A stretch of 64,000 bases of DNA from an uncultured Acidobacteriota bacterium (GTDB lineage Bacteria > Acidobacteriota > Vicinamibacteria > Vicinamibacterales > UBA2999): assembly GCA_963807405.1 (NCBI GenBank), contig CAWEBU010000006.1, forward strand, positions 1,511,733 to 1,575,732, written 5' to 3'. Within the stretch, counting starts at the first letter, position 1. The number at the start of each line of letters is the position of its first letter. The notes below the pieces were generated by a model, which did not search any database, had not been told where the DNA came from, and saw only the letters and a list, made by a program, of their open reading frames with translations. Positions 1-64,000 of this stretch are shown here, piece by piece. The position numbers were made by a program, and so were the translations under genes.

Positions 1-587
1 GCGGCGCGCGGCGCGAACGGCCCGCCGTCGGCATCGGCCGTGTCGTGCCCACGATGCCACCAGGCCTCGCGCGCACGGACCTCCAGTTCCAGACCCGACA
101 GATCACGAAGGCGGACGCCCTCGCTGCCGGCATCGACGGTCGTCCATGTCTCGACCACGGCGATGCCAGGCGCCACGGCGTAGTGCCGCTCGACGACGAC
201 ATCACGTTCACGAAGAGCGAAGCCGAGCGTCAGCTGGACGCGTCCGCCCACCACCTGGGCCTCCGCTCCGAGGAACCGGAACGCGCGGCTGCCGAGCGGC
301 TCCCGATGCCCGTCGTAGGCGAAGGTCGCATCGCTCCCGCCTGGTGCGATGACTGTTTCGCCGTCGAGGCCCGTGAGTCCGAGCACCTGCAGTTCGCCGC
401 TGGCGTTCAACCCGACGGTGAAGACCAGCTGCCGGTTGCCCACCTCCCATCGCCGGTTTTCCGACGCCGCCCTGACGAACGCGTCATCCAGGTGCACGGA
501 GTCCGTCGCCTGAAGCGGGCTGCCCGACCACACGGTCAGAAGCGCGGCCAGGGCGGCAATCGGCGGAAAAGCCGCGAATCTCGACAT
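1..587 (-). CDS. Secreted hypothetical protein, N-terminal part (gene runs off the window start)
   Basis: ATG at 587-585 on the minus strand opens a frame with no stop down to position 1. My hand translation starts MSRFAAFPPIAALAALLTVWSGSPLQA, which is signal-peptide-like, and continues with non-repetitive globular-looking sequence. It is absent from the ORF track only because no stop lies in the window. The plus-strand ORF 45..728 over the same DNA is Arg/Pro/Ala-rich and looks spurious. Confidence 0.5.
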   Translation of the reverse strand, partial: MSRFAAFPPIAALAALLTVWSGSPLQATDSVHLDDAFVRAASENRRWEVGNRQLVFTVGLNASGELQVLGLTGLDGETVIAPGGSDATFAYDGHREPLGSRAFRFLGAEAQVVGGRVQLTLGFALRERDVVVERHYAVAPGIAVVETWTTVDAGSEGVRLRDLSGLELEVRAREAWWHRGHDTADADGGPFAPRA

Positions 588-687
588 GTGGCGGTCTGCA
601 GGCGCTCAACGACGGTGGACGTGACCAGCGAGTGGCATTTCGCCGCTACGCCCCAACCGCCTGCGGCTCAAGCAAACGCCACGCCAG

Positions 688-1791
688 TCAGGTCCGACGC
701 CCCGGCGCGACCAGCGCTTTGGGGATGACGAACGACTCGGCATCGGCCAGCGCCTGGTTGAGCTCGTCGAGGGCGTAGACGCGGGCGCCGATGTCGCTGA
801 ATGGCACGGTTCGGCCGTGCCGTTCGAGCACCTGCACGGCGCGCAGGAAGTGCCCCGCCTCGCTGCCCCAGCAGCCGCGGATCTCGAGGTGCTTGCGGTT
901 GATGTGCTGGTGAGCGTTGATGGCGCTCGGTCCGGCGTCGGTGTAGTGGCCGGCGATGACATACCGTCCACCGTCGCGGACGAGGCCGGGCGCTTCCTCC
1001 ACGGCCGCGGGCGACCCCGAGGCCTCGATGGCGACGTCGACGCCGCGGCCACCGGTCAACGCTCGCACCCGCTCGAGCCGTTCGGCCGGCGAGGTCGTCG
1101 TGACGTCGAAGGTGATGTCGGCGCCCATCCGCCGCGCCAGGTCGAGTCGATCGCCGGGAGCGCCGATCGCCACGACGAGGCCGGCGCCGGACAGACGCGC
1201 CAGGGCGACGATGCTCAGGCCGACAGCACCCGTGCCCTGCACGAGCACGGCATCGGTGAGCCGGAGCGCGGCGCGGTCGATGGCGTGAACCGCCGTGATG
1301 AGGCCGCAGCCGCCGCCGATGTAGTCCTCAGAGCGCACGCGGTCAGGCAGTCGCACCGCGACCACGCCGGGCTCCAGATAGATGGCCTCACTCCAGCCGC
1401 CGAACAAGCCGTCATTCGCGCCGTCCGTGATGCCGTAGACCTTGCGCGACGGACACTTGGTCGGGGTGCCGCTGACCGCGCACGCGTAGCAGCGGCCGCA
1501 GGTGCGATGGACGTCGAAGAAGACGACGCGGTCGCCTTCCTTCAGCTTCTGGCCGTCGCCGCCGATGACGTCGCCGCGGATCTTCTCGGCGTGCCCGACC
1601 GAGACATGGCCCGGGATGAGCGGATAGGGGACGCCGGACAGCCGTCCGTGCCACAGGTGCACGTCGGTGCCACAGACTTCCGAGTACTCGGTGCGGAGCA
1701 GGAGGCTGCCTGGGGCCAGTTCCGGCTCCGGAAACTCCCGGATCTCGACCGGTTGGCGTGGCGCGGGCATGACGGCGGCGTGGATGATCAT
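688..1791 (-). CDS. Zinc-dependent alcohol dehydrogenase family (MDR) oxidoreductase
   Basis: 367-aa ORF. It has the catalytic-zinc region CGTDVH...GHVSVGH, the structural-zinc cysteine cluster CGRCYAC...C, and the Rossmann motif GTGAVG. Confidence 0.85.
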   Translation of the reverse strand: MIIHAAVMPAPRQPVEIREFPEPELAPGSLLLRTEYSEVCGTDVHLWHGRLSGVPYPLIPGHVSVGHAEKIRGDVIGGDGQKLKEGDRVVFFDVHRTCGRCYACAVSGTPTKCPSRKVYGITDGANDGLFGGWSEAIYLEPGVVAVRLPDRVRSEDYIGGGCGLITAVHAIDRAALRLTDAVLVQGTGAVGLSIVALARLSGAGLVVAIGAPGDRLDLARRMGADITFDVTTTSPAERLERVRALTGGRGVDVAIEASGSPAAVEEAPGLVRDGGRYVIAGHYTDAGPSAINAHQHINRKHLEIRGCWGSEAGHFLRAVQVLERHGRTVPFSDIGARVYALDELNQALADAESFVIPKALVAPGRRT

Positions 1792-1823
1792 GGCTAGGGG
1801 CTTAGGGGCTAGGGGCTAGGACC
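1792..1823. repeat. Tandem 7-8 nt CTAG-rich repeat (GCTAGGG / GCTTAGGG x4) abutting the ADH start codon
   Basis: Read directly: ggctagggg cttagggg ctagggg ctagg. It shares the core GGCTAGGGGCT with 61109-61122 and, inverted, with 61265-61278. Confidence 0.6.
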
Positions 1824-1890
1824 TTCAGCCTAACAGCGTGTCAGTGTGTGCCGTTAGCCGCCAGCGGCGAAGCCGCTGTATCCTTCCCCC

Positions 1891-2121
1891 ATGCCGCTCT
1901 ATGAATATCGCTGCGCCGAGTGCGACCACGGCTTCGAGCTGCTGGTCCGCGAATCGACCACCTTCGAATGTCCGGCGTGCCGCGGCTCGAAGCTCGAGAA
2001 GCAGCTTTCGGTGTTCGCCGTGTCGGCGCCGGCCGGGCGCGGCCCGCGCATGCCGATGGCGGCCGGCTCGTGCGGCTCGTGCGGACACCCCGGCGGTCCC
2101 GGCTCCTGTGCGGTGAACTAG
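1891..2121 (+). CDS. FmdB-family zinc-ribbon protein (CxxC...CxxC)
   Basis: 76 aa beginning MPLYEYRCAECDHGFE...FECPACRG, the typical FmdB/CxxC_CxxC_SSSS N-terminus, with a Cys/Gly-rich tail. Confidence 0.8.
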   Translation: MPLYEYRCAECDHGFELLVRESTTFECPACRGSKLEKQLSVFAVSAPAGRGPRMPMAAGSCGSCGHPGGPGSCAVN

Positions 2122-2151
2122 GGTGCGGATGCTCCGCCGCGGGGATCGACG

Positions 2152-2763
2152 GTGACGCTGTTCCGGGGGCTCTGGCACGGCCTGGCGCTGGTGGGACTGG
2201 CGACGGTCGGCGGCGGTGTGTGGTTCGCCTCGCAGGGCGTCGGCGCCACCGGCAGCCCATCGGCGCTCGAGACCACGGTGGCGCGCACCGCGCGGCACTG
2301 GCTGCTGCCAGCGGCCGCGAAGGCCCGCACCAATCCCGAGCCCGCAACCGCCGAGACGCGCGCCGACGGCATGGCGCACTGGGCCGACCACTGCGCCAAC
2401 TGCCACGGCAACGACGGCGCGGGAGACACGCCCATGGGTCGTGGTCTCTACCCGAAGGCGCCCGACATGCGGCTCCCCGCCACCCAGCAGCTGAGTGACG
2501 GCGAGCTGTTCACTCTCATCGAGCACGGCGTGAAGCTGACCGGCATGCCGGCGTGGACGACCGGCGACGCCGCCGGCGAACGCTCGACCTGGCATCTCGT
2601 GCAGTTCATCCGCCACCTGCCCACCCTCACCGACGACGACCTGCTGGAGATGGAAGACCTCAATCCGCGCGGGCGTGCGGAGTGGCACGCGCTCGAAGAG
2701 GAACGGCGCTTCTTGTCTGGTACACTCGACGTGCCGGAGCCGCTGCCCGGGCATCCGCACTGA
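2152..2763 (+). CDS. c-type cytochrome (membrane-anchored or secreted)
   Basis: 203 aa with a GTG start, an N-terminal hydrophobic segment, and a single haem-binding motif CANCH followed by GMPAW (class I cytochrome c-like). Confidence 0.8.
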   Translation: MTLFRGLWHGLALVGLATVGGGVWFASQGVGATGSPSALETTVARTARHWLLPAAAKARTNPEPATAETRADGMAHWADHCANCHGNDGAGDTPMGRGLYPKAPDMRLPATQQLSDGELFTLIEHGVKLTGMPAWTTGDAAGERSTWHLVQFIRHLPTLTDDDLLEMEDLNPRGRAEWHALEEERRFLSGTLDVPEPLPGHPH

Positions 2764-2795
2764 TTCTGACGACCGGACCTGTCAGCCCCCACACC

Positions 2796-3680
2796 ATGGC
2801 CCTTCCGACCTCCCTGCTCTGCCCGATCGACTTCTCCACCTACAGCGAGCGCGCCTTGCGTCACGCCCTGGCGCTCGCCAGCGCGTTCGGCGCGCATCTC
2901 ACGGTGCTGACGATCAACGACCCGATGCTGGTGGCCGGCGCGGCGGCGGCCGGCTACGGCGCCTCATTGCGCGATCAGGTCGAAGCCGCCCTGCGGGAGA
3001 TGCTCGACCGCATGCCGGCTCCGACAGCGCCACTGCTGCCGGCCATCGACATCGTCACCGGCACTCCCGCCACCGAGATTCTCGCCGCGGTGCCGCGCGT
3101 CGAGGCCGATCTGATCGTCATGGGCTCACGCGGCCTGGGCGGCGCCGCCCGGGTGGTGTTCGGTTCGACCACCGAGCGCGTCGTGCGGTCGGCCACCGTG
3201 CCCGTGCTGGCCGTGCCGGATTACACGCCGGAACGGATGAGCGTGGAACAGGGCGAGGCCCGCTTCACCGTGGGGCACGTCGTGGCCGCCATCGGGTTCG
3301 ACGCCGCCGACGAGAAGGTCGCCGCCAGCGCCGGCACCTGGGCGCGCGCCTGCGGCGCCGCCCTCACCCTGGGCCACGTCTGCCACGACGTCCCGGCGCC
3401 CGTGTGGTGGCCGTTCGGGCCGGCCGCCGAGGAGGCGGAGTCGACCGACACCGCGCGCGAGCAACTGGAAGCGCTCGAACGCGGCGTGCCGCAGGCAGCC
3501 GGCGCCAGAATCGATATCCGGCGCGGCAACGTGGCGGCCGGCATGGCGGCCATCGTCAGCGACAGCAATGCCGGGCTGCTCGTCGTCTCCCGCGGCGGCG
3601 GGCAGCATCGTCTGGGCGCCACCGCCTACCGGGTGATGATCGATGCCGTCGTGCCGACGCTGGTCGTCGGCGACAACTGA
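2796..3680 (+). CDS. Universal stress protein, tandem UspA domains
   Basis: Internal ATG at 2796 of ORF 2553..3680. MALPTSLLCPIDFSTYSERAL...VMGSRGLGG...GSTTERVVR is a USP ATP-binding-type motif, and a second degenerate USP domain follows. The upstream part of the ORF is Arg-rich junk overlapping the cytochrome gene end. Confidence 0.8.
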   Translation: MALPTSLLCPIDFSTYSERALRHALALASAFGAHLTVLTINDPMLVAGAAAAGYGASLRDQVEAALREMLDRMPAPTAPLLPAIDIVTGTPATEILAAVPRVEADLIVMGSRGLGGAARVVFGSTTERVVRSATVPVLAVPDYTPERMSVEQGEARFTVGHVVAAIGFDAADEKVAASAGTWARACGAALTLGHVCHDVPAPVWWPFGPAAEEAESTDTAREQLEALERGVPQAAGARIDIRRGNVAAGMAAIVSDSNAGLLVVSRGGGQHRLGATAYRVMIDAVVPTLVVGDN

Positions 3681-3699
3681 GCCTGGACCAGCAGGCCGG

Positions 3700-3757
3700 G
3701 CCTGAGCCCGGGGCTAGCAGGCTGCGAGGCCTGAGCCCGGGGCCAGGAGGCCGCGAG
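3700..3757. repeat. Two tandem 29-nt GC-rich palindromic units, with degenerate partial copies at 3681-3699 and 3758-3771, between convergent genes
   Basis: GCCTGAGCCCGGGGCTAGCAGGCTGCGAG (3700-3728) versus GCCTGAGCCCGGGGCCAGGAGGCCGCGAG (3729-3757), 26/29 identical. Each unit contains GCCTG...CAGGC and AGCC...GGCT inverted pairs, giving hairpin potential. Confidence 0.6.
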
Positions 3758-3770
3758 GCCTGGCCCGAGA

Positions 3771-5487
3771 CTAGTAGGCCGACAGCAGCGCCGCCGCCGA
3801 CGGGAAGCGCGGTGCGATGTCCACCGGCACGTCCTTCAGCCTGTCGAGCACCTTCTGTGTCTCGGGCCGGATGACGCCGAGGGTCTCGAGCATCGTTCTT
3901 GGCCGCCGCGTAGTCGCCGACGGCCTGCATCGTCATGATGTCGCGCGCGAGCGCGGCGACGGCCTCGCGGATCCTGCCCGGCACGACCGCGAAGGTGCCG
4001 TCGGCGTTCACGGTGAAGGCCCCCTGGTCGAGCAGGTAGTTGAGCTGCACCGCCTGACCGCGCCCGTGCGCTTCGCTGATGCCGAAGCGAATCGAGCGGA
4101 AGGCCGAGGCCAGGAACGTCGTGTACATCGTGCCTTCCATCTCCTTCGGCAGCCGTCCCTTGTCGATCAGGAACTGCAGCGCGAACAGGCCGGTGATGTC
4201 CGCCTTCGCTTCCTCGACGGCACTCGACGTCTCCTTCAGCTCCTGGCGCACGGTGGTTGCCCGTCCGCCGACGGAGATGTTGTGCGGCCCGAGCCCGTGC
4301 ACGAGTTCGTGCATCAGGATGTGTGTGAAGAAGGCATCGAAGGCGACCTGGCCGCGGTCGGCCGGGGCCAGCGCCACCTGCGCGATCGGCAACAGCACGG
4401 TGTCGAACTTGGCCTGCTGGTTGTTCTTCAGCATCACCCGCTTGCTGCCCTTGGCGGCGACGACGCGCTCGTCGTTCGGCAGGTTGAAGGCCGCCGTCTG
4501 CACGCCGCGGTTGCCGTCGCCGGCCGAGAACACGGTGTTCACGACGGCGATCGGCGCCAGGCTGCCCAGCTTGGGATTGCGGTAACGCGGATCGATCGGC
4601 AGGTTGTCCTCGATCTCCTGGAGCGAGGCCGCGAACTGCTGGAGGCGCGCCGACTCGGCCTCGTCCTTGACGGTGATGAACGCCTCGAACGCCGCCTTGT
4701 AGTTGAACCACTCGTCTTCGTAGACCTCGTAGGGCCCGATCGTGGGCTCGAGTGTGGCGTCGAGCTCCATCCACTTCACGTCGCTCTCGTAGTAGTCATT
4801 CGAGAGAAACGCCGCGGCCCGCGCCTCGAGAAAGGCCTTGAGCGTCGGCTGCGCCGTGGCGTCCGCCGCCTGTCTGAGGTGCGACGCGGCCAGTGCCAGC
4901 TCCGTCTGGTACTCCAGGCTGTAGGGCACGGCCACGAATCCGCCGCCGTCGGCGCGCCGGATGGCGGTGAAGAAGCCGGTGGCGGCCTGCCGGGCCGCGC
5001 CCGTCAGCGTGCCGATCCACTGCTCGACCTCGGCCCTGGTGGCGTCGGCCGGATAGAAGTTCGCGGCGGCCGGCTTGGCGGGGACACCCGGCACGAACGG
5101 CTCGTTGTGATCGAGCCGCGACCACGGCCCCTTGTTGATGAGGAAGTAGCGCAGGCGCGCCTGGCCGCGCGCCGATTCGTCGCTGGCGAGCGCCGACAGC
5201 AGCGCCGTGTTGCCGGCCCACACCTGACGCAGGAACAGCGCGTCCATCACCTGCGCGGCGCGGATCATATGGGCCAGTGCCGTTCGCTCCGACTCCGGCA
5301 GCGCCGAGGTGTCGGCCGACAGGTCGGTCGGTGCGAAGCGGGCGGTCTGCTCGGCCAGTGCTGTCATGACCTGGTCGGTGCGCTCGGGCGCGGACCCGGC
5401 GGGCGGAGGCTCGCCAGCGCTGTTGCAGCCGGCAAGCCCGAGTGAGACGAGGGCAGCGAGGACGTACGGCGTGGTCGGTGTGGACAT
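3771..5487 (-). pseudogene. M49 (dipeptidyl-peptidase III-like) zinc peptidase lipoprotein, frame interrupted by one extra base near 3896-3897
   Basis: Start MSTPTTPYVLAALVSLGLAGC carries a lipobox. Zinc motifs are HELVH (a pentapeptide HExxH) and EEAKAD. After ...GDYAAAK the ORF-track frame becomes Arg/Pro junk. The +1 frame instead reads TMLETLGVIRPETQKVLDRLKDVPVDIAPRFPSAAALLSAY and ends at TAG (3773-3771). Confidence 0.75.
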
Positions 5488-5519
5488 GGGCTGGTGGGGG
5501 CGAACGGCCCGGACATGGG

Positions 5520-6077
5520 TCAGTGGACGCCGGGGCTGCCGAGAAGATGGGCGGGGTCGGAGCCGAGCCGGGCGATCGCCTGATCCCACATCCGCTCGGG
5601 CTGACTGCCGAAGATGAGGTCGGCGCCGACCGGTGCCATCAGCCAGGACGCCTGCGCCAGCTCCTCGTCGAGTTGCCCCGGCTCCCATCCGGCGTAGCCA
5701 ACGACCACCCGCACGTCGCTGGCCGGCGGCGACTGCAGCGCCGCGCGCAAGGCCGTCGGCGACGCCGTCAGGTAGACCCCGTCGGCGACTTCGGTGGCGT
5801 CGGCGTCGAGCGACGGCCGCGAGGTGAGCACCCAGGCCCGCCGCTGATCGACCGGACCGCCCGTGAAGAGGAAGACGTCATCTCGAATCGACACCGCCGG
5901 CACGGTCTCCACCACCTCGTTGGCGGGCCTCTCCATCGGCCGGTTGACGACCAGCCCGAAGGCGCCCTCGGGACCGTAGGCGCACAGCAGCACCACCGTC
6001 CGTTCGAAGTTCGGATCGGCCAGTTGCGGCATCGAGATGAGCATCAACGGGGCGATGGAGGATGCGTCATCGGACAT
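5520..6077 (-). CDS. YqgE/AlgH family protein (UPF0301)
   Basis: 185 aa. LMLISMPQLADPNFERTVVLLCAYGPEGAFGLVVNRP is the family hallmark. Confidence 0.85.
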   Translation of the reverse strand: MSDDASSIAPLMLISMPQLADPNFERTVVLLCAYGPEGAFGLVVNRPMERPANEVVETVPAVSIRDDVFLFTGGPVDQRRAWVLTSRPSLDADATEVADGVYLTASPTALRAALQSPPASDVRVVVGYAGWEPGQLDEELAQASWLMAPVGADLIFGSQPERMWDQAIARLGSDPAHLLGSPGVH

Positions 6078-6124
6078 GACTCCATCCTACTCCAGCCCCT
6101 CCCGACTGCGCGTATAGTGCAGCC

Positions 6125-8179
6125 ATGGCTCTCCGGCTGCTTGCCCTGGTCGCGCTCCTGGCCTCGCTTCCCGTCGCCGCCCTCGCCCAGCCGGCTCGCC
6201 GGCCGATGGCGCTCGACGACTACAACCGCATCGTCGCGCTCGCCGATCCGCAGCGCTCACCCGATGGCGTGTGGGTCGCCTACACGGTCACGACCATCGA
6301 CGCGGACAAGGACAAGCGAAACACCGACATCTGGATGGCGCGCTGGGACGGCTCGGCCCGCCAGCGCCTGACCTCGTCGCCCGACAACGAGACGTCGCCG
6401 CGCTGGAGCCCCGACGGCACCTCCCTGGCGTTCCTGTCCTCGCGCGGCAGCGAGGAGGAGAAGAAGCAGGGCGCGCAGCTGTGGCTGCTGCCCCGCCAGG
6501 GCGGCGAGGCCGTGAAGGTCAGCGACGTCAAGGGCGGCCTGAGCGACATCGAGTGGTCGCCCGACAGCACCCGCATCGCGTTCGTGATGAACGACGTGAA
6601 CCCCGCCGACGAGCCCGAGAAGATGGAGGGCTGGAAGCGCAAGGCGGCGCCGCCCATCGTCATCGACCGCTACCACTTCAAGGAAGACCGCACCGGCTAC
6701 CTGTCGCGTCACTACGGACACATCGCCGTGTTCGACCTGGCCACCAAGACGGCCACGGCGTTGACGTCGGGTCAGGTGGACGACGAGCACCCGGCGTGGT
6801 CGCCCGACGGCAAGCGCATCGCGTTCATCAGCAAGCGGGCGCACGCCAATCCCGATCGCACCATGAACGCGGACGTGTGGGTGGTCGACGCCGTGGCCGG
6901 CGCCACGCCGCGCCAGCTGACCAACACGCCGGAGAGCGAGAGCGGACGGCCGGCGTGGAGTCCCGACGGCTCCCGCATCGCGACCCTCGTCGGCGACACC
7001 GACACCAACTACGCCTACGACCTCAACAAGCTCGGCATCGTGGCGGCCAACGCGCCGGCGCCCGGCGCGGTGCGGCTGCTCTCGCCGACGCTCGATCGCG
7101 CGGTCTTCGCGCCGTCGTGGTCGGACGACGGCCAGCGCCTCTCGTTCCTGCTCGAGGACGATCGGTCGCAGCACGCGGCCAGCGTGCCGGCCGAAGGCGG
7201 CACACCGCGGCGGCTCACCGGCGACGGCCTGGTCGTGACCGCCATCAGCCCGCGCGCCCGTGACGATCGCCATGCCGCGATCATGAGCACCTCGAACACC
7301 CTCCCGGAGCTGTTTGCGCTCGACGGCGCCGCCCCCCGCAAGCTGTCCGCGCACAACGATCCGCTGCAGGCCGAAGTGGCGTGGGCGACGGCCGAGAACT
7401 TCAGCTCGCGCAGCAAGGACGGCACCGAGGTGCACAGCATCCTCGTCAAGCCGGTCGGCTACGAGCCCGGCCGCCGCTATCCGCTCGTCGTCTACATCCA
7501 CGGCGGGCCGAACGGCCAGGACGAGCACGGCTTCGACTACATCCATCAGTGGCTGGCGGCCAACGGCTACGCCGTGCTGGCGCCCAACTACCGCGGCAGC
7601 TCAGGGCGGGGCGCGGCCTTCCAGAAGGCCATCCATGGCGACTGGGGGAATCTCGAGGTCGTCGATGTGCTGGGCGCGGTCGACGAGGCCATCGCGCAGG
7701 GCATCGCCGACCCGGCCCGCCTCGGCATCGGCGGCTGGAGCTACGGCGGCATCACCACCAACTACGCGATTGCCACCGATCCCCGCTTCAAGGCGGCGGT
7801 CAGCGGCGCTGGCAGCTCCCTGCAGCTGTCGATGTACGGCATGGACCAGTACGTGGTGCAGTACGAAATCGAGATCGGCGTGCCGTGGAAGAACCCCGAC
7901 GCCTGGATCCGGATGTCGTATCCCTTCTTCCACGCCGACCGCATCAAGACGCCCACGCTGTTCCTGGGCGGCGAGAAGGACTTCAACGTGCCGATCGCCG
8001 GCGGCGAGCAGATGTACCAGGCCCTGAAGTCCCAGGGCATCGACACCCAGCTCGTCATCTATCCAGGCCAGTTCCACGGCCTGACCATCCCGAGCTACGA
8101 GCGCGACCGCCTGCAGCGCTACGTGGACTGGTACAAGAAGTACCTGCAGCCAGCCGCGGGCAGCGCGCAGCGGCAGTGA
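6125..8179 (+). CDS. S9 family serine peptidase (prolyl oligopeptidase / acylaminoacyl-peptidase type) with N-terminal beta-propeller
   Basis: 684 aa with a signal peptide, repeated WSPDG propeller motifs, the catalytic GGWSYGG nucleophile elbow, and a C-terminal alpha/beta hydrolase domain. Confidence 0.9.
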   Translation: MALRLLALVALLASLPVAALAQPARRPMALDDYNRIVALADPQRSPDGVWVAYTVTTIDADKDKRNTDIWMARWDGSARQRLTSSPDNETSPRWSPDGTSLAFLSSRGSEEEKKQGAQLWLLPRQGGEAVKVSDVKGGLSDIEWSPDSTRIAFVMNDVNPADEPEKMEGWKRKAAPPIVIDRYHFKEDRTGYLSRHYGHIAVFDLATKTATALTSGQVDDEHPAWSPDGKRIAFISKRAHANPDRTMNADVWVVDAVAGATPRQLTNTPESESGRPAWSPDGSRIATLVGDTDTNYAYDLNKLGIVAANAPAPGAVRLLSPTLDRAVFAPSWSDDGQRLSFLLEDDRSQHAASVPAEGGTPRRLTGDGLVVTAISPRARDDRHAAIMSTSNTLPELFALDGAAPRKLSAHNDPLQAEVAWATAENFSSRSKDGTEVHSILVKPVGYEPGRRYPLVVYIHGGPNGQDEHGFDYIHQWLAANGYAVLAPNYRGSSGRGAAFQKAIHGDWGNLEVVDVLGAVDEAIAQGIADPARLGIGGWSYGGITTNYAIATDPRFKAAVSGAGSSLQLSMYGMDQYVVQYEIEIGVPWKNPDAWIRMSYPFFHADRIKTPTLFLGGEKDFNVPIAGGEQMYQALKSQGIDTQLVIYPGQFHGLTIPSYERDRLQRYVDWYKKYLQPAAGSAQRQ

Positions 8180-8192
8180 CGTCTGGCGGCGG

Positions 8193-9272
8193 CTAGCGTC
8201 TGGCGCGGCGGGTCCGCGCCCACGCCACGGCATCCTCGACCGCCGGCGCCGCGGCGCTGAAAGCCGCGTTCTTCACGGCGCCGCCGGGTGTCGCCAGCGC
8301 GTCCACCGCCGCGTCGTCGCCGGCCGCGGCCGCCAGCGCGAGATTGCGCCGCAGCTGCGACAGCGGCGCATGCGTGAGCGCGCTGCCCTCGACGAACGCG
8401 TGCAGCCGGTCGTCGGGGCGCTGCCAGAGCTCGGTGACGTCCGGCGCATCGCGCGTGGCCCGCGCTTGCCAGGCGGGATCGGCGGTGACCGTCGGCGTCA
8501 GGTTCCACGGGCACACCTCCTGGCAGATGTCGCAGCCGAAGAGATGGCCGGCCGCGGCGCGCTTCTCGTCGTCGGCCAGCACGCCGCCCTTCTCGATCGT
8601 CAGGTAGCTGATGCACTTGCGTGCGTCGACCTCGCGCGCGTCGAGGATGGCGCCGGTGGGACAGGCGTCGATGCACAGGGTGCAGGCGCCGCACTGGTCG
8701 CTGACGAGGGCATCGGCCGCGAGTGGCAGCGTCGTGGCGATGCCGGCCAGCAGGACCCACGATCCGATCTCGGGGTTGATGAGCAGCGAGTGCTTGCCGA
8801 TCCAGCCGAGGCCCGCGTAGGCCGCGACCACACGCTCCTGCACCCAGTGCTTGTCGACGAAGACGGCGGCGTCGAACGGGTGCTCCGCGGTTGCCTGCAT
8901 CCACGCCAGCAGCGCGTCGAGCCGCGCCTGCAGCACGCGGTGATAGTCCTCACCGCGCGCGTAGCGGGCCACGGTGGCCGATGGCGCCGGCGTCCGGTCG
9001 GGCCCGGTGTAGTAGTTGGTGGCGGTCATCACGACCGAGCGCGCGCCCGGGAGGAACTTCGTGACGTCGGCCCGCACCGCCGCCGACCGCTCGAGATAGC
9101 GCATCTCGCCGTGCTGCCCGCGCGCCACCCAATCGTGGATGCGCCCGAGCTCCGGCATCCCGGTGGCCGGTGCGATGCCGCACAGATCGAACCCCAGCAT
9201 CCGCGCCTGCGCCTTGATCGCAGACGGTGTCAGCGTCGGCGTCATCGCGACCACGTCGTGGACGGCAGGCAC
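8193..9272 (-). CDS. queG: tRNA epoxyqueuosine(34) reductase QueG
   Basis: 4Fe-4S motifs CGACTLCIDACPTGAI and CDICQEVCPWN, plus CISYLTIE. The start is more likely the ATG at 9245 (MTPTLTPSAIKAQARMLGFDLCGI), because 9261-9272 already belongs to the left arm of the inverted-repeat element. Confidence 0.85.
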   Translation of the reverse strand: MPAVHDVVAMTPTLTPSAIKAQARMLGFDLCGIAPATGMPELGRIHDWVARGQHGEMRYLERSAAVRADVTKFLPGARSVVMTATNYYTGPDRTPAPSATVARYARGEDYHRVLQARLDALLAWMQATAEHPFDAAVFVDKHWVQERVVAAYAGLGWIGKHSLLINPEIGSWVLLAGIATTLPLAADALVSDQCGACTLCIDACPTGAILDAREVDARKCISYLTIEKGGVLADDEKRAAAGHLFGCDICQEVCPWNLTPTVTADPAWQARATRDAPDVTELWQRPDDRLHAFVEGSALTHAPLSQLRRNLALAAAAGDDAAVDALATPGGAVKNAAFSAAAPAVEDAVAWARTRRARR

Positions 9273-9491
9273 GAGCGACGGCAGGCGGTGGCCGCCTGGC
9301 GGCGACTATGAGCCGTCGTCGCTCGGAGATCCGGCACTCGCGCCGAAAGTGCGGGTGACACGGACCCTTGGGGATGGGGGCCCCCAAGAGTGCATTGGAC
9401 GCAGGACAAGCCGCCGGCAGGCGCGAGTGACCGACGCGGCGAATCGGAGCCGCCAGGCGGCCACCGCCTGCCGTCTCTCGTGCCTGTCGTC
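9261..9491. repeat. About 230-bp element bounded by 43-bp near-perfect inverted repeats (MITE-like element or long structured RNA/terminator)
   Basis: The reverse complement of 9261-9303 (gacggcaggcacgagcgacggcaggcggtggccgcctggcggc) matches 9449-9491 at 41/43 positions. Each arm contains its own 7-bp hairpin CAGGCGG-tgg-CCGCCTG. The core has further GC hairpins (cttgggg...ccccaag). I saw no target-site duplication. Confidence 0.6.
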
Positions 9492-9503
9492 ATCACATGG
9501 CCG

Positions 9504-12182
9504 CTACTTCTTCGCCACCAGCTGGCGCAGGACGTAGGGCAGGATGCCGCCGTGGCTGTAGGCCGCCAGCTCCTCCGGCGTGTCGATCCGGCAGATCGCC
9601 TCGAAGGACTTGACGCCGCCGGCCGCCGCCGTGGCCGTCACCGTGACGCGCGCCCGCGCCTTGAGGGCCGCGCCGGCGCCGGTCAGCGCGAACGTCTCGC
9701 GGCCATTGAGGCCGAGCGACGCGGCCGACTCGCCGTCCTGGAACTGCAGCGGCAGCACCCCCATGTTGACCAGGTTGCTGCGGTGGATGCGCTCGTAGCT
9801 CTCGGCGATGACCGCCTTCACGCCGAGCAGCATCGTCCCCTTGGCGGCCCAGTCGCGCGACGAGCCCGAGCCGTACTCCTTGCCCGCCAGCACGATGAGC
9901 GGCACGCCGGCTTCCTGGTACTTCATCGCGGCGTCGTAGATCGACATGATGTCGCCGCCGGGCAGCAGGGCCGTGACGCCGCCCTCGACGCCGGGCACCA
10001 GCTGGTTCTTGATGCGCGTATTGGCGAACGTGCCGCGCATCATCACCTCGTGGTTGCCGCGCCGGGCCCCGTAGGAGTTGAAGTCCTTGGGCGCCACGCC
10101 GTGCTCGACGAGGTACTTGCCGGCCGGGCTGTCGGCCTTGATGTTGCCGGCCGGTGAGATGTGATCGGTGGTGATGCTGTCGCCGAGCAGGGCGAGCACG
10201 CGGGCGCCGCTGATGTCGGTCAGGGGCGCCGGCTGCATCGAGAGGTTCTCGAGGAACGGCGGCCGTCGCACGTAGGTGGAATCCGCCTCCCAGTTGAAGC
10301 GGTCGCCGGTCGGCACCGGCAGGCCGCGCCAGCGCTCGTCGCCCTCGAACACGTGCGCGTACTGCGAGATGAAGGCCTGCGACGTCACGCTGGCGGCCAT
10401 CGCCGCGGCGATCTCGGTGTCGGTCGGCCAGATGTCCTTCAGGTAGACCGGCGTGCCGTCGGTGCCGGTGCCGAGGGGCTCGGTCGTCAGGTCGAGGTTC
10501 ATCGTGCCGGCAATCGCGTAGGCCACGACCAGCGGCGGCGAGGCCAGGTAGTTGGCGCGCACGTCCTGCTGGATGCGGCCCTCGAAGTTGCGGTTGCCGG
10601 ACAGGACCGAGGCCACGACCAGGCCGCGCTCGCGGATCTCGGCCGACACGTCCTCGGGCAGCGGCCCTGAGTTGCCGATGCAGGTCGTGCAGCCGTAGCC
10701 GACCAGGTTGAAGCCGATCTTGTCGAGCCAGGTGTCGAGCCCGGCCGACCGCAGGTACTCGGTGACCACCTTCGACCCGGGGGCGAGCGACGTCTTCACC
10801 CACGGCTTGCGGGTCAGGCCGCGCTCGACCGCCTTCTTCGCCACCAGCCCGGCGCCGATCATCACGCCCGGGTTCGACGTGTTGGTGCAGCTCGTGATGG
10901 CCGCGATGACGACCGACCCGTGTTCGAGCTGGGTGGCGGTCGCCACGGCCGTCCCGCCGCCGGCCGCCACCTTGACGCCCTTCCTGAGCTCGTCGAGCGA
11001 GCCGGCAAACGACGTCTTGGCGTCGCTGAGCGGCACGCGGTCCTGCGGACGGCGCGGACCGGCCAGGCTCGGCACGATGGTCGCGAGATCGAGCTCGAGC
11101 CCTTCGGAGTAGATGGCGTCCGGCGTCGACTCGGTGCGGAAGAGGCCCTGCGCCTTCGCGTAGGCCTCGACGAGTGCCACCTGATCGGCGGAACGGCCCG
11201 TGAGGCGGAGATAGTCGAGCGTCAGCTCGTCGATCGGGAAGATCGCCACCGTGGCGCCGTACTCCGGGCACATGTTGCCGAGCGTGACGCGGTCGGCGAT
11301 GGTGAGATGGCCGAGGCCGGGGCCGTAGAACTCGACGAACTTGCCGACCACCTTGTGCTTGCGCAGCGCCTCGGTGATCGTGAGCACCAGATCCGTCGCC
11401 GTGGCGCCCTCGGGCAGCTGGCCGGTGAGCCGGCAGCCGACCACCGGCGGAATCAGCATCGAGCTCGGCTGGCCGAGCATCGCCGCCTCGGCTTCGATGC
11501 CGCCCACGCCCCAGCCGACGACGCCGAGCCCGTTGACCATCGTCGTGTGCGAGTCGGTGCCGAAGCAGGTGTCCGGATAGAGCACGCCGCCTTCGTTGCA
11601 GACGACGCGCGCGAGGTACTCGATGTTCACCTGGTGGACGATGCCGGTCTCGGGCGGCACCACGCGGAAGTTCTCGAAGGCGTTCTGCCCCCAGCGCAGG
11701 AACACATAGCGCTCGCGGTTGCGCTGGTACTCGAGCTCGGCGTTCAGACCAACGGCATTCGCGGTGCCGAAGTGGTCGACCTGCACCGAGTGGTCGATGA
11801 CCAGCTCCACCGGCTGCAGCGGATTGACGCGGGCCGGGTCGCCGCCCGAGGGCGGCGATGCCGTCGCGCATGGCGGCCAGATCGACGACGCAGGGCACGC
11901 CGGTGAAGTCCTGCAGGATCACGCGCGCCGGCATGAACGAGATCTCCTTGTCGGCGTTGACCGCCGCCGGGTTCCAGCCGGCCAGGGCGCGGATGTCGTC
12001 GGCCTTCACGAAGGCGCTCGTCCTCGCGGCGCAGCAGGTTCTCGAGCAGGATCTTCAGCGAGAACGGCAGGCGCTCCACCGAGGGGAAGGCGCCGGCCAG
12101 CGCGGGCAGGCTGAAGTAGTCGTACGGACTGGTCCGCAAGACGCAGGGACATCCGGGTGCTGAACGAGTTGTGGCTGGACAT
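9504..12182 (-). pseudogene. acnA: Aconitate hydratase AcnA, frame interrupted by three single-base insertions in the first ~340 nt (gene probably functional, insertions likely consensus errors)
   Basis: The body ORF 9504..11810 is unmistakable aconitase ([44 protein letters not shown]). The N-terminus is readable only by changing frame. MSSHNSFSTRMSLRLADQS runs from ATG 12182. It is followed by [37 protein letters not shown], then [56 protein letters not shown], then [19 protein letters not shown]. Confidence 0.9.
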
Positions 12183-12376
12183 GATCCCGGGAATTCTAAC
12201 AGGTGGCGCCGCGCCTGCGGTCGCCAACGGGCAGCGAGCGTCCGCGGCCGGACACCGCGCCGCCACCGGCTGCCGTGGCGGCGCCGCCGCTGCCGGTGTT
12301 TGCGGCGGGATCTCGCCGCGCCGGATGGCCACGCCGCGCCGCCGCCGCTGGCACGGAATTGGTAAGCACGCAGGGC

Positions 12377-14813
12377 ATGCGCGACGTCCTGCTCGGGTTC
12401 CGCACCCTCGGCCGCCGTCCTGGCCTGGCCGCCGCGGCGATCGCCTCGATCGCTCTCGGCATCGGGGCCTCGACCGCCATCTTACGGCGTGGTGCGGCAC
12501 GTTCTGCTCACGCCTCTGCCCTACGCGGCGCCGGAACGCCTGGTCATGCTGTGGGAGACCGCGCCCGACAACCCGGCCCGCTGGGTGGCTCCAGCCAACT
12601 ACCTCGACTGGCGGCGCGACCTGGCGCCGGACGTCGAGTCGATGGCCGCCTTCGACAGCGTCTCGCTCACCCTCACGGGCGCCGGCGAGCCCGAGCGCCT
12701 GCGCGGCGTGTCGGCCTCGGGCACCTTCTTCGCGACGCTCGGGCAGCCGGTGGCCGAGGGGCGCGCGCTCGTGCCCGACGACGATGCTCCCGGCGCGCCG
12801 TGCGTGGCGGTGCTGAGCGCCGGCCTGCGCGCCCGTCGCTTCCCCGGCGCCGTGCTCGGCCTGCCGCTCGTCCTCGACGGACAGCCCTGCACCGTCGTCG
12901 GCGTGCTGCCCGACGCCTTCCGCTTCCCCCTGCAACCGCGCGCCGAGATCTGGACCAGCGGCGATCGCGGCGTGCCGCGATCGTTCCCCTTCCCCGGCGA
13001 CATCACCACCGTCCGCGACGCGCACCTGCTGTTCGTCATCGCCCGCCTCAAGGACGGCGTCGCGCACGAAACCGCCGAAGCCCGGCTGCAGACCGTGGCG
13101 ACACAGCTCGCCGACGCCTATCCGGACACCAACAGCGGCCTCGGGGCGCGCGTGATGTCCCTGCACGAGGCCGTGGTCGGCGATGTGCGCGGCGTGCTGT
13201 GGCTGCTGCAGGCCGGCGTGCTCGTCCTGCTGCTCGTGGCGGCCGCCAATGTCGCGCACCTGCTCATCGGCCGGGCGGCGAGCCGCCGGCACGAACTCGC
13301 CGTGCGGGTGTCGCTCGGCGCCGGCCGGCGCCATCTCACCCACCAGATGCTCGGCGAGGCTCTCGCCTTCGCCTTGCCCGGCGGAGTGCTCGGGGTGCTG
13401 CTGGCGGCCTGGGGTGTCGACCTGCTGGTGGCGCTGGCCCCAGCCGGGCTGCCGCGGGTGCAGGAGATCGTCCTCGATGGCGGCGTGCTCGCCGCCGCCG
13501 CCGCGCTCACGCTGATGACGACGCTGGTGGTCGCGCTGGCGCCGCTGGCCGGCGCCGGCCTGCCGCCGGCCGCGGCGCTGCAGTCGGGAGGGGTGAGGCT
13601 CGTCGGCCGCGGTGGCGAGCGGCGCTGGCACCGCGGACTGGTGGTGGCGGAACTGGCGCTGGCGCAGGTCGTCGTCGTGGGCGCGTGGTTGCTCGCGACG
13701 AGTCTGGCGGCCGCCACCAACGTCGAACTCGGCTACGACACCGAGCGCCGGGTGGCCGCCGAACTGACCCTGGCGCCCGACCGCTACTCGCAGCCCGCTG
13801 ACGGCCAGGCGGGGGCGGCACCGATTGCCCGCTTCGTCGGCGCCGTACTCGACGACGTCGGCCGCGCTCCGGGCGTCAGAGCGGCGTCGGCTGCCTTCAC
13901 CGCGCCGCTGTCCGGCGCGCCCAATCGCGGCGTGCGTATCGTCGGCCATCCCGAGCCGGCCAGGGGCCAGGAGCCGGACGCGGACTTCCAGGTGGTCACG
14001 CCCGGCTTCTTCGAGACGCTCGGCATCAGGCTCAGCACCGGACGCTTCCTCGCCAGCACCGACGCTGAGGGCGCGCCCGACGTCGTGGTCGTCAACGAGG
14101 CCTTCGCGGCGCGTCATTTCCCCGGGACCACGGCACTCGGCCGCATCATCGAGTTCGGGCGGGCCCGCCACGAGATCGTCGGCGTCGTCGCCGACACGCG
14201 CTACCGGCGCGTGGAAACCCCGCCCTACCCCACCTTCTACGTGCCGCTGGCCCAGAGCGACGAGGCGTGGCCGTTCCTGGCCTTCATCGTCTGGGCCGAC
14301 GCGGACCCGGCGGTGGTGACGGCCGCACTGCGCGCGGCGGTCAGCCGGGTCGATCCGGCGCAGCCGATCTCCTCGGTGCGCACACTCGAGGCGACCGTCT
14401 CCGACGCCCTGGCGGGGCGGCGCTTCAACGCCGCGCTGTTCACGCTGTTCGCACTCGTCACGATGGTGCTGGCCGTGGTCGGCGCCTACGGCGTGACGGC
14501 GGCGCTCACCGCGGCGCGGGCGCGCGAGTTCAGCATCCGCGCCGCCCTCGGCGCGTCTGGCGGACGGCTGCGGGCGACCATCGTGGCGGATGCCGCCCTC
14601 CTGGCTCTCGTGGCATCGGCCGCCGGCCTCGCCATCGCCTGGCTTGGCGGCCGCGCCCTCGACGGGCTGCTCTTCGGCGTGACCGCACGCGATCCCTGGC
14701 TGCTGACCGCGGCGGCGGTGACCGTCACGGTGGCGGCACTGGCCGCCGCCGGCCCCTCCGCCTGGCGCGCCGGTCGCACGACGCCGATGGACGCGCTGCG
14801 CCTCGACGGGTGA
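12377..14813 (+). pseudogene. ADOP-family / MacB-like duplicated FtsX permease (orphan, no adjacent ATPase), one extra base at 12482-12483
   Basis: ATG 12377 gives MRDVLLGFRTLGRRPGLAAAAIASIALGIGASTAI. The frame then shifts by +1 into ORF 12489..14813 (GVVRHVLLTPLPYAAPERLVMLWE...). It has two FtsX-type 4-TM modules with large periplasmic loops. Confidence 0.8.
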
Positions 14814-14851
14814 AGCGGCCCTCCGTGGTCGCGTGACGCCAGGAGGACGGC

Positions 14852-15781
14852 CTACGGCCCGCCCTTCTTGAGCAGCTGTGGCGACACCCGGGCGCCGAGG
14901 CTGGTCGCGCCGGCCACCTGCGTGAAGTAGCCATAGGCGGCGGCCGACACCTGCTCCACCACGTCGGCCGCGGTGGCGTCGCCGTAGGTCACCATCACCG
15001 ACATCGCGTAGGGCGCGCCGTCCACTTTCACGATCGCCCACGCCGTGCTCACGCCGCTCAGCGACCCCGGCTTCCACGCCACCGCGACCGACGGCGGAAT
15101 GGGCGCGCGGAACGCGCCGCCCTTGGGCAGTTCCAGCAGGCGCGTCACCTCGGCGCACGACGCCGCGGTGAGCGGCACGTCACACCGCCACAGGCGCGCC
15201 ATCAGATCGGCGGCCTCGCGCGGCGTCGAGATGTTCTCGCGCCCGGCCGCCTGGTCTTCCGGCCGGATCATCTTGCGCTCGAAGCGCGTGCTCGACAGGC
15301 CGAGAGCCGCCATCGTCGCGTTGACCTTCGCGAGCCCTACGGCGTCGATGAGCATGTTGGTGGCGGTGTTGTCCGACAGCACGACCATCGGGACGGTCAG
15401 GTCGTGCAGCGACAGCGCCGACCCGCCGTCCGAGAAGTACTGCAGCAGGCTGCTGCCGCCCGTACGGTCGGCGGCCGTGAGCGTCACGCGGTCGGTGAGG
15501 GCCAGCTCCCCGGCGTCGGCGCGGCGAAACAGCTCGAGGAGCAGCGGGATCTTGATGGCACTGCCCTGCGGGAAGACCGTCGCACCGTTGACGTCCCAGC
15601 GCCGGCCGTTCGTGAGATCGACGACGCTCACGCCGACCACGCCGGTACTGGTCGCCGCCAGACGCTCGAGCGTCTGCTGGAACTTGGCCGCGAGCTGGTC
15701 GGCCAGTGATGGCTGCGCCCCGGCGGCAGCGGGTGCCAGCACACCAACGACGGCCATCACCCAGGCGAGACGACCCCTCAT
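14852..15781 (-). CDS. Class A beta-lactamase-related serine hydrolase (secreted)
   Basis: SxxK motif (GSAIKIP), SDN motif (LSDNTATN) and the KTG-equivalent KPGS. The likely start is MRGRLAWVMAVVGVLAPAAAGA at 15781, forming an ATGA overlap with the stop of the upstream M20 gene. Confidence 0.7.
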   Translation of the reverse strand: MRGRLAWVMAVVGVLAPAAAGAQPSLADQLAAKFQQTLERLAATSTGVVGVSVVDLTNGRRWDVNGATVFPQGSAIKIPLLLELFRRADAGELALTDRVTLTAADRTGGSSLLQYFSDGGSALSLHDLTVPMVVLSDNTATNMLIDAVGLAKVNATMAALGLSSTRFERKMIRPEDQAAGRENISTPREAADLMARLWRCDVPLTAASCAEVTRLLELPKGGAFRAPIPPSVAVAWKPGSLSGVSTAWAIVKVDGAPYAMSVMVTYGDATAADVVEQVSAAAYGYFTQVAGATSLGARVSPQLLKKGGP

Positions 15782-17280
15782 CGCGGCATCGTCATCAAGG
15801 CGGCCAGCATCTCGATGCCCTCCCACAGGTTCTGGAGCCGCAGATTCTCGTCGGGCCCGTGCTGGTTGTTGTCGAAGTTGACGATCGAGACGCCCACGGT
15901 CGGCATCGCGTACTGGTCGCTGAAGGTGCCGAACGGCAGGCCGCCGCCGAGCGTCGGCAGCTGCACCGGCGGTACGCCGCCCATGGTCAGCGCCCGGACC
16001 ACGGCCTGGGCTTTCGGATCGTCCATCGAGACACGCGAGGCCGCCGAGCCGCGTCGCGCGTCTACGCGCGCGATCAGGCGCTCGCGGCGGCGCTCCTCGT
16101 CGGTCGGCTCGCGGCCGCTGACGATGAAGTAGCCCTGCGCGCGGATGTGCTCCGTGATGAGCGCGTTCTGCGTCTCTGGCACGAGGTCCTTGACCATCCG
16201 CACCTCGATGCGCGCGCTGGCCGAGCCGGGAATGGCCGACCGGCCGGCAATGCCGCTGGTCGACATCTCGAGGATGCTGAGCGTGGGCTGGTTCAGCTTC
16301 ACCTCGAGCCGCTCGTCGGGCCGCTCGGGAACAGCCACGCCGAAGTCGCGCGCCAGCACGGCCTCGACGTCGGGGGCAGCGGCCAGCGCCTGACGTTCGG
16401 TGGCGGTGAGCGGCCGGACGTCGCGGTAGAAGTCCTTGATGAGGACGCGGCCGGCGTCGTCCTTCATGGTCGCCAGCAGCTTCGCCAGGCGCATCGCCGG
16501 GTCCGGCGCCCAGTTGCCGTAGTTGCCCGAGTGCAGATCGCTTCTGGCGCCGTAGACCGTGACGGTCACGCCAGCGCCGCCGCGCACGCCGAAGTAGACG
16601 GTGGGCCGGCCGCTCGGGTGGCGCGGCCCGTCGAGCGTGATGGCGAGATCGGTCTTGAGGGCGCCGGCGCGCGCGGTCGCGAAGCGGCGGAAGTTCGCCG
16701 ACCCGGCCTCCTCCTCACCGTCGAGGACCACCCGCAGATTCCACCGCGGGCCGCTGCCGGTCGCCCGCACGGCATCGACGGCGTTCAGGAGAGCCACGAT
16801 CGGCCCCTTGTCGTCGGAGGCCGAGCGCCCGTAGAGCCGCCACTCGGGATCGAACGTGGTGCGGGCCGGATCCTCGGCCACCGGGCCGCTCGCGCTCCAC
16901 AGGCAGGGCGTGAACGGCTGGCAGCGCGTCCACTCGGACGGATCCACCGGCTGGCCGTCGTAGTGGATGTAGAAGGTGAGCGTGCCGGCCGCGTCCGGCA
17001 CATCGAGGGTGGCAAAGACGACCGGCGAGCCCGGACCGCTGACGGTCTCCACCTTGAACTGGCGGGCGGTGAAGAGCGTCTGCAGGTGGGCCGCGTTCTT
17101 CTGCATGTCGGCGTCGTTGCCGGCGACGTTCGGCAGCGCGACCAGCGTCCGCAGTTCGTCGACGATGGCGCGCTCGTGGGCGCGCCGCCACTCGGTGATG
17201 GCCGGCGGCTGGGCCGCCGCGAACGTCGCGCCGAAGGTCAGCGCCAGCGCCGTCGCGGCGCCGAAGTCTCTCACGTGCAT
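15778..17280 (-). CDS. M20/M25/M40 family metallopeptidase (secreted dipeptidase-like)
   Basis: Internal ATG 17280 (MHVRDFGAATALALTFGATFAAAQ, a signal peptide) within ORF 15778..17925. It carries the M20 motif YGRSASDDKGPIVA and a dimerisation-domain-sized insert. Confidence 0.8.
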   Translation of the reverse strand: MHVRDFGAATALALTFGATFAAAQPPAITEWRRAHERAIVDELRTLVALPNVAGNDADMQKNAAHLQTLFTARQFKVETVSGPGSPVVFATLDVPDAAGTLTFYIHYDGQPVDPSEWTRCQPFTPCLWSASGPVAEDPARTTFDPEWRLYGRSASDDKGPIVALLNAVDAVRATGSGPRWNLRVVLDGEEEAGSANFRRFATARAGALKTDLAITLDGPRHPSGRPTVYFGVRGGAGVTVTVYGARSDLHSGNYGNWAPDPAMRLAKLLATMKDDAGRVLIKDFYRDVRPLTATERQALAAAPDVEAVLARDFGVAVPERPDERLEVKLNQPTLSILEMSTSGIAGRSAIPGSASARIEVRMVKDLVPETQNALITEHIRAQGYFIVSGREPTDEERRRERLIARVDARRGSAASRVSMDDPKAQAVVRALTMGGVPPVQLPTLGGGLPFGTFSDQYAMPTVGVSIVNFDNNQHGPDENLRLQNLWEGIEMLAALMTMPR

Positions 17281-17312
17281 GCCTGCCTCCCCGCCGTCGC
17301 CGGCGCCGTATC

Positions 17313-18902
17313 CTACCTCGCGAGTCCCGCCGGTGTGAGCCAGCCCTGCGCGCGGGCCAGCACCAGGTCGACGATGAGCGCCAGCAGCGCCGCCGGCACC
17401 GCGCCGGACAGGATCATGCGGGTGTCGGCCAGCGCCAGGCCGGCCACGATGGGATCGCCGAGTCCGCCTCCGCCGACGAAGGCGGCCAGCGTCGCGGTGC
17501 CGACGTTGGTCACGGCGGCCGTGCGCACGCCGGCCATGATCACCGGCACGGCCAGCGGCACCTGCACCCACAGCAGCACCTGGCGGGCTGTCATGCCGAG
17601 CGCCACGGCGGCCGCCACGGCGCCTGGGTCGGCTTGCCGCACGCCCGTCACCGTGCCGCGCACGATCGGGTAGAGCGAGTAGAGAAACAGCGCGGCGATC
17701 GCCGGCAGGACGCCGATCCCCAGCACCGGCAGCATGAACGCGAGCAGCGCGATGCCGGGCACCGTCTGCAGCAGGCCGACGCCGCGCGTCGCCACCTCGG
17801 CCGCGCGCCGGCGGGCCAATAGCAGACCCAGGCCGACCCCGACGACGATGGCGGCGGCGAGCGACACGCCGGCGAGCCACAGGTGGCGGAGGCTCATGCC
17901 GGCGATGGCCTGGCGCCGCGCCCACAGGTAGCCGAGAAACGACGCGGTGGGGCGATCCGCCGCGGCCGTCGCGGATGCGGCAGCCGAATCGCGCGCGCCG
18001 ACCAGCCCGAGATCGACGAGCGCGGCGGCGGCCACGTCGGCGGCGGGCCGGCCTTCCACTTCCACTTGCGCATTCATCCGGCGCATGCGCGTGACGTCGA
18101 TGCGGCCGCTCAGCTCGGCCAGCGCCGCCACCACCGCCGGCCGCTCGCGCGCCACCGCGCCACGCACCACCGCCGCGGCGTCGTAGGGCGGGAACAGGTC
18201 GCGGTCGTCGACGAGCACGGTGAGCGGATAGCGGTCGAGCAGACCGTCGGTCGAGTAGGCATCGATGATGTCGACGTCGCCGGCCACCAGCGCCTGGTAC
18301 TTGATGGCGGGCGCCAGGGCGCTGACGCGCGCGGGCGACAGCCCGTAGACCTCGCGCAAGGCAGGCAGCCCGTCCGGCAGGCCGATGAAGTCCGCCGTGA
18401 AGCCGGCGCGGAGCTGGCTGCTGACCCGCGCCGCATCGCTCAGCGTCTTCAGCCCCAGGCGCGTCGCCATCTCGGTGCGGACCGACATCGCGTAGGTGTT
18501 CTCGAAGCCCAGAGGCGCGAGCCAGCGCACGTCGTAGCGGGCGGCGAACTCACGCGACACGGTATCGAACACCTGTGCGGGATCACTCGCCGACGGCGCC
18601 TTCAAGATGACGAGCAGGCCCGAGCCCGTGTACTCGGGAAAGACGTCGATGGCGCCCTGCCGCAGGGCCGGGAAGATGATCTCGGTGCCGCCGAGGCCGA
18701 AGCGGCGGCTGACCGTGAGGCCGCGGGCCTCGAGGATCTGCGCGAACAGTTCGGCCAGCAGGTACGACTCACCGAAGGGCTTCGATCCCACCACCACCGG
18801 CGGTCCGCCGGCCGGCGCCTGCGCGCGTGCTGGCGGCATCACCGCCAGCAGACAGGCGCAAGCCGCCGCCAGCGTCACGACCCGGCGCACGCCCCGGCTC
18901 AC
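17313..18902 (-). CDS. ABC transporter, fused substrate-binding (glycine betaine/choline-type) and permease protein
   Basis: 529 aa. A signal peptide is followed by an OpuBC/ProX-like domain (KPFGESYLLAELFAQILE...FPEYTGSGL) and then a 5-6 TM BPD-type permease domain. Confidence 0.8.
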   Translation of the reverse strand: MSRGVRRVVTLAAACACLLAVMPPARAQAPAGGPPVVVGSKPFGESYLLAELFAQILEARGLTVSRRFGLGGTEIIFPALRQGAIDVFPEYTGSGLLVILKAPSASDPAQVFDTVSREFAARYDVRWLAPLGFENTYAMSVRTEMATRLGLKTLSDAARVSSQLRAGFTADFIGLPDGLPALREVYGLSPARVSALAPAIKYQALVAGDVDIIDAYSTDGLLDRYPLTVLVDDRDLFPPYDAAAVVRGAVARERPAVVAALAELSGRIDVTRMRRMNAQVEVEGRPAADVAAAALVDLGLVGARDSAAASATAAADRPTASFLGYLWARRQAIAGMSLRHLWLAGVSLAAAIVVGVGLGLLLARRRAAEVATRGVGLLQTVPGIALLAFMLPVLGIGVLPAIAALFLYSLYPIVRGTVTGVRQADPGAVAAAVALGMTARQVLLWVQVPLAVPVIMAGVRTAAVTNVGTATLAAFVGGGGLGDPIVAGLALADTRMILSGAVPAALLALIVDLVLARAQGWLTPAGLAR

Positions 18903-19648
18903 GCCGACGCTCCGGCCAGGCGCGCCCGCGCCAGCAGCTCGGCCACGTAGTCGGTGGCCGGCGCCGTCGTGAGCGCCTGCGGGGTGCTCGTCTGCTCGAG
19001 CCGGCCCCGGCGGATGACGGCGATGCGGTCGGCCAGCAGGGACGCCTCGTACAGATCGTGCGTCACGAGCAGCGCCGCCGTACGGGTGCGCCGGCGCAGC
19101 GCCAGGAACAGCTCCTGCAGTTCGCTGCGCGAGATGGCATCGAGGGCGCCGAACGGCTCATCGAGCAGCACGATGCGCGGGCTGTCGGCCAGCGCCCGCG
19201 CGAACGCCACGCGTTGCCGCTGCCCGCCCGAGAGCTGATGCGGCCAGCGCGCCCCGAACTGCGCCACCGGCAGCCCGACCAGTTCGAGCGCGGCCGCCGC
19301 CAGGGCGGCCGGATCGGAGCGGCCGGCCAGCCGCGGCACGAGCGCGGCATTGGCCGCCACCGTCCAGTGCGGCAGCAGGCCGCCGTCCTGCGGGACATAG
19401 CCCATGCCTCGCCGCAACAGGACGGGATCGAGCGTCCGCAGTTCCCGCCCGTCGACGAAGGCCTCTCCGGCATCGAGCGCCGTCAGGCCGTTGAAGACGC
19501 GCAGCAGCGTGCTCTTGCCCGAGCCGCTCTCGCCGACGAGCGCCACGCACTCGCCGGGCGCCACCTCGAGCGAGACGTCGTCGAGCGCCACCACGCCGCC
19601 GTAGTGCTTGGTGGCGCCGACGGCCCGCAGCGCGGCTTCACTCATCAC
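18899..19648 (-). CDS. ABC transporter ATP-binding protein (partner of 17313..18902)
   Basis: Walker A GESGSGKST, signature LSGGQRQR, Walker B LLDEPF. It has a 4-nt overlap with the downstream permease gene and no CBS domains. Confidence 0.85.
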   Translation of the reverse strand: MMSEAALRAVGATKHYGGVVALDDVSLEVAPGECVALVGESGSGKSTLLRVFNGLTALDAGEAFVDGRELRTLDPVLLRRGMGYVPQDGGLLPHWTVAANAALVPRLAGRSDPAALAAAALELVGLPVAQFGARWPHQLSGGQRQRVAFARALADSPRIVLLDEPFGALDAISRSELQELFLALRRRTRTAALLVTHDLYEASLLADRIAVIRRGRLEQTSTPQALTTAPATDYVAELLARARLAGASA

Positions 19649-19649
19649 G

Positions 19650-20360
19650 TCAGAGGCCGGCGAACAGCCGGACCGATGCCGTCGGCATACCGCGGGTGCC
19701 GCCGGTGAAGGCGATGCCGCCGCTGCGCCAGTGCCACCCGAGTTCGGTCGTCACGCCGAGCGACCGGCCCTGCCGCGCGCCGAGAAGCCACAGGCGCAGA
19801 CCAGCGGCGGCCGACCATACCTGCCCGGTCTCGACGAGCACCCGCTCCTCGTGCAGCTGCCGCAGATAGGCGCCGCCCGCCGCCAGATACGGACGCCCGC
19901 GGCCACCGAACGACCAGCGCGGCAGACCGTAGAGCAGGCGCGCCCCCACGGTGTACTCGTCGACGCGTTCGCTGGCCGTCACCGCTGGCGCGCCCTCGGC
20001 GTCACCGCTGATGGCGACCGTGAGCGTCGGTCGCGCCGCTCCACCCACGATCTCGACGGCCAGCGTGCGCGTGACGGGCACGGCCAGACCGAGCTCCAGT
20101 CGCGCGGCGCCGTCGAGCGTCGACGTCGTGTCGAAGAGCGTGAACGGCGGCGGCGTCAGCGTCCCGAGCGTCGTGGCGCGGGTGGAGGCGGTGACCGTGC
20201 CGAGGGCTTCGCTGCCGCTCCAGCCTCCGCCCACGCTCAGCACGGGATGCCCGGGGCGCCACGAGACCGGAGCCGCGCCGGCCGGCTGTGCCGACGACCT
20301 CCCGGCCGCGGCCAGGAGCGCGCAGACGGCGAGAGCGGTGAGGCGCCCCGGCGTGGTCAT
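19650..20360 (-). CDS. Hypothetical secreted protein, possible small outer-membrane beta-barrel
   Basis: 236 aa with signal peptide MTTPGRLTALAVCALLAAAGRSSA. Alternating Gly/aromatic/hydrophobic strands run throughout (GGGWSGSE, YLAAGGAYL, GLRLWLLG, ELGWHWRSG). It has a 4-nt overlap with the matrixin gene. Confidence 0.45.
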   Translation of the reverse strand: MTTPGRLTALAVCALLAAAGRSSAQPAGAAPVSWRPGHPVLSVGGGWSGSEALGTVTASTRATTLGTLTPPPFTLFDTTSTLDGAARLELGLAVPVTRTLAVEIVGGAARPTLTVAISGDAEGAPAVTASERVDEYTVGARLLYGLPRWSFGGRGRPYLAAGGAYLRQLHEERVLVETGQVWSAAAGLRLWLLGARQGRSLGVTTELGWHWRSGGIAFTGGTRGMPTASVRLFAGL

Positions 20361-21349
20361 CTCGGCCGGACCTCGATCGTCTGGGCGCTCGACGCCCCGC
20401 CGGCCTGCACGACCGCCAGCCGCGATCCGTAGGTCACGGCGAAGGCGACGTCGACCTCGGCCGGCCCGAAGAAGCTTTCGACATCGGCGTCGTCGAGCGG
20501 CTCGACGCGGAGCACGTACGGCCCTTCGGTCACGCCGGCGATGACGAAGTCGCCGTTGGCGTTGAGGGTGTAGCCGGCGATCATCTCGCCAGACGCGAGG
20601 CCGAAGGCGACGACGTGCGCCCCATACACGCCGCGGCCGTTCTTCGTCACGCGGCCCTGGATACTGCCGAACTCCCCGGCCGGCAGCACCTCGTAGAGAT
20701 CCCGCACGCCGGCCATGTCGTCGGGCTGCAGCATCCGATCGGCGATGCTGCCGGGCGGCCAGGCAATCGGGAACATGATCGCGCCGGTCGACAACACGCG
20801 CCGGCCGCTGCCGCTGACCTCGGTCTCGCCGAGGGCGGAGTGGCCGAGCCCGAGCACATGTCCCAGTTCGTGCAGCGCCACGGATTCGAGATCGTGGGCG
20901 CCGGCTTCACCCGTCGCCGCGGTGGACCAGCGGAAGCGCGTGTTGAAGTAGATGTCCGCCTCGAGCAGCGTACCGGTCGTGGCATCGAGCAGGAACGTCG
21001 CGGCGCCGAGCACGCGCTCCTGGTCGGGGCGGTCGAGGAACCCGATGGTCGAGCGGCCGTCGGATTCGAGGGGCCGGCTGCGGGTGAGCCCCTGGGCGCT
21101 GAACGACACCGGCAGGCCGGGGACACCGTTCCAGGTGGTGGCGGCACGGCCGATGGCATCACCGAACGCCTGTGAAGAGATGCCCCCGAAGTCGCGCTCA
21201 AGGACGAAGTAGGGGATCGGGCCAGGTGTCCAGCGCACGGGGACGGTGCGCCCGCCCACCTCGATGCCGAACTTCAGATAGGCGTGGACCGGGGCCGTCG
21301 CGGCAGTGAGGACGCCGACGACGGTGGCGATGACGGCCAGGCGCCTCAT
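20357..21349 (-). CDS. Matrixin (M10A, MMP-like) zinc metalloprotease with C-terminal carboxypeptidase-regulatory-like beta-sandwich
   Basis: HELGHVLGLGHS (HExxHxxGxxH) plus the Met-turn GAIMFP. A signal peptide is present. The protein has no cysteine at all, so no cysteine-switch prodomain. The C-terminus GRVTKNGRGVYGAHVVA...PYVLRVEP resembles CarboxypepD_reg. Confidence 0.8.
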   Translation of the reverse strand: MRRLAVIATVVGVLTAATAPVHAYLKFGIEVGGRTVPVRWTPGPIPYFVLERDFGGISSQAFGDAIGRAATTWNGVPGLPVSFSAQGLTRSRPLESDGRSTIGFLDRPDQERVLGAATFLLDATTGTLLEADIYFNTRFRWSTAATGEAGAHDLESVALHELGHVLGLGHSALGETEVSGSGRRVLSTGAIMFPIAWPPGSIADRMLQPDDMAGVRDLYEVLPAGEFGSIQGRVTKNGRGVYGAHVVAFGLASGEMIAGYTLNANGDFVIAGVTEGPYVLRVEPLDDADVESFFGPAEVDVAFAVTYGSRLAVVQAGGASSAQTIEVRPR

Positions 21350-21891
21350 CGGGCGTCACCCACGGCGCGGACGTCGGCCGCAAACGCCGCCAGCGACCGG
21401 ACCGGCCGGGCAGCCGTGCCTCGCGCTACCCGCGTGGGCGCGGCGGCGGTATGCACCGGCGACGGCACGACCATCGCGGCCCCGCCCTGCCCGCCGTGCG
21501 CCACCCGGTAGACGCCGAGCGACAGGCCCACCGGCTGCGGCATCGTGGGTGCACGTCCGCGCAGGAAGACCACGACTTCGTCACCGGCGCGGAAGGTCGG
21601 CGCGCCGGGCATCACCAGGATGCGGCCGCCGGCTTCACCGCCCGGCACGACGAAGGTCGCCGTGCTGGTGTCGGCGCCCTTGAAGGCCGCATAGACGTCG
21701 AGCGTGACCGTCGATTCAATGGTTCGCCGATCGCTCGTCCAGTGGCCGCGCACCTCGCGCACCCGGCCGTGCACGACCGCGACGGACTCGCGCACCAGCT
21801 CTTCGAAGGTGGCCGGCACGACGGTGAGTGCCCGCGCCGGCAGCGTCATGGCCAGGATCGCGATCAGCAGGAACATCTGGGGCATCCGCAT
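21346..21891 (-). CDS. Hypothetical secreted protein, first gene of the matrixin operon
   Basis: 181 aa with signal peptide MRMPQMFLLIAILAMTLPARA. The stop overlaps the matrixin start by 4 nt. I do not recognise a family. Confidence 0.5.
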   Translation of the reverse strand: MRMPQMFLLIAILAMTLPARALTVVPATFEELVRESVAVVHGRVREVRGHWTSDRRTIESTVTLDVYAAFKGADTSTATFVVPGGEAGGRILVMPGAPTFRAGDEVVVFLRGRAPTMPQPVGLSLGVYRVAHGGQGGAAMVVPSPVHTAAAPTRVARGTAARPVRSLAAFAADVRAVGDAR

Positions 21892-21976
21892 GCCCAGAGT
21901 CTACTTCGATGATGGCCCGCCCTCGCAGGCCACGCGCCTGCGCACCGCGGCCGTGAAGCGGCCGTGCGGCGGCAGT

Positions 21977-23140
21977 CTACGGCACCGGCGTGCGTCGCGC
22001 CACGGCGAGCACGGCATCCGCCACGCGCGCGGACGAACCGGGCGGCCCCAGCTTCGTGCGCGTCTCGGCGAGCCGCGCGCGGGTCGCCGCCCACCGTTCC
22101 GGTTCACGGAGGAACGCGATCGTCTCGGCCGCGATGGCCTCGGGTGTGCACCCGTCCTGGATGAGTTCCGGCACGATGCGATCGCCGGCGATGAGGTTCG
22201 CCATGGCGTAGGTGTCGACGGTGACGAGCGGCTTGCCGAGCGCGTAGGTGAGCGGCGACAGCTTGTAGACGACCACCATCGGCCGCTCGTGCAAGGCGGT
22301 CTGCGCGGTGGCCGTGCCCGAGGCCGTGACGACGACGTCGGCGGCGGCGAGGACGTCGTCGGTCCGCTGCTCGACGAGCGGCGTCCCGGGCGCTGCCGCC
22401 AGGATGGCCGCGAACTCCTCGGCCGTCCGGCCCGGCGCCCGCGCCACGACGAACTGCACGCCGGGCACCGCCGCGCGGATGGCCGGCAGCGCCGCGGCGA
22501 TCACCGGGACCAGCCGCGACAGCTCGTTGTGCCGGCTGCCCGGCAGCAGCGCCACGACGGGCCGCGCGGCCGAGAGCCCCAGGGCTTCACGCCGGGCGTG
22601 CTGACGCCGCGCTGCCTCGGCCGCATCGGCGTTGGGCGCCGGCACCAGGTCGACGAGCGGATGACCGAGGAAGCGGACGGGCACGCCGGCCTGCTCGTAG
22701 AGCGGCGCTTCGAACGGGAAGATCGGCAGCGCCAGCGCGACATCGCGCTGCATCGCCTTCATGCGCCGCGGCCGCCACGCCCACAGCTGCGGCGTGACGT
22801 AGTAGACGACCGGCACGCCCTTGGCCGCGAGTCGCGACATCAGGCGGAAGTTGAAGTCGGGATAGTCGACGACGACCAGTGCGTCGGGCCGGGTCTCCTC
22901 GGCGGCCCGCACCAGCCGGCGCAGCACGGCGAACGTGGCGGGCAGGACACGCAGCGCCTCGGTCAGGCCGGTCACGGACAGGCCGGCGTAGTCGTCGATG
23001 AGACGCACGCCAGCGGCGCGGCACAGGGGGCCGCCGAACCCGAACACGTCGAGATCCGGCTCCCGTTCGAGCAGCGCACGCACCAGCCCACCGGCGTAGA
23101 GATCGCCGGACGGCTCGCCGCACGAGACCATCACGCGCAT
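21977..23140 (-). CDS. lpxB: Lipid-A-disaccharide synthase
   Basis: 387 aa. The N-terminus MRVMVSCGEPSGDLYAGGL and overall GT19 layout are typical of LpxB. Confidence 0.85.
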   Translation of the reverse strand: MRVMVSCGEPSGDLYAGGLVRALLEREPDLDVFGFGGPLCRAAGVRLIDDYAGLSVTGLTEALRVLPATFAVLRRLVRAAEETRPDALVVVDYPDFNFRLMSRLAAKGVPVVYYVTPQLWAWRPRRMKAMQRDVALALPIFPFEAPLYEQAGVPVRFLGHPLVDLVPAPNADAAEAARRQHARREALGLSAARPVVALLPGSRHNELSRLVPVIAAALPAIRAAVPGVQFVVARAPGRTAEEFAAILAAAPGTPLVEQRTDDVLAAADVVVTASGTATAQTALHERPMVVVYKLSPLTYALGKPLVTVDTYAMANLIAGDRIVPELIQDGCTPEAIAAETIAFLREPERWAATRARLAETRTKLGPPGSSARVADAVLAVARRTPVP

Positions 23141-23162
23141 GGCTGGATTCGCGGGGGGCGGG

Positions 23163-24686
23163 TCAGTTCTGCGGGCCGCGGCCGGAGCGGCGCAGATCGG
23201 CGGATGTCAGGTCGAGCTGCTCGATCGGGATGCGCTCGACACTCGTGAACCCTGCCCCCGCCAGCGCCTCGAGGAAACGATCGGCATCGCCGACCAGGAC
23301 CACCGAGAGCGCCGTCGGCTTGAGCCAGGCGCGCGCCACCCGCTGGACGTCGTCGACGGTCACGGAGCGGACACGCTCGGGATAGGCCGGCAGATCCTCG
23401 AGCGGCAGGTCGTAGAAGAGCTGGTTGAGCACGCGTGTCGCGATTGCGTCCGGCGACTCGATCGACAGCGGGAAGCTGCCGGCCAGGAAGTCCTGCGCGC
23501 CCTGCAGCTCGCCCTCGTAGACCCGCTCCCGCTGCACGCGGAAGAACTCGTCGACGACCGTGCGCAGCGCCTCGACGGTCGCCTCGGTCCGGGTGTCGGT
23601 CTCGGCGATGACGGCGCCGGTCAGTTTGTAGGCGTCGAGGTCGGCCGACGCGCCGTAGGTGAGCGCCTTCTGCGTCCGCAGCACCTGCTGCAGGCGGTTG
23701 CCGCCTTCCCCGCCCAGGATCTTCACCACCTGGTCCATCACCAGGTGATCGGGATGACGGCGCGCGAACGCCAGGTGACCGGCCCGGATCTCGGTCTGCA
23801 CGGCGCCCGGCTTGTCGATGACGATCAGGCGCTTGACCGGTGGCGGCGGCTCCATCGGGGCAAACGCCGGCACGGTGCCTTTGGCCCAGTCGCCGAACAC
23901 ACGCTGCACCTGCGCGAAGGCGGCGTCGGGTGTGACGTCGCCCACGATGGCGATGAGGGCGTTGTTCGGCACGAACCAGGCCTGGTGGAACTCGACGAAG
24001 TCCTGCCGGGTGAGCGAGGCCAGCGACTGCACGGTGCCGCCCGACGGCATGCCGTAGGGATGGAAGCCGAACACCAGCCGGTCGATGACCTGCGACGCCA
24101 CGGTGTCCGGGTCCTCGGCGGCCACCGTCAGCGACGACAGCGCCTGCTGACGTTGCCGTGCGATCTCGGTGTCGTCGAAGGCGGGCGCGCGGACGATGTC
24201 GCCCATCAGGTCGAGCGCCCGGCCGAGCCCGTCGGTCATGCTGACGGTGTTGACGAAGCTCAGGTCGGTGCCGGCGCCGCTGCCGAGCAGCCCGCCCATG
24301 AAGTCGATCTCTTCGGCGATCTCGGCCGAACTGCGCGTGGCGGTGCCCTGATCGAGCAGCGCCGCCGTCAGCATCGCCAGGCCTGCCTTGCCTTTGGGAT
24401 CCTGCGCGGCGCCGGCCCGCACCAGCATGCGGGCGCTGACGATCGGCTGCTCGTTCTGACTGACGAGGACGACCTGCAGCCCGTTGGCCAGCGTCCGGAT
24501 CTCATAGGGCGGGAACGTGACCGGCTTGGCGCGCAGCGGGCGCGGCGGCCGCTCCGTCGGCCAGCGCAAGGCGTCGGCCACGGTCGGGGGACGGACCTGA
24601 CCGGCCGACAACCCCACCACCGCGACCAGCACGGCGATCGAGGCGACGAGCGACGACTGCACGACGTGGAAGGCGCGGCGGCTCAT
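23163..24686 (-). CDS. M16 family peptidase, non-catalytic (beta-type) subunit
   Basis: Internal ATG 24686 (MSRRAFHVVQSSLVASIAVLVAVVG) within ORF 23163..25643. It has the pitrilysin two-domain fold pattern but lacks HxxEH. ATGA overlap with the upstream M16 gene. Confidence 0.8.
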   Translation of the reverse strand: MSRRAFHVVQSSLVASIAVLVAVVGLSAGQVRPPTVADALRWPTERPPRPLRAKPVTFPPYEIRTLANGLQVVLVSQNEQPIVSARMLVRAGAAQDPKGKAGLAMLTAALLDQGTATRSSAEIAEEIDFMGGLLGSGAGTDLSFVNTVSMTDGLGRALDLMGDIVRAPAFDDTEIARQRQQALSSLTVAAEDPDTVASQVIDRLVFGFHPYGMPSGGTVQSLASLTRQDFVEFHQAWFVPNNALIAIVGDVTPDAAFAQVQRVFGDWAKGTVPAFAPMEPPPPVKRLIVIDKPGAVQTEIRAGHLAFARRHPDHLVMDQVVKILGGEGGNRLQQVLRTQKALTYGASADLDAYKLTGAVIAETDTRTEATVEALRTVVDEFFRVQRERVYEGELQGAQDFLAGSFPLSIESPDAIATRVLNQLFYDLPLEDLPAYPERVRSVTVDDVQRVARAWLKPTALSVVLVGDADRFLEALAGAGFTSVERIPIEQLDLTSADLRRSGRGPQN

Positions 24687-26065
24687 GGGCGGGTGCTTCC
24701 GTTCTTCGGCATGACGTGCATGACGACGCGCGACGCCGGCGTGAAGTACTTCTTGGCCACGCGCTGGACGTCGGCGCGTTCCATGTTCTGGAAGGTCGTG
24801 AACTCGCCGTCGGCGGTCGTGAGATCGGCGTGCAGCACTTCGGCATGCGCGAGAATCTGCGCCTTCTGCTGCACCGTCTCGCGCATCAGGATGTAGTCGC
24901 GCGCGAACTGGTTCTTGGCCCGCTGCAGCTCGCGGTCGGTGATGCCGTCGGCGGCGGCCTTGTCGAGCTCGGCGATGAGCGCCTTCTCGACCTCGTCCGG
25001 CGACTGTCCGGGAGCCACCAGGGCCACGGCGTAGAAGAGATTGGGATGCTCGATCAGGTTGGCGCTGCCGAAGGCCGCCACCGCCAGGCGCTTCTCGTAG
25101 ACGAGCGTGCGGTGGATGCGCGAGCTGTTGCCGTCCGAGAGCACCTTGGCGAGCACGTGCATCGGATAGGAGTCGGGGTGGCCGTCGTAGGTGATGTGAT
25201 GCGCCACGATCACCGCCGGCAGCGGCCAGGCCTCCTCGAGCACGACGCGTTTCTCGGCCTTCTGCAGCGGCTCCGGGGCGATCTCGCGGGGCACCTTGCC
25301 GGCGCCGGGCGGGATGCGGCCGAAGTAGCGGGTGACCAGGTCGGTCGTCTCGGCGACGTCGAAGTCGCCGGCGATCACCATGGTGGCGTTGGCCGGAATG
25401 TAGAAGGTGTTGAAGAATGCCCGGACGTCGTCGATGGTGGCCGCGTCCAGGTCGGCCATGCTGCCGATGACCGGATTCTTGTAGGGGTGGGTCGTGAACG
25501 CGAAGTTGTAGAGCAGCTCGTTCAGGTTGCCGAACGGCTGGTTGTCGACGCGCATGCGCCGCTCTTCCTTGACCACCTCGCGTTCGTTCACGAAGGTCTG
25601 CTCGTCGATGCGCAGCGAGCCGAGCCGGTCGGCCTCCATCCACAGGACGAGCGGCAGGTACTGCGCCGGGACGGTGTTCCAGTAGACCGTGGCGTCTTCG
25701 TTCGTATAGGCGTTGGCCCGCCCGCCGACCGACGACACAATCGACGTGTGCTGCTCGGGCTCGACGTTCTTGGAGCCCTTGAACATCATGTGCTCGAAAA
25801 GGTGCGCGAAGCCGGTCCGGCCGGTCCGCTCGTTCTTCGATCCCACGTGGTACCAGAGCTGGACGTGCGCGATCGGCGTCGACCGGTCCGAGTGCAGCAC
25901 CACGGTCAGGCCGTTCGGCAGGGTCAGGCGCTGATACTGCAGCTTGGGCGGCGCCACGGCGGCGTCAAGCGACACGAAGCAGGCGGCCACGGCCAGCACA
26001 GCCACGCCGAGGGCCGCGCCCACGCGGCGTCGCAGGAGGGAAACGGCCGGCGTGAAGGTGTTCAT
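24683..26065 (-). CDS. M16 family zinc peptidase (catalytic subunit, HxxEH)
   Basis: 460 aa with an inverted zinc motif HLFEHMMFKG, a downstream E, and a signal/anchor at the N-terminus. Confidence 0.85.
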   Translation of the reverse strand: MNTFTPAVSLLRRRVGAALGVAVLAVAACFVSLDAAVAPPKLQYQRLTLPNGLTVVLHSDRSTPIAHVQLWYHVGSKNERTGRTGFAHLFEHMMFKGSKNVEPEQHTSIVSSVGGRANAYTNEDATVYWNTVPAQYLPLVLWMEADRLGSLRIDEQTFVNEREVVKEERRMRVDNQPFGNLNELLYNFAFTTHPYKNPVIGSMADLDAATIDDVRAFFNTFYIPANATMVIAGDFDVAETTDLVTRYFGRIPPGAGKVPREIAPEPLQKAEKRVVLEEAWPLPAVIVAHHITYDGHPDSYPMHVLAKVLSDGNSSRIHRTLVYEKRLAVAAFGSANLIEHPNLFYAVALVAPGQSPDEVEKALIAELDKAAADGITDRELQRAKNQFARDYILMRETVQQKAQILAHAEVLHADLTTADGEFTTFQNMERADVQRVAKKYFTPASRVVMHVMPKNGSTRP

Positions 26066-26079
26066 GGTCTTGGCTTCGA

Positions 26080-27126
26080 TTATGGCACGGGGGTCGTAGC
26101 CCCGCCGTCGTCGGCTTCGAGCGCCGCCAGGCGCCGCTCCAGCTCCTGTAATTGACGCCGCAACTCGGGCAGGCGTCCCACGAGGACGGACGCCTTGCGC
26201 CAGGCGCGGTTGTCGATTGCCGGCAGGCCCGAGACGAACAGGCCCGGTCCGATCGAGTTGGTGATGCCGGTCTGGCCCGTGGCCTTGACGCCATCGCCGA
26301 CGGTGATGTGTCCGGCCACGCCGACCTGGCCGCCCAGCATCACGTCGTCGCCGATCGTGGTGCTGCCGGCAATGCCGACCTGCGCCGCCAGCAGCGTGCG
26401 CGCGCCCACCACCACGCCGTGGGCGATCTGCACGAGGTTGTCGATCTTGGCGCCGGCCTTGATGCGCGTCTCGCCGACGGCGGGACGATCGATGGTCGTG
26501 TTGGCGCCGACCTCGACGTCGTCTTCCAGAACGACCGGGGCGGTCTGAGGGATCTTCTCGTGAGTGCCGTCGGGGCGGCGCGCGAAGCCGTAGCCGTCGG
26601 CGCCGATGATGGCGCCGTCCTGGATCACGACGCGGGCGCCGAGGCGGCAGCGCTCGCGAATCGAGACGTGGGCGTGGATGACGCAGTCGGGCCCGATCTC
26701 GGCCCCGGCGCCAATCACGGCATGCGACGCGATCGCCGTCCGCGGGCCGATGACCGCGCCTGCGCCGACGACGGCCAGCGGGCCGATGCCGACGCCCTCG
26801 CCGATCATGGCGTCGGGCGCCACGACCGCCGACGGGTGCACGCCGACCGGGAGCGTCGAGGGCGGCGCGAGCGCGGCCGCGGCGCGCGCGAAGGCGAGGT
26901 ACGGATCGGCGACCCGCAGCGTCGCACAGGGCGCCGCCGGGCCGTGGAGGGCGAGGATCAGGGCCGAGGCGCGCGTCTCGGCGACGCCGTCGGCGTAGGC
27001 GGCGCTGGCCAGAAAGCTGACGTCCCCGGGACCGGCCGCCTGGAGACCGGCGACGCGCACCACTTCCACGCGTCCATCGCCGTCGAGGTCGGCGCCAATG
27101 CGCTCGGCCAGCTCCTGAAGCGTCAC
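26080..27126 (-). CDS. lpxD: UDP-3-O-(3-hydroxyacyl)glucosamine N-acyltransferase
   Basis: 348 aa with an LpxD N-terminal domain ([10 protein letters not shown]...) followed by a long left-handed beta-helix of hexapeptide repeats. Confidence 0.85.
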
Positions 27127-27139
27127 GCCGGCCAGCCTA

Positions 27140-27826
27140 TCACGCGGATGGAACGGCCAGCCGTTCGACGAACGTCGCCAGATGCTGCAGTCCGAGCGTG
27201 GCTGCTGCCGCGTGCACGCGGCTTTCCTTCTCGGGCGACGGCAGGCGCGTGGCCGCGCGCAACTCCGTGAGCACGGTGTTCGGCGTCACGTGCCAGACCA
27301 CGGTGCGCTCACCACGAGCGGCCCCTCGCCACGCCAGCAGGTGGCCGACGGTGGTGAAGGTGAAGAAGTAGCCGATCAGGTTGGGTCCGGGAATGAAGAA
27401 GAAGACGCTGGACAGGATGAGCGCCACCAGATTGAGGAGGAACCAGCGCAGGTGCCGGTCGGAGTCCTTGCGCAGACCGGCGCGCGTGACGGCCAGGGCC
27501 TCGTCGGCCGACAGATCGTCCGGCGCCTGCAGGGCCGCCACATCGGCCGTGCGCAGGTGCCACAACAGGCGCTGTTCGGCGGCACGCTCGACGACCCAGC
27601 GCAGGAACTTGCGCTTGAGCCGGGCGCCGAACCCGGTCGAGGCCTCGGCGGCAGGGTCGTGATGGCGATGCCGCTCGGCCTCGGCCTCGCGCAGCATCTC
27701 GGAGAGGCGCCGGCGTTGCCGCGCCAGCCAGCCCGGCTCGTCGGCCGGCGGCCCGTCGTCGCCGTCGACCGGTTCGTAATAGAGCTCGTAACGATCCGAG
27801 CCAAACGCGATGAGGAACACCTGCAT
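27140..27826 (-). CDS. Hypothetical membrane protein
   Basis: Internal ATG 27826 ([19 protein letters not shown]...). It has a charged N-terminal half and two hydrophobic helices ([38 protein letters not shown]). No family recognised. Confidence 0.5.
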
Positions 27827-27866
27827 GTGTGAGAGGGACGCCGCCCTGATCTCCGGAGTTCGCTGA

Positions 27867-28784
27867 TTACTGGGGCGTCGACGCCGGTACTCGACGCGGC
27901 GCACGCGGGATGGTGGTCGGGACGGCGGGTCGGCCGGCCTTCTCCCACGCACCGGTGATGAAGGCGGCCGCCGCCGCAATCGAGTCCGCCACACGCTGGT
28001 CGACGAGTGGCAGTGCCTCCCGCCGGAACGCCGCGTAGAAGGCGTCGTCGTAGAAGGTGCGACCGGTGGCCGCGGCGCGGTCGGCCGCCAACGCGCGCGC
28101 GGCGAGCCGGTTGCTCTCGAGCAGGATGCGGAACATCTCCCCGCGCGGATCGCTCACCGGCGGCCGCGGCGCCGGAACGATGGCGAGTTCCTGCTGATAG
28201 CGTTCGAACAGCTCGGACTCGAAACGGCTGTGCGCGCCGGGCTGGCCGCTCAGCTGGCCGTCGTAGTTCTTGACGGCGTGCAGCGGCACATGGCCGTCGC
28301 TGACATAGTGCGCGAGCACGGCCGAGAACAGCGCGATGTCGTCGAGCGCATACGGCGGCGGGGACGGACGGGCGAGCGAGCGGAAGGCGCGCTCGAGCTT
28401 GCCGTGGAACTCGGCCACCCGCCAGGGCAGCAGGCCTTCACGGTGCACCACGTCGCGGCCGAACTTCTCCACCGCCCGGTCGTAGTCGCGCGGCAGGGCG
28501 TCGAAGGGATACGCGCCGTAGGGCTCGGCATCCAGGTCCAGGAAATGATTCGGCGGCTCTTCGTCCCACCCGACGTTGCGCCACAGGTCAGGATCGACCG
28601 AGCGCTCGACGATGAAGGCACGCCGCGCCTCGAACAGCGGCCGGATCTCGACAGGCAGGAGGCCGATCATGGCGCCGGCGATGTGACGGTGCGCCGGGAA
28701 GCCCCAGGCGCCGAGGGCCGCCGGCAGCGCGATGACGATCGTGACGACGGCGAGCGGGAGCGACAGCGCGCGCATACGTCCCAT
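27867..28784 (-). CDS. S1/P1 nuclease - zinc phospholipase C superfamily protein (secreted)
   Basis: Start MGRMRALSLPLAVV...ALGA|WGFPAH gives a mature N-terminal Trp, as in P1 nuclease and PLC. It also carries the motif HYVSDGHVPLHA (HxxxDxxxPLH). Confidence 0.65.
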   Translation of the reverse strand: MGRMRALSLPLAVVTIVIALPAALGAWGFPAHRHIAGAMIGLLPVEIRPLFEARRAFIVERSVDPDLWRNVGWDEEPPNHFLDLDAEPYGAYPFDALPRDYDRAVEKFGRDVVHREGLLPWRVAEFHGKLERAFRSLARPSPPPYALDDIALFSAVLAHYVSDGHVPLHAVKNYDGQLSGQPGAHSRFESELFERYQQELAIVPAPRPPVSDPRGEMFRILLESNRLAARALAADRAAATGRTFYDDAFYAAFRREALPLVDQRVADSIAAAAAFITGAWEKAGRPAVPTTIPRAPRRVPASTPQ

Positions 28785-28825
28785 TGTAGCGGCCTCGTGG
28801 CCGGACGTGGCCACGCGGCCACGCG

Positions 28826-29777
28826 TCATCGTGGGCCCGGCGTGACGCGAATGGCCAGCGCCGCCCAGCCGCCAGTCCCGGAGGGACTCGAGTAGCGCGC
28901 ATCGTTCAGGTGGACGAGCGTGCCGGCCGGCGTCGTGTCGATGACGAAGAAGGGGAACCGTGACCAGGTGAGGAACTGGCGCCCGCCCTCGGTCCTTGCC
29001 GCCGCCTGCGCCGCCGGATCGCCGGCGTGGATGTCCACACCGTAGCCGGCGGAGCGAAAGCTCGGCCGTGGCGCGAAGGTCACGAAGCCCTTGTCGTAGC
29101 GGTCGCCGAGATCGACGAGGACCTCGCGCCGGAAGGGATTGACGGCCACCGGAGTCACCATGAACCGCGCGCCGGCCTGGCCGGCTGTGGCGAGCACGTC
29201 GGCCACGACCGCCCGCGCCCACAGGTTCGAGGCGAACATGGCGCCGATGTAGAGCGCCGCCACGACCAGCGCGGCGGCCGCGCGTCTTCGTGCGACTGCC
29301 GGGACTGGCGCCCGGGCGGCCGCCCACACGCCGGCCCCGAGGACGAGGTAGAGCCACGGGTCGACGATGTAGAGCGCATCGCCGTAGAACCAGCGCTCCG
29401 AGAACGGCATGAGCAGGCGGATGCCGTAGCTGTTCATGTAGTCGAGCAGCGGATGCGACCAGGTGGCGAGGGCGGCCAGCAGCAGCACCTGGCGGGGCAC
29501 CACCGGTGGCGGCGGCGCCGGCCGCCGCTGGCGCACCAGACGGTCGTAGGCCACGACGAGTGCCGTCGAGCGCCACCGGCAGCAGGAGCATGGCCGGCGG
29601 GCCGTGGGTCCAGCCGCGGCGGAAGTAGACGGCCAGCGTGTCGGTGGCCACGACGGCGATGTCGATGTCCGGCGCGTTGGCCGCCAGGACCAGTGTCGGG
29701 AGCGCGAGCGGCGTCCGGTACTTCAGGCCGGCGTGCCCCATGGCAAGGCCGGTCAACGCGTGGCAGAGGTTGTCCAT
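28826..29777 (-). pseudogene. YdjM-like membrane-bound metal-dependent hydrolase, one extra base around 29565-29580
   Basis: ATG 29777 gives MDNLCHALTGLAMGHAGLKYR...RRGWTHGPPAMLLLPV, a YdjM/DUF457-type N-terminus. The sequence then continues in ORF 28826..29554 (...TALVVAYDRLV...SHPLLDYMNSYGIRLLMPFSERWFYGDALYIVDPWL). Confidence 0.65.
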
Positions 29778-29781
29778 GCCG

Positions 29782-31492
29782 CTACCCGGCGGCCAGGTCG
29801 CGCAGGTCTTTCCGCAGCACCTTGCCGACCGGCGATTTCGGCAGGTCGTCACGGAAGTGGACGGTCTTCGGCACCTTGTAGGCGGAGAGCGATTGCCGGC
29901 AGTGGTCGCGCAAGATCTGTTCGGTCAGCGCCGGGTCCTTGCGCACGATGAAGGCGCAGACGATCTCACCCGCCGTGGCGTCCGGCCGGCCGATGACCGC
30001 AACCTCGGCCACGCCGGGATGCGCCGCCAGCACCGCTTCGACTTCGTTCGGGTAGACGTTGAAGCCGCTCACGAGAATCATGTCCTTCTTGCGGTCGACG
30101 ATGTAGAGGTAGCCGTCGCCATCGACGGTGGCGATGTCGCCGGTGGAGAGCCAGCCGTCACGCAGCACGCGGGCGGTCTCGTCGGGCCGGTCCCAGTAGC
30201 CGGGCATCACCTGCGGTCCCTTGACGAGCAGTTCGCCAGGCTCGCCGTCGGGCACGTCCTGCCCGTCCGCATCGACGATGCGGATGTCGGTGCCGGGCAC
30301 CGGGGTGCCGATCGACTCGCGCTTGTTGCGGTGAAACGGCACGAGCGACACGACCGGCGACGTCTCGGTCAGCCCGTAGCCCTGATAGATCGGCGTCTTC
30401 GTCATCGCTTCCCAGCGGTCGCCGACGCTCGGCAGGAGCGCCATGCCACCGGCCACCGTGCCCTTGAACGAGAAGCCGGTGTGCGCCTTGAACCACGGCT
30501 CGTGCATCAGCCCCGCGAAGAGCGTGTTCACGCCGGTGAGCCAGGTGGCACCTTCGGTCGTGAGCGCCGCCTTGAGATTGACGAGGGGACGGGGGCTGGG
30601 GATGAGGATGTTGCGTCCACCGAAGGCGAAGAACACCATCAGGTTCGCCGTGAACGCGAAGATATGGTACAGCGGCAGCGCGGTCACGACGGATTCCCGA
30701 CCCTCGATGACGCCCGGCTTCCACACTTCGATGCACTGCGCGATGTTGGCGAGCAGGTTGCCCTCGGTGAGCACCGCCCCCTTGCTGACGCCGGTCGTGC
30801 CACCGGTGTACTGCAGGGTGGCCACGCGGTCCTCGGTTGCGCCGAGGAGGTAGACGGCAGGGTCGGCGCCGGAGGCGAGTTTGCGGCGGCCGGCGGCGAG
30901 CGCCGTCTCGAAGGTGGTGTGGTCGAACGTCACCGCCGGCACCTGCTTCTTGACGTACTTCTGCACCGCGCGTACGAGCGTGCCGCGTGAGAAACGGCAT
31001 GAGGTCGGCAATGGTCACGACGACGACGGTCCTGATGGCGGTCCTCGGCAGGACCTGCGCCACCTTGTCGGCGAACAGGTCGATGACCACGAGGCCGGTC
31101 GCCCCGCTGTCGGCGAACTGGTGTTCCATCTCCGGCGCGGTGTAGAGCGGGTTGGTGTTGACCGTGACGAGGCCGGCCTTCATCGCCCCGAACACCACGA
31201 TGGGATAGGCCAGGCAGTTGGGCATCTGCACGGCGAGACGGTCGCCGGCGGCGAAGCCCGCGACCTCGCGCAGATAGACGGCAAAGACGTCCGAGAGCCG
31301 ATCGACTTCCGCGAAGGTCAGGGTGCCGCGACTGCCGTTCGGCAGCAGCAGGGTGAACGCCTCGTTCGAGGCGTACCTGGCGGCCGCGTCACGGACCAGC
31401 GCCGCGACCGTCTGCCACGGACGAGGTGGCAGGTCCTGCGCGGTGACCGGCGCATAGAATCGGGTCCAGGGTCTGGTGGCAAGGTCCGGCAT
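29782..31492 (-). pseudogene. fadD: Long-chain fatty acid-CoA ligase (FadD-like), one extra base around 30985-30995
   Basis: The N-terminal half lies in ORF 30158..31591, from ATG 31492: MPDLATRPWTRFY...VVVVTIADLMPF. The C-terminal half lies in ORF 29782..31011: RGTLVRAVQKYVKKQVP...LQYTGGTTGVSKGA (AMP-binding motif)...GYGLTETSP...GEIV...KSPVGKVLRKDLR. Confidence 0.85.
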
Positions 31493-31603
31493 GCGCGTGG
31501 CAGTCGTCGTCAGCGCATTGTAATGAAGTCCGCTCCGCCGACCGAAAGATCGGCGAGCCCCCCAGTCACGCCCGAGGCACCAACCTTGCATTGCTCTTCA
31601 CCC

Positions 31604-32479
31604 ATGTCCCGATTGCTCCGTCTGCTCGCCGTCGTTGCCGTCGTCGGTCTGGCCGCCTGCAGCAAGTCCCCCGACTCGCCCACCGCGCCCTCGCCAAGTG
31701 GCCCCGGCAGTGCCTTCGTCCAGACACATCTCGGGGCCAGCGACGCCGCCGGAGTCGGGTCATCGGTGCCCTGCTTCCCGTTCACGGTCTGCGAGCCGAA
31801 CGCCACCAGCTGGGTGCAGGTGCTCTACCGGCGCCTGCAGCAGAACGGCACGACCACGCTGCTCAATCTCGGCGTGCCGGGGTCCGTCCTCAGCCAGAAC
31901 ATCGAGGAACTGGGCCGCCGCGTGGGCCGCACCTATCCCGGCAACTTCATCACCAACCAGGCGCCGTTCACCAAGAGCGACTCGAGGGTCGTCACGATCT
32001 TCGCCGGGGGCAACGACGCCAACACGATCGGACAGGTGGTCCAGGCCCAGTTGGCCGGCGACGACGTGCCCGGCTTCATCGACCAGCAGGTTCGTCAGTG
32101 GGGTGACGATATGGGTAATCTTGTCCGTGCCGTGCGCCAGAAGGCGCCGACCGCCAAGGTCGTCATCCTGAACCTGCCGAACCTCGCGGGCGCGCCCTAT
32201 CTGGCCCGGAACTCGGCCCTCGAGCGGGGCGTGATGCAGCGCATCGTCGTGGGGATGACCGACCGGATCAACGCGCAGGCCGGCGCCAACACCTTCGTCG
32301 TCGATCTGATGTGCGATCCCCGGTTCCTCGAACCGGCCAGCTTCTCGAGCGACGGCTTCCATCCGAGCGACCGCGGCTACGCGCTGATGGCGGAACTCGC
32401 CTACCCGGCCGTGGTGAACCAGTCGCACCCGGCCCCCGCCGCCGACTGCGCCCTCCGCCGGGTCGCTCCCACCTACTAG
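31604..32479 (+). CDS. SGNH/GDSL hydrolase-family lipoprotein
   Basis: ATG 31604 gives MSRLLRLLAVVAVVGLAAC (lipobox). It has the block III GGNDA and block V DGFHPS (DxxH) motifs. The upstream part of ORF 30881..32479 is antisense to fadD. Confidence 0.75.
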   Translation: MSRLLRLLAVVAVVGLAACSKSPDSPTAPSPSGPGSAFVQTHLGASDAAGVGSSVPCFPFTVCEPNATSWVQVLYRRLQQNGTTTLLNLGVPGSVLSQNIEELGRRVGRTYPGNFITNQAPFTKSDSRVVTIFAGGNDANTIGQVVQAQLAGDDVPGFIDQQVRQWGDDMGNLVRAVRQKAPTAKVVILNLPNLAGAPYLARNSALERGVMQRIVVGMTDRINAQAGANTFVVDLMCDPRFLEPASFSSDGFHPSDRGYALMAELAYPAVVNQSHPAPAADCALRRVAPTY

Positions 32480-32554
32480 GCAGCGCGGCGCTCTCCCCCG
32501 CGCCGTGCTTGGCCCTGGCACGCGGCCCCCTGCCGCGTGCGGCTGCCGCCAGTG

Positions 32555-32825
32555 TCAGACAGCTGGTGCGTCCGGCCGGTCGGCATCGCATCTCCAGCAG
32601 CGGTCGAACTGCCCCTCGATCGCTTCGCCGCACGCGCTACACGTCCACGCGCGCGCTGGCATGGACCGGCCCGTCGAAGATCCAATCCAGCACCGGCACC
32701 GGCTGCGGCGCCGCCTGCAGCGGCTCCGGGCCCAGAACCGCGAGGCCGAGCGCGGCAACGCTGGCCAGACGCCGCAGGTATTGCCGGAGGCCAGTACGGG
32801 GAGCCGCAAGCTGCATCAGCGGCAT
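32555..32825 (-). pseudogene. Small zinc-ribbon protein (W-x-C-x2-CGE...F-x2-CW-x-C), possibly with a signal-like N-terminus; one extra base near 32645-32652
   Basis: The C-terminal frame reads (W)TCSACGEAIEGQFDRCWRCDADRPDAPAV. The upstream frame from ATG 32825 reads MPLMQLAAPRTGLRQYLRRLASVAALGLAVLG...HASAR and stops 1 nt out of phase. The link between the two halves is inference. Confidence 0.3.
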
Positions 32826-32900
32826 TTTACGGGACAGCGGAATCCTCGTTGAGGAGATCACCTGCGAGCAGGCGGCCGAGTCAGTGATAGCCCGCCGCAT

Positions 32901-33091
32901 TATTACAATTTGGTAAGCGTCTTAAAATACGTGCTCGTTTCACACCGATAGATGCACTTCAGCTCATCTCTCCATCTTTGAATTGCATCTTCGGCCACAG
33001 ATCGTGCACAATCTGCCTGCGACGCGACGAACGCCAGTCGGGTCAACTGCCACTCAGTGGTTTCACCAAAGGAATAGGGAGAGTTGCTGCC
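32901..33091 (+). promoter_or_regulatory. AT-rich upstream region of the type III GS gene (probable promoter / 5' leader)
   Basis: Locally very low GC for this genome (attattacaatttggtaagcgtcttaaaatacg...ttgaattgcatcttcgg). Candidate boxes are TTGCAT-18nt-CACAAT. There is an 11-bp palindrome CCACTCAGTGG at 33050-33060 and an SD GGGAGAG 8 nt before ATG 33092. I recognised no sigma-54, NtcA or glutamine-riboswitch consensus. Confidence 0.3.
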
Positions 33092-35270
33092 ATGGGATCA
33101 GACACGCTGAGCGCCGCCATCGACCACATGCGCCGTTGGGCCATGCACGAGGGCCGAGCCGTCCACGAGCCCGCGCAGGTGGGCGAGATCTTCGGATCGC
33201 TGGTCTTCAACGACGCCGTGCAGCAGGCGCGGCTCCCGAAGGCGGTCTGGCAGGCGCTCCGCGATACGGTCACCAAGGGCACGCCGCTCGAGATGTCGGC
33301 CGCCGACGCGGTGGCGTCCGCCCTCAAGGACTGGGCCGTCGAGCACGGGGCCTCGCACTACACGCACTGGTTCCAGCCGATGACCGGCATCACGGCCGAG
33401 AAGCACGACTCGTTCTACTCGCCCACCGGCGATGGCCGCTCGATGGCCGAGTTCAGCGGCAAGGAACTGGTGCGCGGCGAGCCCGACGCGTCGAGCTTCC
33501 CGTCGGGCGGCATGCGCAGCACGTTCGAGGCCCGCGGCTACACCGCCTGGGACCCGACCAGCCCGCCGTGGCTGCTCGTCACCGGCAACTCGGCCACGCT
33601 CGTCATTCCGACCGCGTTCGTCAGCTGGACCGGCGAGTCGCTCGACAAGAAGACGCCGCTCCTGCGTTCGATGGAAGCGCTCTCGACGCAGGCCGTCCGC
33701 GCGCTCAGGCTGTTCGGCGTGCCGGCCTCGCGCGTCACCGCCACCTGCGGCCCCGAGCAGGAGTACTTCCTGATCGACCGCCACTTCTATTACAACCGGC
33801 CCGACCTCATCAACGCCGGCCGGACGCTGTTCGGCGCGCGGCCGCCGAAGGGACAGGAGCTCGAGGATCAGGTACTTCGGCTCGATCCCCGAACGCGTGC
33901 TCGCCTTCATGGCCGAAGTCGAGACCGAGCTCTACAAGGTCGGCGTGCCGATCAAGACGCGCCACAACGAGGTGGCGCCGTCGCAGTACGAGCTGGCGCC
34001 GATCTTCGAGAGCATGAACGTGGCCACCGATCATCAGATGATGACGATGGAGACGCTCAAGCGCATCGCGCCGAAGTACGGCCTGGCCTGCCTGACCCAC
34101 GAGAAGCCGTTCGCCGGCGTCAACGGCTCGGGCAAGCACGTCAACTGGAGCATGAGCGACGACCTCGGCAACAACCTGCTCAACCCGGGCGCGACGCCGC
34201 ACGACAACATGCAGTTCCTGTTCTTCTGCACGGCCGTCGTCCGCGCGGTCGACACGTTCCAGGGCCTGCTGCGGATGAGCATCGCCAGCGCCGGCAACGA
34301 TCACCGGCTGGGCGCCAACGAGGCGCCCCCGGCGATCCTGTCGATCTTCCTCGGCGACATGCTGACCGAGGTGCTCGAGCAGGTCGAGAACGGCGGCCCC
34401 AAGTCGAGCCGGCACGGCGGCGTGCTCGACATCGGCGTCTCGGTGCTGCCGAAGCTGCCGCGCGATGCCGGCGACCGCAACCGTACCTCGCCCTTTGCCT
34501 TCACCGGCAACAAGTTCGAGTTCCGCGCGGTGTCGGCCAACCAGAGCATCGCCTTCCCGTCGACCTGCCTCAACGTGGCGGTCTCGGAATCGCTCGACTT
34601 CATGTGCGCCCAGCTCGAAGGCGCGCTCGCCAAGGGCGAGGGCCTGGAGGAGGCCGTCGCCTCGCTGCTGAAGGCGACCCTGAAGAAGCACAAGCGGATC
34701 ATCTTCAATGGCAACGGCTACGCGATGGAGTGGCAGAAGGAGGCCACCAAGCGCGGGCTGCTCAACCACAAGAACACGGTGGACGCGCTGCCCGAGATCA
34801 CCTCGGATCTGGTGGTCAAGACGTTCGAGAAGTTCAAGGTCCTCACCGGCCGCGAACTGCACGCCCGCTACGAGGTCAACGTCGAGGCCTACAACAAGAC
34901 CATCAACGTCGAGGCGCAGCTCATGGTGCTGATGGCCAACCGGTTCATCCTGCCGGCCGCGCTGGAGTATCAGCGCGCCGTGGCGGCCAGCGTGACGGCC
35001 GTCAAGCAGGCCGGCGGCACCAGCCGCGAGGGCAAGAAGCTGCTCAGCAAGCTGGTCAAGCTGGTCGACCAGTTCCGCGCGCAGACCGACGTCCTCGCCG
35101 GGGCGCTCGATCACAGCGCTCCCAGCGCCGAGAAGCACGCGAAGTACATGCGCGACAAGGTCGTGCCGGCGATGGTGCGGCTCCGTGAGCTGGGCGATCA
35201 GCTGGAGGTCGTGGCACCGCACGGCACCTGGCCGCTGCCGACCTACCGGGAGATGCTCTTCATCAAGTAG
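33092..35270 (+). pseudogene. glnN: Type III glutamine synthetase (GlnN-type), one extra base at 33871-33872
   Basis: The N-terminal part lies in ORF 32978..35188, from ATG 33092: ...[14 protein letters not shown]...[11 protein letters not shown]...[10 protein letters not shown]. The rest lies in ORF 33897..35270: (YFGSIPER)[35 protein letters not shown]...[10 protein letters not shown]. Removing one g from caGGtac restores a 725-codon frame. Confidence 0.9.
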
Positions 35271-35277
35271 CAAGGGG

Positions 35278-35342
35278 GGCTCGGGGCCAGCGTGTGGCCG
35301 CTACCACCGGTATACTGGGGAACACCACGCCGGCCCCGAGCC
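35278..35342 (+). other. Long imperfect hairpin (17-bp stem, 31-nt loop) between glnN and the FKBP gene
   Basis: ggctcggggccagcgtg (35278-35294) pairs with cacgccggccccgagcc (35326-35342) with one mismatch. No U-tract follows, and it ends 10 nt before ATG 35353. Confidence 0.5.
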
Positions 35343-35352
35343 TCATCCGCCC

Positions 35353-35793
35353 ATGCATCAAGCTTCCCGTCTCGTGTTCGCCCTGCTGCTCTCGACCGCG
35401 GTCACTGCCTGCGGTGGCGGCGGCAGCACGCCGACCTCACCACTCCCGCCGTCGCTCGGAATTCCCTTCTCCACAACGGAACTCCGCGTGGGCACGGGCA
35501 ATCTGGCCCAGAACGGCGCGCGCGTCGTCGTCAGTTACACGGGCTGGCTCTACGAGCCAGCCGCTGTCGACAACAAGGGGACGCAGTTCGACTCCGGCAC
35601 CTTGCCGGCGTTCATTCTTGGGGGAGGTGGCGTCATCGCCGGCTTCGAACGCGGCGTGTCTGGCATGCGCGTCGGCGGACTGCGCCGCGTCATCATCCCG
35701 CCGGAACTGGGCTACGGCACGCGCGGCAGCGGCACCTCGATTCCGCCCAACGCGACGCTCATCTTCGAGATCGAACTGCTCGCCTCGCAGTAG
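35353..35793 (+). CDS. FKBP-type peptidyl-prolyl cis-trans isomerase lipoprotein
   Basis: ATG 35353 gives MHQASRLVFALLLSTAVTAC (lipobox). The FKBP core reads VVVSYTGWL...FDS...GGGGVIAGFERGVSGMRVGGLRRVIIPPELGYG...IPPNATLIFEIELL. Confidence 0.85.
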   Translation: MHQASRLVFALLLSTAVTACGGGGSTPTSPLPPSLGIPFSTTELRVGTGNLAQNGARVVVSYTGWLYEPAAVDNKGTQFDSGTLPAFILGGGGVIAGFERGVSGMRVGGLRRVIIPPELGYGTRGSGTSIPPNATLIFEIELLASQ

Positions 35794-35811
35794 GGCCCGT
35801 CCAGGCTGCGC

Positions 35812-36549
35812 TCACGACGCGCCGCGCGGGATCGGCGCGTGCTCACGCAGTCCGCGTCGGCTGATGCCGGCCAGCTCGAAGGTGTCGCCGTCCCGGCTGC
35901 GGTTGTACATCACCCACGTCTGCACACCACCGCGTCCGGCCACGGCGATGCCGAGCGGGTGGCGGCGCGGAATGCGGATGTACTCGTCGTAGGAACCGAA
36001 GGTGGCCGGTCGCGCCCCGACCACGATCGGGGCGGAGTCAGCTTGCGGCAGCACCCATGCGCCCACCACCGCGCCGCGCCACTCCGGATCCGGCGCGCGC
36101 AGCGTCAGGTCGACATACACCGCGCTGGCGGCCGCGCCGGCCGGCACGTACATCGACACCTCGGTGACGCGCCGGTCGCCCACTCCGGCGGCGCGGGCAG
36201 CCACCTCTTCGACGGCCCGCTGGGCCCAGCGCCACGGCTCGCCGCTCGCCGCGAACACGCGGACGGTGGTCACGGGCAGCCCTTCGCTCGTCTCCAGGCC
36301 GACGATGGCCGGCGGATCGGGCGCCGGCGGACCCACCAGGCCACGCGGGGAATCGGTCACCCAGGCGCGGCCATCGAAGAGCGCAATCGGATGGCGGCGG
36401 CCGGAGACGTCGACGGCCCGCACGGCGAATGACTCCGCCTGCGACACGATCAGCGTCGGGTCGGGGCCGAGATCCAGGCTCTGCAGGCCCATCCAGCCGG
36501 CACAGAACGCCAGCCACCATCGCCCGCCGCGACTGCGCCGTCGCCTCAT
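35812..36549 (-). CDS. Hypothetical protein, last gene after the RND/TolC genes
   Basis: 245 aa with an N-terminal Arg-rich plus hydrophobic anchor (RWWLAFCAGWMGL). It lies 46 nt downstream of the TolC-like gene on the same strand. No family recognised. Confidence 0.45.
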   Translation of the reverse strand: MRRRRSRGGRWWLAFCAGWMGLQSLDLGPDPTLIVSQAESFAVRAVDVSGRRHPIALFDGRAWVTDSPRGLVGPPAPDPPAIVGLETSEGLPVTTVRVFAASGEPWRWAQRAVEEVAARAAGVGDRRVTEVSMYVPAGAAASAVYVDLTLRAPDPEWRGAVVGAWVLPQADSAPIVVGARPATFGSYDEYIRIPRRHPLGIAVAGRGGVQTWVMYNRSRDGDTFELAGISRRGLREHAPIPRGAS

Positions 36550-36595
36550 CGCGCCAGTCTACGCCTCACCGGGGTGAGACGCCAGCGCTCGCAGG

Positions 36596-37873
36596 CTAGC
36601 CCGGGAACCGGCCCAGGGCGACCAGCAGCGCGAGGCGCGCCAGCCGGCCGCGGTCCTCGGCCTGACGCACCGCCGTCTCGGCGTCGCGGGAGCGGCGCTG
36701 CGCATCCACCAGCTCGATGTTGGTGGTGGCGCCGGCGCGAAACGCGATGTCGGTGATGCGCAGGACCTCGGCGGCGTGGGCGGCCGCCTCACGGGCGCGC
36801 TCGAGGGCGCGCACCTCGGCGTCGATCGACGCGCGCGCGGCGCGCACGGCCGACCGGGCCTGCAATTCGGCCTCGCGCCGTTCGACGCGGGCCACCGACA
36901 CCTCGACCTCGCGCGCCGCCTTCACCGCGCGCCGCTGGCCGCCGTCGAAGATCGGCACCGCCGCCGTCAGCAGGGCCCGCCACGTGCCGGACGGCGCAAA
37001 CAGTCCGGACGGCGTCAGGTAGGTCGGCTCGAACGAGGCACGCACCGTCGGCACCCAGTCGCGCCAGCTGTCGGCCACCACGCGTCCGGCGGCGTCGATG
37101 CGCGCGTCGAACAGCTTGATGTCGGTGCGATCGAGCAGCCAGGCCTCGCCTTCGGCCACCGGCGTCTCGAGCGCCGGCTCCCCCACCGTGTCGGCCGGAC
37201 GATTGGCCGCCATCAGCAGGCCGAGCGCTTCCTGCCCGAGCGACACGGCCAGGCGCGCGCGTTCGACGAGCTCCTGCACCACCGCCAGTTCCTGGGCCGC
37301 GCGCAATTCGTTCAGCCGGCTGCCCACGCCGCCCTCGCGCCGGGCCGTGGCGTAGTCGAGCTGCGCCTGCGCGTTGTCGCGCGCCCGCTCGTTCACTTCG
37401 ACCTGACGCTTGGCGCCGACAATCGACAGGTAGGCCTCGGCCGCGGCCACGCCCACCTGCCGGCGGACGTCGTCGACCGCGAGATTGGCGATGTCGACGC
37501 GCAAGGCCGCCTGGGCGCGGGCCGCCCACTGCGCCATCGCCAGCACCGGCACCGCCGCCGACCCGCCGAAGAGCACCTGCGTCTGCGGCGTGACGACCTG
37601 ACCGCTGAATCCGCGATCGCCGTCGAGCACCGTGGTGACGATGCTGCCGTCGACGGTCGGGCGCGTCGCGGCCCGCGCCTGTGCCAGGAGCGCCTGCGCG
37701 GTCTGCACCGAGGTGGCCGCGCGCTCGACGGTCGGGTTGCTGGCGATGGCCCGCTGTACCGCCTCATCGAACGTCACCGGTTCCGCCACCGCGGTCTGCG
37801 CCGCCGCCGACGCGACCGTCAGGGCGGCGAACAGCAGCGCGAGGGCCGCGCGTCGCCAGCCGTGGTTACCCAT
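36596..37873 (-). CDS. TolC-family outer membrane efflux protein
   Basis: Start MGNHGWRRAALALLFAALTVASAAAQ at 37873. It has two OEP repeats with coiled alpha-helical Ala/Arg/Gln-rich segments, and overlaps the RND gene stop by 8 nt. Confidence 0.8.
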   Translation of the reverse strand: MGNHGWRRAALALLFAALTVASAAAQTAVAEPVTFDEAVQRAIASNPTVERAATSVQTAQALLAQARAATRPTVDGSIVTTVLDGDRGFSGQVVTPQTQVLFGGSAAVPVLAMAQWAARAQAALRVDIANLAVDDVRRQVGVAAAEAYLSIVGAKRQVEVNERARDNAQAQLDYATARREGGVGSRLNELRAAQELAVVQELVERARLAVSLGQEALGLLMAANRPADTVGEPALETPVAEGEAWLLDRTDIKLFDARIDAAGRVVADSWRDWVPTVRASFEPTYLTPSGLFAPSGTWRALLTAAVPIFDGGQRRAVKAAREVEVSVARVERREAELQARSAVRAARASIDAEVRALERAREAAAHAAEVLRITDIAFRAGATTNIELVDAQRRSRDAETAVRQAEDRGRLARLALLVALGRFPG

Positions 37874-40800
37874 GCGCCACCTCCGGTTCGGCGGCGCGGT
37901 GACGCGGCTTGCCCGGGACCAGACTGCGGATGAGGACATAGAGCACCGGAATGAACACGATGGACAGGAAGGTGGAGGCGAGCATGCCGCCGGCCACCGT
38001 CGTGCCCACGGAGTTGCGCGCCGCCGCGCCGGCGCCGGTGGCGTAGGCCAGCGGCAGCACGCCGAGGATGAACGCGATCGAGGTCATGAGGATCGGCCGC
38101 AACCGGATGCGCGAGGCCTCCACGGCGGCGTCGAAGATCGAGTAGCCGCCGGCGCGCAGCTGCTCGGCGAACTCCACGATGAGGATGGCGTTCTTGGCGG
38201 CGAGGCCGACCAGCAGCACCAGCCCCACCTGACAGAAGACGTCGTTGGCGAGTCCGCGAAGATACTGCGCGCCGAGCCCCCCGAGGACCGCCAGCGGCAC
38301 GCCCAGCAGGATGATGACCGGCAGAATCCAGCTCTCGTACTGCGCGGCCAGCACCAGATAGACGAGCAGCACGCTCAGCGCGAAGATGTAGATCGACTGC
38401 GACCCGGCGCTGATCTCCTCGAGCGACTGTCCGGCCCACGCGAAGCTGAACCCCGGCGGCAGCGCCGCGCCCGCGATCTCCTCCATCGCCTGCAGCGCTT
38501 CGCCCGAGCTCAGCCCGGGCGCCGCCACGCCGGTGATCTCGGCCGAGCGGAACAGGTTGAAGTGGCTGATCACCTGCGGCGCCGTCGTCTCACTGACGCG
38601 CACCACCGTGTCGAGCGACACCATCTGGCCGCTGGCGGTGCGGGCGTAGAGCTGCTTGAGATTGTCGGGCGAGGCCCGGAAGCGCTGGTCGGCCTGCGCG
38701 TAGACACGGTAGGCGCGGCTGTTGAAGTCGAAGTCGTTGACGTACTGCGAGCCGAGGAAGATCTGCAGCGCGTCGGTGACCTCCCGCAGCGGCAGCCCCA
38801 GCGCGCGCGCCTTGTCGCGGTCGATGTCGACGACCAGCTGCGGGTCATCAGCGCGGAAGCTGCTGAAGAGTCCGGCCACGCGACCCGACTGGTTGCCCTG
38901 CCGGGCCACGGCGGCGGTGGCCTCGGCCAGCCCGGCGATGTCGCCACCGGTCTGATCGAGGACCTCGAACTGGAAGCCGCCGAACACCGACAGCCCCTGA
39001 ATGGCCGGCGGCGCAAACGGCACGACGATCGCGCCGGGAATGCCGAACATCGCACCGCGGACACGGTTGAGCACGGCGCTCAGCGACTGATCGGCCCGCT
39101 GACGCTCCTCGTACGGCTTGAGCATCGTGAAGATGAGGCCGTTGTTCGGGGCCGCGCCGCTGAAGCTGAACCCCATCACGGCGAAGGCCGAGGCGATGTC
39201 GGGATCGGCGTAGAGAATCTTCTCCGCCTCCTTGGCAATGCCGTCGGTGTATTCGAGGGAGGCACCGCCCGGCGCCTGCACCACGGTGATGAAATAGCCC
39301 TCGTCTTCCTCCGGCACGAACGCCGTCGGCACCACCTGCGTGATGGCATACGTGGCGCCCAGACCGAGCGCGAACACGAGCAGCATCGCCCAGCGCCAGC
39401 GCAACGCCCAGCGCACGACCTGCACATAGCCGTTGGTGCCGCTCTCGATCACGCGATTGACCATCGTGAAGAAGCGGCCGTGCGTGTGCACTTCCTTGTC
39501 GAGCAGCAGCGCCGCCAGCGCCGGTGTCAGCGTGATGGCATTGAACACCGACAGCACCACCGCGAAGGCGATGGTCAGCGAGAACTGCTGATAGAGGCGG
39601 CCGGTCGTGCCCGGGAAGAAGGCCACCGGCACGAACACCGCGACCAGCACGATGCCGATGACGATGACCGCACTCAGCACCTCGTGCATGCCGTCGACCG
39701 ACGCCTTGAAGGCCGACTTGCCGTACTCCCGCATGTGGCGTTCGATGTTCTCGACCACCACGATGGCGTCGTCGACGACGATGCCGATCGACAGCACGAT
39801 GCCGAACAGCGTCAGCGTGTTGATCGAGAAGCCGAACAGCTTGACGAAGGCGAAGGTGCCGATGAGCGACACCGGGATGGTCAGGGCCGGGATGAGCGTG
39901 CTCCGCCAGTTCTGCAGGAACAGGAACATCACCAGGATGACCAGCCCCAGCGCCTCGGCCAGCGTCTTCAGCACCTCGACGATCGACTCGCGCACGACGG
40001 TGACGTTGTCGAACGCCAGCCGCCATTCGAGCCCCGGCGGGAAGTTCTTCTCGATGCGGGCCATCTCGGCCAGCACGCCGTCGTAGACGGCCAGCGCGTT
40101 GGCCGTCGGCAGCAGCTGGACGCCGAGCCCCGACGCCTCGAGACCAAGGAAGCGCAGGTTGGCCGAGTAGTTCTCGGCGCCGAGTTCGACGCGGCCGATG
40201 TCCGAGATGCGCACCAGGGCGCCATCCTTGCCGCCGGCGACGACCACGGCGGCGAACTCCTCCGCTTCGGTGAGACGGCCCTGGGCGCGGACGCTCAGGG
40301 TGAACATCTGCTCGGCCGAGGCCGGCGACTCACCGAGCGCACCGGCAGCCACCTGGACGTTCTGCTCACGCAACGCGCTCACGACGTCGCTGGCGGTGAG
40401 CCCGCGGGCCGCCAGCCTGGCCGGATCGATCCACAGCCGCATCGCGTAGCGGCGCTCGCCGAAGATGATGACGTCGCCCACGCCGGGCACGCGCTTGATG
40501 GCGTCGCGGACGTAGCGGTCGACGTAGTTGCTGATGAACTGGGCGTCGTAGCGGTTGTCCCGCGAGAAGAACCCGAGGCCGCCCATGAAGCCGGCGGTGT
40601 TCTTGGTGACGGTGATGCCGTTGGTGCGGACGTCGGCCGGCATGCGGCCAAGGGCCTGGTTGACGCGGTTCTGGACGTCGATCGCCGCGAGGTCTGGATC
40701 GCGGTCGATGTTGAAGGTGGCGGTGATGGTGCTGATCCCGCTGTTGGTGCTCGACGACTGCAGATAGGCCAGCCCCTCGACGCCGTTGATCACCTGTTCG

Positions 40801-40997
40801 AGCGGCGTCGTGACGGCCGACTCCACCGCCTGCGCGTTGGCGCCGGTGTAGACCGCCAGCACCGTCACCGACGGCGGCGCCAGTTCGGGGAAGCGGGCGA
40901 TCGGCAGCGTCGGAATGGCGATCGCACCGGCGATCACGACGACCAGCGCCAGAACGGTGGAGAGGATCGGCCGGCTGATGAAGACGTCAGTACGCAT
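37866..40997 (-). CDS. RND (HAE1/AcrB-type) efflux transporter permease
   Basis: 1043 aa with a 12-TM layout and two large periplasmic loops. The N-terminus MRTDVFISRPILSTVLALVVVIAG is typical of the AcrB family. Confidence 0.95.
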   Translation of the reverse strand: MRTDVFISRPILSTVLALVVVIAGAIAIPTLPIARFPELAPPSVTVLAVYTGANAQAVESAVTTPLEQVINGVEGLAYLQSSSTNSGISTITATFNIDRDPDLAAIDVQNRVNQALGRMPADVRTNGITVTKNTAGFMGGLGFFSRDNRYDAQFISNYVDRYVRDAIKRVPGVGDVIIFGERRYAMRLWIDPARLAARGLTASDVVSALREQNVQVAAGALGESPASAEQMFTLSVRAQGRLTEAEEFAAVVVAGGKDGALVRISDIGRVELGAENYSANLRFLGLEASGLGVQLLPTANALAVYDGVLAEMARIEKNFPPGLEWRLAFDNVTVVRESIVEVLKTLAEALGLVILVMFLFLQNWRSTLIPALTIPVSLIGTFAFVKLFGFSINTLTLFGIVLSIGIVVDDAIVVVENIERHMREYGKSAFKASVDGMHEVLSAVIVIGIVLVAVFVPVAFFPGTTGRLYQQFSLTIAFAVVLSVFNAITLTPALAALLLDKEVHTHGRFFTMVNRVIESGTNGYVQVVRWALRWRWAMLLVFALGLGATYAITQVVPTAFVPEEDEGYFITVVQAPGGASLEYTDGIAKEAEKILYADPDIASAFAVMGFSFSGAAPNNGLIFTMLKPYEERQRADQSLSAVLNRVRGAMFGIPGAIVVPFAPPAIQGLSVFGGFQFEVLDQTGGDIAGLAEATAAVARQGNQSGRVAGLFSSFRADDPQLVVDIDRDKARALGLPLREVTDALQIFLGSQYVNDFDFNSRAYRVYAQADQRFRASPDNLKQLYARTASGQMVSLDTVVRVSETTAPQVISHFNLFRSAEITGVAAPGLSSGEALQAMEEIAGAALPPGFSFAWAGQSLEEISAGSQSIYIFALSVLLVYLVLAAQYESWILPVIILLGVPLAVLGGLGAQYLRGLANDVFCQVGLVLLVGLAAKNAILIVEFAEQLRAGGYSIFDAAVEASRIRLRPILMTSIAFILGVLPLAYATGAGAAARNSVGTTVAGGMLASTFLSIVFIPVLYVLIRSLVPGKPRHRAAEPEVAHG

Positions 40998-41006
40998 GCC
41001 GGCCGC

Positions 41007-42158
41007 CTACTTCGCCGCCGGTGAGGCCGGCGCCGCAGCCGCACCGGCCGCCTGGGGTGCGACCGGCGCGCCGTCGCCGATCTTCTGGATCCCGGAAACG
41101 ATCAACTCGTCCCCGGCACTCAGGCCGCTGAGCACGACGTAGTCGTTGCCGACGAGCGGGCCGAGTTCCACCGGCCGCTGACGCGCGATGGTCGCTTGCC
41201 CGTCCTTCTCGGCGGTGAAGACGAAGAAGCGGCCGTTGATGCGGGTCACCGCGACGAGCGGCACGGTCAGCCCGCGCGAGGCGCTCCAGACGAGGCGCAC
41301 CCGCACGTACTGGGCGTTGCGCAGGCCGTCGGGCCGATCGAGCGCGGCTTTCGCCAGCACCGACTGCGTGGCCGGGTCCACCGACGGGGCCACGAACGTC
41401 ACCGCCGCCTCACGCAGCGTCGCACCGCGGTCGTCGACCAGCCGCACGGGCAGGCCGACCCGCAGTTGCGGCGCCTGCTGCACCGGCACCTGCACGTAGA
41501 CTTCGAGTCCCTGGTTGTCGTCGATGGTCGTCAGCTGCGACGACTGCGTCACGCGATCACCCACGCGCACGGGAATGTCGCCGATGATTCCGGCCGCCGG
41601 TGCCAGCACGCGGTGATAGCCGAGTTCGACCTTCTGTTCGCGGATCTGCTCGTCGAGGGCCGACAGCTGCGCTTCGCCCGACTTGACCGTCGCCTCGGCC
41701 TGGTCGAACTCCTGCTGGCTGACCGCGCCGGCGTCGAGCAGCGTCTTGAGCCGGGCGGACTGCTGGCGCCAGTAGGCGAGATCGGCGTCGCGGGCGCCGC
41801 GTTGCGCTTCGAGCGTGGCGACGGTGGCTTCCTGCCGGCCGGCGTCGATCTCCATCAGGACGGCGCCGGTCCGCACCTGGTCTCCCGAGGTGGCCAGGAT
41901 GCGCGTGACGAACCCCTCGACCTGCGGCTGCACCGTGACCGAGCGCCGCGACTTCACCGTGCCGATGAACTCGCTCGACTGCTCGACCTCGGTCTCGACC
42001 AGCGTCGCGACCGTCACTGCCATGGCCGGCATCCCGCCGCCGGGCGGGCCACCCGGTCCCCCGCCTTCCGCTGGACCCGACCGGCAACCGGCGACGAGGA
42101 GAGCCGCGAGGCTCGCGGCAAGAGCCTGAGTGAGACGGTGAGCCATGAAGTGATACAT
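41007..42158 (-). CDS. RND efflux periplasmic adaptor (membrane fusion protein) lipoprotein
   Basis: Lipobox LAALLVAGC and an HlyD/AcrA-type barrel-sandwich plus coiled-coil hairpin (EATVATLEAQR...EAQLSALDEQ). The alternative start at 42146 (MAHRL) is equally possible. Confidence 0.85.
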   Translation of the reverse strand: MYHFMAHRLTQALAASLAALLVAGCRSGPAEGGGPGGPPGGGMPAMAVTVATLVETEVEQSSEFIGTVKSRRSVTVQPQVEGFVTRILATSGDQVRTGAVLMEIDAGRQEATVATLEAQRGARDADLAYWRQQSARLKTLLDAGAVSQQEFDQAEATVKSGEAQLSALDEQIREQKVELGYHRVLAPAAGIIGDIPVRVGDRVTQSSQLTTIDDNQGLEVYVQVPVQQAPQLRVGLPVRLVDDRGATLREAAVTFVAPSVDPATQSVLAKAALDRPDGLRNAQYVRVRLVWSASRGLTVPLVAVTRINGRFFVFTAEKDGQATIARQRPVELGPLVGNDYVVLSGLSAGDELIVSGIQKIGDGAPVAPQAAGAAAAPASPAAK

Positions 42159-42303
42159 CTCCGCAACGCCTTCGGACCGCGACGGGACGCCGCGTCCGGA
42201 CTCGCCCAACGGCCACCGGCCGCGGGCAATAGAACGTCATATTGTAAGTCGGGAGCGGGCGGCACCGGGCCGAGCCGCGCAGCTTCGTGGTACGATTCCC
42301 GCG

Positions 42304-42606
42304 ATGACTGAGACGCCCCTGGACGCCGCGGAGATACATCGCATCGCCGCGCTCGCGCATCTGGCCCTCACCGAAGACGAAGTCCACCTCTTCAGCCGTC
42401 AACTCGGCGACATCCTCGAATACGTGCGCCAGATCCAGGCCGTTCCCACCGCCGGCGTCACACCGATGTCACACGTGGGCAGCGGCGACACCCACGAGCG
42501 CGCCGACGTGCCGGCGCCGACGCTGGATCGCCGTGCCGCGCTCGGCAATGCCCCCGATGCCGCGCCCGAGGCCGGGTTCTTCAAAGTGCCGCGAGTCATC
42601 GGATGA
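42304..42606 (+). CDS. gatC: Asp-tRNA(Asn)/Glu-tRNA(Gln) amidotransferase subunit C
   Basis: 100 aa. IHRIAALAHLALTEDEVHLFSRQLGDILEYV is a typical GatC sequence. It overlaps gatA by 4 nt. Confidence 0.9.
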   Translation: MTETPLDAAEIHRIAALAHLALTEDEVHLFSRQLGDILEYVRQIQAVPTAGVTPMSHVGSGDTHERADVPAPTLDRRAALGNAPDAAPEAGFFKVPRVIG

Positions 42607-44075
42607 GTCCACGCCGGGGTCCAGTTCACGCCCTCCGCGACGCCGTCGCACGCGGAGAGCGCAGCGCAGAATCCGTGACACGCGAGGCTCTGGACGCCAT
42701 CGCCCGTCACGAGCCGTCCGTGTCGGCCTTCACCGCCGTGGCCACCGAACACGCCCTGGCGCAGGCCGCCGCGGTGGACCGGGCGCGTGCGGCCGGAGCG
42801 CCGCTCGGACCGCTCGCCGGCGTGCCCGTCGCCGTCAAGGACAACATCTGCACGCGCGGCATCCCGACCACCGCCGGTTCGAAGATCCTGGCCGGCTTCG
42901 TGCCGCCCTACGACGCGACCGTCATCGAGCGACTGTCGGCGGCGGGTGCGATCGTCATCGGCAAGACCAACTGCGACGAGTTCGCGATGGGCTCTTCGAC
43001 CGAGAACTCGGCCTTCGGTCCCACCGCCAATCCCTGGTCGATCGCACATGCGCCGGGCGGATCGAGTGGCGGCTCGGCCGCAGCCGTCGCCACCCGCGCG
43101 GTGCCCGCCTCGCTCGGCTCCGATACCGGCGGATCGATTCGCCAGCCCGCCGCCTTCTGCGGCATCGTCGGCCTCAAGCCGACCTACGGCCGGGTGTCGC
43201 GCTACGGCCTGCTGGCGTTTGCTTCATCGCTCGACCAGATCGGTCCCTTCGCGACCACTGCCGACGATGCGGCGATCGTGCTGGCGGCCATCGCCGGCCG
43301 CGATCACCGCGATGCGACCAGCGCCGATCAGCCGGTGCCGGCCGCCGACGAGGCCCGCGCCGCCGACGCGCGCGGCCTGCGGATCGGCGTGCCTCGCGCC
43401 TTCATCGAAGGGGTCGATCCGGCGGTCGGCGCGGCCTTCGACGCCGCGCTCGATGTGTGGCGGCGCCAGGGCGCCACCATCGTCGACATCACGCTGCCGA
43501 ACGTGTCGCTGGCGATTCCGGTCTACTACCTGGTGGCGACGGCCGAAGCGAGTTCGAACCTGGCACGCTACGACGGCGTGCGCTACGGCCTGCGCGCCCC
43601 GCTCACGCCGCTCGACTCGCTGCGCACGATGTACGAGCGCACGCGCGACACGGGCTTCGGCGCCGAGGTCAAGCGCCGCATCATGCTCGGGACCTACGTG
43701 CTGAGCGCGGGCTACTACGACGCCTACTATCTGAAAGCGCAGCAGGTGCGCGCCACATTGCGCGACGAGTACATGACGGCGCTGGCCGAGGTCGACGTCA
43801 TCGCGACGCCCACCACGCCGACGCCGGCCTTCCGCCTCGGTGAGAAGGTGGCCGACCCGCTGCAGATGTACCTGGCGGATATCTTCACGGTCAGCGCCAA
43901 CCTGGTGGGAGTGCCCGCCATCAGCCTGCCGTGCGGGATGTCGCCCGACGGTCTGCCGATCGGCTGCCAGCTGACCGGGCGCATGTGGGACGAAGCGACG
44001 CTGGTCAGCGCCGGCGTCAGCTATCAGGCGGACACGGACTGGCACCTGCGGGTGCCGTCCCCACCGTCGGCCTGA
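42603..44075 (+). CDS. gatA: Asp-tRNA(Asn)/Glu-tRNA(Gln) amidotransferase subunit A
   Basis: 490 aa with the amidase signature GGSSGGSAAAVA and KDNICT. Confidence 0.95.
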   Translation: MSPRRGPVHALRDAVARGERSAESVTREALDAIARHEPSVSAFTAVATEHALAQAAAVDRARAAGAPLGPLAGVPVAVKDNICTRGIPTTAGSKILAGFVPPYDATVIERLSAAGAIVIGKTNCDEFAMGSSTENSAFGPTANPWSIAHAPGGSSGGSAAAVATRAVPASLGSDTGGSIRQPAAFCGIVGLKPTYGRVSRYGLLAFASSLDQIGPFATTADDAAIVLAAIAGRDHRDATSADQPVPAADEARAADARGLRIGVPRAFIEGVDPAVGAAFDAALDVWRRQGATIVDITLPNVSLAIPVYYLVATAEASSNLARYDGVRYGLRAPLTPLDSLRTMYERTRDTGFGAEVKRRIMLGTYVLSAGYYDAYYLKAQQVRATLRDEYMTALAEVDVIATPTTPTPAFRLGEKVADPLQMYLADIFTVSANLVGVPAISLPCGMSPDGLPIGCQLTGRMWDEATLVSAGVSYQADTDWHLRVPSPPSA

Positions 44076-44088
44076 GCCGGCCACGCCC

Positions 44089-44418
44089 TCAGGCCGCGAC
44101 GGCTGGCCGCTTCAGAAAGGCCCAGACGACGAGGCCGAGCAGGATGAAGGGCACGAGCGGCAGCAGCGCCGCCACCGCCGCCACGGTGAGACCGACCACG
44201 AGCGCCGCGCCCACGGCGACCACCACCAGCGGGGCGACGACCGCCATCGCGACCATGCTCAGGGCGCCGAGCACGATGCCCAGCACGAGCTTGATGAGTC
44301 CGAAGGCCAGCCGGATCGGCAGGAAGATCAGTTTCAGAACCAGCCACAGCACGCCGAGGACGGCGACGACCATCGCGCCAACCATCGCGACCACGCCGAC
44401 TGCGAGTAGCGCGCCCAT
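44089..44418 (-). CDS. Small, almost entirely hydrophobic membrane protein (3-4 TM)
   Basis: 109 aa, composed almost entirely of Ala/Val/Leu/Gly. The coding call rests on ORF length, position and a TM-like pattern only. Confidence 0.5.
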   Translation of the reverse strand: MGALLAVGVVAMVGAMVVAVLGVLWLVLKLIFLPIRLAFGLIKLVLGIVLGALSMVAMAVVAPLVVVAVGAALVVGLTVAAVAALLPLVPFILLGLVVWAFLKRPAVAA

Positions 44419-44493
44419 CCTGCCTCCCGTCGGGCGGCTGCGGCCACCCTGTGGAAGGGACGAACGTGCTTCGGCCGCGGTTCCCTCGGCGGC

Positions 44494-44754
44494 CTAGCGC
44501 TTCTCGACGAGCACGTGAAACTCGGGGAGATCCCACTCCACGAGCTGCTGGTTCACTTCTTCCATGGCCAGCCGTTCGGGCTTGACGGCCCGCGGCGCGG
44601 CTGCATCGAGACGCACCTTGGCGCCCTTGCGCAACTGCTTGGCCCTGGCCGCCGCGACGTCCACATAGAGAAAGCGGCTTTCAATGGGACGCGCCTGGTG
44701 GCGGACCACCTGCGCTTCGTCCTGGCTATCCTCGACGAGTTCTGAATCGGACAT
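44494..44754 (-). CDS. rpoZ: DNA-directed RNA polymerase subunit omega (probable)
   Basis: 86 aa. ESRFLYVDVAAARAKQLRKGAKVRL matches the conserved omega core (NRF-x-LV-x2-AA-x-RA-x-QL). Confidence 0.6.
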   Translation of the reverse strand: MSDSELVEDSQDEAQVVRHQARPIESRFLYVDVAAARAKQLRKGAKVRLDAAAPRAVKPERLAMEEVNQQLVEWDLPEFHVLVEKR

Positions 44755-44788
44755 AGCTTTTCAGCTTACAGAATGCCGCGGGCTGCTA

Positions 44789-45154
44789 TCAACCCCTCCG
44801 TGCAGGGACGGTGCGGGGGGTCACGACGGCGCCGACCAGCCAGGCCGCCAGGCCGGTGACCAGGGCGCCAAAGACCGCCGACAGGAACGAGGCCACGCTG
44901 AACCCGGGCACCAGGGCCGCGGCCAGCCCGAAGGCGGCGCCGTTGACGACCAGATAGAAGAGCCCCAGGGTCAGGATGGTGATGGGCAGCGTCAGCAGCG
45001 TGAGGACCGGCCGCACGACCGAGTTCACGACCCCCAGGACGGCGGCCCCGACGACGAGCGAGGCCCACGACGACAGTGCCACCCCGGGCACGATCTTGCT
45101 ACTCACCCACAACGCCAGGGTCAATACGGCCCAATGCACCACGAAGCTCGCCAT
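44789..45154 (-). CDS. Phage-holin-family-IV-like (DUF360/YvlD-type) 4-TM membrane protein
   Basis: ATG 45154 is preceded by GGGAGGAA. MASFVVHWAVLTLALWVSSKIVPGV...VLGVVNSVVRPVLTLLTLPITILTLGLFYLVVNGAAF fits the family pattern. Confidence 0.7.
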   Translation of the reverse strand: MASFVVHWAVLTLALWVSSKIVPGVALSSWASLVVGAAVLGVVNSVVRPVLTLLTLPITILTLGLFYLVVNGAAFGLAAALVPGFSVASFLSAVFGALVTGLAAWLVGAVVTPRTVPARRG

Positions 45155-45173
45155 GTCGGTTTCCTCCCGGTTG

Positions 45174-45217
45174 AACAAAAAGGGGGTGCCGGGACGCATC
45201 GATCGCCCCGGCACCCC
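45174..45217 (-). terminator. Rho-independent terminator after hsp20
   Basis: On the minus strand, GGGGTGCCGGG-loop-CCCGGCACCCC (11-bp GC stem) is followed by CTTTTTGTT. Confidence 0.75.
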
Positions 45218-45239
45218 GGCCTTCTTCGCGGACTCCTGG

Positions 45240-45644
45240 CTACGACGCGACGGCGACCGGCACGGTTCGCGGCCGGGCATCCTCGCGCACCGGCAGACGC
45301 ACGGTCAAGACGCCGTCCTTGTAGTCGGCGGCGACCCGGCTGGCATCGACAGCGGTCGGCAGGGTGAAGCGACGGCTGAAGCGGCCATAGGCCCGCTCCA
45401 CCCGGCGCACGTCACTCTTCGGCACGTCGGCCGGCCACGGGCGCTCGCCGCTGATGGTGAGCGACCCGTGCTCCACCGTGACGGCAATGGCTTCACGTTT
45501 GAGCTCCGGGAGCTCCGCCTTGATGACGAACGCCTTGTCGGCCGCCTGATAGACATCTACCGCGGGCACCCACGCGCCCTCGCCGGCGAGGGCGCGCTGC
45601 GCCCGGATCACGTCACGAAACGGTTCGAATCGCACGATAGCCAT
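45240..45644 (-). CDS. Hsp20/alpha-crystallin family small heat-shock protein
   Basis: ATG 45644 is preceded by AAGGAG. The alpha-crystallin domain reads PAVDVYQAADKAFVIKAELPELKREAIAVTVEHGSLTISGER...YGRFSRRFTLP...DGVLTVRLP. Confidence 0.85.
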   Translation of the reverse strand: MAIVRFEPFRDVIRAQRALAGEGAWVPAVDVYQAADKAFVIKAELPELKREAIAVTVEHGSLTISGERPWPADVPKSDVRRVERAYGRFSRRFTLPTAVDASRVAADYKDGVLTVRLPVREDARPRTVPVAVAS

Positions 45645-45687
45645 GCCTGACTCCTTCGACTCCTTCAAAGGGATCGCGGGGGTGGCA

Positions 45688-45715
45688 GGGGCCCGGGTCG
45701 CGCGACCCGGGCCCC
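45688..45715 (-). other. Perfect 28-bp GC palindrome between dnaK and hsp20 (intercistronic stem-loop)
   Basis: ggggcccgggtcgcgcgacccgggcccc equals its own reverse complement (12-bp stem, 4-nt loop). There is no U-tract. Confidence 0.6.
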
Positions 45716-45724
45716 GAGCCCCGC

Positions 45725-47818
<2,094 letters not shown>

Positions 47819-48289
47819 ATGCGTCCACTCACCCGCCTGCCCATTTCCACCGATGTCGGCGACGTCTCGGCCGACGTGCGCCGTCTTTTCGAAGACCTCC
47901 TGAAGCAGCGTCCGGAACGGAAGCAGCAGATTGGCGGCGAGTGCCTGCCGCTGCTGGATGTCTTCGAGACCCACGATGCGCTCGATCTGCTGCTCGATCT
48001 CCCGGGCGTGGCGGCCGCCAGCATCCGCGTGCTGGTGAAGGCCGGCGTCGTCATCATCGCCGGCGAGAAGGACCGCCCCGAACCCGGTCCCCGCGGGACG
48101 GCCAGCTATCACCTCGTCGAACGCGACTTCGGCCGGTTCGCGCGCGCCGTGCGGGTGCACCTGGCGATCGACGCGGCGCGGGCCACGGCCACCCTGAGCA
48201 ACGGCGAGTTGCGGGTGCGGCTGCCGAAAATCCAGGAACGGCGCGGCCAGGGCCTCGTCGTGCCCATCACCACCGACGGGGCGTCATGA
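47819..48289 (+). CDS. Hsp20/alpha-crystallin family small heat-shock protein
   Basis: 156 aa. PLLDVFETHDALDLLLDLPGVAAASIRVLVKAGVVIIAGEK...FGRFARAVRV...NGELRVRLPK. Confidence 0.85.
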   Translation: MRPLTRLPISTDVGDVSADVRRLFEDLLKQRPERKQQIGGECLPLLDVFETHDALDLLLDLPGVAAASIRVLVKAGVVIIAGEKDRPEPGPRGTASYHLVERDFGRFARAVRVHLAIDAARATATLSNGELRVRLPKIQERRGQGLVVPITTDGAS

Positions 48290-49122
48290 AGCTGCTCTTC
48301 ATCGGCGACATCGTGGGCAAGCCGGGACGGGAACTCGTCCGCCGGGGCGTCGCCCCGATCGTGGCCACCCACGACATCGACTTCGTGATTGCCAACGGCG
48401 AGAACGCCGCGGCCGGCTTCGGCATCACCCGCGAGATCGGCGAGCAGCTCCTCAGCTACGGCGTCGAGGTGCTCACGTCGGGCAACCACATCTGGGACAA
48501 GAAGGAAGCGCTCGACTACATCGTGCGTGAGCCGCGGCTGCTGCGGCCGGCCAACTATCCGGCCGGGGCGCCCGGCCTCGGCACCTACCTCGCCACCACC
48601 GCCGGCGGCGTCAAGGTCGGCGTCGTCAACGTCATGGGCCGCGTCTTCATGGCCGCCCTCGACGACCCTTTCAGGACGGCCTCGCGCGAGGTGGCCCGCC
48701 TCAAGAGCGAGGGGGCGCAGATCGTGTTCGTGGACGTGCATGCCGAGGTGACGTCCGAGAAAATCGCCATGGGCTGGTACCTCGACGGTCAGGCGACGGC
48801 GGTGGTCGGCACGCACACCCACGTGCAGACGGCCGACGAACGCGTCCTGCCGAACGGCACCGCCTACCTCACCGACGTCGGCATGACCGGGCCGCACGAC
48901 GGCGTCATCGGCGTCGAGAAGGAGGCGGTGATCGGCAAGTTCCTGAGCGCCCTGCCCGTCCGCTTCGAGACGGCCAGCGGCGATCCGCGCATGAACGCTG
49001 TCGTCATCACGGCCGATGCGGCCACCGGCCGCGCGACCGCGATCGAACGCCTGAGCCTCTCGGCCACCGACATCGATCGTCTCGCCGCCGATGTCGCCGC
49101 GACCTCGGACGCCCGCGCGTGA
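48286..49122 (+). CDS. YmdB-like metallophosphoesterase (TIGR00282 family)
   Basis: ATG 48286 forms an ATGA overlap with the hsp20 stop. MKLLFIGDIVGKPGR...ANGENAAAGFGIT...TSGNHIWDKKE...VDVHAEVTSEK...GTHTHVQTADE. Confidence 0.85.
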   Translation: MKLLFIGDIVGKPGRELVRRGVAPIVATHDIDFVIANGENAAAGFGITREIGEQLLSYGVEVLTSGNHIWDKKEALDYIVREPRLLRPANYPAGAPGLGTYLATTAGGVKVGVVNVMGRVFMAALDDPFRTASREVARLKSEGAQIVFVDVHAEVTSEKIAMGWYLDGQATAVVGTHTHVQTADERVLPNGTAYLTDVGMTGPHDGVIGVEKEAVIGKFLSALPVRFETASGDPRMNAVVITADAATGRATAIERLSLSATDIDRLAADVAATSDARA

Positions 49123-50528
49123 CGCCGACTCGCCTGCCCTTCGACGATCCCGCCCCGCCCCCGCCGCCCCCGCGCCGCCGCGTGCTGAGCGTCGGCGAGC
49201 TGACCGCGGCGCTGCGCACGCTGGTCGAGTCCGAGTTTCCCGAAGTGTGGGTCGAGGGCGAGCTGTCCGGCGCCCGCGTGTGGAACACCGGACACCTCTA
49301 TTTCACCCTCAAGGACGCACACGCCCAGATCAAGGGCGTGATGTTCCGCACGTCGCTCCGTCTGCTGAAGTTCAAGCCGGAGGACGGGGCCCACGTGATT
49401 GCGCGCGGGCGGCTGAGCGTCTACGACCCGCGCGGCGAGTATCAGCTGATCTGCGAGCACCTGGAGCCGAAGGGACTCGGCGCGCTCCAGCTCGCCTACG
49501 AGCAGCTGCGCAAGCGGCTCGCCGCCGAAGGGCTGTTCGACGCCGCGCGCAAGCGGCCGCTGCCGGCGCTGCCCCGCCGCATCGGCATCGTCACCTCGCG
49601 CGACGGGGCGGCGCTGCGCGACATCATCCGCGTGCTGCGCCGGCGCTATCCCAACGCCCACCTCGTCATCGCCCCGGCTCGCGTTCAGGGTGACGGCGCC
49701 GCTGCCGAGATCGCCCGCGCGCTGGCGCGGATCGGCGCCATCGCCAACGTCGACGTCGTCATCGCCGGCCGCGGCGGCGGCTCGATCGAAGACCTCTGGG
49801 CCTTCAACGAGGAGGTCGTCGCCCGCGCCCTCGCCGCCTGCCCGGTGCCGGTCATCTCCGCCGTCGGGCACGAGACCGATGTCACGATCGCCGACTTCGT
49901 CGCCGATCTGCGGGCGCCGACGCCGTCGGCCGCCGCCGAGATCGTGGTCGGCCGCAAGGACGAGTTCGTCCGGCAGATCGACGCCATCGGCGGACGGGCG
50001 CACGCGGCCATCCGCTCGCGCGTGCAGCGGTTCGATGCGCGCGTGCACCAGCTGTCGGCCCGGCCGGCGTTGGCGGGCGTGCCTGGCCGCGTCGCCCTCC
50101 GGCAACGCCACGTCAGCGAACTGGCGGCCGCCCTGCGTGCGGCGGCGGCCGGCGCCCTGTCCCAGCGCCAGCGCCGACTCCAGGCGCTCGGCCGGACCCT
50201 CGACACCTTCCGGCCGCAGGAACGCCTGGCGCGCGTGCGGGCCGCCCTCATCGGCCATCGTGGACGCCTGGACGCCGCCATGCGTTCGGTGCAGCATCGC
50301 GCCGCCGGGCGCGCCGGCGAAGCGGCGGCGCGGCTCCATGCGCTCAGCCCGCTGGCCGTGCTGGGACGCGGCTACGCCGTATGCTGGACGGCGGATCGCG
50401 CGACGGTCGTGCGGCGGGCCGATCAGCTCGCCCCCGGGGACCGCGTGCGCGTGACGCTCGGCTCGGGTGAGGTGGCGTGCGACGTGCGCATGGTGTTCGG
50501 CGACGGGCACGAGCGAGGAACCGCGTGA
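49119..50528 (+). CDS. xseA: Exodeoxyribonuclease VII large subunit
   Basis: 469 aa with an OB-fold N-terminus (VWVEGELSG...GHLYFTLKD) and the catalytic region GIVTS..GAALRD...RGGGSIEDLW. Confidence 0.9.
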   Translation: MTPTRLPFDDPAPPPPPPRRRVLSVGELTAALRTLVESEFPEVWVEGELSGARVWNTGHLYFTLKDAHAQIKGVMFRTSLRLLKFKPEDGAHVIARGRLSVYDPRGEYQLICEHLEPKGLGALQLAYEQLRKRLAAEGLFDAARKRPLPALPRRIGIVTSRDGAALRDIIRVLRRRYPNAHLVIAPARVQGDGAAAEIARALARIGAIANVDVVIAGRGGGSIEDLWAFNEEVVARALAACPVPVISAVGHETDVTIADFVADLRAPTPSAAAEIVVGRKDEFVRQIDAIGGRAHAAIRSRVQRFDARVHQLSARPALAGVPGRVALRQRHVSELAAALRAAAAGALSQRQRRLQALGRTLDTFRPQERLARVRAALIGHRGRLDAAMRSVQHRAAGRAGEAAARLHALSPLAVLGRGYAVCWTADRATVVRRADQLAPGDRVRVTLGSGEVACDVRMVFGDGHERGTA

Positions 50529-50776
50529 TGGACGAGACGATCAAGGACTTCGAGGCCGCGCTCACCGAGCTGGCCGGCATCGTGAAGAAGCTCGAGGAGG
50601 GCGATCTCGCCCTCGAGGCCTCGCTGGCGCTCTACGAGCGTGGCGTGCAGTTGCAGCGTTACTGCCACGAGCGGCTCGAGGCGGCCGAGCGGCGCATCGA
50701 CATCCTCAACGACCGCGGCGAGCTGGTGCCCGCCCCCCGCGATCTCACCGAGGTCGGACAGGACGAGGACCGGTAA
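50528..50776 (+). CDS. xseB: Exodeoxyribonuclease VII small subunit
   Basis: ATG 50528 overlaps the xseA stop. MDETIKDFEAALTELAGIVKKLEEGDLALEASLALYERGVQL. Confidence 0.9.
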   Translation: MDETIKDFEAALTELAGIVKKLEEGDLALEASLALYERGVQLQRYCHERLEAAERRIDILNDRGELVPAPRDLTEVGQDEDR

Positions 50777-51715
50777 GTGGAGGCGTTCGACGACTTCGCG
50801 CGCGCCGGCCGCGCCGCCGTGCAGGAAACCCTGGAGCGCGTGCTGCCGCGGGCGCCCTACTGCCCGCCGGTCGTCGCCGAGGCCATGCGCTACAGCGTGA
50901 TGGCCGGCGGCAAGCGTCTGCGCCCACTGCTCGTGCTGGCCGCCGCCGACGCCGTGGCCCGGCGGCGCGGCGACGATCCCGCCGCCGCGCGCACGCGGGC
51001 GCTGCCGGCCGCCTGCGCCCTCGAACTCATCCACACCTACTCGCTCATCCACGACGATCTGCCAGCCATGGATGACGACGACCTGCGGCGCGGGCGGCCG
51101 ACGCTGCACACCGTGGTGGGCGAAGGGCAGGCGATTCTGGCCGGCGACGGCCTGCAGGCCGAGGCCTTCCATCTCATCGTGCGCGAGCCGGCCACCGACG
51201 ACCCGGCGATCATGGCCCGCAAGCTCCGCGTGCTCGACGTCGTGACCCGGGCCGCCGGGCCGGCCGGGATGGTCGGCGGCCAGGCGATCGACCTGCAGGC
51301 CGCCGGCAAGGGCGCCGCGAGCGCCTCTGTCCTCGACGGCGACGCCCTGACCGACATGCACGCGCGCAAGACGGGCGCCCTCATCCGCGCCGCGGCCGCC
51401 GCCGGCGCCATCATGGCCGGCGCGGACGACGTCGTGCTCGCCCCGCTCGACCGCTGGGCGGCCGAGGTCGGGCTGGCGTTCCAGATCGTCGACGACATCC
51501 TCGACGTCGAGGGCGCGTCCGAGACGCTCGGCAAGACCTCGGGGAAGGATGCCGCCAGCGGCAAGCCCACCTTCCCGGCGCTCTACGGCCTGGCGCCCTC
51601 GAAGCGGATGGCCGCCGAGGCCACCGCGCGCGCCGACAACGCGCTGGCCGAAGCCGGTCTGCGGCCGTCGCACCTCGACGCCATCGCGCAGTGGATCGTC
51701 CACCGCCGCTCCTAG
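50777..51715 (+). CDS. ispA: Polyprenyl (farnesyl/geranylgeranyl) diphosphate synthase
   Basis: GTG start directly after the xseB stop. It has the FARM motif IHDDLPAMDDDDLRRG and the SARM motif FQIVDDILD. Confidence 0.85.
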   Translation: MEAFDDFARAGRAAVQETLERVLPRAPYCPPVVAEAMRYSVMAGGKRLRPLLVLAAADAVARRRGDDPAAARTRALPAACALELIHTYSLIHDDLPAMDDDDLRRGRPTLHTVVGEGQAILAGDGLQAEAFHLIVREPATDDPAIMARKLRVLDVVTRAAGPAGMVGGQAIDLQAAGKGAASASVLDGDALTDMHARKTGALIRAAAAAGAIMAGADDVVLAPLDRWAAEVGLAFQIVDDILDVEGASETLGKTSGKDAASGKPTFPALYGLAPSKRMAAEATARADNALAEAGLRPSHLDAIAQWIVHRRS

Positions 51716-51726
51716 ACCGGAACGGG

Positions 51727-52473
51727 ATGAAGCTTCGCCTCGACCAGTTGCTCGTGCGGCGCGGCCTCGTCGAGTCGCGCGAACGGGCGCAGGCACTGAT
51801 CATGGCCGGTCAGGTGGACCTCGACGGCCGCGCCGCGTCGAAGGCCGGCACGATGGTGTCCGAGCACGCCGAGGTGAAGGTGATCGGCCCCGATCATCCC
51901 TGGGTCAGCCGCGGCGGCGTGAAGCTCGACCACGCGCTTTCGACCTTCGGGCTCGACGTCACCGGACGCCTCGCCCTCGACATCGGCGCCTCGACGGGAG
52001 GCTTCACCGACGTCCTGCTGACCAGGGGCGCCCGCGCCGTCATCGCCGTCGACGTCGGGCACGGGCAGCTGCACTGGCGGCTGCGCACGGATCCCAGGGT
52101 CACACTCATCGAGGGCCTCAACGCCCGCTACCTGACGCCGGCGTTGCTCCCCGGCCTCGGCGATGGCGCGGCCGTCGTCACCATCGACGTCTCCTTCATC
52201 TCGCTGGCGCTGATCCTGCCGCCGCTCCTGGCGCTGGTCGCACCGGGCGCCGACGTCGTGGCGCTGGTCAAGCCGCAGTTCGAAGCCGGCCGCCGCGACG
52301 CACCGAAGGGCGTCGTGCGCGATCACGCGATCCACGCCCGCGTGCAGACGGAGATCACCGCCAAGGCGGCTGCGATAGGATGGACGCGCCTGGCCGTGAC
52401 GCCCTCGCCGATTGTCGGCGCCAAAGGGAATCGGGAGTTCCTGATGCACTTCATCCAGGGCGAGCGGCCGTAA
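51727..52473 (+). CDS. tlyA: TlyA-family rRNA (cytidine-2'-O)-methyltransferase
   Basis: An S4 domain (MKLRLDQLLVRRGLVESRERAQALI), then VSRGGVKL and the SAM motif DIGASTGGFTD. Confidence 0.85.
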   Translation: MKLRLDQLLVRRGLVESRERAQALIMAGQVDLDGRAASKAGTMVSEHAEVKVIGPDHPWVSRGGVKLDHALSTFGLDVTGRLALDIGASTGGFTDVLLTRGARAVIAVDVGHGQLHWRLRTDPRVTLIEGLNARYLTPALLPGLGDGAAVVTIDVSFISLALILPPLLALVAPGADVVALVKPQFEAGRRDAPKGVVRDHAIHARVQTEITAKAAAIGWTRLAVTPSPIVGAKGNREFLMHFIQGERP

Positions 52474-52476
52474 CCC

Positions 52477-53344
52477 ATGCGCATCGGCATCGTCACCAAG
52501 CCCGACCTCGCGGACGCTCGCGACACCCTCAACCAGCTCCGTGCCTGGCTGGCGGCACGCGGGGCCACCGCCTGCTGGTCGCCGGAAGCGGCGGCGCTGC
52601 TCACCGACCCGCCCGACGCCATCGTCTCGCGCGACGACATCCCGGACCTGGTCGATGTGGTGGTCGTGCTCGGGGGCGACGGCACGCTCATCGCGATGGC
52701 CGCACGGATCGCCCGCGGCAAGGGCGACGTGCCGATTCTCGGCGTCAACTTCGGCAGTCTGGGCTTTCTCACCGAGATCACACGCCCCGAACTGTTCGAC
52801 GCGCTGGCCGACGTGCTCGACGGGCGGGCGTCGCTCGACGAGCGCATGATGCTGACCGCGCGGGTCGATCGCGCGGGCGCGGCGCCCTACGAGACCACGG
52901 TCCTGAACGACGTGGTGTTCACGCGCACCGCCCTGTCCCGCATCATCGACCTCTCGGTGTGGGTCGGCGGGCAGTTCGTCACCGACGTCAAGGCCGACGG
53001 TCTGATCGTGGCCAGCCCGACCGGGTCGACCGCCTACAACCTGGCGGCCGGCGGCCCGATCGTGCACCCCGCCATGGAGGCGTTCATCCTGACGCCGATT
53101 GCCCCCCACACCTTGAGCAACCGGCCGATCGTCGTCCCCGCTCACCGCGACGTGCGCGTGGCCGTCAGTGCCGACAACGGCGGCGAGGTCTACGTGACCT
53201 TCGACGGCCAGACCGGGAGCCCGCTGCAGCACCGGCGACGAAGTGATCATCCGCCGCGCCCCGCGCGATGTGAAGCTCGTGCGCGCGACCACACGCACCT
53301 ACTTCGAGGTGCTGCGCCAGAAACTCAAGTGGGGCGAACGCTGA
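52477..53344 (+). pseudogene. nadK: NAD kinase, C-terminal 37 codons out of frame because of one extra base near 53230-53235
   Basis: GGDGT and NFGSLGFL motifs are present. After ...FDGQTGSPLQ the track frame turns into Arg-rich junk running to 53403. The +1 frame instead reads GDEVIIRRAPRDVKLVRATTRTYFEVLRQKLKWGER and stops at 53342-53344. Confidence 0.9.
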
Positions 53345-53386
53345 GACCGCGGCGACGGCCGGCGCGCACGAACAAAGGGAGATGGA

Positions 53387-53920
53387 ATGGCTTTGCGGGA
53401 TGAACTGCTCGATCTGGCGGCACACATGGAATGGGCCGACGCGCTCGTCTGGAGCACGGCGCTGCAGTCGGGCCCGGCGCGCACCGACGAACGCCTGCGC
53501 GGCTGCCTCCACCACATCCATACGGTGCAACGGGCCTTCACGGCGTTCTGGCAGGGCGGGACGCCGGCCCTGATGAACGTCGGCTCATTTGCCGATCTGC
53601 CGGCCCTCGCCGTGTGGGGACGCGGCGCTCACAGTGAGCTCCGGAAGTTCCTCGCGCAGGCAGACGCCACGGCGCTGGCCAGGACCATCGAGCTTCCCTG
53701 GGCCGGCCGCGCCATCGAGCGTCACGAGGCGCTGGCGCATCCGACCCTCGGCGAAACCGCCCGCCACGTCGCCATGCACAGCATGCACCACCGCGGCCAG
53801 GCCAACGTCCGCCTGCGCGAGCTCGGTGCCGAGCCGCCGCTGGCGGACTACATCGCGTGGATCTGGCGGGGACGGCCGGAGCCGATGTGGCCGCGCAACG
53901 TGGCCGCGCCCGAGGCCTGA
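53387..53920 (+). CDS. DinB-family (DinB_2-like) four-helix-bundle protein
   Basis: 177 aa. LLDLAAHMEWADALVW...CLHHIHTVQRAF...HVAMHSMHHRGQ, with the His triad typical of the DinB superfamily. Confidence 0.75.
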   Translation: MALRDELLDLAAHMEWADALVWSTALQSGPARTDERLRGCLHHIHTVQRAFTAFWQGGTPALMNVGSFADLPALAVWGRGAHSELRKFLAQADATALARTIELPWAGRAIERHEALAHPTLGETARHVAMHSMHHRGQANVRLRELGAEPPLADYIAWIWRGRPEPMWPRNVAAPEA

Positions 53921-53924
53921 CGCT

Positions 53925-54998
53925 CTAGCGTGCGGGCGGCTGGGCGCGCTCGTTGGCGCGGCGTTCGCGGAAGTACTTGACCTGCCACTCGAACACGTTG
54001 CGGTTGTGTTCGGCCAGTGTCGTGGCGAACACGTGAGTGCCGTCGTTCCGGCTGACGAAGTAGAGATAGTCCACGGACGCCGGGTCGACCACCGCTTCGA
54101 GCGCCCGTTTGCCCGGCGCCGCGATCGGTCCGGGCGGCAGGCCGCCATAGCGATAGGTGTTGTAGGGCGAGTCGAAGCGTAGATTCTCGCGCGACAGATT
54201 GCCGTCCCACTGCCCGGCCTTCTGCAGCGCGAAGATGACCGTCGGATCGGCCTGCATCGGCATGCCGATCCGGTGGCGGTTGAGGTAGACGGCGGCGACG
54301 ATCGGCCGCTCGCCATCCTGCGCCGTCTCCTTCTCGACCAGCGCCGCCACCGTGACCGCCTGTCGCACGGTGAGACCAGCGCTCGCCGCACGCGCGATGA
54401 GCTCGGGCGTGAACGCCTGGCGGAAGCCGCGCACCATCTGGGCCACCAGCGTGGCCGCGGCAATCTCCCGCGGCACGGGATAGGTATCAGGGAAGAGATA
54501 GCCTTCGAGATCGTCGGCCGCGCCGTCGAGATCGCGGATGAGGGCGGCGTCGCCGGCCGCCGCCACGAAGCTGTCGCGCGACCCGAGACCGCTGGCCGCA
54601 TAGACGTCGGCCATCTCGCCGATGGTCAGGCCCTCCCGGAACGTCACCGGTCGGGTATAGATGGCGCCGCGCGCCAGCGTGGCGACGACCTCGACGGCGC
54701 TGGCCGCCGCGGCGAATCGGTATTCGCCGGCCTTCAGTTCGCGGGCGCGGCCCGTCAGCCACAGCGCGACGCGGAACGTGAGATCGTCCTTGACCACGCC
54801 GGCCGCCGTCAGCCGGTCACCGATCGAGCGGGGACCGGCCCCGGGCGGCACGTCGACGAAGACGGCCTCGCCGGCGAAGCCGCGGTACGGCGTGAGCGCC
54901 TGTCCGCGCAGCCACCACGCCCCGCCGCCGGCCGCCAGCGCCGCCAGCAGCAGGAGCACCGCCACCCGTCTCAGCCACTTACCCACGGGGCCTCGCAT
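53925..54998 (-). CDS. mltG: Endolytic murein transglycosylase MltG (YceG-like)
   Basis: 357 aa with an N-terminal TM and YceG motifs (LKAGEYRF, LVEKETA, DPTVIFAL, YNTYRYGGLPPGPIAAPG). Confidence 0.85.
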   Translation of the reverse strand: MRGPVGKWLRRVAVLLLLAALAAGGGAWWLRGQALTPYRGFAGEAVFVDVPPGAGPRSIGDRLTAAGVVKDDLTFRVALWLTGRARELKAGEYRFAAAASAVEVVATLARGAIYTRPVTFREGLTIGEMADVYAASGLGSRDSFVAAAGDAALIRDLDGAADDLEGYLFPDTYPVPREIAAATLVAQMVRGFRQAFTPELIARAASAGLTVRQAVTVAALVEKETAQDGERPIVAAVYLNRHRIGMPMQADPTVIFALQKAGQWDGNLSRENLRFDSPYNTYRYGGLPPGPIAAPGKRALEAVVDPASVDYLYFVSRNDGTHVFATTLAEHNRNVFEWQVKYFRERRANERAQPPAR

Positions 54999-55413
54999 CG
55001 AGATAGTCCTGCAGCACGATGGCCGCCGCGACCGCGTCGAGTTTCACCTTCCGCTTTCTCCAATCGCGCTCGCCAACCGCCAGACGCTCGTCGGCCTCGT
55101 GCGACGTGAGGCGTTCGTCCTGCAGCACGACCGGCACGGCGATGGCGGCCCCGAGGGCGCGGGCGAAGGCCTCGACGCGCGGCGTCTGGTCGTTCGGCGT
55201 GCCGTCGAGACGTCGGGGCCAGCCGACCACGACCATCGACAGGCCGTCGTCCTCGGCCGCCAGGCGCGCCACTTCGGCGCTCACGACCCGCAGCGTCTCA
55301 CGTTCGCTCTTCGGCCGCTGGAGCACCGTCAACGGTGAGGCCAGGATGCCGGAGGCATCGCTGAGCGCGAGGCCGATGCGGCGGAGTCCGTAATCGATGC
55401 CAAGCGACCGCAC
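54979..55413 (-). CDS. ruvX: Holliday-junction resolvase-like nuclease RuvX (YqgF)
   Basis: 144 aa. MRSLGIDYGLRRIGLALSD...VVGWPRRLDGT...DERLTSHEA. Confidence 0.85.
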   Translation of the reverse strand: MRSLGIDYGLRRIGLALSDASGILASPLTVLQRPKSERETLRVVSAEVARLAAEDDGLSMVVVGWPRRLDGTPNDQTPRVEAFARALGAAIAVPVVLQDERLTSHEADERLAVGERDWRKRKVKLDAVAAAIVLQDYLDARPRG

Positions 55414-55446
55414 GCGAGAATTATAGCTGGCGGTCGGCCGGCGGCC

Positions 55447-55779
55447 TCACGCACCGGCCGAGCCGATGAGCGACAGCAGCGTCTCGCGCACGTAGTAGGC
55501 CAGCACGGCCGCCGAGCCGACGAAGGCCAGCATTCGCACGAGCGCGCGCTGCGGGCCGACGGCACGCTGGGTGAGCCGCTGGATGGGCTGCCAGGCCATG
55601 AAGAAGAGCAGATAGGACACTGCCAGGCCAGCGGCCGCGCCGAGCCGCGGGGCGAGCACGACCGGCATGAGCGCCAGCAGACAGGCTCCGCTCAGCCATG
55701 CACCGGCGGTCATCCAGAACAGCTCGGCCGGCGTCACGGCCACCAGAGCCGGCGGCGAGGGCGGCGCGGAGTCTGACAT
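55447..55779 (-). CDS. Hypothetical small membrane protein (3 TM)
   Basis: ATG 55779 within ORF 55447..56343 gives MSDSAPPSPPALVAVTPAELFWMTAGAWLSGACLLALMPVVL... The longer ORF upstream is antisense to the M23 gene and Arg-rich. Confidence 0.45.
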   Translation of the reverse strand: MSDSAPPSPPALVAVTPAELFWMTAGAWLSGACLLALMPVVLAPRLGAAAGLAVSYLLFFMAWQPIQRLTQRAVGPQRALVRMLAFVGSAAVLAYYVRETLLSLIGSAGA

Positions 55780-55800
55780 CGGCAAAGTGTATCCTTCGCA

Positions 55801-57003
55801 GTGATGCCGAGGAAATCCCGCGCCGGGCTCGTCCTGTTGGCGGCGCTGTACGCCGCCACGGTCGACGCGCAGACACCGCCGCTCGGCTCGCTGCAGGAGC
55901 GGCCGCCCGGCGCCACGAACCCGCCGACGCCGCTCTCGCGCGATGACGCGACGGCCCTGGCGGCTCGCGCCGCCGATCGCATCCGGGCGCTCCAGCGCGA
56001 GTCGGACGCCCTGGCGGCTCGCTCGCGCACCGTCCTCACCGAGCTCAGGCAACTGGAAGTGACGCGCGCCCTGCGCCGGGAGGAACTGGCCGCGGTCAAT
56101 GCCCGCCTGGCGACGGTCTCCGAGAAGGTCGCCGCGTCCAGCGCGCGGGTGGCCGAACTCGAGCGCCAGCGCGTCGCGCGGACACCGGCGCTCGAAGCGC
56201 GTCTCGAAGCGCTCTACAAGCGCGGCGGCAGCGACGGCTACGTCCGGCTGCTGCTGGCGACGGCGGCCGGCCGCGATCTGGCCCGCGCCAGCCGCGGCGT
56301 GGTGGCGCTGGCCCGCGTCGAGGAACTCCGCATCGCCGCCCATCGCACGCTGCTGGCCGACGAACGAGCGGCGCGCGATCAGCTGGCGTCGGAGGAACGG
56401 CAGGTGGCACGGCTGCGGGCCGAGGCTGCCACGCTCGACCAGGCCGCCCGGCGCGCCGTCGCCGATCGCACCCGGCTCCTCGATGACCTCGATACGCGAC
56501 GCGAGTTGGCGGCGGAGTATCTCGGCGAACTCGACCAGGCGCGGGCGCGACTCCAGGCCACCCTGGCCGGGCTGGCGACGAGCGGCCCGGTCGACCTGCC
56601 GCTCAAGCCCTTCCAGGGCGAGCTGGCCTGGCCGGTCCGCGGGTCCCTACTGTCCCGCTTCGGACGGGCGGCGCGCGAGGACGGCGCGGCCGTCCAGAGG
56701 AACGGCATCGAGATCGGCACCCCGATCGGCACGCCGGTGCACGCCGTACACGGCGGGACGGTGGCCTATGCGGCCCCCTTCACCGGCTTCGGGGTGCTGG
56801 TCATCCTCGACCACGGCAAAGACACCTTCACGGTCTACGGGCACCTGGCGGGCACGGCGCTGCGACCCGGCGCCGCCCTGGCGCGCGGCCAGGCCGTGGG
56901 CGCGTCCGGGGCCAGCCCGACCGGCGTGCCGGCCGCCTACTTCGAGGTGCGCATCGACGGCCGTCCCGTCAATCCCCTACAATGGTTGACGACCACGCCA
57001 TGA
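55801..57003 (+). CDS. M23 family peptidase with N-terminal coiled coil (EnvC-like murein hydrolase activator)
   Basis: A signal peptide, long Ala/Arg/Glu/Leu coiled-coil segments, and a C-terminal LytM domain (GIEIGTPIGTPVHAVHGGTV...VILDHG...TVYGHL). ATG 55804 is an alternative start. Confidence 0.8.
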   Translation: MMPRKSRAGLVLLAALYAATVDAQTPPLGSLQERPPGATNPPTPLSRDDATALAARAADRIRALQRESDALAARSRTVLTELRQLEVTRALRREELAAVNARLATVSEKVAASSARVAELERQRVARTPALEARLEALYKRGGSDGYVRLLLATAAGRDLARASRGVVALARVEELRIAAHRTLLADERAARDQLASEERQVARLRAEAATLDQAARRAVADRTRLLDDLDTRRELAAEYLGELDQARARLQATLAGLATSGPVDLPLKPFQGELAWPVRGSLLSRFGRAAREDGAAVQRNGIEIGTPIGTPVHAVHGGTVAYAAPFTGFGVLVILDHGKDTFTVYGHLAGTALRPGAALARGQAVGASGASPTGVPAAYFEVRIDGRPVNPLQWLTTTP

Positions 57004-58170
57004 CGCCCCGCCTACGCGCCGCCGTCCTCGCTGTCTCCCTGCCGGTCCTGGCCTTCGCGGTCATCGGCGGGTTCCTCGGCCGCGACGCCGCCGCCCAGGG
57101 CGGTAGCTATCCGCACCTGAAGATCTTCGAGGACGTGGTCACGCTCATCCTCAACAACTACGTGGAAGCGGTCGACGTCGACAAGGTGATGCACGGCGCG
57201 ATGCACGGGCTGGCCGACGGCCTCGATCCCGATTCCGCCTATCTCGACCCGAAGCAGATGCAGGCGGTCAACGCGTCCACGGCCGGCCTGGCCGATCCCG
57301 GTCTCGAACTGACCCGCCAGTCCTACCTGCGCGTCATCGCCGCCCGCGACGGCTCGCCCGCCGCCAAGGCCGGCCTCAGGCCGGGCGACTACGTGCGCTC
57401 GATCGACGGCCAGTCGACCCGCGACACGACCGTGTTCGAGGGCATGCGCCTGCTGCGCGGCAAGGCCGGCACCACGGTCACGCTGACGATTCTGCGCGGC
57501 AACGCCGCCGAACCTCATGAGGTCGAACTGGCGCGCGTGGCACCGCAGGCGCTGACGCCCACGGGCCGGAGCCTCGGCAGCGCCACCGGCTACCTCCGCG
57601 TGCCTGCGTTCTCGCCTGCCACGGCCGGTCGAGATCCGGAGCGAAGTGAACGATCTGACCAAGGCCGGCGCCGAGCGCGTCGTCATCGACCTGCGCGGCA
57701 CGGCCAGCGGCGATCTCGATCTCGGCTACGACGCGGCGCGGCTGTTCGTGCCCTCGGGCGTGCTCGGCTATCGCCAGGCCCGCGGCAAGGACAAGGAGCC
57801 GGTGTCGGCGGGTGCCGGCGACGGCAGCCTGTCCCTGCCGGTCGTCGTGCTGACCGACAACGGCACCTCGGGTGCCGCCGAGGTGTTCGCCGCGGCGCTG
57901 TCCGGGAACAAGCGCGCCAGCCTGGTCGGCGAGCGCAGCGTCGGTCGCGCCGGCCGTCAGAAGGTCGTCACGCTCCCCGACGGCTCCGGGCTGCTCCTCA
58001 CCCACCTGCTTTACCTGGGCCCCGGCGGCGCCTCGCTCCACGAGCGCGGCGTGACGCCCGACGTGGCGGTCGACACGCCGACGGCGGACTTCGGCGTCGA
58101 GCCCGCGCCTGGCGATCCGGCGCTCGACAAGGCCGTCGAAACGCTCACCGCGGCGAAGAAGGCGGCCTGA
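57000..58170 (+). pseudogene. S41 family C-terminal processing peptidase, one extra base near 57623-57628
   Basis: ATG 57000 forms an ATGA overlap with the M23 stop. The PDZ region (GLELTRQ...IAARDGSPAAKAGLRPGDYVRSIDG) runs up to ...GYLRVPAFSPATA. The +1 frame (ORF 57646..58170) then continues VEIRSEVNDLTKAGAERVVIDLRGTASGD...LTDNGTSGAAEVFAAAL. Confidence 0.8.
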
Positions 58171-58236
58171 GCGGTCGCCCGCTCAGCCGTGGCAGTGCTA
58201 TACTGCTCGCTCCCGTAAGGCCGGGCGAACGCATAT

Positions 58237-58313
58237 AGGCGCGTAGCTCAGCTGGTTAGAGCGCCTGCTTGACACGCAGGAGGTCGGCAGTTCGAGTCTG
58301 CCCGTGCCTACCA
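58237..58313 (+). tRNA. tRNA-Val (anticodon GAC), CCA encoded
   Basis: Hand-folded cloverleaf. Acceptor aggcgcg/cgtgcct (one G-U pair), D stem gctc/gagc, anticodon stem cctgc/gcagg with loop ttGACac, T arm ggcag-ttcgagt-ctgcc, discriminator a, then cca. Length 77 nt. Confidence 0.9.
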
Positions 58314-58347
58314 TTCGACTCGGCCTTCCGGCGAAGAACCCCACCTC

Positions 58348-60274
58348 ATGATCACGGTCACCCTTCCTGACGGCTCCAGCCGGCAGGTGGCTGCCGGCAC
58401 GCCGGCCGCCGCCATCGCGGCCGACATCTCACCGCGCCTTGCACAGGCGGCCCTGGCCGCCGTCGTCGACGATCAGCTCGTCGATCTCGGCCTATCCGCT
58501 CGACAAGGACGCCCGCGTCCGCATCGTGACCGACAAGAGCCCGGAGGCGCTGGCGCTGTCCCGGCACTCGACGGCGCACCTGATGGCGGCGGCGGTGACG
58601 GCCCTCTTCCCCGGCGCCCAGTGCGGCATCGGCCCGGCCATCGACGAGGGCTACTTCTACGACTTCGTGGTGCCGCAGCCGTTCGTGCCGGAGGATCTCG
58701 AGCGCATCGAAGCGAAGATGCGCGAGCTGGCGGCGCAGGACCTCGTCTACGAGCGGCAGATGTGGCCGCGCGACGAGGCGCTGGCGTTCTTCGCACAGCG
58801 CGGCGAACCGCTCAAGGTGCAGCTGATCGAAGAGAAGACGGCCGGCCAGAGTCACGTCTCCTGCTACACGATCAAGGACCGCGACACGTTCGTCGATTTC
58901 TGTGTCGGCCCGCACGTGCCGTCGACCGGCCGGCTCAAGGCCTTCAAGCTGACCTCGACGTCGAACGCCTACTGGAAGGGCGACGCCAAGGGTCAGCCGA
59001 TGCAGCGCCTGTACGGCACGGCGTTCCTGGCGCAGAAGGACCTCGACCAGCACCTGATGCGCCTCGAGGAGGCCAAGAAGCGCGACCACCGCAAGGTGGG
59101 CAAGGAGCTCGGGCTCTTCACGTTCCACCACTGGGCGCCGGGCGCCACGTTCTGGCTGGCCAAGGGCGCCACCCTCTACAACACGCTCGCCGACTACATG
59201 CGCTCGCGGCTCTTCCCGGCCGGCTACGTCGAGGTGAAGACGCCAATCATCTACAACAAGGGGTTGTGGGAGACCTCGGGTCACTGGTCGCACTACCGCG
59301 AGAACATGTTCCTCGTCGACTCGAAGGACGGCGAGGCGATGGCCCTGAAGGCGATGAACTGCCCGGGGCACATGCTGGTCTTCGCGGGCGAGAAGCGCAG
59401 CTACAAGGACCTGCCGCTGCGCCTGCACGAGCAGACGCCGCTGCACCGCAACGAAGCCTCGGGCGTGCTCGCGGGCCTGACCCGCGTGCGCCAGTTCTCG
59501 CAGGACGACGGGCACTGTTTCGTGGCCGAGAACCAGATCGCCGCGGAAGTCGAAGCGCTGCTCAAGCTGGTCCAGGGGATTTACCGCGACTTCGGCCTCG
59601 ACTACACGGCCAAGCTCGCCACGCGGCCCGAGAAGTTCCTGGGCGAGATCGCGACGTGGGACGCGGCCGAGGCGGCCCTCCGCCAGGCCCTCGACAACGC
59701 CGGCCAGCCCTACCTGCTCGAGGCCGGTGAAGGCGCGTTCTACGGGCCGAAGATCGACTTCGACATCACCGACGCGCTGGGACGGAAGTGGCAGTGCGGC
59801 ACCATCCAGCTCGACTACCAGATGCCCGCCCGGTTCGAGCTCTCCTACGTGGGCCCGGACAACGCCCCGCACATGCCGGTGGTGATCCACCGTGCCATCT
59901 TCGGCAGTTTCGAACGCTTCATCGGCATCCTGATCGAGCACTTCGCCGGGGCATTCCCCCTGTGGCTGGCGCCGCTGCAAGTGGCGGTGCTCCCCATCAC
60001 CGACCGCGCCAATCCCTACGCCCGGGAGGTGCTCGGTGCGCTGCAGGCCGCCGGCCTGCGGGCGGTGCTCGACGAACGCCCCGAGAAGGTCAACTACAAG
60101 ATTCGCGAAGCCCAGCTCCAGAAAGTGCCCTATATGCTCGTCATTGGCGACCGTGAGGCGGCCGATCGGGCCGTGGCGGTGCGCAGCCGGTCGAAGGGCG
60201 ACCTTGGAGCCACCCCGCTCGCCACGTTCGTGGCGGAAGCCCTTGCCGAGGTTGCCGAGAAACGGCTATCCTAA
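58348..60274 (+). pseudogene. thrS: Threonine-tRNA ligase, one extra base at 58488-58491 (likely consensus error)
   Basis: The TGS-domain N-terminus MITVTLPDGSSRQV...AAVVDDQLVDL lies in ORF 58348... The sequence then continues in the +1 frame (ORF 58439..60274): YPLDKDARVRIVTDKSPEALALSRHSTAHLMA..., followed by class II motifs and the anticodon-binding domain. Confidence 0.95.
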
Positions 60275-60298
60275 ACTCTTTCCGTCTGGAGGCTGAGT

Positions 60299-60901
60299 AT
60301 CGCATTCGATCGCAACCGCTCCGGTCGTCGTGACGACCGCGTCCGCACCAACGAACGAATCCGGGTCCGCGAGATCCGGGTCATCGACGAAACGGGCCAG
60401 CAATTGGGCATCATGCCGCCTCCGCAGGCGCTCACGATCGCCCGGTCCAAGGGACTCGACCTCGTGGAGATCTCCCCCACCGCCGTGCCGCCGGTCTGCC
60501 GGATCATGGACTACGGGAAGTATCAGTACCAGGAGGCCAAGCGGGCACGCGAAGCGAAAAAGCACCAGAAGGTGATCGAGGTCAAGGAAATCAAGTTCCG
60601 TCCCAAGGTGGACGAACACGATTACCAGTTCAAGAAGAAGCACATCGAGCGCTTCCTCGAAGAAGGCGACAAGGTCAAGGCCACGGTGTTCTTCCGCGGG
60701 CGCGAAATGGCGCACCCGGAGATCGGACACCGCATCCTGCTGCGGCTCATCGAGGACCTGGCCGAGGTGGCCCTGCCCGAGACGATGCCCCGGCAGGAGG
60801 GCAACCAGATGCACACGATCCTGTCGCAGAAGCGCGGCGGCAAACCCGCCGTGCGCACGACGCGGCCGGCTGAAGGCGACGAAGAGTTGGTGGGGAGTTA
60901 G
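60299..60901 (+). CDS. infC: Translation initiation factor IF-3, probable non-canonical ATC start
   Basis: The track ORF (60404, TTG) truncates the N-domain. The same frame is open from 60275 and encodes [44 protein letters not shown] at 60288-60292 sits 6 nt before ATC 60299, and no ATG or GTG is available there. Confidence 0.85.
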
Positions 60902-60905
60902 AACG

Positions 60906-61103
60906 ATGCCGAAGATGAAGAGTCACCGGGGCGCCGCCAAGCGCTTCAAGAAGACGGGCACGGGCAAGTTCGTCCGCGCGGCCGCCTTCAAGCGCCACCA
61001 GTTGACCTGCAAGTCGACCCAGATGAAGCGTCACGCGCGCGGCAACAAGCTGGTCTCGGATTCCGAGCAGGCCAAGCTGCGCCGCATGCTGCCGTACGAC
61101 TAG
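60906..61103 (+). CDS. rpmI: 50S ribosomal protein L35
   Basis: 65 aa. [22 protein letters not shown]. Confidence 0.95.
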
Positions 61104-61293
61104 CGGCTGGCGGCTAGGGGCTCGCGGCGAGGAACCCTCGGTTCCCACTCGCCGCTTCTCCCACAGCCGAACGCCGCATCCGATCGACGACTGGCGGTTA
61201 GGGCAATTCCGTCATCGGTCGTTGGTACGCCCTCGAGCGTGACCAAATCTAGCCACTAGCCGCTAGCCCCTAGCCGCCATTCAGGAGTCCGTC
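61104..61293 (+). promoter_or_regulatory. Structured 190-nt rpmI-rplT spacer (candidate cis-regulatory leader of rplT)
   Basis: A long-range helix pairs 61109-61127 with 61260-61278 (14 perfect bp GGCGGCTAGGGGCT/AGCCCCTAGCCGCC, then 1 mismatch, then 4 bp). A hairpin spans 61124-61155 (gcggcgag...ctcgccgc with inner ggaacc/ggttcc). A second hairpin spans about 61171-61220. The SD CAGGAG lies 5 nt after the 3' arm. Confidence 0.4.
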
Positions 61294-61656
61294 ATGCCTC
61301 GCGTCAAACGCGGCACGGTCCGTCGTGCCAAGCGAAAGAAGCTGGAGAAGCTCACCAAGGGCTACTTCCAGAACAAGTCCAAGCTCTACAAGTTCATGAA
61401 GGAAGCGGCCGACAAGGCAGGCGTCTACGCCTATGCCGGCCGCAAGCAGAAGAAGCGCGACTACCGCAGCCTGTGGGTCATGCGCATCAACGCCGCGGCG
61501 CGCGAGCACGGCATCTCCTACAGCGTGTTCATGAGCGGCATCAAGAAGGCCGGCATCGAACTCGACCGCAAGAGCCTGGCGGACCTGGCCGCCCGCGACG
61601 CGGCGGCCTTCGCCGTCATCGCCGGCCAGGCCAAGGCGGCCGCCGGCGTGGCCTAG
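61294..61656 (+). CDS. rplT: 50S ribosomal protein L20
   Basis: 120 aa. [25 protein letters not shown]...[17 protein letters not shown]. Confidence 0.95.
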
Positions 61657-61711
61657 AGCTAGCGCGCTAGGTTCCAGCGGCTAACGCTGCGCAGGACGCC
61701 TGCCAACCGAG

Positions 61712-61753
61712 AAAGGCACCAAGGACGAATCCGTTCCTGGTGCCTTTCCTCTG
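61712..61753 (+). terminator. Rho-independent terminator after rplT
   Basis: AAAGGCACC(a)AGGA-cgaatccgt-TCCTGGTGCCTTT followed by cctctg. The stem is 9+4 bp and runs into a T-rich tail. Confidence 0.7.
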
Positions 61754-61794
61754 TACCCGTGACGCCATCGCGCTAGCCGCTAGAATAGGTCCCC

Positions 61795-62912
<1,118 letters not shown>

Positions 62913-62916
<4 letters not shown>

Positions 62917-64000
62917 AGGTCCTGTATTCGTGGCTCAAGGAGTTCGTCGACGTGCCGGATGGCCCGGCCGAACTCGGACGTCGTCTGTCGCTGCGCGGGC
63001 TGGCGCTCGAAGGCCTGGAACCAGCGCCGCCGGGTGACGAACCGCCCGGGCAGCCTGCCGTCGCCGACGACGCCGTGCTCGACTTCGACGTCACCGCCAA
63101 CCGCCCGGACTGCATGTCGATTGTCGGCATCGCGCGCGAGGTCGCGGCCGTCTATTCCCTGCCGCTCCGCCTGCCAACCCCTGACGCGTCAGGTCATCTG
63201 AGCCTGGCCGCGCTCACGGCCGTCGACCGTGGCACGTTCAGCGTGGCGCTCGACGCGCCGGAGCTGTGTCCGCGCTACGTCGGCGCGGCCGCGACGGTGA
63301 CGGTCGGTCCCTCGCCCGCCTGGATGCAGCGACGCCTGCTGGCCCTCGGCGTGCGCCCGATCAGCAACGTCGTCGACATCACCAACTACGTGCTGCTCGA
63401 GCTCGGGCAGCCGATGCACGCCTTCGACCACGCGCGCCTGGCCGGCAACGCCATCGTCGTGCGCCCGGCCCACGCCGGCGAGACCCTGACCACGCTCGAC
63501 GGCAAGACGCGCACGCTGACACCGGCGATGCTGGTCATCGCCGACGGCGAGCGCGCCGCCGCCATCGGCGGCGTCATGGGCGGCCTCGAGTCCGAGGTGC
63601 GGGCCGACAGCACGCGGATCGTCTTCGAGAGCGCGTGGTTCAAGCCGGGCTCGGTGCGCGCCACCAGCAAGGCGCTCGGCCTGCGCTCCGAAGCCTCGAT
63701 GCGCTTCGAACGCGGGGCCGACCCGGCGGGCGCGGCTGCCGGCATGGCCCGCGCCTGCGCCCTGCTCGAGTTCATCGGCGCCGGCACGGCCGACGGCACC
63801 ATGGTGGACGCGCAGGCGCGGCCGGTGCCGAGCCGCGTCGTGGCCCTGACCCACGCCCACGTCGAAGGCCTGCTCGGCATGCCGGTGTCGCCCGACGAGG
63901 TCGAACGCATTCTCGCCGCGCTCGGTTTCACGACGCAGGCCGAGGCGGGCGGCGATGCCTGGCGCGTGACGGTGCCGGGCTGGCGGCCCGACGTGACGCG
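62913..64000 (+). CDS. pheT: Phenylalanine-tRNA ligase beta subunit (5' part, continues beyond window)
   Basis: ATG 62913 forms an ATGA overlap with the pheS stop. My hand translation MKVLYSWLKEFVDVPDGPAELGRRLSLRGLALEG...DFDVTANRPDCMSIVGIAREVAA...NYVLLELGQPMHAFD stays open to position 64000. It is absent from the track because no stop lies in the window. Confidence 0.9.

Follow-up and report, generated by a model that had tools for sequence, protein, structure and literature searches.

The closest described counterparts of the sequence analysed here are the MFD metagenome-assembled genomes (MAGs), which were obtained from Nanopore reads only (R10.4.1), assembled with Flye and polished by one round of Medaka, without short-read polishing (PMC12313526). 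Their authors acknowledge residual Nanopore-associated errors at lower coverage and describe metagenomic Flye contigs as population consensuses (PMC12313526). In general, the indel rate of long-read-only assemblies varies with depth (bioRxiv 10.1101/2024.01.12.575342). An insertion bias of the Flye/Medaka consensus is reported in neither of these papers (PMC12313526; bioRxiv 10.1101/2024.01.12.575342). Nanopore basecalling errors are also documented at methylation motifs, where they consist mostly of substitutions of G for A and T for C (bioRxiv 10.1101/2024.01.12.575342). Finally, genes whose conserved N- and C-terminal parts are offset by +1 occur in prfB-type programmed +1 frameshifting and in the transcriptional slippage of endosymbionts. 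Transcriptional slippage typically occurs at a long homopolymeric tract of at least 7-9 A or T.

In this work, we consider a stretch of 64,000 nucleotides (the window, by which we mean the whole stretch that was analysed) from a contig of an uncultured Vicinamibacterales bacterium, in which conserved genes are split by such +1 offsets.

Single-base offsets in ten conserved genes

Offset sites were found by tblastn, pinned by scoring every candidate deletion, and verified in DNA alignments. Searching the ORFs of relatives against the window in this way yielded 12 single-base frame offsets across 10 conserved genes, each of them +1, at positions 0-5 nt from those proposed in the initial annotation. 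The affected genes are about 10 of the approximately 55 that the window contains, i.e. about one fifth are split, and the density is about 19 indels per 100 kb. The initial annotation had counted 13 insertions in 11 genes; all of these stood except one in a Zn-ribbon mini-ORF, which is included in the following list for completeness.

3771..5487, minus strand: M49 (DPP-III-like) peptidase; insertion at about 3895 (anywhere within 3893-3899 is permissible), reading gaa[C]gat on the gene strand
9504..12182, minus strand: acnA (aconitate hydratase); three insertions: tcc[G]tac at 12125, gag[C]gcc at 12016, and gg to ggg at 11844-11848
12377..14813, plus strand: ADOP/FtsX-type permease; insertion at 12482-12484 that shifts the frame from 2 to 3
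28826..29777, minus strand: YdjM-like membrane protein whose C-terminal extension is conserved; insertion at 29567-29568, gct[C]gac
29782..31492, minus strand: fadD-like AMP-binding enzyme; insertion at 30982-30984, cgc[G]gca
32555..32921, minus strand: claimed Zn-ribbon frameshift region; outside the phenomenon
33092..35270, plus strand: glnN (type III glutamine synthetase); extra G at 33871-33872, AGTACT to AGGTACT, frame 2 to 3
45725..47639, minus strand: dnaK; extra G (gene strand) at 47309-47310, AGTACT to AGGTACT, frame -3 to -1
52477..53344, plus strand: nadK (NAD kinase); insertion at 53229-53231 that shifts the frame from 1 to 2
56982..58170, plus strand: S41 (C-terminal processing) peptidase; insertion at 57623-57632 that shifts the frame from 3 to 1
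58348..60274, plus strand: thrS (threonyl-tRNA synthetase); insertion at 58488-58490 that shifts the frame from 1 to 2

The offsets are best seen by following an orthologous protein along the window. On the plus strand, the match to the ADOP permease of locus L004 runs in frame 2 over residues 39-88, as far as 12481, and resumes at 12483 in frame 3 for residues 89-864; the DNA alignment also places the extra base there. GlnN of L084 matches in frame 2 up to residue 260 and in frame 3 from residue 260 to 725, the extra G being visible in the DNA alignment with L084 and L085, and NadK of L002 matches in frame 1 over residues 1-251 and in frame 2 over residues 247-288, in which eight metagenome relatives concur. 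More than 20 relatives of the S41 peptidase change frame at 57623-57632, by +1 in each case, and for thrS neighbouring residues of about 49 relatives fall into frames 1 and 2, offset by 1 nt. On the minus strand, the N-terminal part of the M49 peptidase lies in frame -2 and its final approximately 42 codons in frame -3; the ORFs of about 20 relatives change frame at 3898/3899, again by +1 in each. The acnA gene passes successively through frames -3, -1, -2 and -3. Its shifts at about 11841 and 12013 are backed by more than 45 relatives, and in the DNA alignment with L004 and L044 the relatives have three gaps of one base each. The YdjM-like protein of L084 matches in frame -3 for residues 1-70, down to 29568, and in frame -1 for residues 71-170, from 29566 on, and the shift in the fadD-like gene appears both in tblastn with the L084 protein and in the DNA alignment. 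In dnaK, DNA alignment with L001, L002 and L003 gives caGgtact in the window against ca-gtact in the relatives; the zero-frame fragment has 208 aa.

When one base is removed per site, ten complete ORFs without internal stops result, whose lengths are those of the orthologues: M49 peptidase, 571 aa; AcnA, 891 aa, with full-length matches in 80 genomes; ADOP permease, 811 aa; YdjM-like protein, 316 aa; fadD-like enzyme, 569 aa; GlnN, 725 aa, the length in essentially all relatives; DnaK, 637 aa, 95% identical to the relatives' full-length DnaK; NadK, 288 aa, as in L002; S41 peptidase, 395 aa; and ThrRS, 641 aa. The initial annotation had noted that genes expected to be indispensable are among those hit, and the alignments with relatives confirm the frameshifts in dnaK, thrS, nadK and acnA. 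These four genes are normally indispensable.

The uniform direction claimed at the outset also held: 12 of 12 offsets are +1 in tblastn and DNA alignments (p = 0.0005), and no -1 shift was found in the window. Likewise, the reported lack of in-frame nonsense mutations agrees with the ten repaired ORFs; these, together with a codon-usage Viterbi pass, revealed neither nonsense mutations nor deletions nor large lesions in the window. The same pass detected no further within-gene frame switch. Between 14.8 and 27 kb, where relatives give no coverage, no split Pfam domains were found, all being full length and in a single frame. A candidate second shift in the fadD-like gene, near 31495, was rejected on inspection of the 5' end, where the true start Met lies downstream of that point.

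The Zn-ribbon frameshift proposed at 32645-32652 was not supported. In the six-frame view the CxxC...CxxC motif lies entirely within one frame, in a self-contained 35-codon ORF (MPARAWTCSACGEAIEGQFDRCWRCDADRPDAPAV), and searches with the merged protein found, apart from the 87-aa ORF of the window itself, no homologue. The Pfam matches to zinc ribbons (DUF7577/DZR) are all sub-threshold and limited to the frame of the 35-codon ORF, and the codon-usage model treats 32447-33100 as non-coding.

Sequence context and clustering of the sites

The initial annotation described every site as a homopolymer lengthened by one base. This is false for two insertions in acnA, the G of tcc[G]tac and the C of gag[C]gcc, whose flanks are identical to those of relatives, and gaa[C]gat in the M49 peptidase and gct[C]gac in the YdjM-like gene are probably non-homopolymer insertions too. 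Four or five sites lengthen short G/C runs, and the longest run at any insertion site is GGG, homopolymers of more than 3 nt being absent there. Non-homopolymer insertions are not the textbook Nanopore error.

Comparison of the contexts found no motif common to all 12 sites. However, the palindrome AGTACT has become AGGTACT by three independent insertions, namely those in dnaK and glnN of the window and one in an efflux pump gene at position 19312 of L001; relatives retain AGTACT at all three places. The chance that at least two of 12 random insertions would fall in AGTACT is 5e-5, for a motif that was picked post hoc. The hot spot is partial, since only two of the eight AGTACT sites in the window are affected, six being intact, and since five further AGGTACT/AGTACCT heptamers in the window are genuine. 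Four of these five form the full CAGGTACT octamer, and no frame switch occurs at any of them.

As for the distribution of the sites, the claimed clustering held for 11.8-12.5 kb, where four sites fall inside 637 bp (p = 0.0017), but not for the empty stretches at 12.5-29.5 and 34-47 kb, the largest gap being unexceptional (p = 0.30).

The shifts are not conserved: at all 12 sites the orthologues have a single frame. Lesions of the same kind do occur elsewhere, at positions non-orthologous to those of the window, in related megabase-scale Flye-style Vicinamibacterales contigs and in MFD MAGs. There are five insertions in L001 (ENA ERZ25039524 contig_1647, 2.2 Mb), three plus three in L084 (GCA_964268075.1, a 1.3-Mb contig), and one each in MFD05513 and MFD05442, which are documented Nanopore MAGs; none of these has deletions. 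Pooled over the long-read loci, the window included, there are 25 insertions and no deletions. An Illumina MAG of the same clade (GCA_016789705.1, loci L002/L004), by contrast, has no frameshifts of its own over the syntenic approximately 39 kb. The collections searched contained no same-species sequence from another sample, the best matches being at 95% (DnaK) and 94% (GlnN) amino-acid identity.

Probable consensus error and its rivals

With a probability of roughly 0.93, the twelve extra bases would be consensus errors of a long-read-only Vicinamibacterales MAG and not part of the organism's DNA. The initial annotation had preferred a systematic consensus or polishing error, and this reading is supported, if indirectly, by the comparison: the nadK frameshift is in the deposited contig, the same lesion is found in other long-read assemblies, it is absent from the Illumina MAG, and the AGTACT error recurs. 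A technology-linked artefact is further indicated because essential single-copy genes are affected, nonsense and deletion lesions are absent, conservation is equal on the two sides of the shifts, and four sites are crowded into 637 bp.

We infer that the platform was a long-read one from the 3.73-Mb contig size, for an uncultured bacterium, and from the error signature. The assembly would then come from the same type of pipeline as its long-read relatives, with noisy long reads, one polishing round and no short-read correction, and its coverage was probably modest. The AGTACT hot spot could reflect a base modification at the site or a k-mer-specific bias of the basecaller or polisher. The 637-bp cluster might result from a poor local pile-up, caused by low depth, strain heterogeneity or reads of paralogous ADOP genes. 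To our knowledge, no cause has been documented for insertion-only errors in a Flye/Medaka consensus.

If the insertions were real, the genome could be undergoing massive recent pseudogenisation, through reductive evolution or in a mutator lineage. The proportion of genes affected (about 10 of about 55) would suit such a process, the deposited 3.73-Mb contig (NCBI, ENA) itself contains the nadK frameshift, and three insertions in acnA are what an already dead gene would be expected to collect. We nevertheless regard this as very improbable. The genes hit include dnaK, thrS and nadK, of which the window holds no second copies. Decaying genes should show a mixed lesion spectrum, with nonsense mutations, truncations and more deletions than insertions, whereas only +1 insertions are seen and no stops remain after repair. 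They should also show relaxed constraint downstream of the shifts, whereas identity to orthologues is the same on the two sides (glnN 96/92%, fadD 89/89%, nadK 82/81%, ADOP 72/73%) and codon bias is maintained (GC3 about 0.9). The ratio of 12 insertions to no deletions runs against the bias of spontaneous bacterial indels, which, as Mira, Ochman and Moran reportedly found in 2001, favour deletions. Moreover, the same type of lesion affects other genes in long-read assemblies and is absent from the Illumina relative, and the identical change of AGTACT to AGGTACT in two genomes is hard to account for by mutation.

Another rival is that the insertions are real in a minority of molecules, from defective strains or damaged relic DNA, and were picked up by the assembler's consensus. 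A metagenomic Flye contig is the consensus of a population (PMC12313526), and the four sites within 637 bp suggest some local trouble, such as a collapsed strain bubble. This explanation has a very slim chance of being right: selection should act strongly against a frameshifted dnaK or thrS even at low frequency, and the insertion-only spectrum and the recurrence of the AGTACT error across samples and assemblies indicate the measurement, not the population.

It is extremely improbable that the bases are truly present and that full-length DnaK, ThrRS, AcnA and the others are made through a genome-wide +1 correction by quadruplet decoding or transcript editing. A milder reading of this improbable kind is that the AGTACT hot spot would betray an unrecognised DNA modification at ScaI-type sites of these bacteria, by which insertion-type basecalling errors are provoked. 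As a rival to consensus error, correction at expression, whether by programmed +1 ribosomal frameshifting, quadruplet decoding or transcript-level removal of a single base, has a practically negligible probability: the uniform direction of the shifts would fit it, and CAGGTACT, common to three sites, is imaginable as a recoding signal, but the orthologues keep their frame across all 12 sites, which have no slippery sequence, zero-frame stop or stimulatory element in common, the zero frame continues for tens to hundreds of codons past the site, runs of at most 3 nt offer no substrate for transcriptional slippage, the five other AGGTACT/AGTACCT heptamers cause no frame switch, and clade-wide recoding would not follow the sequencing platform, as the lesions do with shifts in other genes of long-read relatives and none in the Illumina MAG. 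The alternatives that the initial annotation had left standing, pseudogenisation and recoding, are in effect excluded by the insertion-only lesions, the non-conserved shifts and the Illumina relative without lesions.

Consequences for annotation and comparison with known systems

In the organism itself the affected genes are almost certainly unbroken, and annotating them as pseudogenes is unwarranted because the extra bases are almost certainly consensus errors. Gene callers would fragment ten sound genes and pipelines would flag about ten false pseudogenes, while the true proteins would be those of the repaired ORFs. Automatic annotation thus risks reporting truncated proteins and chimeras with a wrong-frame part besides false pseudogenes. 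At least one chimera is already public: a 308-aa NadK, consisting of the N-terminus and a wrong-frame tail, occurs verbatim in a public protein collection, on a contig of 3,726,184 bp. Eight proteins of the window match this contig exactly; it is recorded at NCBI and ENA and has no protein accessions. The biological weight of these observations is low, and their value is that of an annotation warning for curators of long-read MAGs. In addition, the insertion-only bias (25:0 pooled) and the recurrence at AGTACT could serve reference-free frameshift repair or indicate a modification motif.

With prfB-type programmed frameshifting and the transcriptional slippage of endosymbionts, the window shares the +1 offset between conserved N- and C-terminal parts. 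It differs from them in that the shifts are non-conserved, fall in ten unrelated genes, and have no shift-site motif, in-frame stop or long homopolymer.

The likeness to methylation-motif errors in nanopore basecalling lies in a short palindrome, AGTACT (the ScaI site), that is affected on either strand and recurrently across independent assemblies. This is the pattern that a modified target site of a restriction-modification system would give, methylation in this organism being hypothetical. In contrast to the substitutions documented for such errors, the window has insertions, and merely two of its eight AGTACT sites are affected.

The published description of the MFD MAGs associates errors with long homopolymers and low-GC genomes (PMC12313526), whereas the window has 70% GC and runs of 1-3 nt. 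The window also departs from that description in having several non-homopolymer insertions and errors in the insertion direction only. Nevertheless, the MFD Nanopore MAGs resemble it in both setting and lesion: in them too an uncultured Acidobacteriota lineage of soil type is represented by megabase-scale contigs, and conserved genes are split by single-base indels, which in MFD05513 and MFD05442 are insertions.

Frameshift sites in the window

Frameshifts were detected by comparing the ORFs of related genomes with the window using tblastn; where successive residues of one orthologue matched in two frames, one extra base was assigned. Each site was then pinned by scoring every candidate one-base deletion against the orthologues. 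With this protein-to-DNA comparison, a check proposed in the initial annotation, 12 sites were placed within 1-5 nt each.

Frame switches in the window (found by tblastn unless otherwise stated)
3898/3899, M49 peptidase gene
~11841 and ~12013, acnA
12125, acnA, third site (DNA alignment)
12481/12483, ADOP permease gene
29566/29568, YdjM-like gene
30983-30993, minus strand, fadD-like gene
33870/33871, glnN
~47309, dnaK
53229-53231, nadK
57623-57632, S41 peptidase gene
58488-58490, thrS

Several data sets were used for comparison. The Illumina-based MAG GCA_016789705.1 contains a contig, JAEUQR010000100.1, that is syntenic with the window (loci L002 and L004). Two relatives are contigs of megabase scale that are named in the style of Flye: L001 (ENA ERZ25039524 contig_1647, 2.2 Mb) and L084 (GCA_964268075.1, 1.3 Mb). 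For acnA, we compared 80 loci from species-representative genomes, and for thrS, 80 loci from metagenomes. Same-species short-read contigs were sought as an independent check, and none above ~95% amino-acid identity was present in the collections searched. Of ten intact ORFs of the window, eight recur verbatim in a public protein collection, every one on the same 3,726,184-bp contig (NCBI and ENA) and without a protein accession. The contig of the window is thus 3.73 Mb long, a megabase size that points to a long-read assembly. The G+C content is ~70% across the 64-kb window, and the organism is an uncultured Vicinamibacterales bacterium, as judged from the repaired DnaK, which shares 95% identity with its counterparts in MAGs that carry the label Acidobacteria or Vicinamibacterales.

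All the shifts had been described as +1, and the tblastn and DNA alignments bear this out (12 of 12 in one direction, p = 0.0005). The initial annotation had counted 13 insertions in 11 genes, of which 12 sites and ten genes stand; the site that drops out is the Zn-ribbon frameshift. There, the whole CxxC...CxxC motif lies in one frame, inside a 35-codon ORF, the Pfam matches are sub-threshold and confined to that single frame, and a homologue search with the merged protein gives nothing beyond the window's own 87-aa ORF. The mini-ORF (35 codons, DUF7577-like at a sub-threshold score) lies on the minus strand within window 32480-33091 and has no detectable homologues. The intergenic region 5' of glnN is relatively AT-rich and spans ~610 nt in the window versus ~310 nt in L084.

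Other candidate signals were also rejected. A second fadD shift at ~31495, hinted at by tblastn at the 5' end of the gene, comes from an over-extended gene call in the relative, the true Met start being located downstream of this supposed shift. The ~60 nt 5' of the fadD-like start (window 31493-31560, minus strand) are near-identical to L084 8727-8760 (…GGCGGAGCGGACTTCAT…AATGCGCTGACGACGACTGCCAC…), and this non-coding stretch may act as a conserved promoter or leader. Where the all-against-all comparison seemed to show -1 events, the source was either a frameshift in a query assembly (L001, L084) or a gene boundary such as pheS/pheT or thrS/infC. A pseudo-event at 58312 arises from a conserved block just 5' of thrS, which is a tRNA gene: tRNA-Val (GAC), window 58237-58313 (plus strand), adjoins thrS upstream, is intact (69 bits) and is highly conserved in relatives. 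When the six coding frames were scanned with a Viterbi model whose codon usage was learnt from intact genes, no further within-gene frame change came up in the window, and the remaining transitions all fell at stop/start junctions. Between 14.8 and 27 kb, a region without coverage by relatives, the Pfam domains are full length and in a single frame.

Repaired genes and the origin of the insertions

When one base is deleted per site, ten complete ORFs without internal stops result: M49 (571 aa), AcnA (891), ADOP (811), YdjM-like (316), FadD (569), GlnN (725), DnaK (637), NadK (288), S41 (395) and ThrRS (641). These lengths agree with those of relatives. The YdjM-like gene (window 28826-29777, minus strand) has a conserved C-terminal extension of ~140 aa containing the motifs FMVTPVAVNPF, QFLTWSRFPFF and LNDARYS. 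A chimeric NadK, consisting of the N-terminus and a wrong-frame tail (52477-53400, 308 aa), is found verbatim in a public protein collection, on the 3.73-Mb contig, so the insertions belong to the deposited record. The result is valuable as an annotation warning.

The frameshifts are almost certainly non-biological, and in our judgement the inserted bases are very probably (a probability of about 0.93) consensus or polishing errors. The alternative, that the bases are genuine and the lesions biological, is unlikely. Bacteria can normally not dispense with DnaK, ThrRS, NAD kinase or aconitase, and no second copy of dnaK, thrS, nadK or acnA is present in the 64-kb window. After repair, the ten genes are free of nonsense codons, deletions and truncations, in line with the initial observation that in-frame nonsense mutations are absent. 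Orthologue identity is similar on either side of the shifts (before/after: glnN 96/92%, fadD 89/89%, nadK 82/81%, ADOP 72/73%), and GC3 is still ~0.9 downstream of them. Moreover, spontaneous bacterial indels lean towards deletion, and 12:0 insertions is the reverse of this bias. Recoding of genuine extra bases is likewise unlikely, since the orthologues are in frame at all sites, the sites share no common motif, the zero frame runs on through many codons without a stop, and the homopolymers at the sites are at most 3 nt long.

Sequence context and clustering

Every site had been described as a homopolymer lengthened by one base, which does not hold at two of the acnA sites: in tcc[G]tac and gag[C]gcc (gene-strand context, extra base in brackets), the flanks are identical in the Illumina locus L004 and in another relative, L044. 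The contexts gaa[C]gat in the M49 gene and gct[C]gac in the YdjM-like gene are probably also not homopolymer extensions. In all, several of the 12 insertions fall outside homopolymers. G-run extension occurs at four sites (gg to ggg in acnA; g to gg in glnN, dnaK and fadD). We found nothing specific in the literature on an insertion bias of R10.4.1/Flye/Medaka consensus sequences.

Neither GTAC nor CAGGTAC is a motif of all sites: the window contains 80 GTAC, 15 CAGTAC and 8 CAGGTAC, two of them at frameshifts. The only motif association left after these counts is the hexamer AGTACT, which in three independent events reads AGTACT in relatives and AGGTACT in the long-read assembly.

AGTACT events
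window 33869-33876, glnN
window 47305-47311, dnaK
L001 19311-19317 (insertion at 19312), RND efflux pump gene

AGTACT is a palindrome (ScaI site), and the extra base is found on it in either orientation. If 12 insertions were placed at random, two or more would hit one of the eight AGTACT sites of the window with a probability of 5e-5, for a motif picked post hoc. Because six of the eight have escaped the insertion and AGGTACT also occurs genuinely elsewhere, the hot spot is a propensity rather than a rule. Its source could be base modification at the hexamer, or a basecaller or polisher that is biased at particular k-mers.

Four of the 12 insertions lie inside 637 bp (window 11844-12484), in the stretch where the 5' ends of acnA and of the divergently oriented ADOP permease gene face each other (p = 0.0017). 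The clustering noted earlier is thus borne out here, but the empty 17-kb stretch is unremarkable (p = 0.30). The cluster suggests that reads piled up poorly at this place in the assembly, and the cause could be low depth there, a mixture of strains, or reads wrongly recruited from paralogous ADOP genes, which are multi-copy in Acidobacteriota.

Insertions in related assemblies

The earlier attribution to consensus or polishing error gains support from the other assemblies. L001 carries five insertions of its own, at 2919, 3449 (gcg[A]ccc), 4136, 15394 and 19312, and L084 carries three, at 2126, 18699 (agc[T]gcg) and 21955, with three more in its YdjM-like gene (~6000-6450) at positions where the window is intact. 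The genes broken in these two contigs encode FtsJ, polyprenyl synthase, XseB, an RND pump, an amidase, an M16 peptidase and the YdjM-like protein. Since the L084 copy of the last is frameshifted, it is annotated in two pieces, a 175-aa YdjM and a separate 85-aa ORF. All these insertions are at places non-orthologous to those in the window. In another related contig, L085 (ERZ25039510 contig_82532), a phosphoglucomutase gene (PGM_PMM I/II/III; 12946-14350) is called as four ORFs of 142, 141, 67 and 116 aa, presumably broken by the same type of indel error.

One insertion each is carried by MFD05513 (gaa[T]ccc) and MFD05442, whose names mark them as long-read MAGs of the Microflora Danica catalogue. 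Over all the long-read assemblies, the pool comes to 25 insertions against 0 deletions. Across the ~39 kb aligned with the window, the Illumina MAG shows no frameshift of its own; the events seen on it stem only from queries that are themselves frameshifted, or from gene boundaries. The Microflora Danica catalogue was built from Nanopore R10.4.1 reads with Flye and one Medaka round, without short-read polishing, and its authors report leftover Nanopore-associated errors where coverage is lower (PMC12313526). The type of lesion therefore goes with how a genome was sequenced and assembled rather than with its lineage, because the long-read relatives carry their own insertions, the Illumina MAG carries none, and the Microflora Danica MAGs are documented Nanopore assemblies.

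Follow-up and report, generated by a model that had tools for sequence, protein, structure and literature searches.

A conserved noncoding quasi-palindrome in the acnA-queG spacer of Vicinamibacterales-like Acidobacteria, a candidate intercistronic mRNA hairpin

Within the window, by which we mean the whole stretch of 64,000 nucleotides (64 kb) that was analysed, the neighbouring genes on either side of the spacer encode AcnA and QueG (both assigned by NCBIfam) and lie on the minus strand; the 5' region of acnA may contain an assembly error or mark a pseudogene. The spacer between them holds the strongest inverted repeat of the window (Table 1). The original prediction, which had been made from the letters of the DNA, described a pair of 43-bp near-perfect terminal repeats at this place, and the description holds: The outer arms are complementary at 41 of 43 positions, for which shuffles of the window gave zero matches, and the two mismatches are G9265.T9487, read correctly as a G.U pair on the plus strand, and C9276.T9476. 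Each arm also contains the 7-bp hairpin of its own that had been proposed. A repeat finder extended the arms to 55 nt (87% complementary, with 121 nt in between) and returned a second, inner inverted pair at 9330-9344 and 9420-9434; according to sequence and fold, the complementarity of the arms continues outward to both ends of the spacer.

Folding converts the complete spacer into a single hairpin of about -180 kcal/mol (z about -10.5). For the segment 9240-9510 (271 nt), which takes in several bases on either side, the energy is -181 kcal/mol compared with -124 +/- 5 kcal/mol for shuffles (z = -10.5), and the opposite strand of this segment is equally stable. In the minimum free energy (MFE) fold, spacer nucleotides 1-9 pair with nucleotides 248-256, and the MFE folds of every element-bearing lineage enclose nearly the entire spacer in the hairpin.

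Table 1. Features of the acnA-queG junction, in window positions; motifs given as RNA are in mRNA sense.
Feature	Position	Strand	Remarks
acnA stop codon TAG	9504..9506	-	C-terminus ...LRQLVAKK(stop), typical of the element-bearing clade
Whole acnA-queG spacer, one hairpin	9246..9503 (258 nt)	-	Stem base 1 nt past the acnA stop and 2 nt ahead of the queG ATG; MFE fold
Closing stem (helix 1), 5' arm in acnA/queG mRNA sense	9437..9491	-	Outer 43 nt (9449-9491) are the right arm of the original prediction
Mirror-image 7-bp hairpin within the 5' arm	9454..9470		Sequence, motif search
Core common to six lineages	9298..9454	-	Covariance-model match of 176 bits, E 4e-38; alignments; inner closing stem, 9x9 internal loop CUCCGAUUCG / GCUCAUAGUC, P2, three-way junction, apical hairpin
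Helix P2, 5' strand CACUCGCGCC	9420..9429	-	Repeat finder, consensus pairs
Apical hairpin CUUGGGG-GCCCCCAU-CCCCAAG	9367..9388	-	Contains palindrome GGGGGCCCCC; sequence, fold, alignment
Helix P2, 3' strand GGCGCGAGUG	9335..9344	-	Alternative partner is the nearby middle copy CACCCGCAC
Closing stem (helix 1), 3' arm	9261..9315	-	Outer 43 nt (9261-9303) are the left arm of the original prediction
7-bp hairpin CAGGCGG-TGG-CCGCCTG within the 3' arm	9282..9298		Not kept in L101
queG start ATG	9243..9245	-	No clear Shine-Dalgarno sequence; upstream bases paired in the hairpin base

The interior of the element is asymmetric: A bulge of 11-12 nt occurs in one arm only, the conserved 9x9 loop is non-complementary, and the conserved three-way junction lies off-centre. 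The apical hairpin bears an optional additional hairpin of 33-44 nt in L002 and L113-116. A 9-nt motif is present in three copies (CACUCGCRC / CACCCGCAC / GYGCGAGUG), which permits two mutually exclusive pairings. The alternative hairpin formed with the middle copy is perfect in L113 but has an A.C mismatch in the window and L101, and covariation backs the long-range P2 pairing instead, in which pair 108/243 is A-U in six sequences and G-C in two.

The host range of the element is one group of soil and wastewater Acidobacteria, and homologous elements occupy the same spacer in six Vicinamibacterales-like lineages (the window, L002, L004, L101-106, L092-100 and L113-116); contigs of the L101 type recur in wastewater assemblies. 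Four relatives (L003, L107-112, L117/118 and L119/120) have spacers of 29-45 nt without the element, and the spacers of distant acnA-queG pairs mostly measure 1-54 nt; in the light of these short spacers, the long element is derived. The closest relative, L001, carries a different, shorter palindrome between acnA and queG, which is matched to the core by neither the HMM nor the covariance model and shares just short strings with the element (GCGGTATC / GACACCGC); it is possibly a deleted derivative. Since L001 lacks the core and at least four relatives lack any element, the function of the latter is dispensable. Besides L001, the distant lineages L013, L027/28/37 and L030/34 have unrelated palindromes that take up the whole spacer at this junction, and some junction palindromes of other Acidobacteria are REP-like and have GTAG motifs.

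Within the six lineages, the inner arms share 86-89% mean identity compared with 43-49% for the remaining spacer, while fourfold-degenerate sites show 52-69% in queG and 68-77% in acnA. The element is conserved well above neutral sites and under purifying selection, its interior most strongly and its outermost ends least, and its pairing is kept by compensatory change: The closing stem of ~55-60 bp drifts in sequence and retains its pairing, and 93.3% of the cells in the consensus alignment are paired. Covariation across orthologous spacers, for which the original prediction had proposed to look, is present as double changes, with both sides of 20 of the 78 consensus pairs changed in a compensatory manner (matched by 0 of 500 shuffles; 2-8 in slid controls); as only six independent lineages contribute, these statistics are weak and confounded by relatedness. 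The combination of conservation and compensatory change that characterizes conserved structured noncoding RNA motifs in general is thus found here, in six lineages only.

The element is noncoding. The two open reading frames across it encode the mirrored peptides with RRWPPGG that had been regarded as a by-product of symmetry, and its GC content is about 0.7 at all three codon positions, compared with a GC3 of 0.93-0.96 in the flanking genes; variable columns are spread over the codon positions as 29/35/31. One sense frame remains open across all lineages, with a semi-conserved AUG start and a stop at the ATGA/ATGCTGA overlap with queG. The lack of a codon-position signal and the change of frame of L002 in the middle of the element nevertheless led us to reject a small protein.

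Between acnA and queG we found no U-tract terminator, either with the terminator scan, for which a stem of ~230 nt is too long to model, or by reading the sequence, and no sigma-70 promoter on either strand in a scan for sigma-70 consensus sites. Downstream of the stem, the sense strand continues with CG-AUG and has no U run. Behind the hairpin, the plus strand reads CUACUUCUUCG, a weak pyrimidine/U-rich tail that arises from the clade-specific KK-stop codons and is not a proper U-tract. With both genes in the same orientation and neither terminator nor promoter detected in the spacer, the element is probably part of a joint acnA-queG transcript. The proposal of an extended RNA structure in the acnA 3' UTR and queG 5' UTR consequently stands in outline, in line with synteny, constraint and compensatory changes, whereas for its variant as a terminator no U-tract was found.

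All searches speak for a single copy. In the 64-kb window, exact and mismatch searches, BLAST, nhmmer and the covariance model each return one, and the arm hairpin motif occurs in the two arms and at one weak site with three mismatches; it is absent from 121 fetched loci. The best-conserved 21-mer was used as an exact probe against 185,579 species-representative genomes (GTDB representatives, the window's own genome not among them) and has one match per genome, at the acnA-queG locus only, in the three relatives L004, L006 and L010. Five further matches (L005, L007, L008, L009 and L011) come from unrelated phyla, align over 21-42 nt only and were taken as chance; the surroundings of those inspected (L007, L009 and L011) read as coding. 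Plasmid and viral contig collections yielded chance coding matches only, among them the viral match L121, which sits within an ORF of 733 aa. A second conserved block had no match in the metagenome scan, and the element is absent from 80 metagenomic queG loci, whose identity is <=55% except for one truncated locus of 75% that has no upstream sequence. The dispersed copies expected of a mobile element were accordingly not encountered, and a comparison with Rfam 15 did not assign the element to a family either, with preQ1, cobalamin, 6S, HEARO and Acido-1 among those covered: The best match is sX9 with 16 bits (gathering score 44) and E = 3, and in the entire window one tRNA only reaches gathering. 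A literature search on queG leaders, Vicinamibacter ncRNAs and acidobacterial MITEs found nothing relevant beyond a paper on REP classification.

The element is thus real, single-copy, syntenic and noncoding, and most likely forms a structured RNA within the common acnA-queG transcript. We tentatively favor, with slightly less than even confidence, a single-copy, vertically inherited and selected noncoding quasi-palindrome that serves as a cis-acting hairpin in this mRNA. Here we infer transcription of the sense strand, action at the RNA level and every mechanistic step as follows: The acnA-queG mRNA would form a very stable hairpin from the element, the base of which would bring the acnA stop and the queG start together and bury the queG initiation region. 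The hairpin may then (i) protect or process the 3' end of the abundant acnA message, with the long duplex as a plausible RNase III substrate, (ii) act as a brake on queG translation, and/or (iii) tie queG translation to ribosomes that terminate at acnA and melt the stem base. The net effects in cis would concern processing, stability and queG translation. A simple hairpin that stabilizes or occludes leaves the strong sequence conservation of both inner arms unaccounted for. A more ambitious reading, which we consider improbable, sees in the core (9x9 loop, three-way junction, GGGGGCCCCC apex and P2, the latter with its alternative partner) a new, Vicinamibacterales-specific class of structured regulatory RNA. 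By binding a protein or small molecule, such an RNA would link the TCA-cycle/Fe-S status, represented by acnA, with the queuosine modification of tRNA, represented by queG; it would do so in cis or after processing to an sRNA.

How such a palindrome came to lie here is a question of origin, and the idea that it is a fossil or domesticated mobile palindrome, i.e., a MITE or REPIN-like REP doublet that was inserted once in the ancestor of the clade, has since been immobile and was possibly exapted, is compatible with the cis-acting hairpin; we rate it as rather unlikely. The long terminal inverted repeats with arms that are themselves small hairpins, the short ancestral spacer, which makes the element an insertion or expansion, and the presence/absence indel of the 33-44-nt hairpin inside it all fit a mobile origin, as do the unrelated, partly REP-like palindromes with GTAG at the same junction of other acidobacterial lineages, on account of which the site seems to attract palindromic DNA. 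However, no direct repeat marks the ends, whose flanks are themselves complementary, so that the lack of a target-site duplication (TSD) conceded by the original prediction is confirmed; the window and each of three genomes contain a single copy, and the plasmid and viral collections contain none. Moreover, least conserved tips and a most conserved interior are the reverse of what a transposase-bound terminal inverted repeat (TIR) would display, conservation above neutrality and compensatory changes are unexpected for a decaying remnant, and the arm hairpins (7-bp stem, 3-nt loop) are unlike the described CGTC/GTAG REP families (PMC3733652). Copy number, the missing TSD and the conservation pattern led us to reject an active MITE or REP family, and because TSD and dispersed copies are lacking and the tips are variable, the MITE or IS remnant first suggested is unsupported as a present-day description. 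A palindrome selected at the DNA level, as cruciform, single-strand hairpin or paired inverted protein sites, with its symmetry due to DNA selection or template-switch correction, would explain why both strands fold equally, why mismatches lack strand bias and why the sequences of both inner arms are conserved and mirror each other; quasi-palindrome correction is, furthermore, an established mutational mechanism. We hold it to be very unlikely, as the conserved asymmetric bulge, the 9x9 loop and the off-centre junction have no mirror partner and therefore point to one folded strand that presents specific loops, not to a symmetric site in a duplex; template-switch correction would homogenize the conserved loops too, and nothing points to a role in replication or recombination between two housekeeping genes.

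Another rival of the cis-acting hairpin is an independent sRNA gene, possibly on the plus strand and thus antisense to acnA-queG, with the long stem and the conserved core as its mature RNA; it would work in trans or regulate the junction as a cis-antisense RNA. The antisense folds are as stable or better (by 10-17 kcal/mol in L002, L004, L113 and L114), covarying positions of the aligned stem have intermediates that read A.C in the sense and G.U in the antisense strand, the plus-strand hairpin precedes its weak pyrimidine/U-rich tail, and the core sequence is highly conserved, as in many sRNAs. In the aligned long stem, A.C (~9-10 events) exceeds G.U (~3-5) on the sense strand, which is opposite to the prediction for selection on a sense RNA, but this imbalance is not significant and vanishes in an MFE-based count (14 G.U compared with 10 A.C). 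Conversely, a G.U at pair 99/263 in 7 of 8 sequences and another in the optional hairpin favor the sense strand. As the sigma-70 consensus scan detects nothing promoter-like on the plus or the minus strand, the plus-strand sequence ahead of the element shows little conservation (43% identity) and the tail is not a proper U-tract, an sRNA gene appears doubtful. Least probable in our view is a ligand- or protein-sensing queG leader or acnA trailer, be it a new riboswitch (e.g., for a queuosine precursor or cobalamin) or an apo-aconitase site that would couple Fe-S/TCA status to mRNA fate. Its attraction lies in the conserved internal loops and junction, in the triplicate 9-nt motif with its two exclusive pairings, the alternative one perfect in L113, and in the location between an Fe-S enzyme and a cobalamin/Fe-S tRNA-modification enzyme; aconitase, an Fe-S enzyme, binds mRNA in other bacteria. 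Against it, no preQ1, cobalamin or other riboswitch family matches at E <= 10, covariation fits the long-range P2 and not the alternative hairpin, a closing stem of 55 bp is atypical of riboswitches, and the distribution is very narrow with close relatives dispensing with the element. Nor is there a conserved IRE-like loop: CAGUG is absent from the window element, as the original prediction had stated, and is found in L101 only, inside a stem, so that the IRE arrangement of a hairpin with a CAGUGN loop and a bulged C does not apply, with the reservation that bacterial aconitase targets are poorly defined.

The element constitutes a new, narrowly distributed family. If the cis-acting intercistronic hairpin is correct, it would be a previously undescribed RNA motif of Vicinamibacteria, a lineage that is abundant in soil and wastewater yet little studied, and a clean natural case in which an operon tolerates or exploits a large palindromic insert, since the closing stem keeps this insert looped out between stop and start codons. 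The recurrence of unrelated palindromes between acnA and queG in other Acidobacteria points to one of two things: acnA may generally require a strong hairpin behind it, or palindromic DNA may preferentially land at this site. The significance is bounded by the narrow distribution and the dispensability in close relatives, and no long-standing open question is touched.

Among known systems, ERIC/IRU sequences of Enterobacteriaceae and Vibrio are imperfect palindromes of ~127 bp with tens to hundreds of copies per genome; they are situated in transcribed regions between genes, frequently at sites that are orthologous among related species, and presumably affect mRNA stability as RNA. The acnA-queG element resembles them as an imperfect intergenic palindrome at orthologous sites with optional internal insertions, but it measures ~230-260 nt, is single-copy, is unrelated in sequence and is limited to a single clade of Acidobacteria. 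In Neisseria, Correia elements (CREE) number hundreds of copies, are flanked by TA target duplications and end in conserved TIR tips of 26 nt. When transcribed together with their neighbors, CREE and MITEs give rise to long hairpins that are open to cleavage by RNase III and alter the expression of neighboring genes. Terminal inverted repeats around a core of 100-150 nt are shared with these elements, whereas the acnA-queG element has no TSD, variable tips, a conserved interior and one copy; of the features that define a MITE, it shows the terminal inverted repeats (41/43; 55-nt arms at 87%) and neither a TSD nor, in the window and the representative genomes scanned, dispersed copies.

REPs measure 20-40 nt, are multi-copy and carry family-specific tags; in the CGTC families, the stem has 8-9 bp and the loop 4-5 nt (PMC3733652). 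As in REP, BIME and REPIN sequences, the arms of the element are short GC-rich hairpins that form an inverted doublet; unlike in REPs, they flank a conserved core of 145 nt, no further copies of the arm hairpin exist in the window or the fetched loci, the arms lie 121-145 nt apart and the stem/loop geometry differs. REPs between co-transcribed genes stabilize the upstream mRNA.

In E. coli rpmI-rplT and in the coat-replicase junction of phage MS2, the downstream start is sequestered by pairing near the end of the upstream cistron, and translation or termination upstream opens it. The window's own rpmI-rplT spacer has a similar closing stem. Comparable to these pairings, the stem base of the acnA-queG element adjoins the acnA stop and the queG start, a position from which coupling may be surmised. 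The pairings in rpmI-rplT and MS2, however, are short and involve coding sequence, whereas here a structured insert of 230 nt with a conserved core is looped out.

The repeat at the acnA–queG junction bears out the original prediction in its geometry: The 43-nt arms are present (9261–9303 against the reverse complement of 9449–9491, two mismatches), and the nature of the mismatches (one G·T, one C·T), the 7-bp hairpin within each arm, the mirrored RRWPPGG peptides in the translations and the lack of a target-site duplication are all as it had described. Dinucleotide shuffles of the window (70.7% G+C) yielded no match to the 43-nt arm. A repeat finder lengthens the arms to 55 nt (87% complementary) and locates an inner inverted pair (9330–9344 / 9420–9434); among the inverted repeats of the 64 kb, the element's is the longest and cleanest. 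In gene orientation, the acnA stop is followed by a 258-nt spacer and the queG ATG. With a few bases added at either end (9240–9510, 271 nt), the spacer has a folding energy of −181 kcal/mol on both strands, while its shuffles reach about −125 kcal/mol (z about −10.5), and the minimum-energy pairing spans from the first base past the acnA stop to two bases short of the queG ATG.

Features of the acnA–queG junction and of its predicted consensus structure
Feature	Position	Strand	Description
QueG ORF	8193–9245	minus	TIGR00276, 290 bits
AcnA ORF	9504 upward	minus	1260 bits
acnA stop codon	9504–9506	minus	
queG ATG	9243–9245	minus	
Closing stem			44 pairs, broken by a conserved 9×9 internal loop (RNAalifold)
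P2, inner helix of the core	9420–9429 / 9335–9344		9–10-bp helix (RNAalifold)
Junction			two small hairpins and an apical GGGG/CCCC stem (RNAalifold)
Pair 86/277			A-U in 4, C-G in 4
Pair 52/311			G-C in 5, A-U in 3
Pair 108/243			A-U in 6, G-C in 2
Optional apical hairpin GGGGCCCCCGTCGCGCGTGGYCTGCGCGATGGGGTGGYGTCCCC	L002:5828–5871, L113:2836–2879		two lineages only

At the acnA 5′ end (11836–12185, minus), the frame is split into four segments (−3, −1, −2, −3), so that three frameshifts fall in the first ~115 codons; the other 780 codons read through without a break and match AcnA of the closest relative (locus L001) at 92% identity. Indel errors of long-read MAG assembly are the most likely cause, a pseudogene being less likely; truncated or split genes are also seen in L002, a relative's contig from an assembly of the same kind. 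An ORF of 710 aa at 3556–5688 (minus) matches nothing in NCBIfam at E ≤ 0.001.

The consensus structure, computed with RNAalifold from eight distinct sequences of six lineages, contains 78 predicted pairs. Standard pairs fill 93.3% of all cells across these eight sequences, and at 20 pairs both sides have changed with pairing retained. None of 500 shuffles attained the observed values, and a control in which the partners were slid by 1–3 columns gave 33–48% pairing and 2–8 double-change pairs. This evidence for the pairing, coming from only six lineages, is supportive rather than conclusive. A 9-nt motif in three copies (CACUCGCRC, CACCCGCAC and GYGCGAGUG) permits a local hairpin competing with P2; P2 is backed by covariation, and the local alternative is perfect in L113. 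An additional apical hairpin of 33–44 nt, seen nowhere else in the sequences examined, occurs in L002 and L113–116; its presence in L113 and absence from the otherwise 96% identical L092 indicate a recent indel or recombination.

One frame of the sense strand, which is that of the acnA/queG mRNA and the window's minus strand, is open in every lineage and ends in an ATGA/ATGCTGA overlap with the queG start. As a gene it was rejected: GC is about 0.7 at codon positions 1, 2 and 3, as against a GC3 of 0.93–0.96 in queG and acnA. Its variable columns are distributed 29/35/31 over the codon positions, and in L002 the frame switches midway along the element. Between lineages, the inner arms are 86–89% and the outer stem 72–74% identical, compared with 43–49% for the spacer outside the element and with fourfold-degenerate sites at 52–69% in queG and 68–77% in acnA; QueG protein identity is 78–83%. 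Because the inner arms surpass both spacer and fourfold sites, purifying selection on the element interior is, on sequence comparison, no weaker than on the flanking coding sequence.

Only one copy of the element was found in the window by exact and mismatch search, by BLAST with short words and by an nhmmer profile with filters off; a search for the arm-hairpin motif agreed, and a covariance model of the core scored 176 bits at 9298–9454 (minus) with a runner-up of only 12.8 bits. None was found in 72,556 plasmids. The element's most conserved 21-mer, CCGATTCGCCGCGTCGGTCAC, was used as a copy-number probe with exact match required against 185,579 species (one genome each, the window's own genome lying outside the set) and returned eight matches, three of them in acidobacterial MAGs, one each, sited between acnA and queG. 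The remaining five, from unrelated phyla and alignable over 21–42 nt only, were rejected, and the three inspected look like coding sequence; the lone match from two viral scans, within a 733-aa ORF, was likewise discarded.

By its QueG homologues, the window belongs with Vicinamibacterales-like Acidobacteriota. Among contigs encoding close QueG homologues, the acnA–queG spacer holds a homologous element and measures 258–294 nt in the window, L002 (=L010), L004, L101–106 (=L006), L092–100 and L113–116, six lineages in all; in L003, L107–112, L117/118 and L119/120 it is just 29–45 nt. A rough tree sets three of these four short-spacer lineages apart, and AcnA ends in KK in element-bearing genomes versus R(T/S)S in short-spacer genomes. 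L001, whose QueG and AcnA C-terminal 300 codons are 83% and 91% identical to those of the window, has a 183-nt spacer (L001:5818–6000) that carries an inverted repeat of its own, 28 nt long, and in which no conserved core was detected; the short strings GCGGTATC and GACACCGC are all that it shares with the other lineages' outer stem, and it may be a deleted derivative. Of 60 more distant queG loci, 23 have acnA upstream, mostly with spacers of 1–54 nt, and none has the element. Given these short spacers and the distant loci devoid of it, the long element is therefore derived and clade-specific, vertically inherited and now and then lost or replaced. Unrelated palindromes fill the spacer in distant acidobacterial relatives (L013:2350–2500, L027:1030–1130, L028:2410–2500, L037:1200–1320, L030/L034:2400–2500): That of L013 is a 45-bp stem built of AGTAGTCAGTAG repeats, one family is common to L027/L028/L037 and another to L030/L034.

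The two genes point the same way, are separated by 258 nt and have no detectable terminator between them, so an acnA–queG transcript very probably includes the sense strand. This probable shared transcript, together with predicted folds in which the hairpin base adjoins the acnA stop and the queG start in all lineages, leads us to favour, tentatively, a cis-acting intercistronic RNA hairpin. Such a hairpin would protect or process the acnA 3′ end, reduce queG translation and make it depend on termination at acnA, and effectively loop out the 230-nt insert that separates two otherwise tightly coupled genes. The unrelated whole-spacer palindromes at the same junction (L001, L013, L027/28/37, L030/34) are consistent with a cis-acting hairpin, as is the rpmI–rplT closing stem, which resembles the element's. 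This model does not account for how strongly the core is conserved in sequence, which points to an additional partner. In the rpmI (L35)–rplT (L20) spacer itself (61100–61295, plus, ~195 nt), the closing stem is a 24-nt inverted repeat (61108–61131 / 61256–61279; 92% complementary) that begins at the rpmI stop codon and finishes just upstream of the rplT Shine–Dalgarno sequence; with a fold of z = −4.4 and no Rfam match, the spacer may form a second whole-spacer intercistronic hairpin. Structure-mediated translational coupling is known for this operon in other organisms.

As to origin, a fossil MITE or REP doublet, since exapted, would be compatible with the cis-acting hairpin; we consider it doubtful. 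The present-day element is not the MITE that had been proposed, three of four defining features having failed when tested or being unsupported, and the described GTAG/CGTC REP families were rejected, with arm hairpins that do not fit and are not repeated elsewhere in the window or in the relatives' loci examined. An antisense or independent sRNA is unlikely. No sigma-70-like promoter was found. On the strand itself the evidence is mixed. Antisense folds are equally or more stable (by 10–17 kcal/mol in four sequences), and A·C mismatches (~9–10 events) exceed G·U (3–5) in the aligned closing stem read as sense, a non-significant excess that would point to the window's plus strand; counted on the MFE structures, the mismatches are 14 G·U versus 10 A·C. 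The independent palindromes that other lineages carry at this junction likewise favour neither strand consistently. A palindrome acting at the DNA level appears improbable, as does a ligand- or aconitase-sensing leader; an IRE-like loop is not conserved among lineages, and Rfam gives no family at E ≤ 10 in the element region. Across the whole window only a tRNA gene (58237–58310, plus) reaches gathering score.

Of the extended RNA structure originally suggested, the terminator part found no support, no hairpin-plus-U-tract terminator being found; the element does behave like a functional structured noncoding element. It is real and selected, yet clade-restricted and dispensable in close relatives. 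In its proposed mode of working it is like co-transcribed ERIC, Correia and REP hairpins and like long-range coupling structures, but it belongs to none of these families and is best classed as a new family of conserved structured intergenic elements with a narrow distribution.

Follow-up and report, generated by a model that had tools for sequence, protein, structure and literature searches.

The gene for aconitate hydratase A (acnA) lies at positions 9504–12182 on the minus strand of the DNA analysed here, a 64-kb stretch (the window) from an uncultured soil bacterium of the Vicinamibacterales. In the deposited sequence, it is a single gene written over three frames, with three single-base insertions. 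The question that this locus raises is whether the extra bases belong to the organism, either as lesions of a decaying or freshly mutated gene or as sites at which decoding changes frame, or whether they entered the sequence when the contig was assembled.

Reading frames of acnA in the deposited sequence

Three-frame translation and the list of ORFs agree that the first 112 codons of acnA are spread over three minus-strand frames, and no single uninterrupted reading frame spans the gene as deposited. The frame opened by the ATG at 12182 encodes codons 1–19 (MSSHNSFSTRMSLRLADQS; 12126–12182), which align with the N-termini of the orthologues at loci L001 and L082 (MSSRNSFSTR...QS), and then continues as nonsense until it meets a premature stop at 12006–12008. 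The first insertion, an extra G at 12125 (CAGTCC[G]TACGAC), is without counterpart in the DNA of nine orthologous loci. Beyond it, 37 conserved codons beginning YDYFSLPAL (12017–12124; segment 12017–12123 in the frame-tracking HMM described below) are one base out of phase and can be read only in a second frame, according to both translation and DNA alignment. An extra C at 12016 (GACGAG[C]GCCTTC) follows, after which 56 conserved codons are a further base out of phase and legible only in the third frame (11848–12015 by the same translation and alignment; HMM segment 11847–12016). The third insertion is one extra G within the run CTCGG[G]CGGC (11845–11847), where the orthologues have CTC-GGC/GGG. 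The ATG frame is then resumed, and the body of the gene (9504–11844), which is without a further indel in alignments against L001 and against human IRP1, runs to the acnA stop at 9504–9506. The ORF listed for this body covers 9504–11810 and encodes 768 aa. At the first site, the extra base could alternatively be a C at 12126–12127, if the true serine codon is TCG.

Each of the three shifts is a +1 change, as the distances 12182–12139, 12139–12009 and 12009–11810 are all congruent to 1 modulo 3, and their net effect on the frame is zero. A first-pass annotation of this DNA had proposed just such a set of three frame-restoring insertions, with the ATG and the gene body in one frame, the intervening conserved codons readable only in the two others and the ATG frame closed by the stop at 12006–12008. 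The reading frames, the shift arithmetic and the DNA alignments with the nine orthologues all support this description. Only the wording of the second junction needed correction: the frame change is real, but the protein there reads ...REDEA|FVK, matching L001, and not REDER|FVK, and removal of the extra C restores EDEAFVK, as found in L001, L081 and L082.

Identity of the repaired gene and selection on its frame

Deletion of the three bases gives an acnA ORF of 891 codons that is free of stops, so that the check named in the first-pass annotation, a continuous AcnA of about 890 codons after removal of one base per site, has a positive outcome. The repaired protein matches the family profile NCBIfam NF006757 from end to end (profile positions 2–887 of 888, 1407.5 bits against a cut-off of 686), while the 768-aa ORF enters the same profile only at position 125. 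It also scores 1333.5 bits against TIGR01341 (cut-off 945) and aligns without a break to human IRP1 (2b3x) over residues 35–887, with an E value of 0. The AcnD model TIGR02333 gives it 848, under the cut-off of 1420. The Fe-S cysteine motifs SCTNTSNP and CTTCIGNSG are intact and align with the same motifs in IRP1, and the three cysteine ligands of the 4Fe-4S cluster by which an AcnA is recognized stand within these conserved motifs.

The extra bases are unique to the window. DNA alignments covered nine orthologous loci, six of them from other Vicinamibacterales and Acidobacteriota genomes (L001, L041, L002, L006, L029 and L005), two from metagenomes (L081 and L082) and L083 as the ninth, and all nine lack all three acnA insertions. 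The closest intact AcnA relatives reached 91% identity in the protein search and 90% in the genome scan, and a DNA pattern scan of metagenomes returned two loci with 84–87% DNA identity to the window; none of these searches yielded another assembly of the species.

The comparison with L001, the closest genome locus, bears on how long the repaired frame has been in use. Over the 93 codons that lead from the first insertion to the third, the two genes show 4 amino-acid and 18 synonymous-only differences; over the other 779 codons, there are 74 and 157, respectively. Comparisons with L041, L002, L006 and L082 gave a similar picture. By these counts, the repaired frame is under the same purifying selection as the remainder of the gene, and the intervening segment, whose lack of conservation in the alternative frames would have spoken against the original proposal, is conserved in exactly those frames. 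Since the divergence of the shifted codons is mostly synonymous, selection must have acted on the repaired frame for nearly the whole time since the lineages split, and the insertions are consequently either extremely recent or not real. A degenerating pseudogene was considered and rejected, because selection shows no relaxation (4 versus 18 differences), no other indel is present and no stops remain after repair. In the global alignment with L001, no further indel was found in acnA between 11847 and 9481, which agrees with the remark in the first-pass annotation that the density of errors in this gene is very uneven.

A fourth insertion in the neighbouring permease gene

Divergent from acnA, an ADOP-family duplicated permease is encoded on the plus strand (12377–14813) and is broken by an insertion at 12484 (ATCTT[A]CGGCGTG). 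After repair, the protein matches TIGR03434 over positions 3–802 of 803, with 714.8 bits. The extra base is missing from all of the loci that cover the site (L001, L041, L082 and L083). A lesion in this permease had already been suspected at 12482; the insertion is real, and its position is 12484.

Further frameshifts across the window

The genome has a G+C content of 70.7%, exceeding 90% at third codon positions, so that the coding frame can be tracked directly from base composition. An HMM with seven states (six frames and one non-coding state) and a penalty for stop codons was run over the 64 kb. It recovered the acnA shifts and a further six frame changes far from any stop, all of them +1. 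On the minus strand, these lie in a peptidase gene (about 3893–3897), where the base added at about 3897 is missing from 12 relatives; in a gene for a YdjM-family membrane hydrolase (about 29560), whose fragments match Pfam YdjM 1–78 and then 89–174; in an acyl-CoA ligase gene (about 30986; AMP-binding 2–128, then 158–384); and in dnaK (about 47308; HSP70 1–105, then 108–598). The two on the plus strand affect the gene for a type III glutamine synthetase, glnN (about 33868), whose two parts have consecutive Pfam profile coordinates, and that for a PDZ/S41 peptidase (about 57628), in which PDZ is followed by S41 17–165. Five of the six sites are accordingly confirmed by Pfam, the paired fragments matching consecutive parts of one profile. 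The repaired DnaK aligns without gaps to mortalin and to solved Hsp70 structures, which identifies the lesion as +1 and not −2. A candidate eleventh frameshift at 53345 was discarded, as it is the boundary between an NAD kinase gene and a DinB-family gene.

In total, the window holds ten lesions (at least seven beyond acnA, with the permease included), scattered at roughly one per 6 kb, and every one is a single-base insertion, with no deletion among them. Indel spectra in bacteria are usually biased towards deletions. We considered whether this 10:0 count could reflect a detection bias against deletions, which meet stops sooner. This was rejected: the HMM gave no hidden −1 junction in the window, since at every frame change of the −1 type an in-frame stop was no more than 22 nt away, the pattern that true boundaries between genes would give.

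Four of the ten insertions fall within 640 nt, for which P is about 8e-4 under uniform placement, and this adds to the evidence for an uneven error density. The cluster is a real excess, and poor polishing of this patch is the best explanation for it. The suggestion that the region around acnA is a locally problematic piece of assembly is therefore upheld as far as the local excess goes, but the problem is not only local, given the at least six further +1 changes elsewhere, dnaK included. Extreme G+C content, through failed short-read polishing, was rejected as the cause of the cluster because the sites lie at ordinary GC percentiles, and a search of the cluster for repeats or a palindrome that might have caused misassembly returned only short matches at chance level.

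The sequence context of the insertions is only partly shared. A G stands directly 5' of TAC at three of the ten, for which random placement gives P of about 2e-4 for three or more, the pattern having been noticed post hoc. The context CAGGTACT is common to the dnaK and glnN insertions; this 8-mer is frequent in the genome, with five copies, three of which are in unshifted window sequence, for example inside acnA. We found no motif or methylation site common to the insertions, as GTAC/TAC adjoins three or four sites and not the others, and the G-before-TAC context is missing at the insertions of L083, described below. This context may reflect a k-mer-specific bias of basecalling or polishing.

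Frameshifts in related loci and their assembly methods

As a control, the same census was carried out on 43 related loci. Thirty-five of them, mostly from short-read MAGs (542 kb), contained one real frameshift, a −2 change in a GC repeat of L023; two candidates in L035 were rejected as artefacts of N-masked stretches. The other eight loci (175 kb) come from Nanopore MAGs of the Microflora Danica project. Visual inspection of three-frame translations led us to accept seven candidate junctions in them as real +1 shifts, one of which was also seen in a DNA alignment. One of the seven sits inside the acnA of L038, at a position that differs from those in the window. For the long-read MAGs of Microflora Danica, only Nanopore data were assembled, and Medaka polishing was limited to one round (PMC12313526); indels are the main type of Nanopore error, causing frameshifts in MAGs and more of them at low coverage (PMC8103633).

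The closest long-read relative of the window, L083, lies on a 2.94 Mb contig, encodes an AcnA that is 91% identical and is syntenic with window positions 1065–22144. It lacks all five of the window insertions within its coverage and carries a +1 of its own in the ADOP permease gene. Moreover, a span of about 210 nt in its cytochrome c gene contains six or more single-base insertions; the same gene is intact in the window, and L029, a short-read outgroup, has the reading of the window at two of these insertion sites. Frameshifts that consist of insertions only, at times tightly clustered, thus track the assembly method and not the lineage.

Origin of the insertions

We conclude that the three acnA bases, together with the fourth in the permease gene, are very probably consensus errors of the assembly and not part of the DNA of the organism. 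The truncated AcnA of the window (P0041, 768 aa, 100% identity) is recorded by NCBI and ENA on a single contig of 3,726,184 bp, and a single contig of several megabases implies a long-read assembly. Most likely, this contig derives from a Nanopore-type MAG, a platform that we infer from its length of 3.73 Mb and from the error signature it shares with the related Nanopore MAG loci. The residual errors of such an assembly would be single-base insertions, scattered along the contig and at times bunched in a short, badly polished patch, and the real locus would consist of an intact acnA of 891 codons beside an ordinary ADOP permease gene. The process appears to be contig-wide in its insertion type, with a local excess at 11845–12484; low local coverage could account for the bunching, as could mixed pile-ups in which highly conserved DNA draws in reads of other strains or species living in the same sample. 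What leads us to read the acnA insertions as artefacts is that one-base insertions of the same kind break further conserved genes throughout the window, dnaK among them. DnaK is a chaperone that is usually indispensable, and it is not plausible that a free-living soil bacterium would carry dnaK, glnN, acnA and five other conserved genes all freshly broken, by insertions only and with no other damage. Some observations count against an error: neither extreme G+C content nor repeats at the sites would explain a local failure, the context of G before TAC is over-represented, and only one of the four clustered insertions extends a homopolymer, the textbook type of Nanopore error.

That last observation could be taken to favour genuine and very recent mutations, by which an insertion-biased mutator or clustered error-prone repair would have produced fresh pseudogenes in the lineage or in its dominant strain. 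The bases do stand in the sequence as deposited, most of them cannot be put down to homopolymer slippage, a single repair event with several hits might in principle leave so tight a cluster, and the over-representation of G before TAC hints at a process that is not random. However, the shifted codons show no relaxation of selection, other lesions are absent, with neither stops in the repaired frames nor deletions, and dnaK and nine other conserved sites within 64 kb would all have had to receive a +1 change. The signature is, furthermore, present in different organisms, in each of which the mutational process would have had to act independently, and only in long-read contigs, which points to the method and not to the lineage, and we regard such mutations as improbable. 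A more far-reaching version, in which clustered, insertion-only and context-biased frameshifts (G 5' of TAC) are real DNA in essential genes of this Vicinamibacterales lineage and its long-read relatives, are tolerated through some form of +1 suppression and are missed or 'repaired' by short-read assemblies, seems highly improbable to us. A full-length AcnA might also be made from the sequence as written, through programmed +1 ribosomal frameshifting or correction of the transcript. The three acnA shifts do sum to zero, and at four sites the old frame presents a rare NTA codon (GTA or TTA) and the new frame continues with TAC, an arrangement loosely akin to +1 sites at hungry codons. Yet this NTA-TAC motif is missing at six of the ten sites, there is neither a slippery sequence nor an adjacent stop, the shift sites are conserved in no orthologue, the acnA of L038 is shifted at a different place and the CAGGTACT context is also found three times where no shift occurs. 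We know of no precedent for three consecutive programmed shifts in one gene, and decoding of this kind has a probability close to nil.

Within the preferred reading, that of consensus error, a more specific variant deserves attention. Where reads from several strains or sister species pile up on conserved DNA, the consensus might keep both alleles of an SNP as adjacent bases, and this would explain why the insertions bunch and why they favour conserved genes. Four pinned sites can be read as wobble pairs of this sort (TCC/TCG at 12125, GAG/GAC at 12016, GGG/GGC at 11845–11847 and AAC/AAG at about 3897), both alleles occur among relatives at three of the four and the 5' region of acnA has long stretches that are invariant across species. 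Microdiversity in these soils is high (PMC12313526), and a mechanism of the same sort is documented where alleles are collapsed into one consensus, in which variants close to each other cause reads to be misaligned and indels to be introduced (PMC8445201). On the other hand, the keeping of both alleles can describe any insertion, by our estimate an apparent wobble pair would arise at about 40% of insertions placed at random, so that four of seven is not significant, and much of the remaining acnA is equally conserved and yet clean. We therefore hold this variant only tentatively, at rather less than even chances, and as a sub-mechanism for the local cluster it is plausible only.

Consequences for annotation

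The acnA insertions are almost certainly an artefact and not biology, and their main use is as a quality flag. Taken at face value, no fewer than eight genes of this 64-kb window, acnA, dnaK and glnN among them, would enter an annotation as pseudogenes or with truncated proteins, and the 768-aa AcnA fragment is already public as P0041. For a soil lineage known only from uncultured members, calls of this kind skew the reconstruction of metabolism, the number of pseudogenes and the alignments of protein families. The signature is usable at the level of the contig: all frameshifts are insertions, their density is roughly one per 6–25 kb, and some are packed into dense patches of 4–7 over a few hundred bases. 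Correction tools that take frameshifts into account could be directed at this pattern.

Comparison with known systems

The repaired protein is a member of the AcnA/IRP1 family (NF006757, TIGR01341 and 2b3x), which it matches from end to end at scores above the curated cut-offs. It differs from other members only as written, since the gene is split and the product of the gene caller (P0041, 768 aa) begins at about residue 124.

Programmed +1 frameshifting of the prfB or Ty1/Ty3 type resembles the present case in that reading can continue only if one base is passed over and that, at some sites, a rare codon stands in the old frame. The absence of conservation and of a common slippery or stop context, along with three shifts in one gene, sets the acnA sites apart, and we do not assign them to this class. 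A closer parallel is offered by the indel artefacts of collapsed alleles (PMC8445201), in which local clusters of apparent frameshifts arise where nearby variants disturb the alignment of reads. Those were described in a diploid eukaryote, whereas the putative 'alleles' here would be co-occurring strains of a metagenome.

The closest counterpart is found in the frameshifting indel errors of long-read assemblies and MAGs, both Nanopore and PacBio (PMC8103633, PMC12007338 and PMC12313526). The window departs from these in that ten out of ten lesions are insertions, most of them outside homopolymers, and that four are bunched within 640 nt, on a contig whose platform we infer. In all other respects the likeness is close: conserved genes are split into adjacent ORFs in different frames, and the lesions are scattered over the assembly, are not found in orthologues and interrupt genes that are otherwise perfectly conserved.

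Single-base insertions elsewhere in the window

Insertions resembling those of the aconitase gene acnA were also found in other genes of the window. The dnaK gene (45725–47633, minus strand) is split by one added base, an extra G at ~47308 (AAGCAG[G]TACTCG), with the Pfam HSP70 profile matched over positions 1–105 in one frame and 108–598 in the next; once repaired, DnaK aligns without gaps to Hsp70 structures. Likewise, glnN, encoding a type III glutamine synthetase (about 33100–35270, plus strand), is split by an extra G at ~33868 (GATCAG[G]TACTTC), and this site has the 8-mer CAGGTACT in common with the dnaK site. Further +1 frameshifts, positioned to a precision of about 15 nt only, affect an acyl-CoA ligase (~30986; AMP-binding 2–128, then 158–384), a YdjM-family membrane hydrolase (~29560; profile 1–78, then 89–174) and a PDZ/S41 C-terminal processing peptidase (~57628). 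Another peptidase gene carries a +1 frameshift at 3897 (AAGAA[C]GATG), where 12 relatives lack the extra base.

Across the whole aconitase gene, the minus strand also presents a stop-free ORF of 838 codons in the wrong frame (9493–12009), owing to a G+C content of about 71%. The length of an ORF alone is thus a misleading guide in this window.

Sequence context of the insertions

At 3 of the 10 insertions in the window, the inserted base is a G immediately 5' of TAC (GTAC sites 12122, 33871 and 47306); under random placement, at least three such cases would be expected with a probability of about 2e-4, a value calculated post hoc. A fourth insertion, at 12484, creates TTAC. The excess of G before TAC may reflect a context-specific bias in basecalling or polishing.

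Genomic neighbourhood of acnA

The ADOP permease and further genes adjoin acnA in the window and in three related loci (L001, L041 and L083). In most other relatives, L002, L005 and L006 among them, the DNA flanking acnA corresponds to the window from ~20.4 kb onward, a stretch that includes lpxD. On this comparison of gene order, the block at 12.2–20.4 kb (12200–20400) is predicted to be a lineage-specific insertion or rearrangement.

Frameshifts in related loci

Loci from the Microflora Danica Nanopore MAGs have +1 frameshifts of their own (L008:19268 and 22544; L032:15447 and 16889; L034:16559; L038:~10239), the last of which (GAGAT[T]CTCG) lies within acnA, about 100 nt from the acnA sites of the window. 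In the clade's other 35 loci, most of which come from short-read MAGs, frameshifts are almost absent. The sole real frameshift observed outside the Nanopore loci, L023:7942, is a 2-base loss within a GCGCGCGC run, in the ABC-ATPase signature region (LSGGQRQRVGVARA|LAVDPP), and its MAG appears to be a short-read assembly.

The closest long-read relative, L083 (ENA ERZ25039603 contig_7531, 2.94 Mb), has its own +1 frameshift in the ADOP permease (L083:9239) and a possible +1 close to the end of an M20 peptidase gene (L083:6238). Its cytochrome c gene (CxxCH) contains at least six single-base insertions in about 210 nt (L083:21292–21498), whereas the same gene is unbroken in the window (2148–2760).
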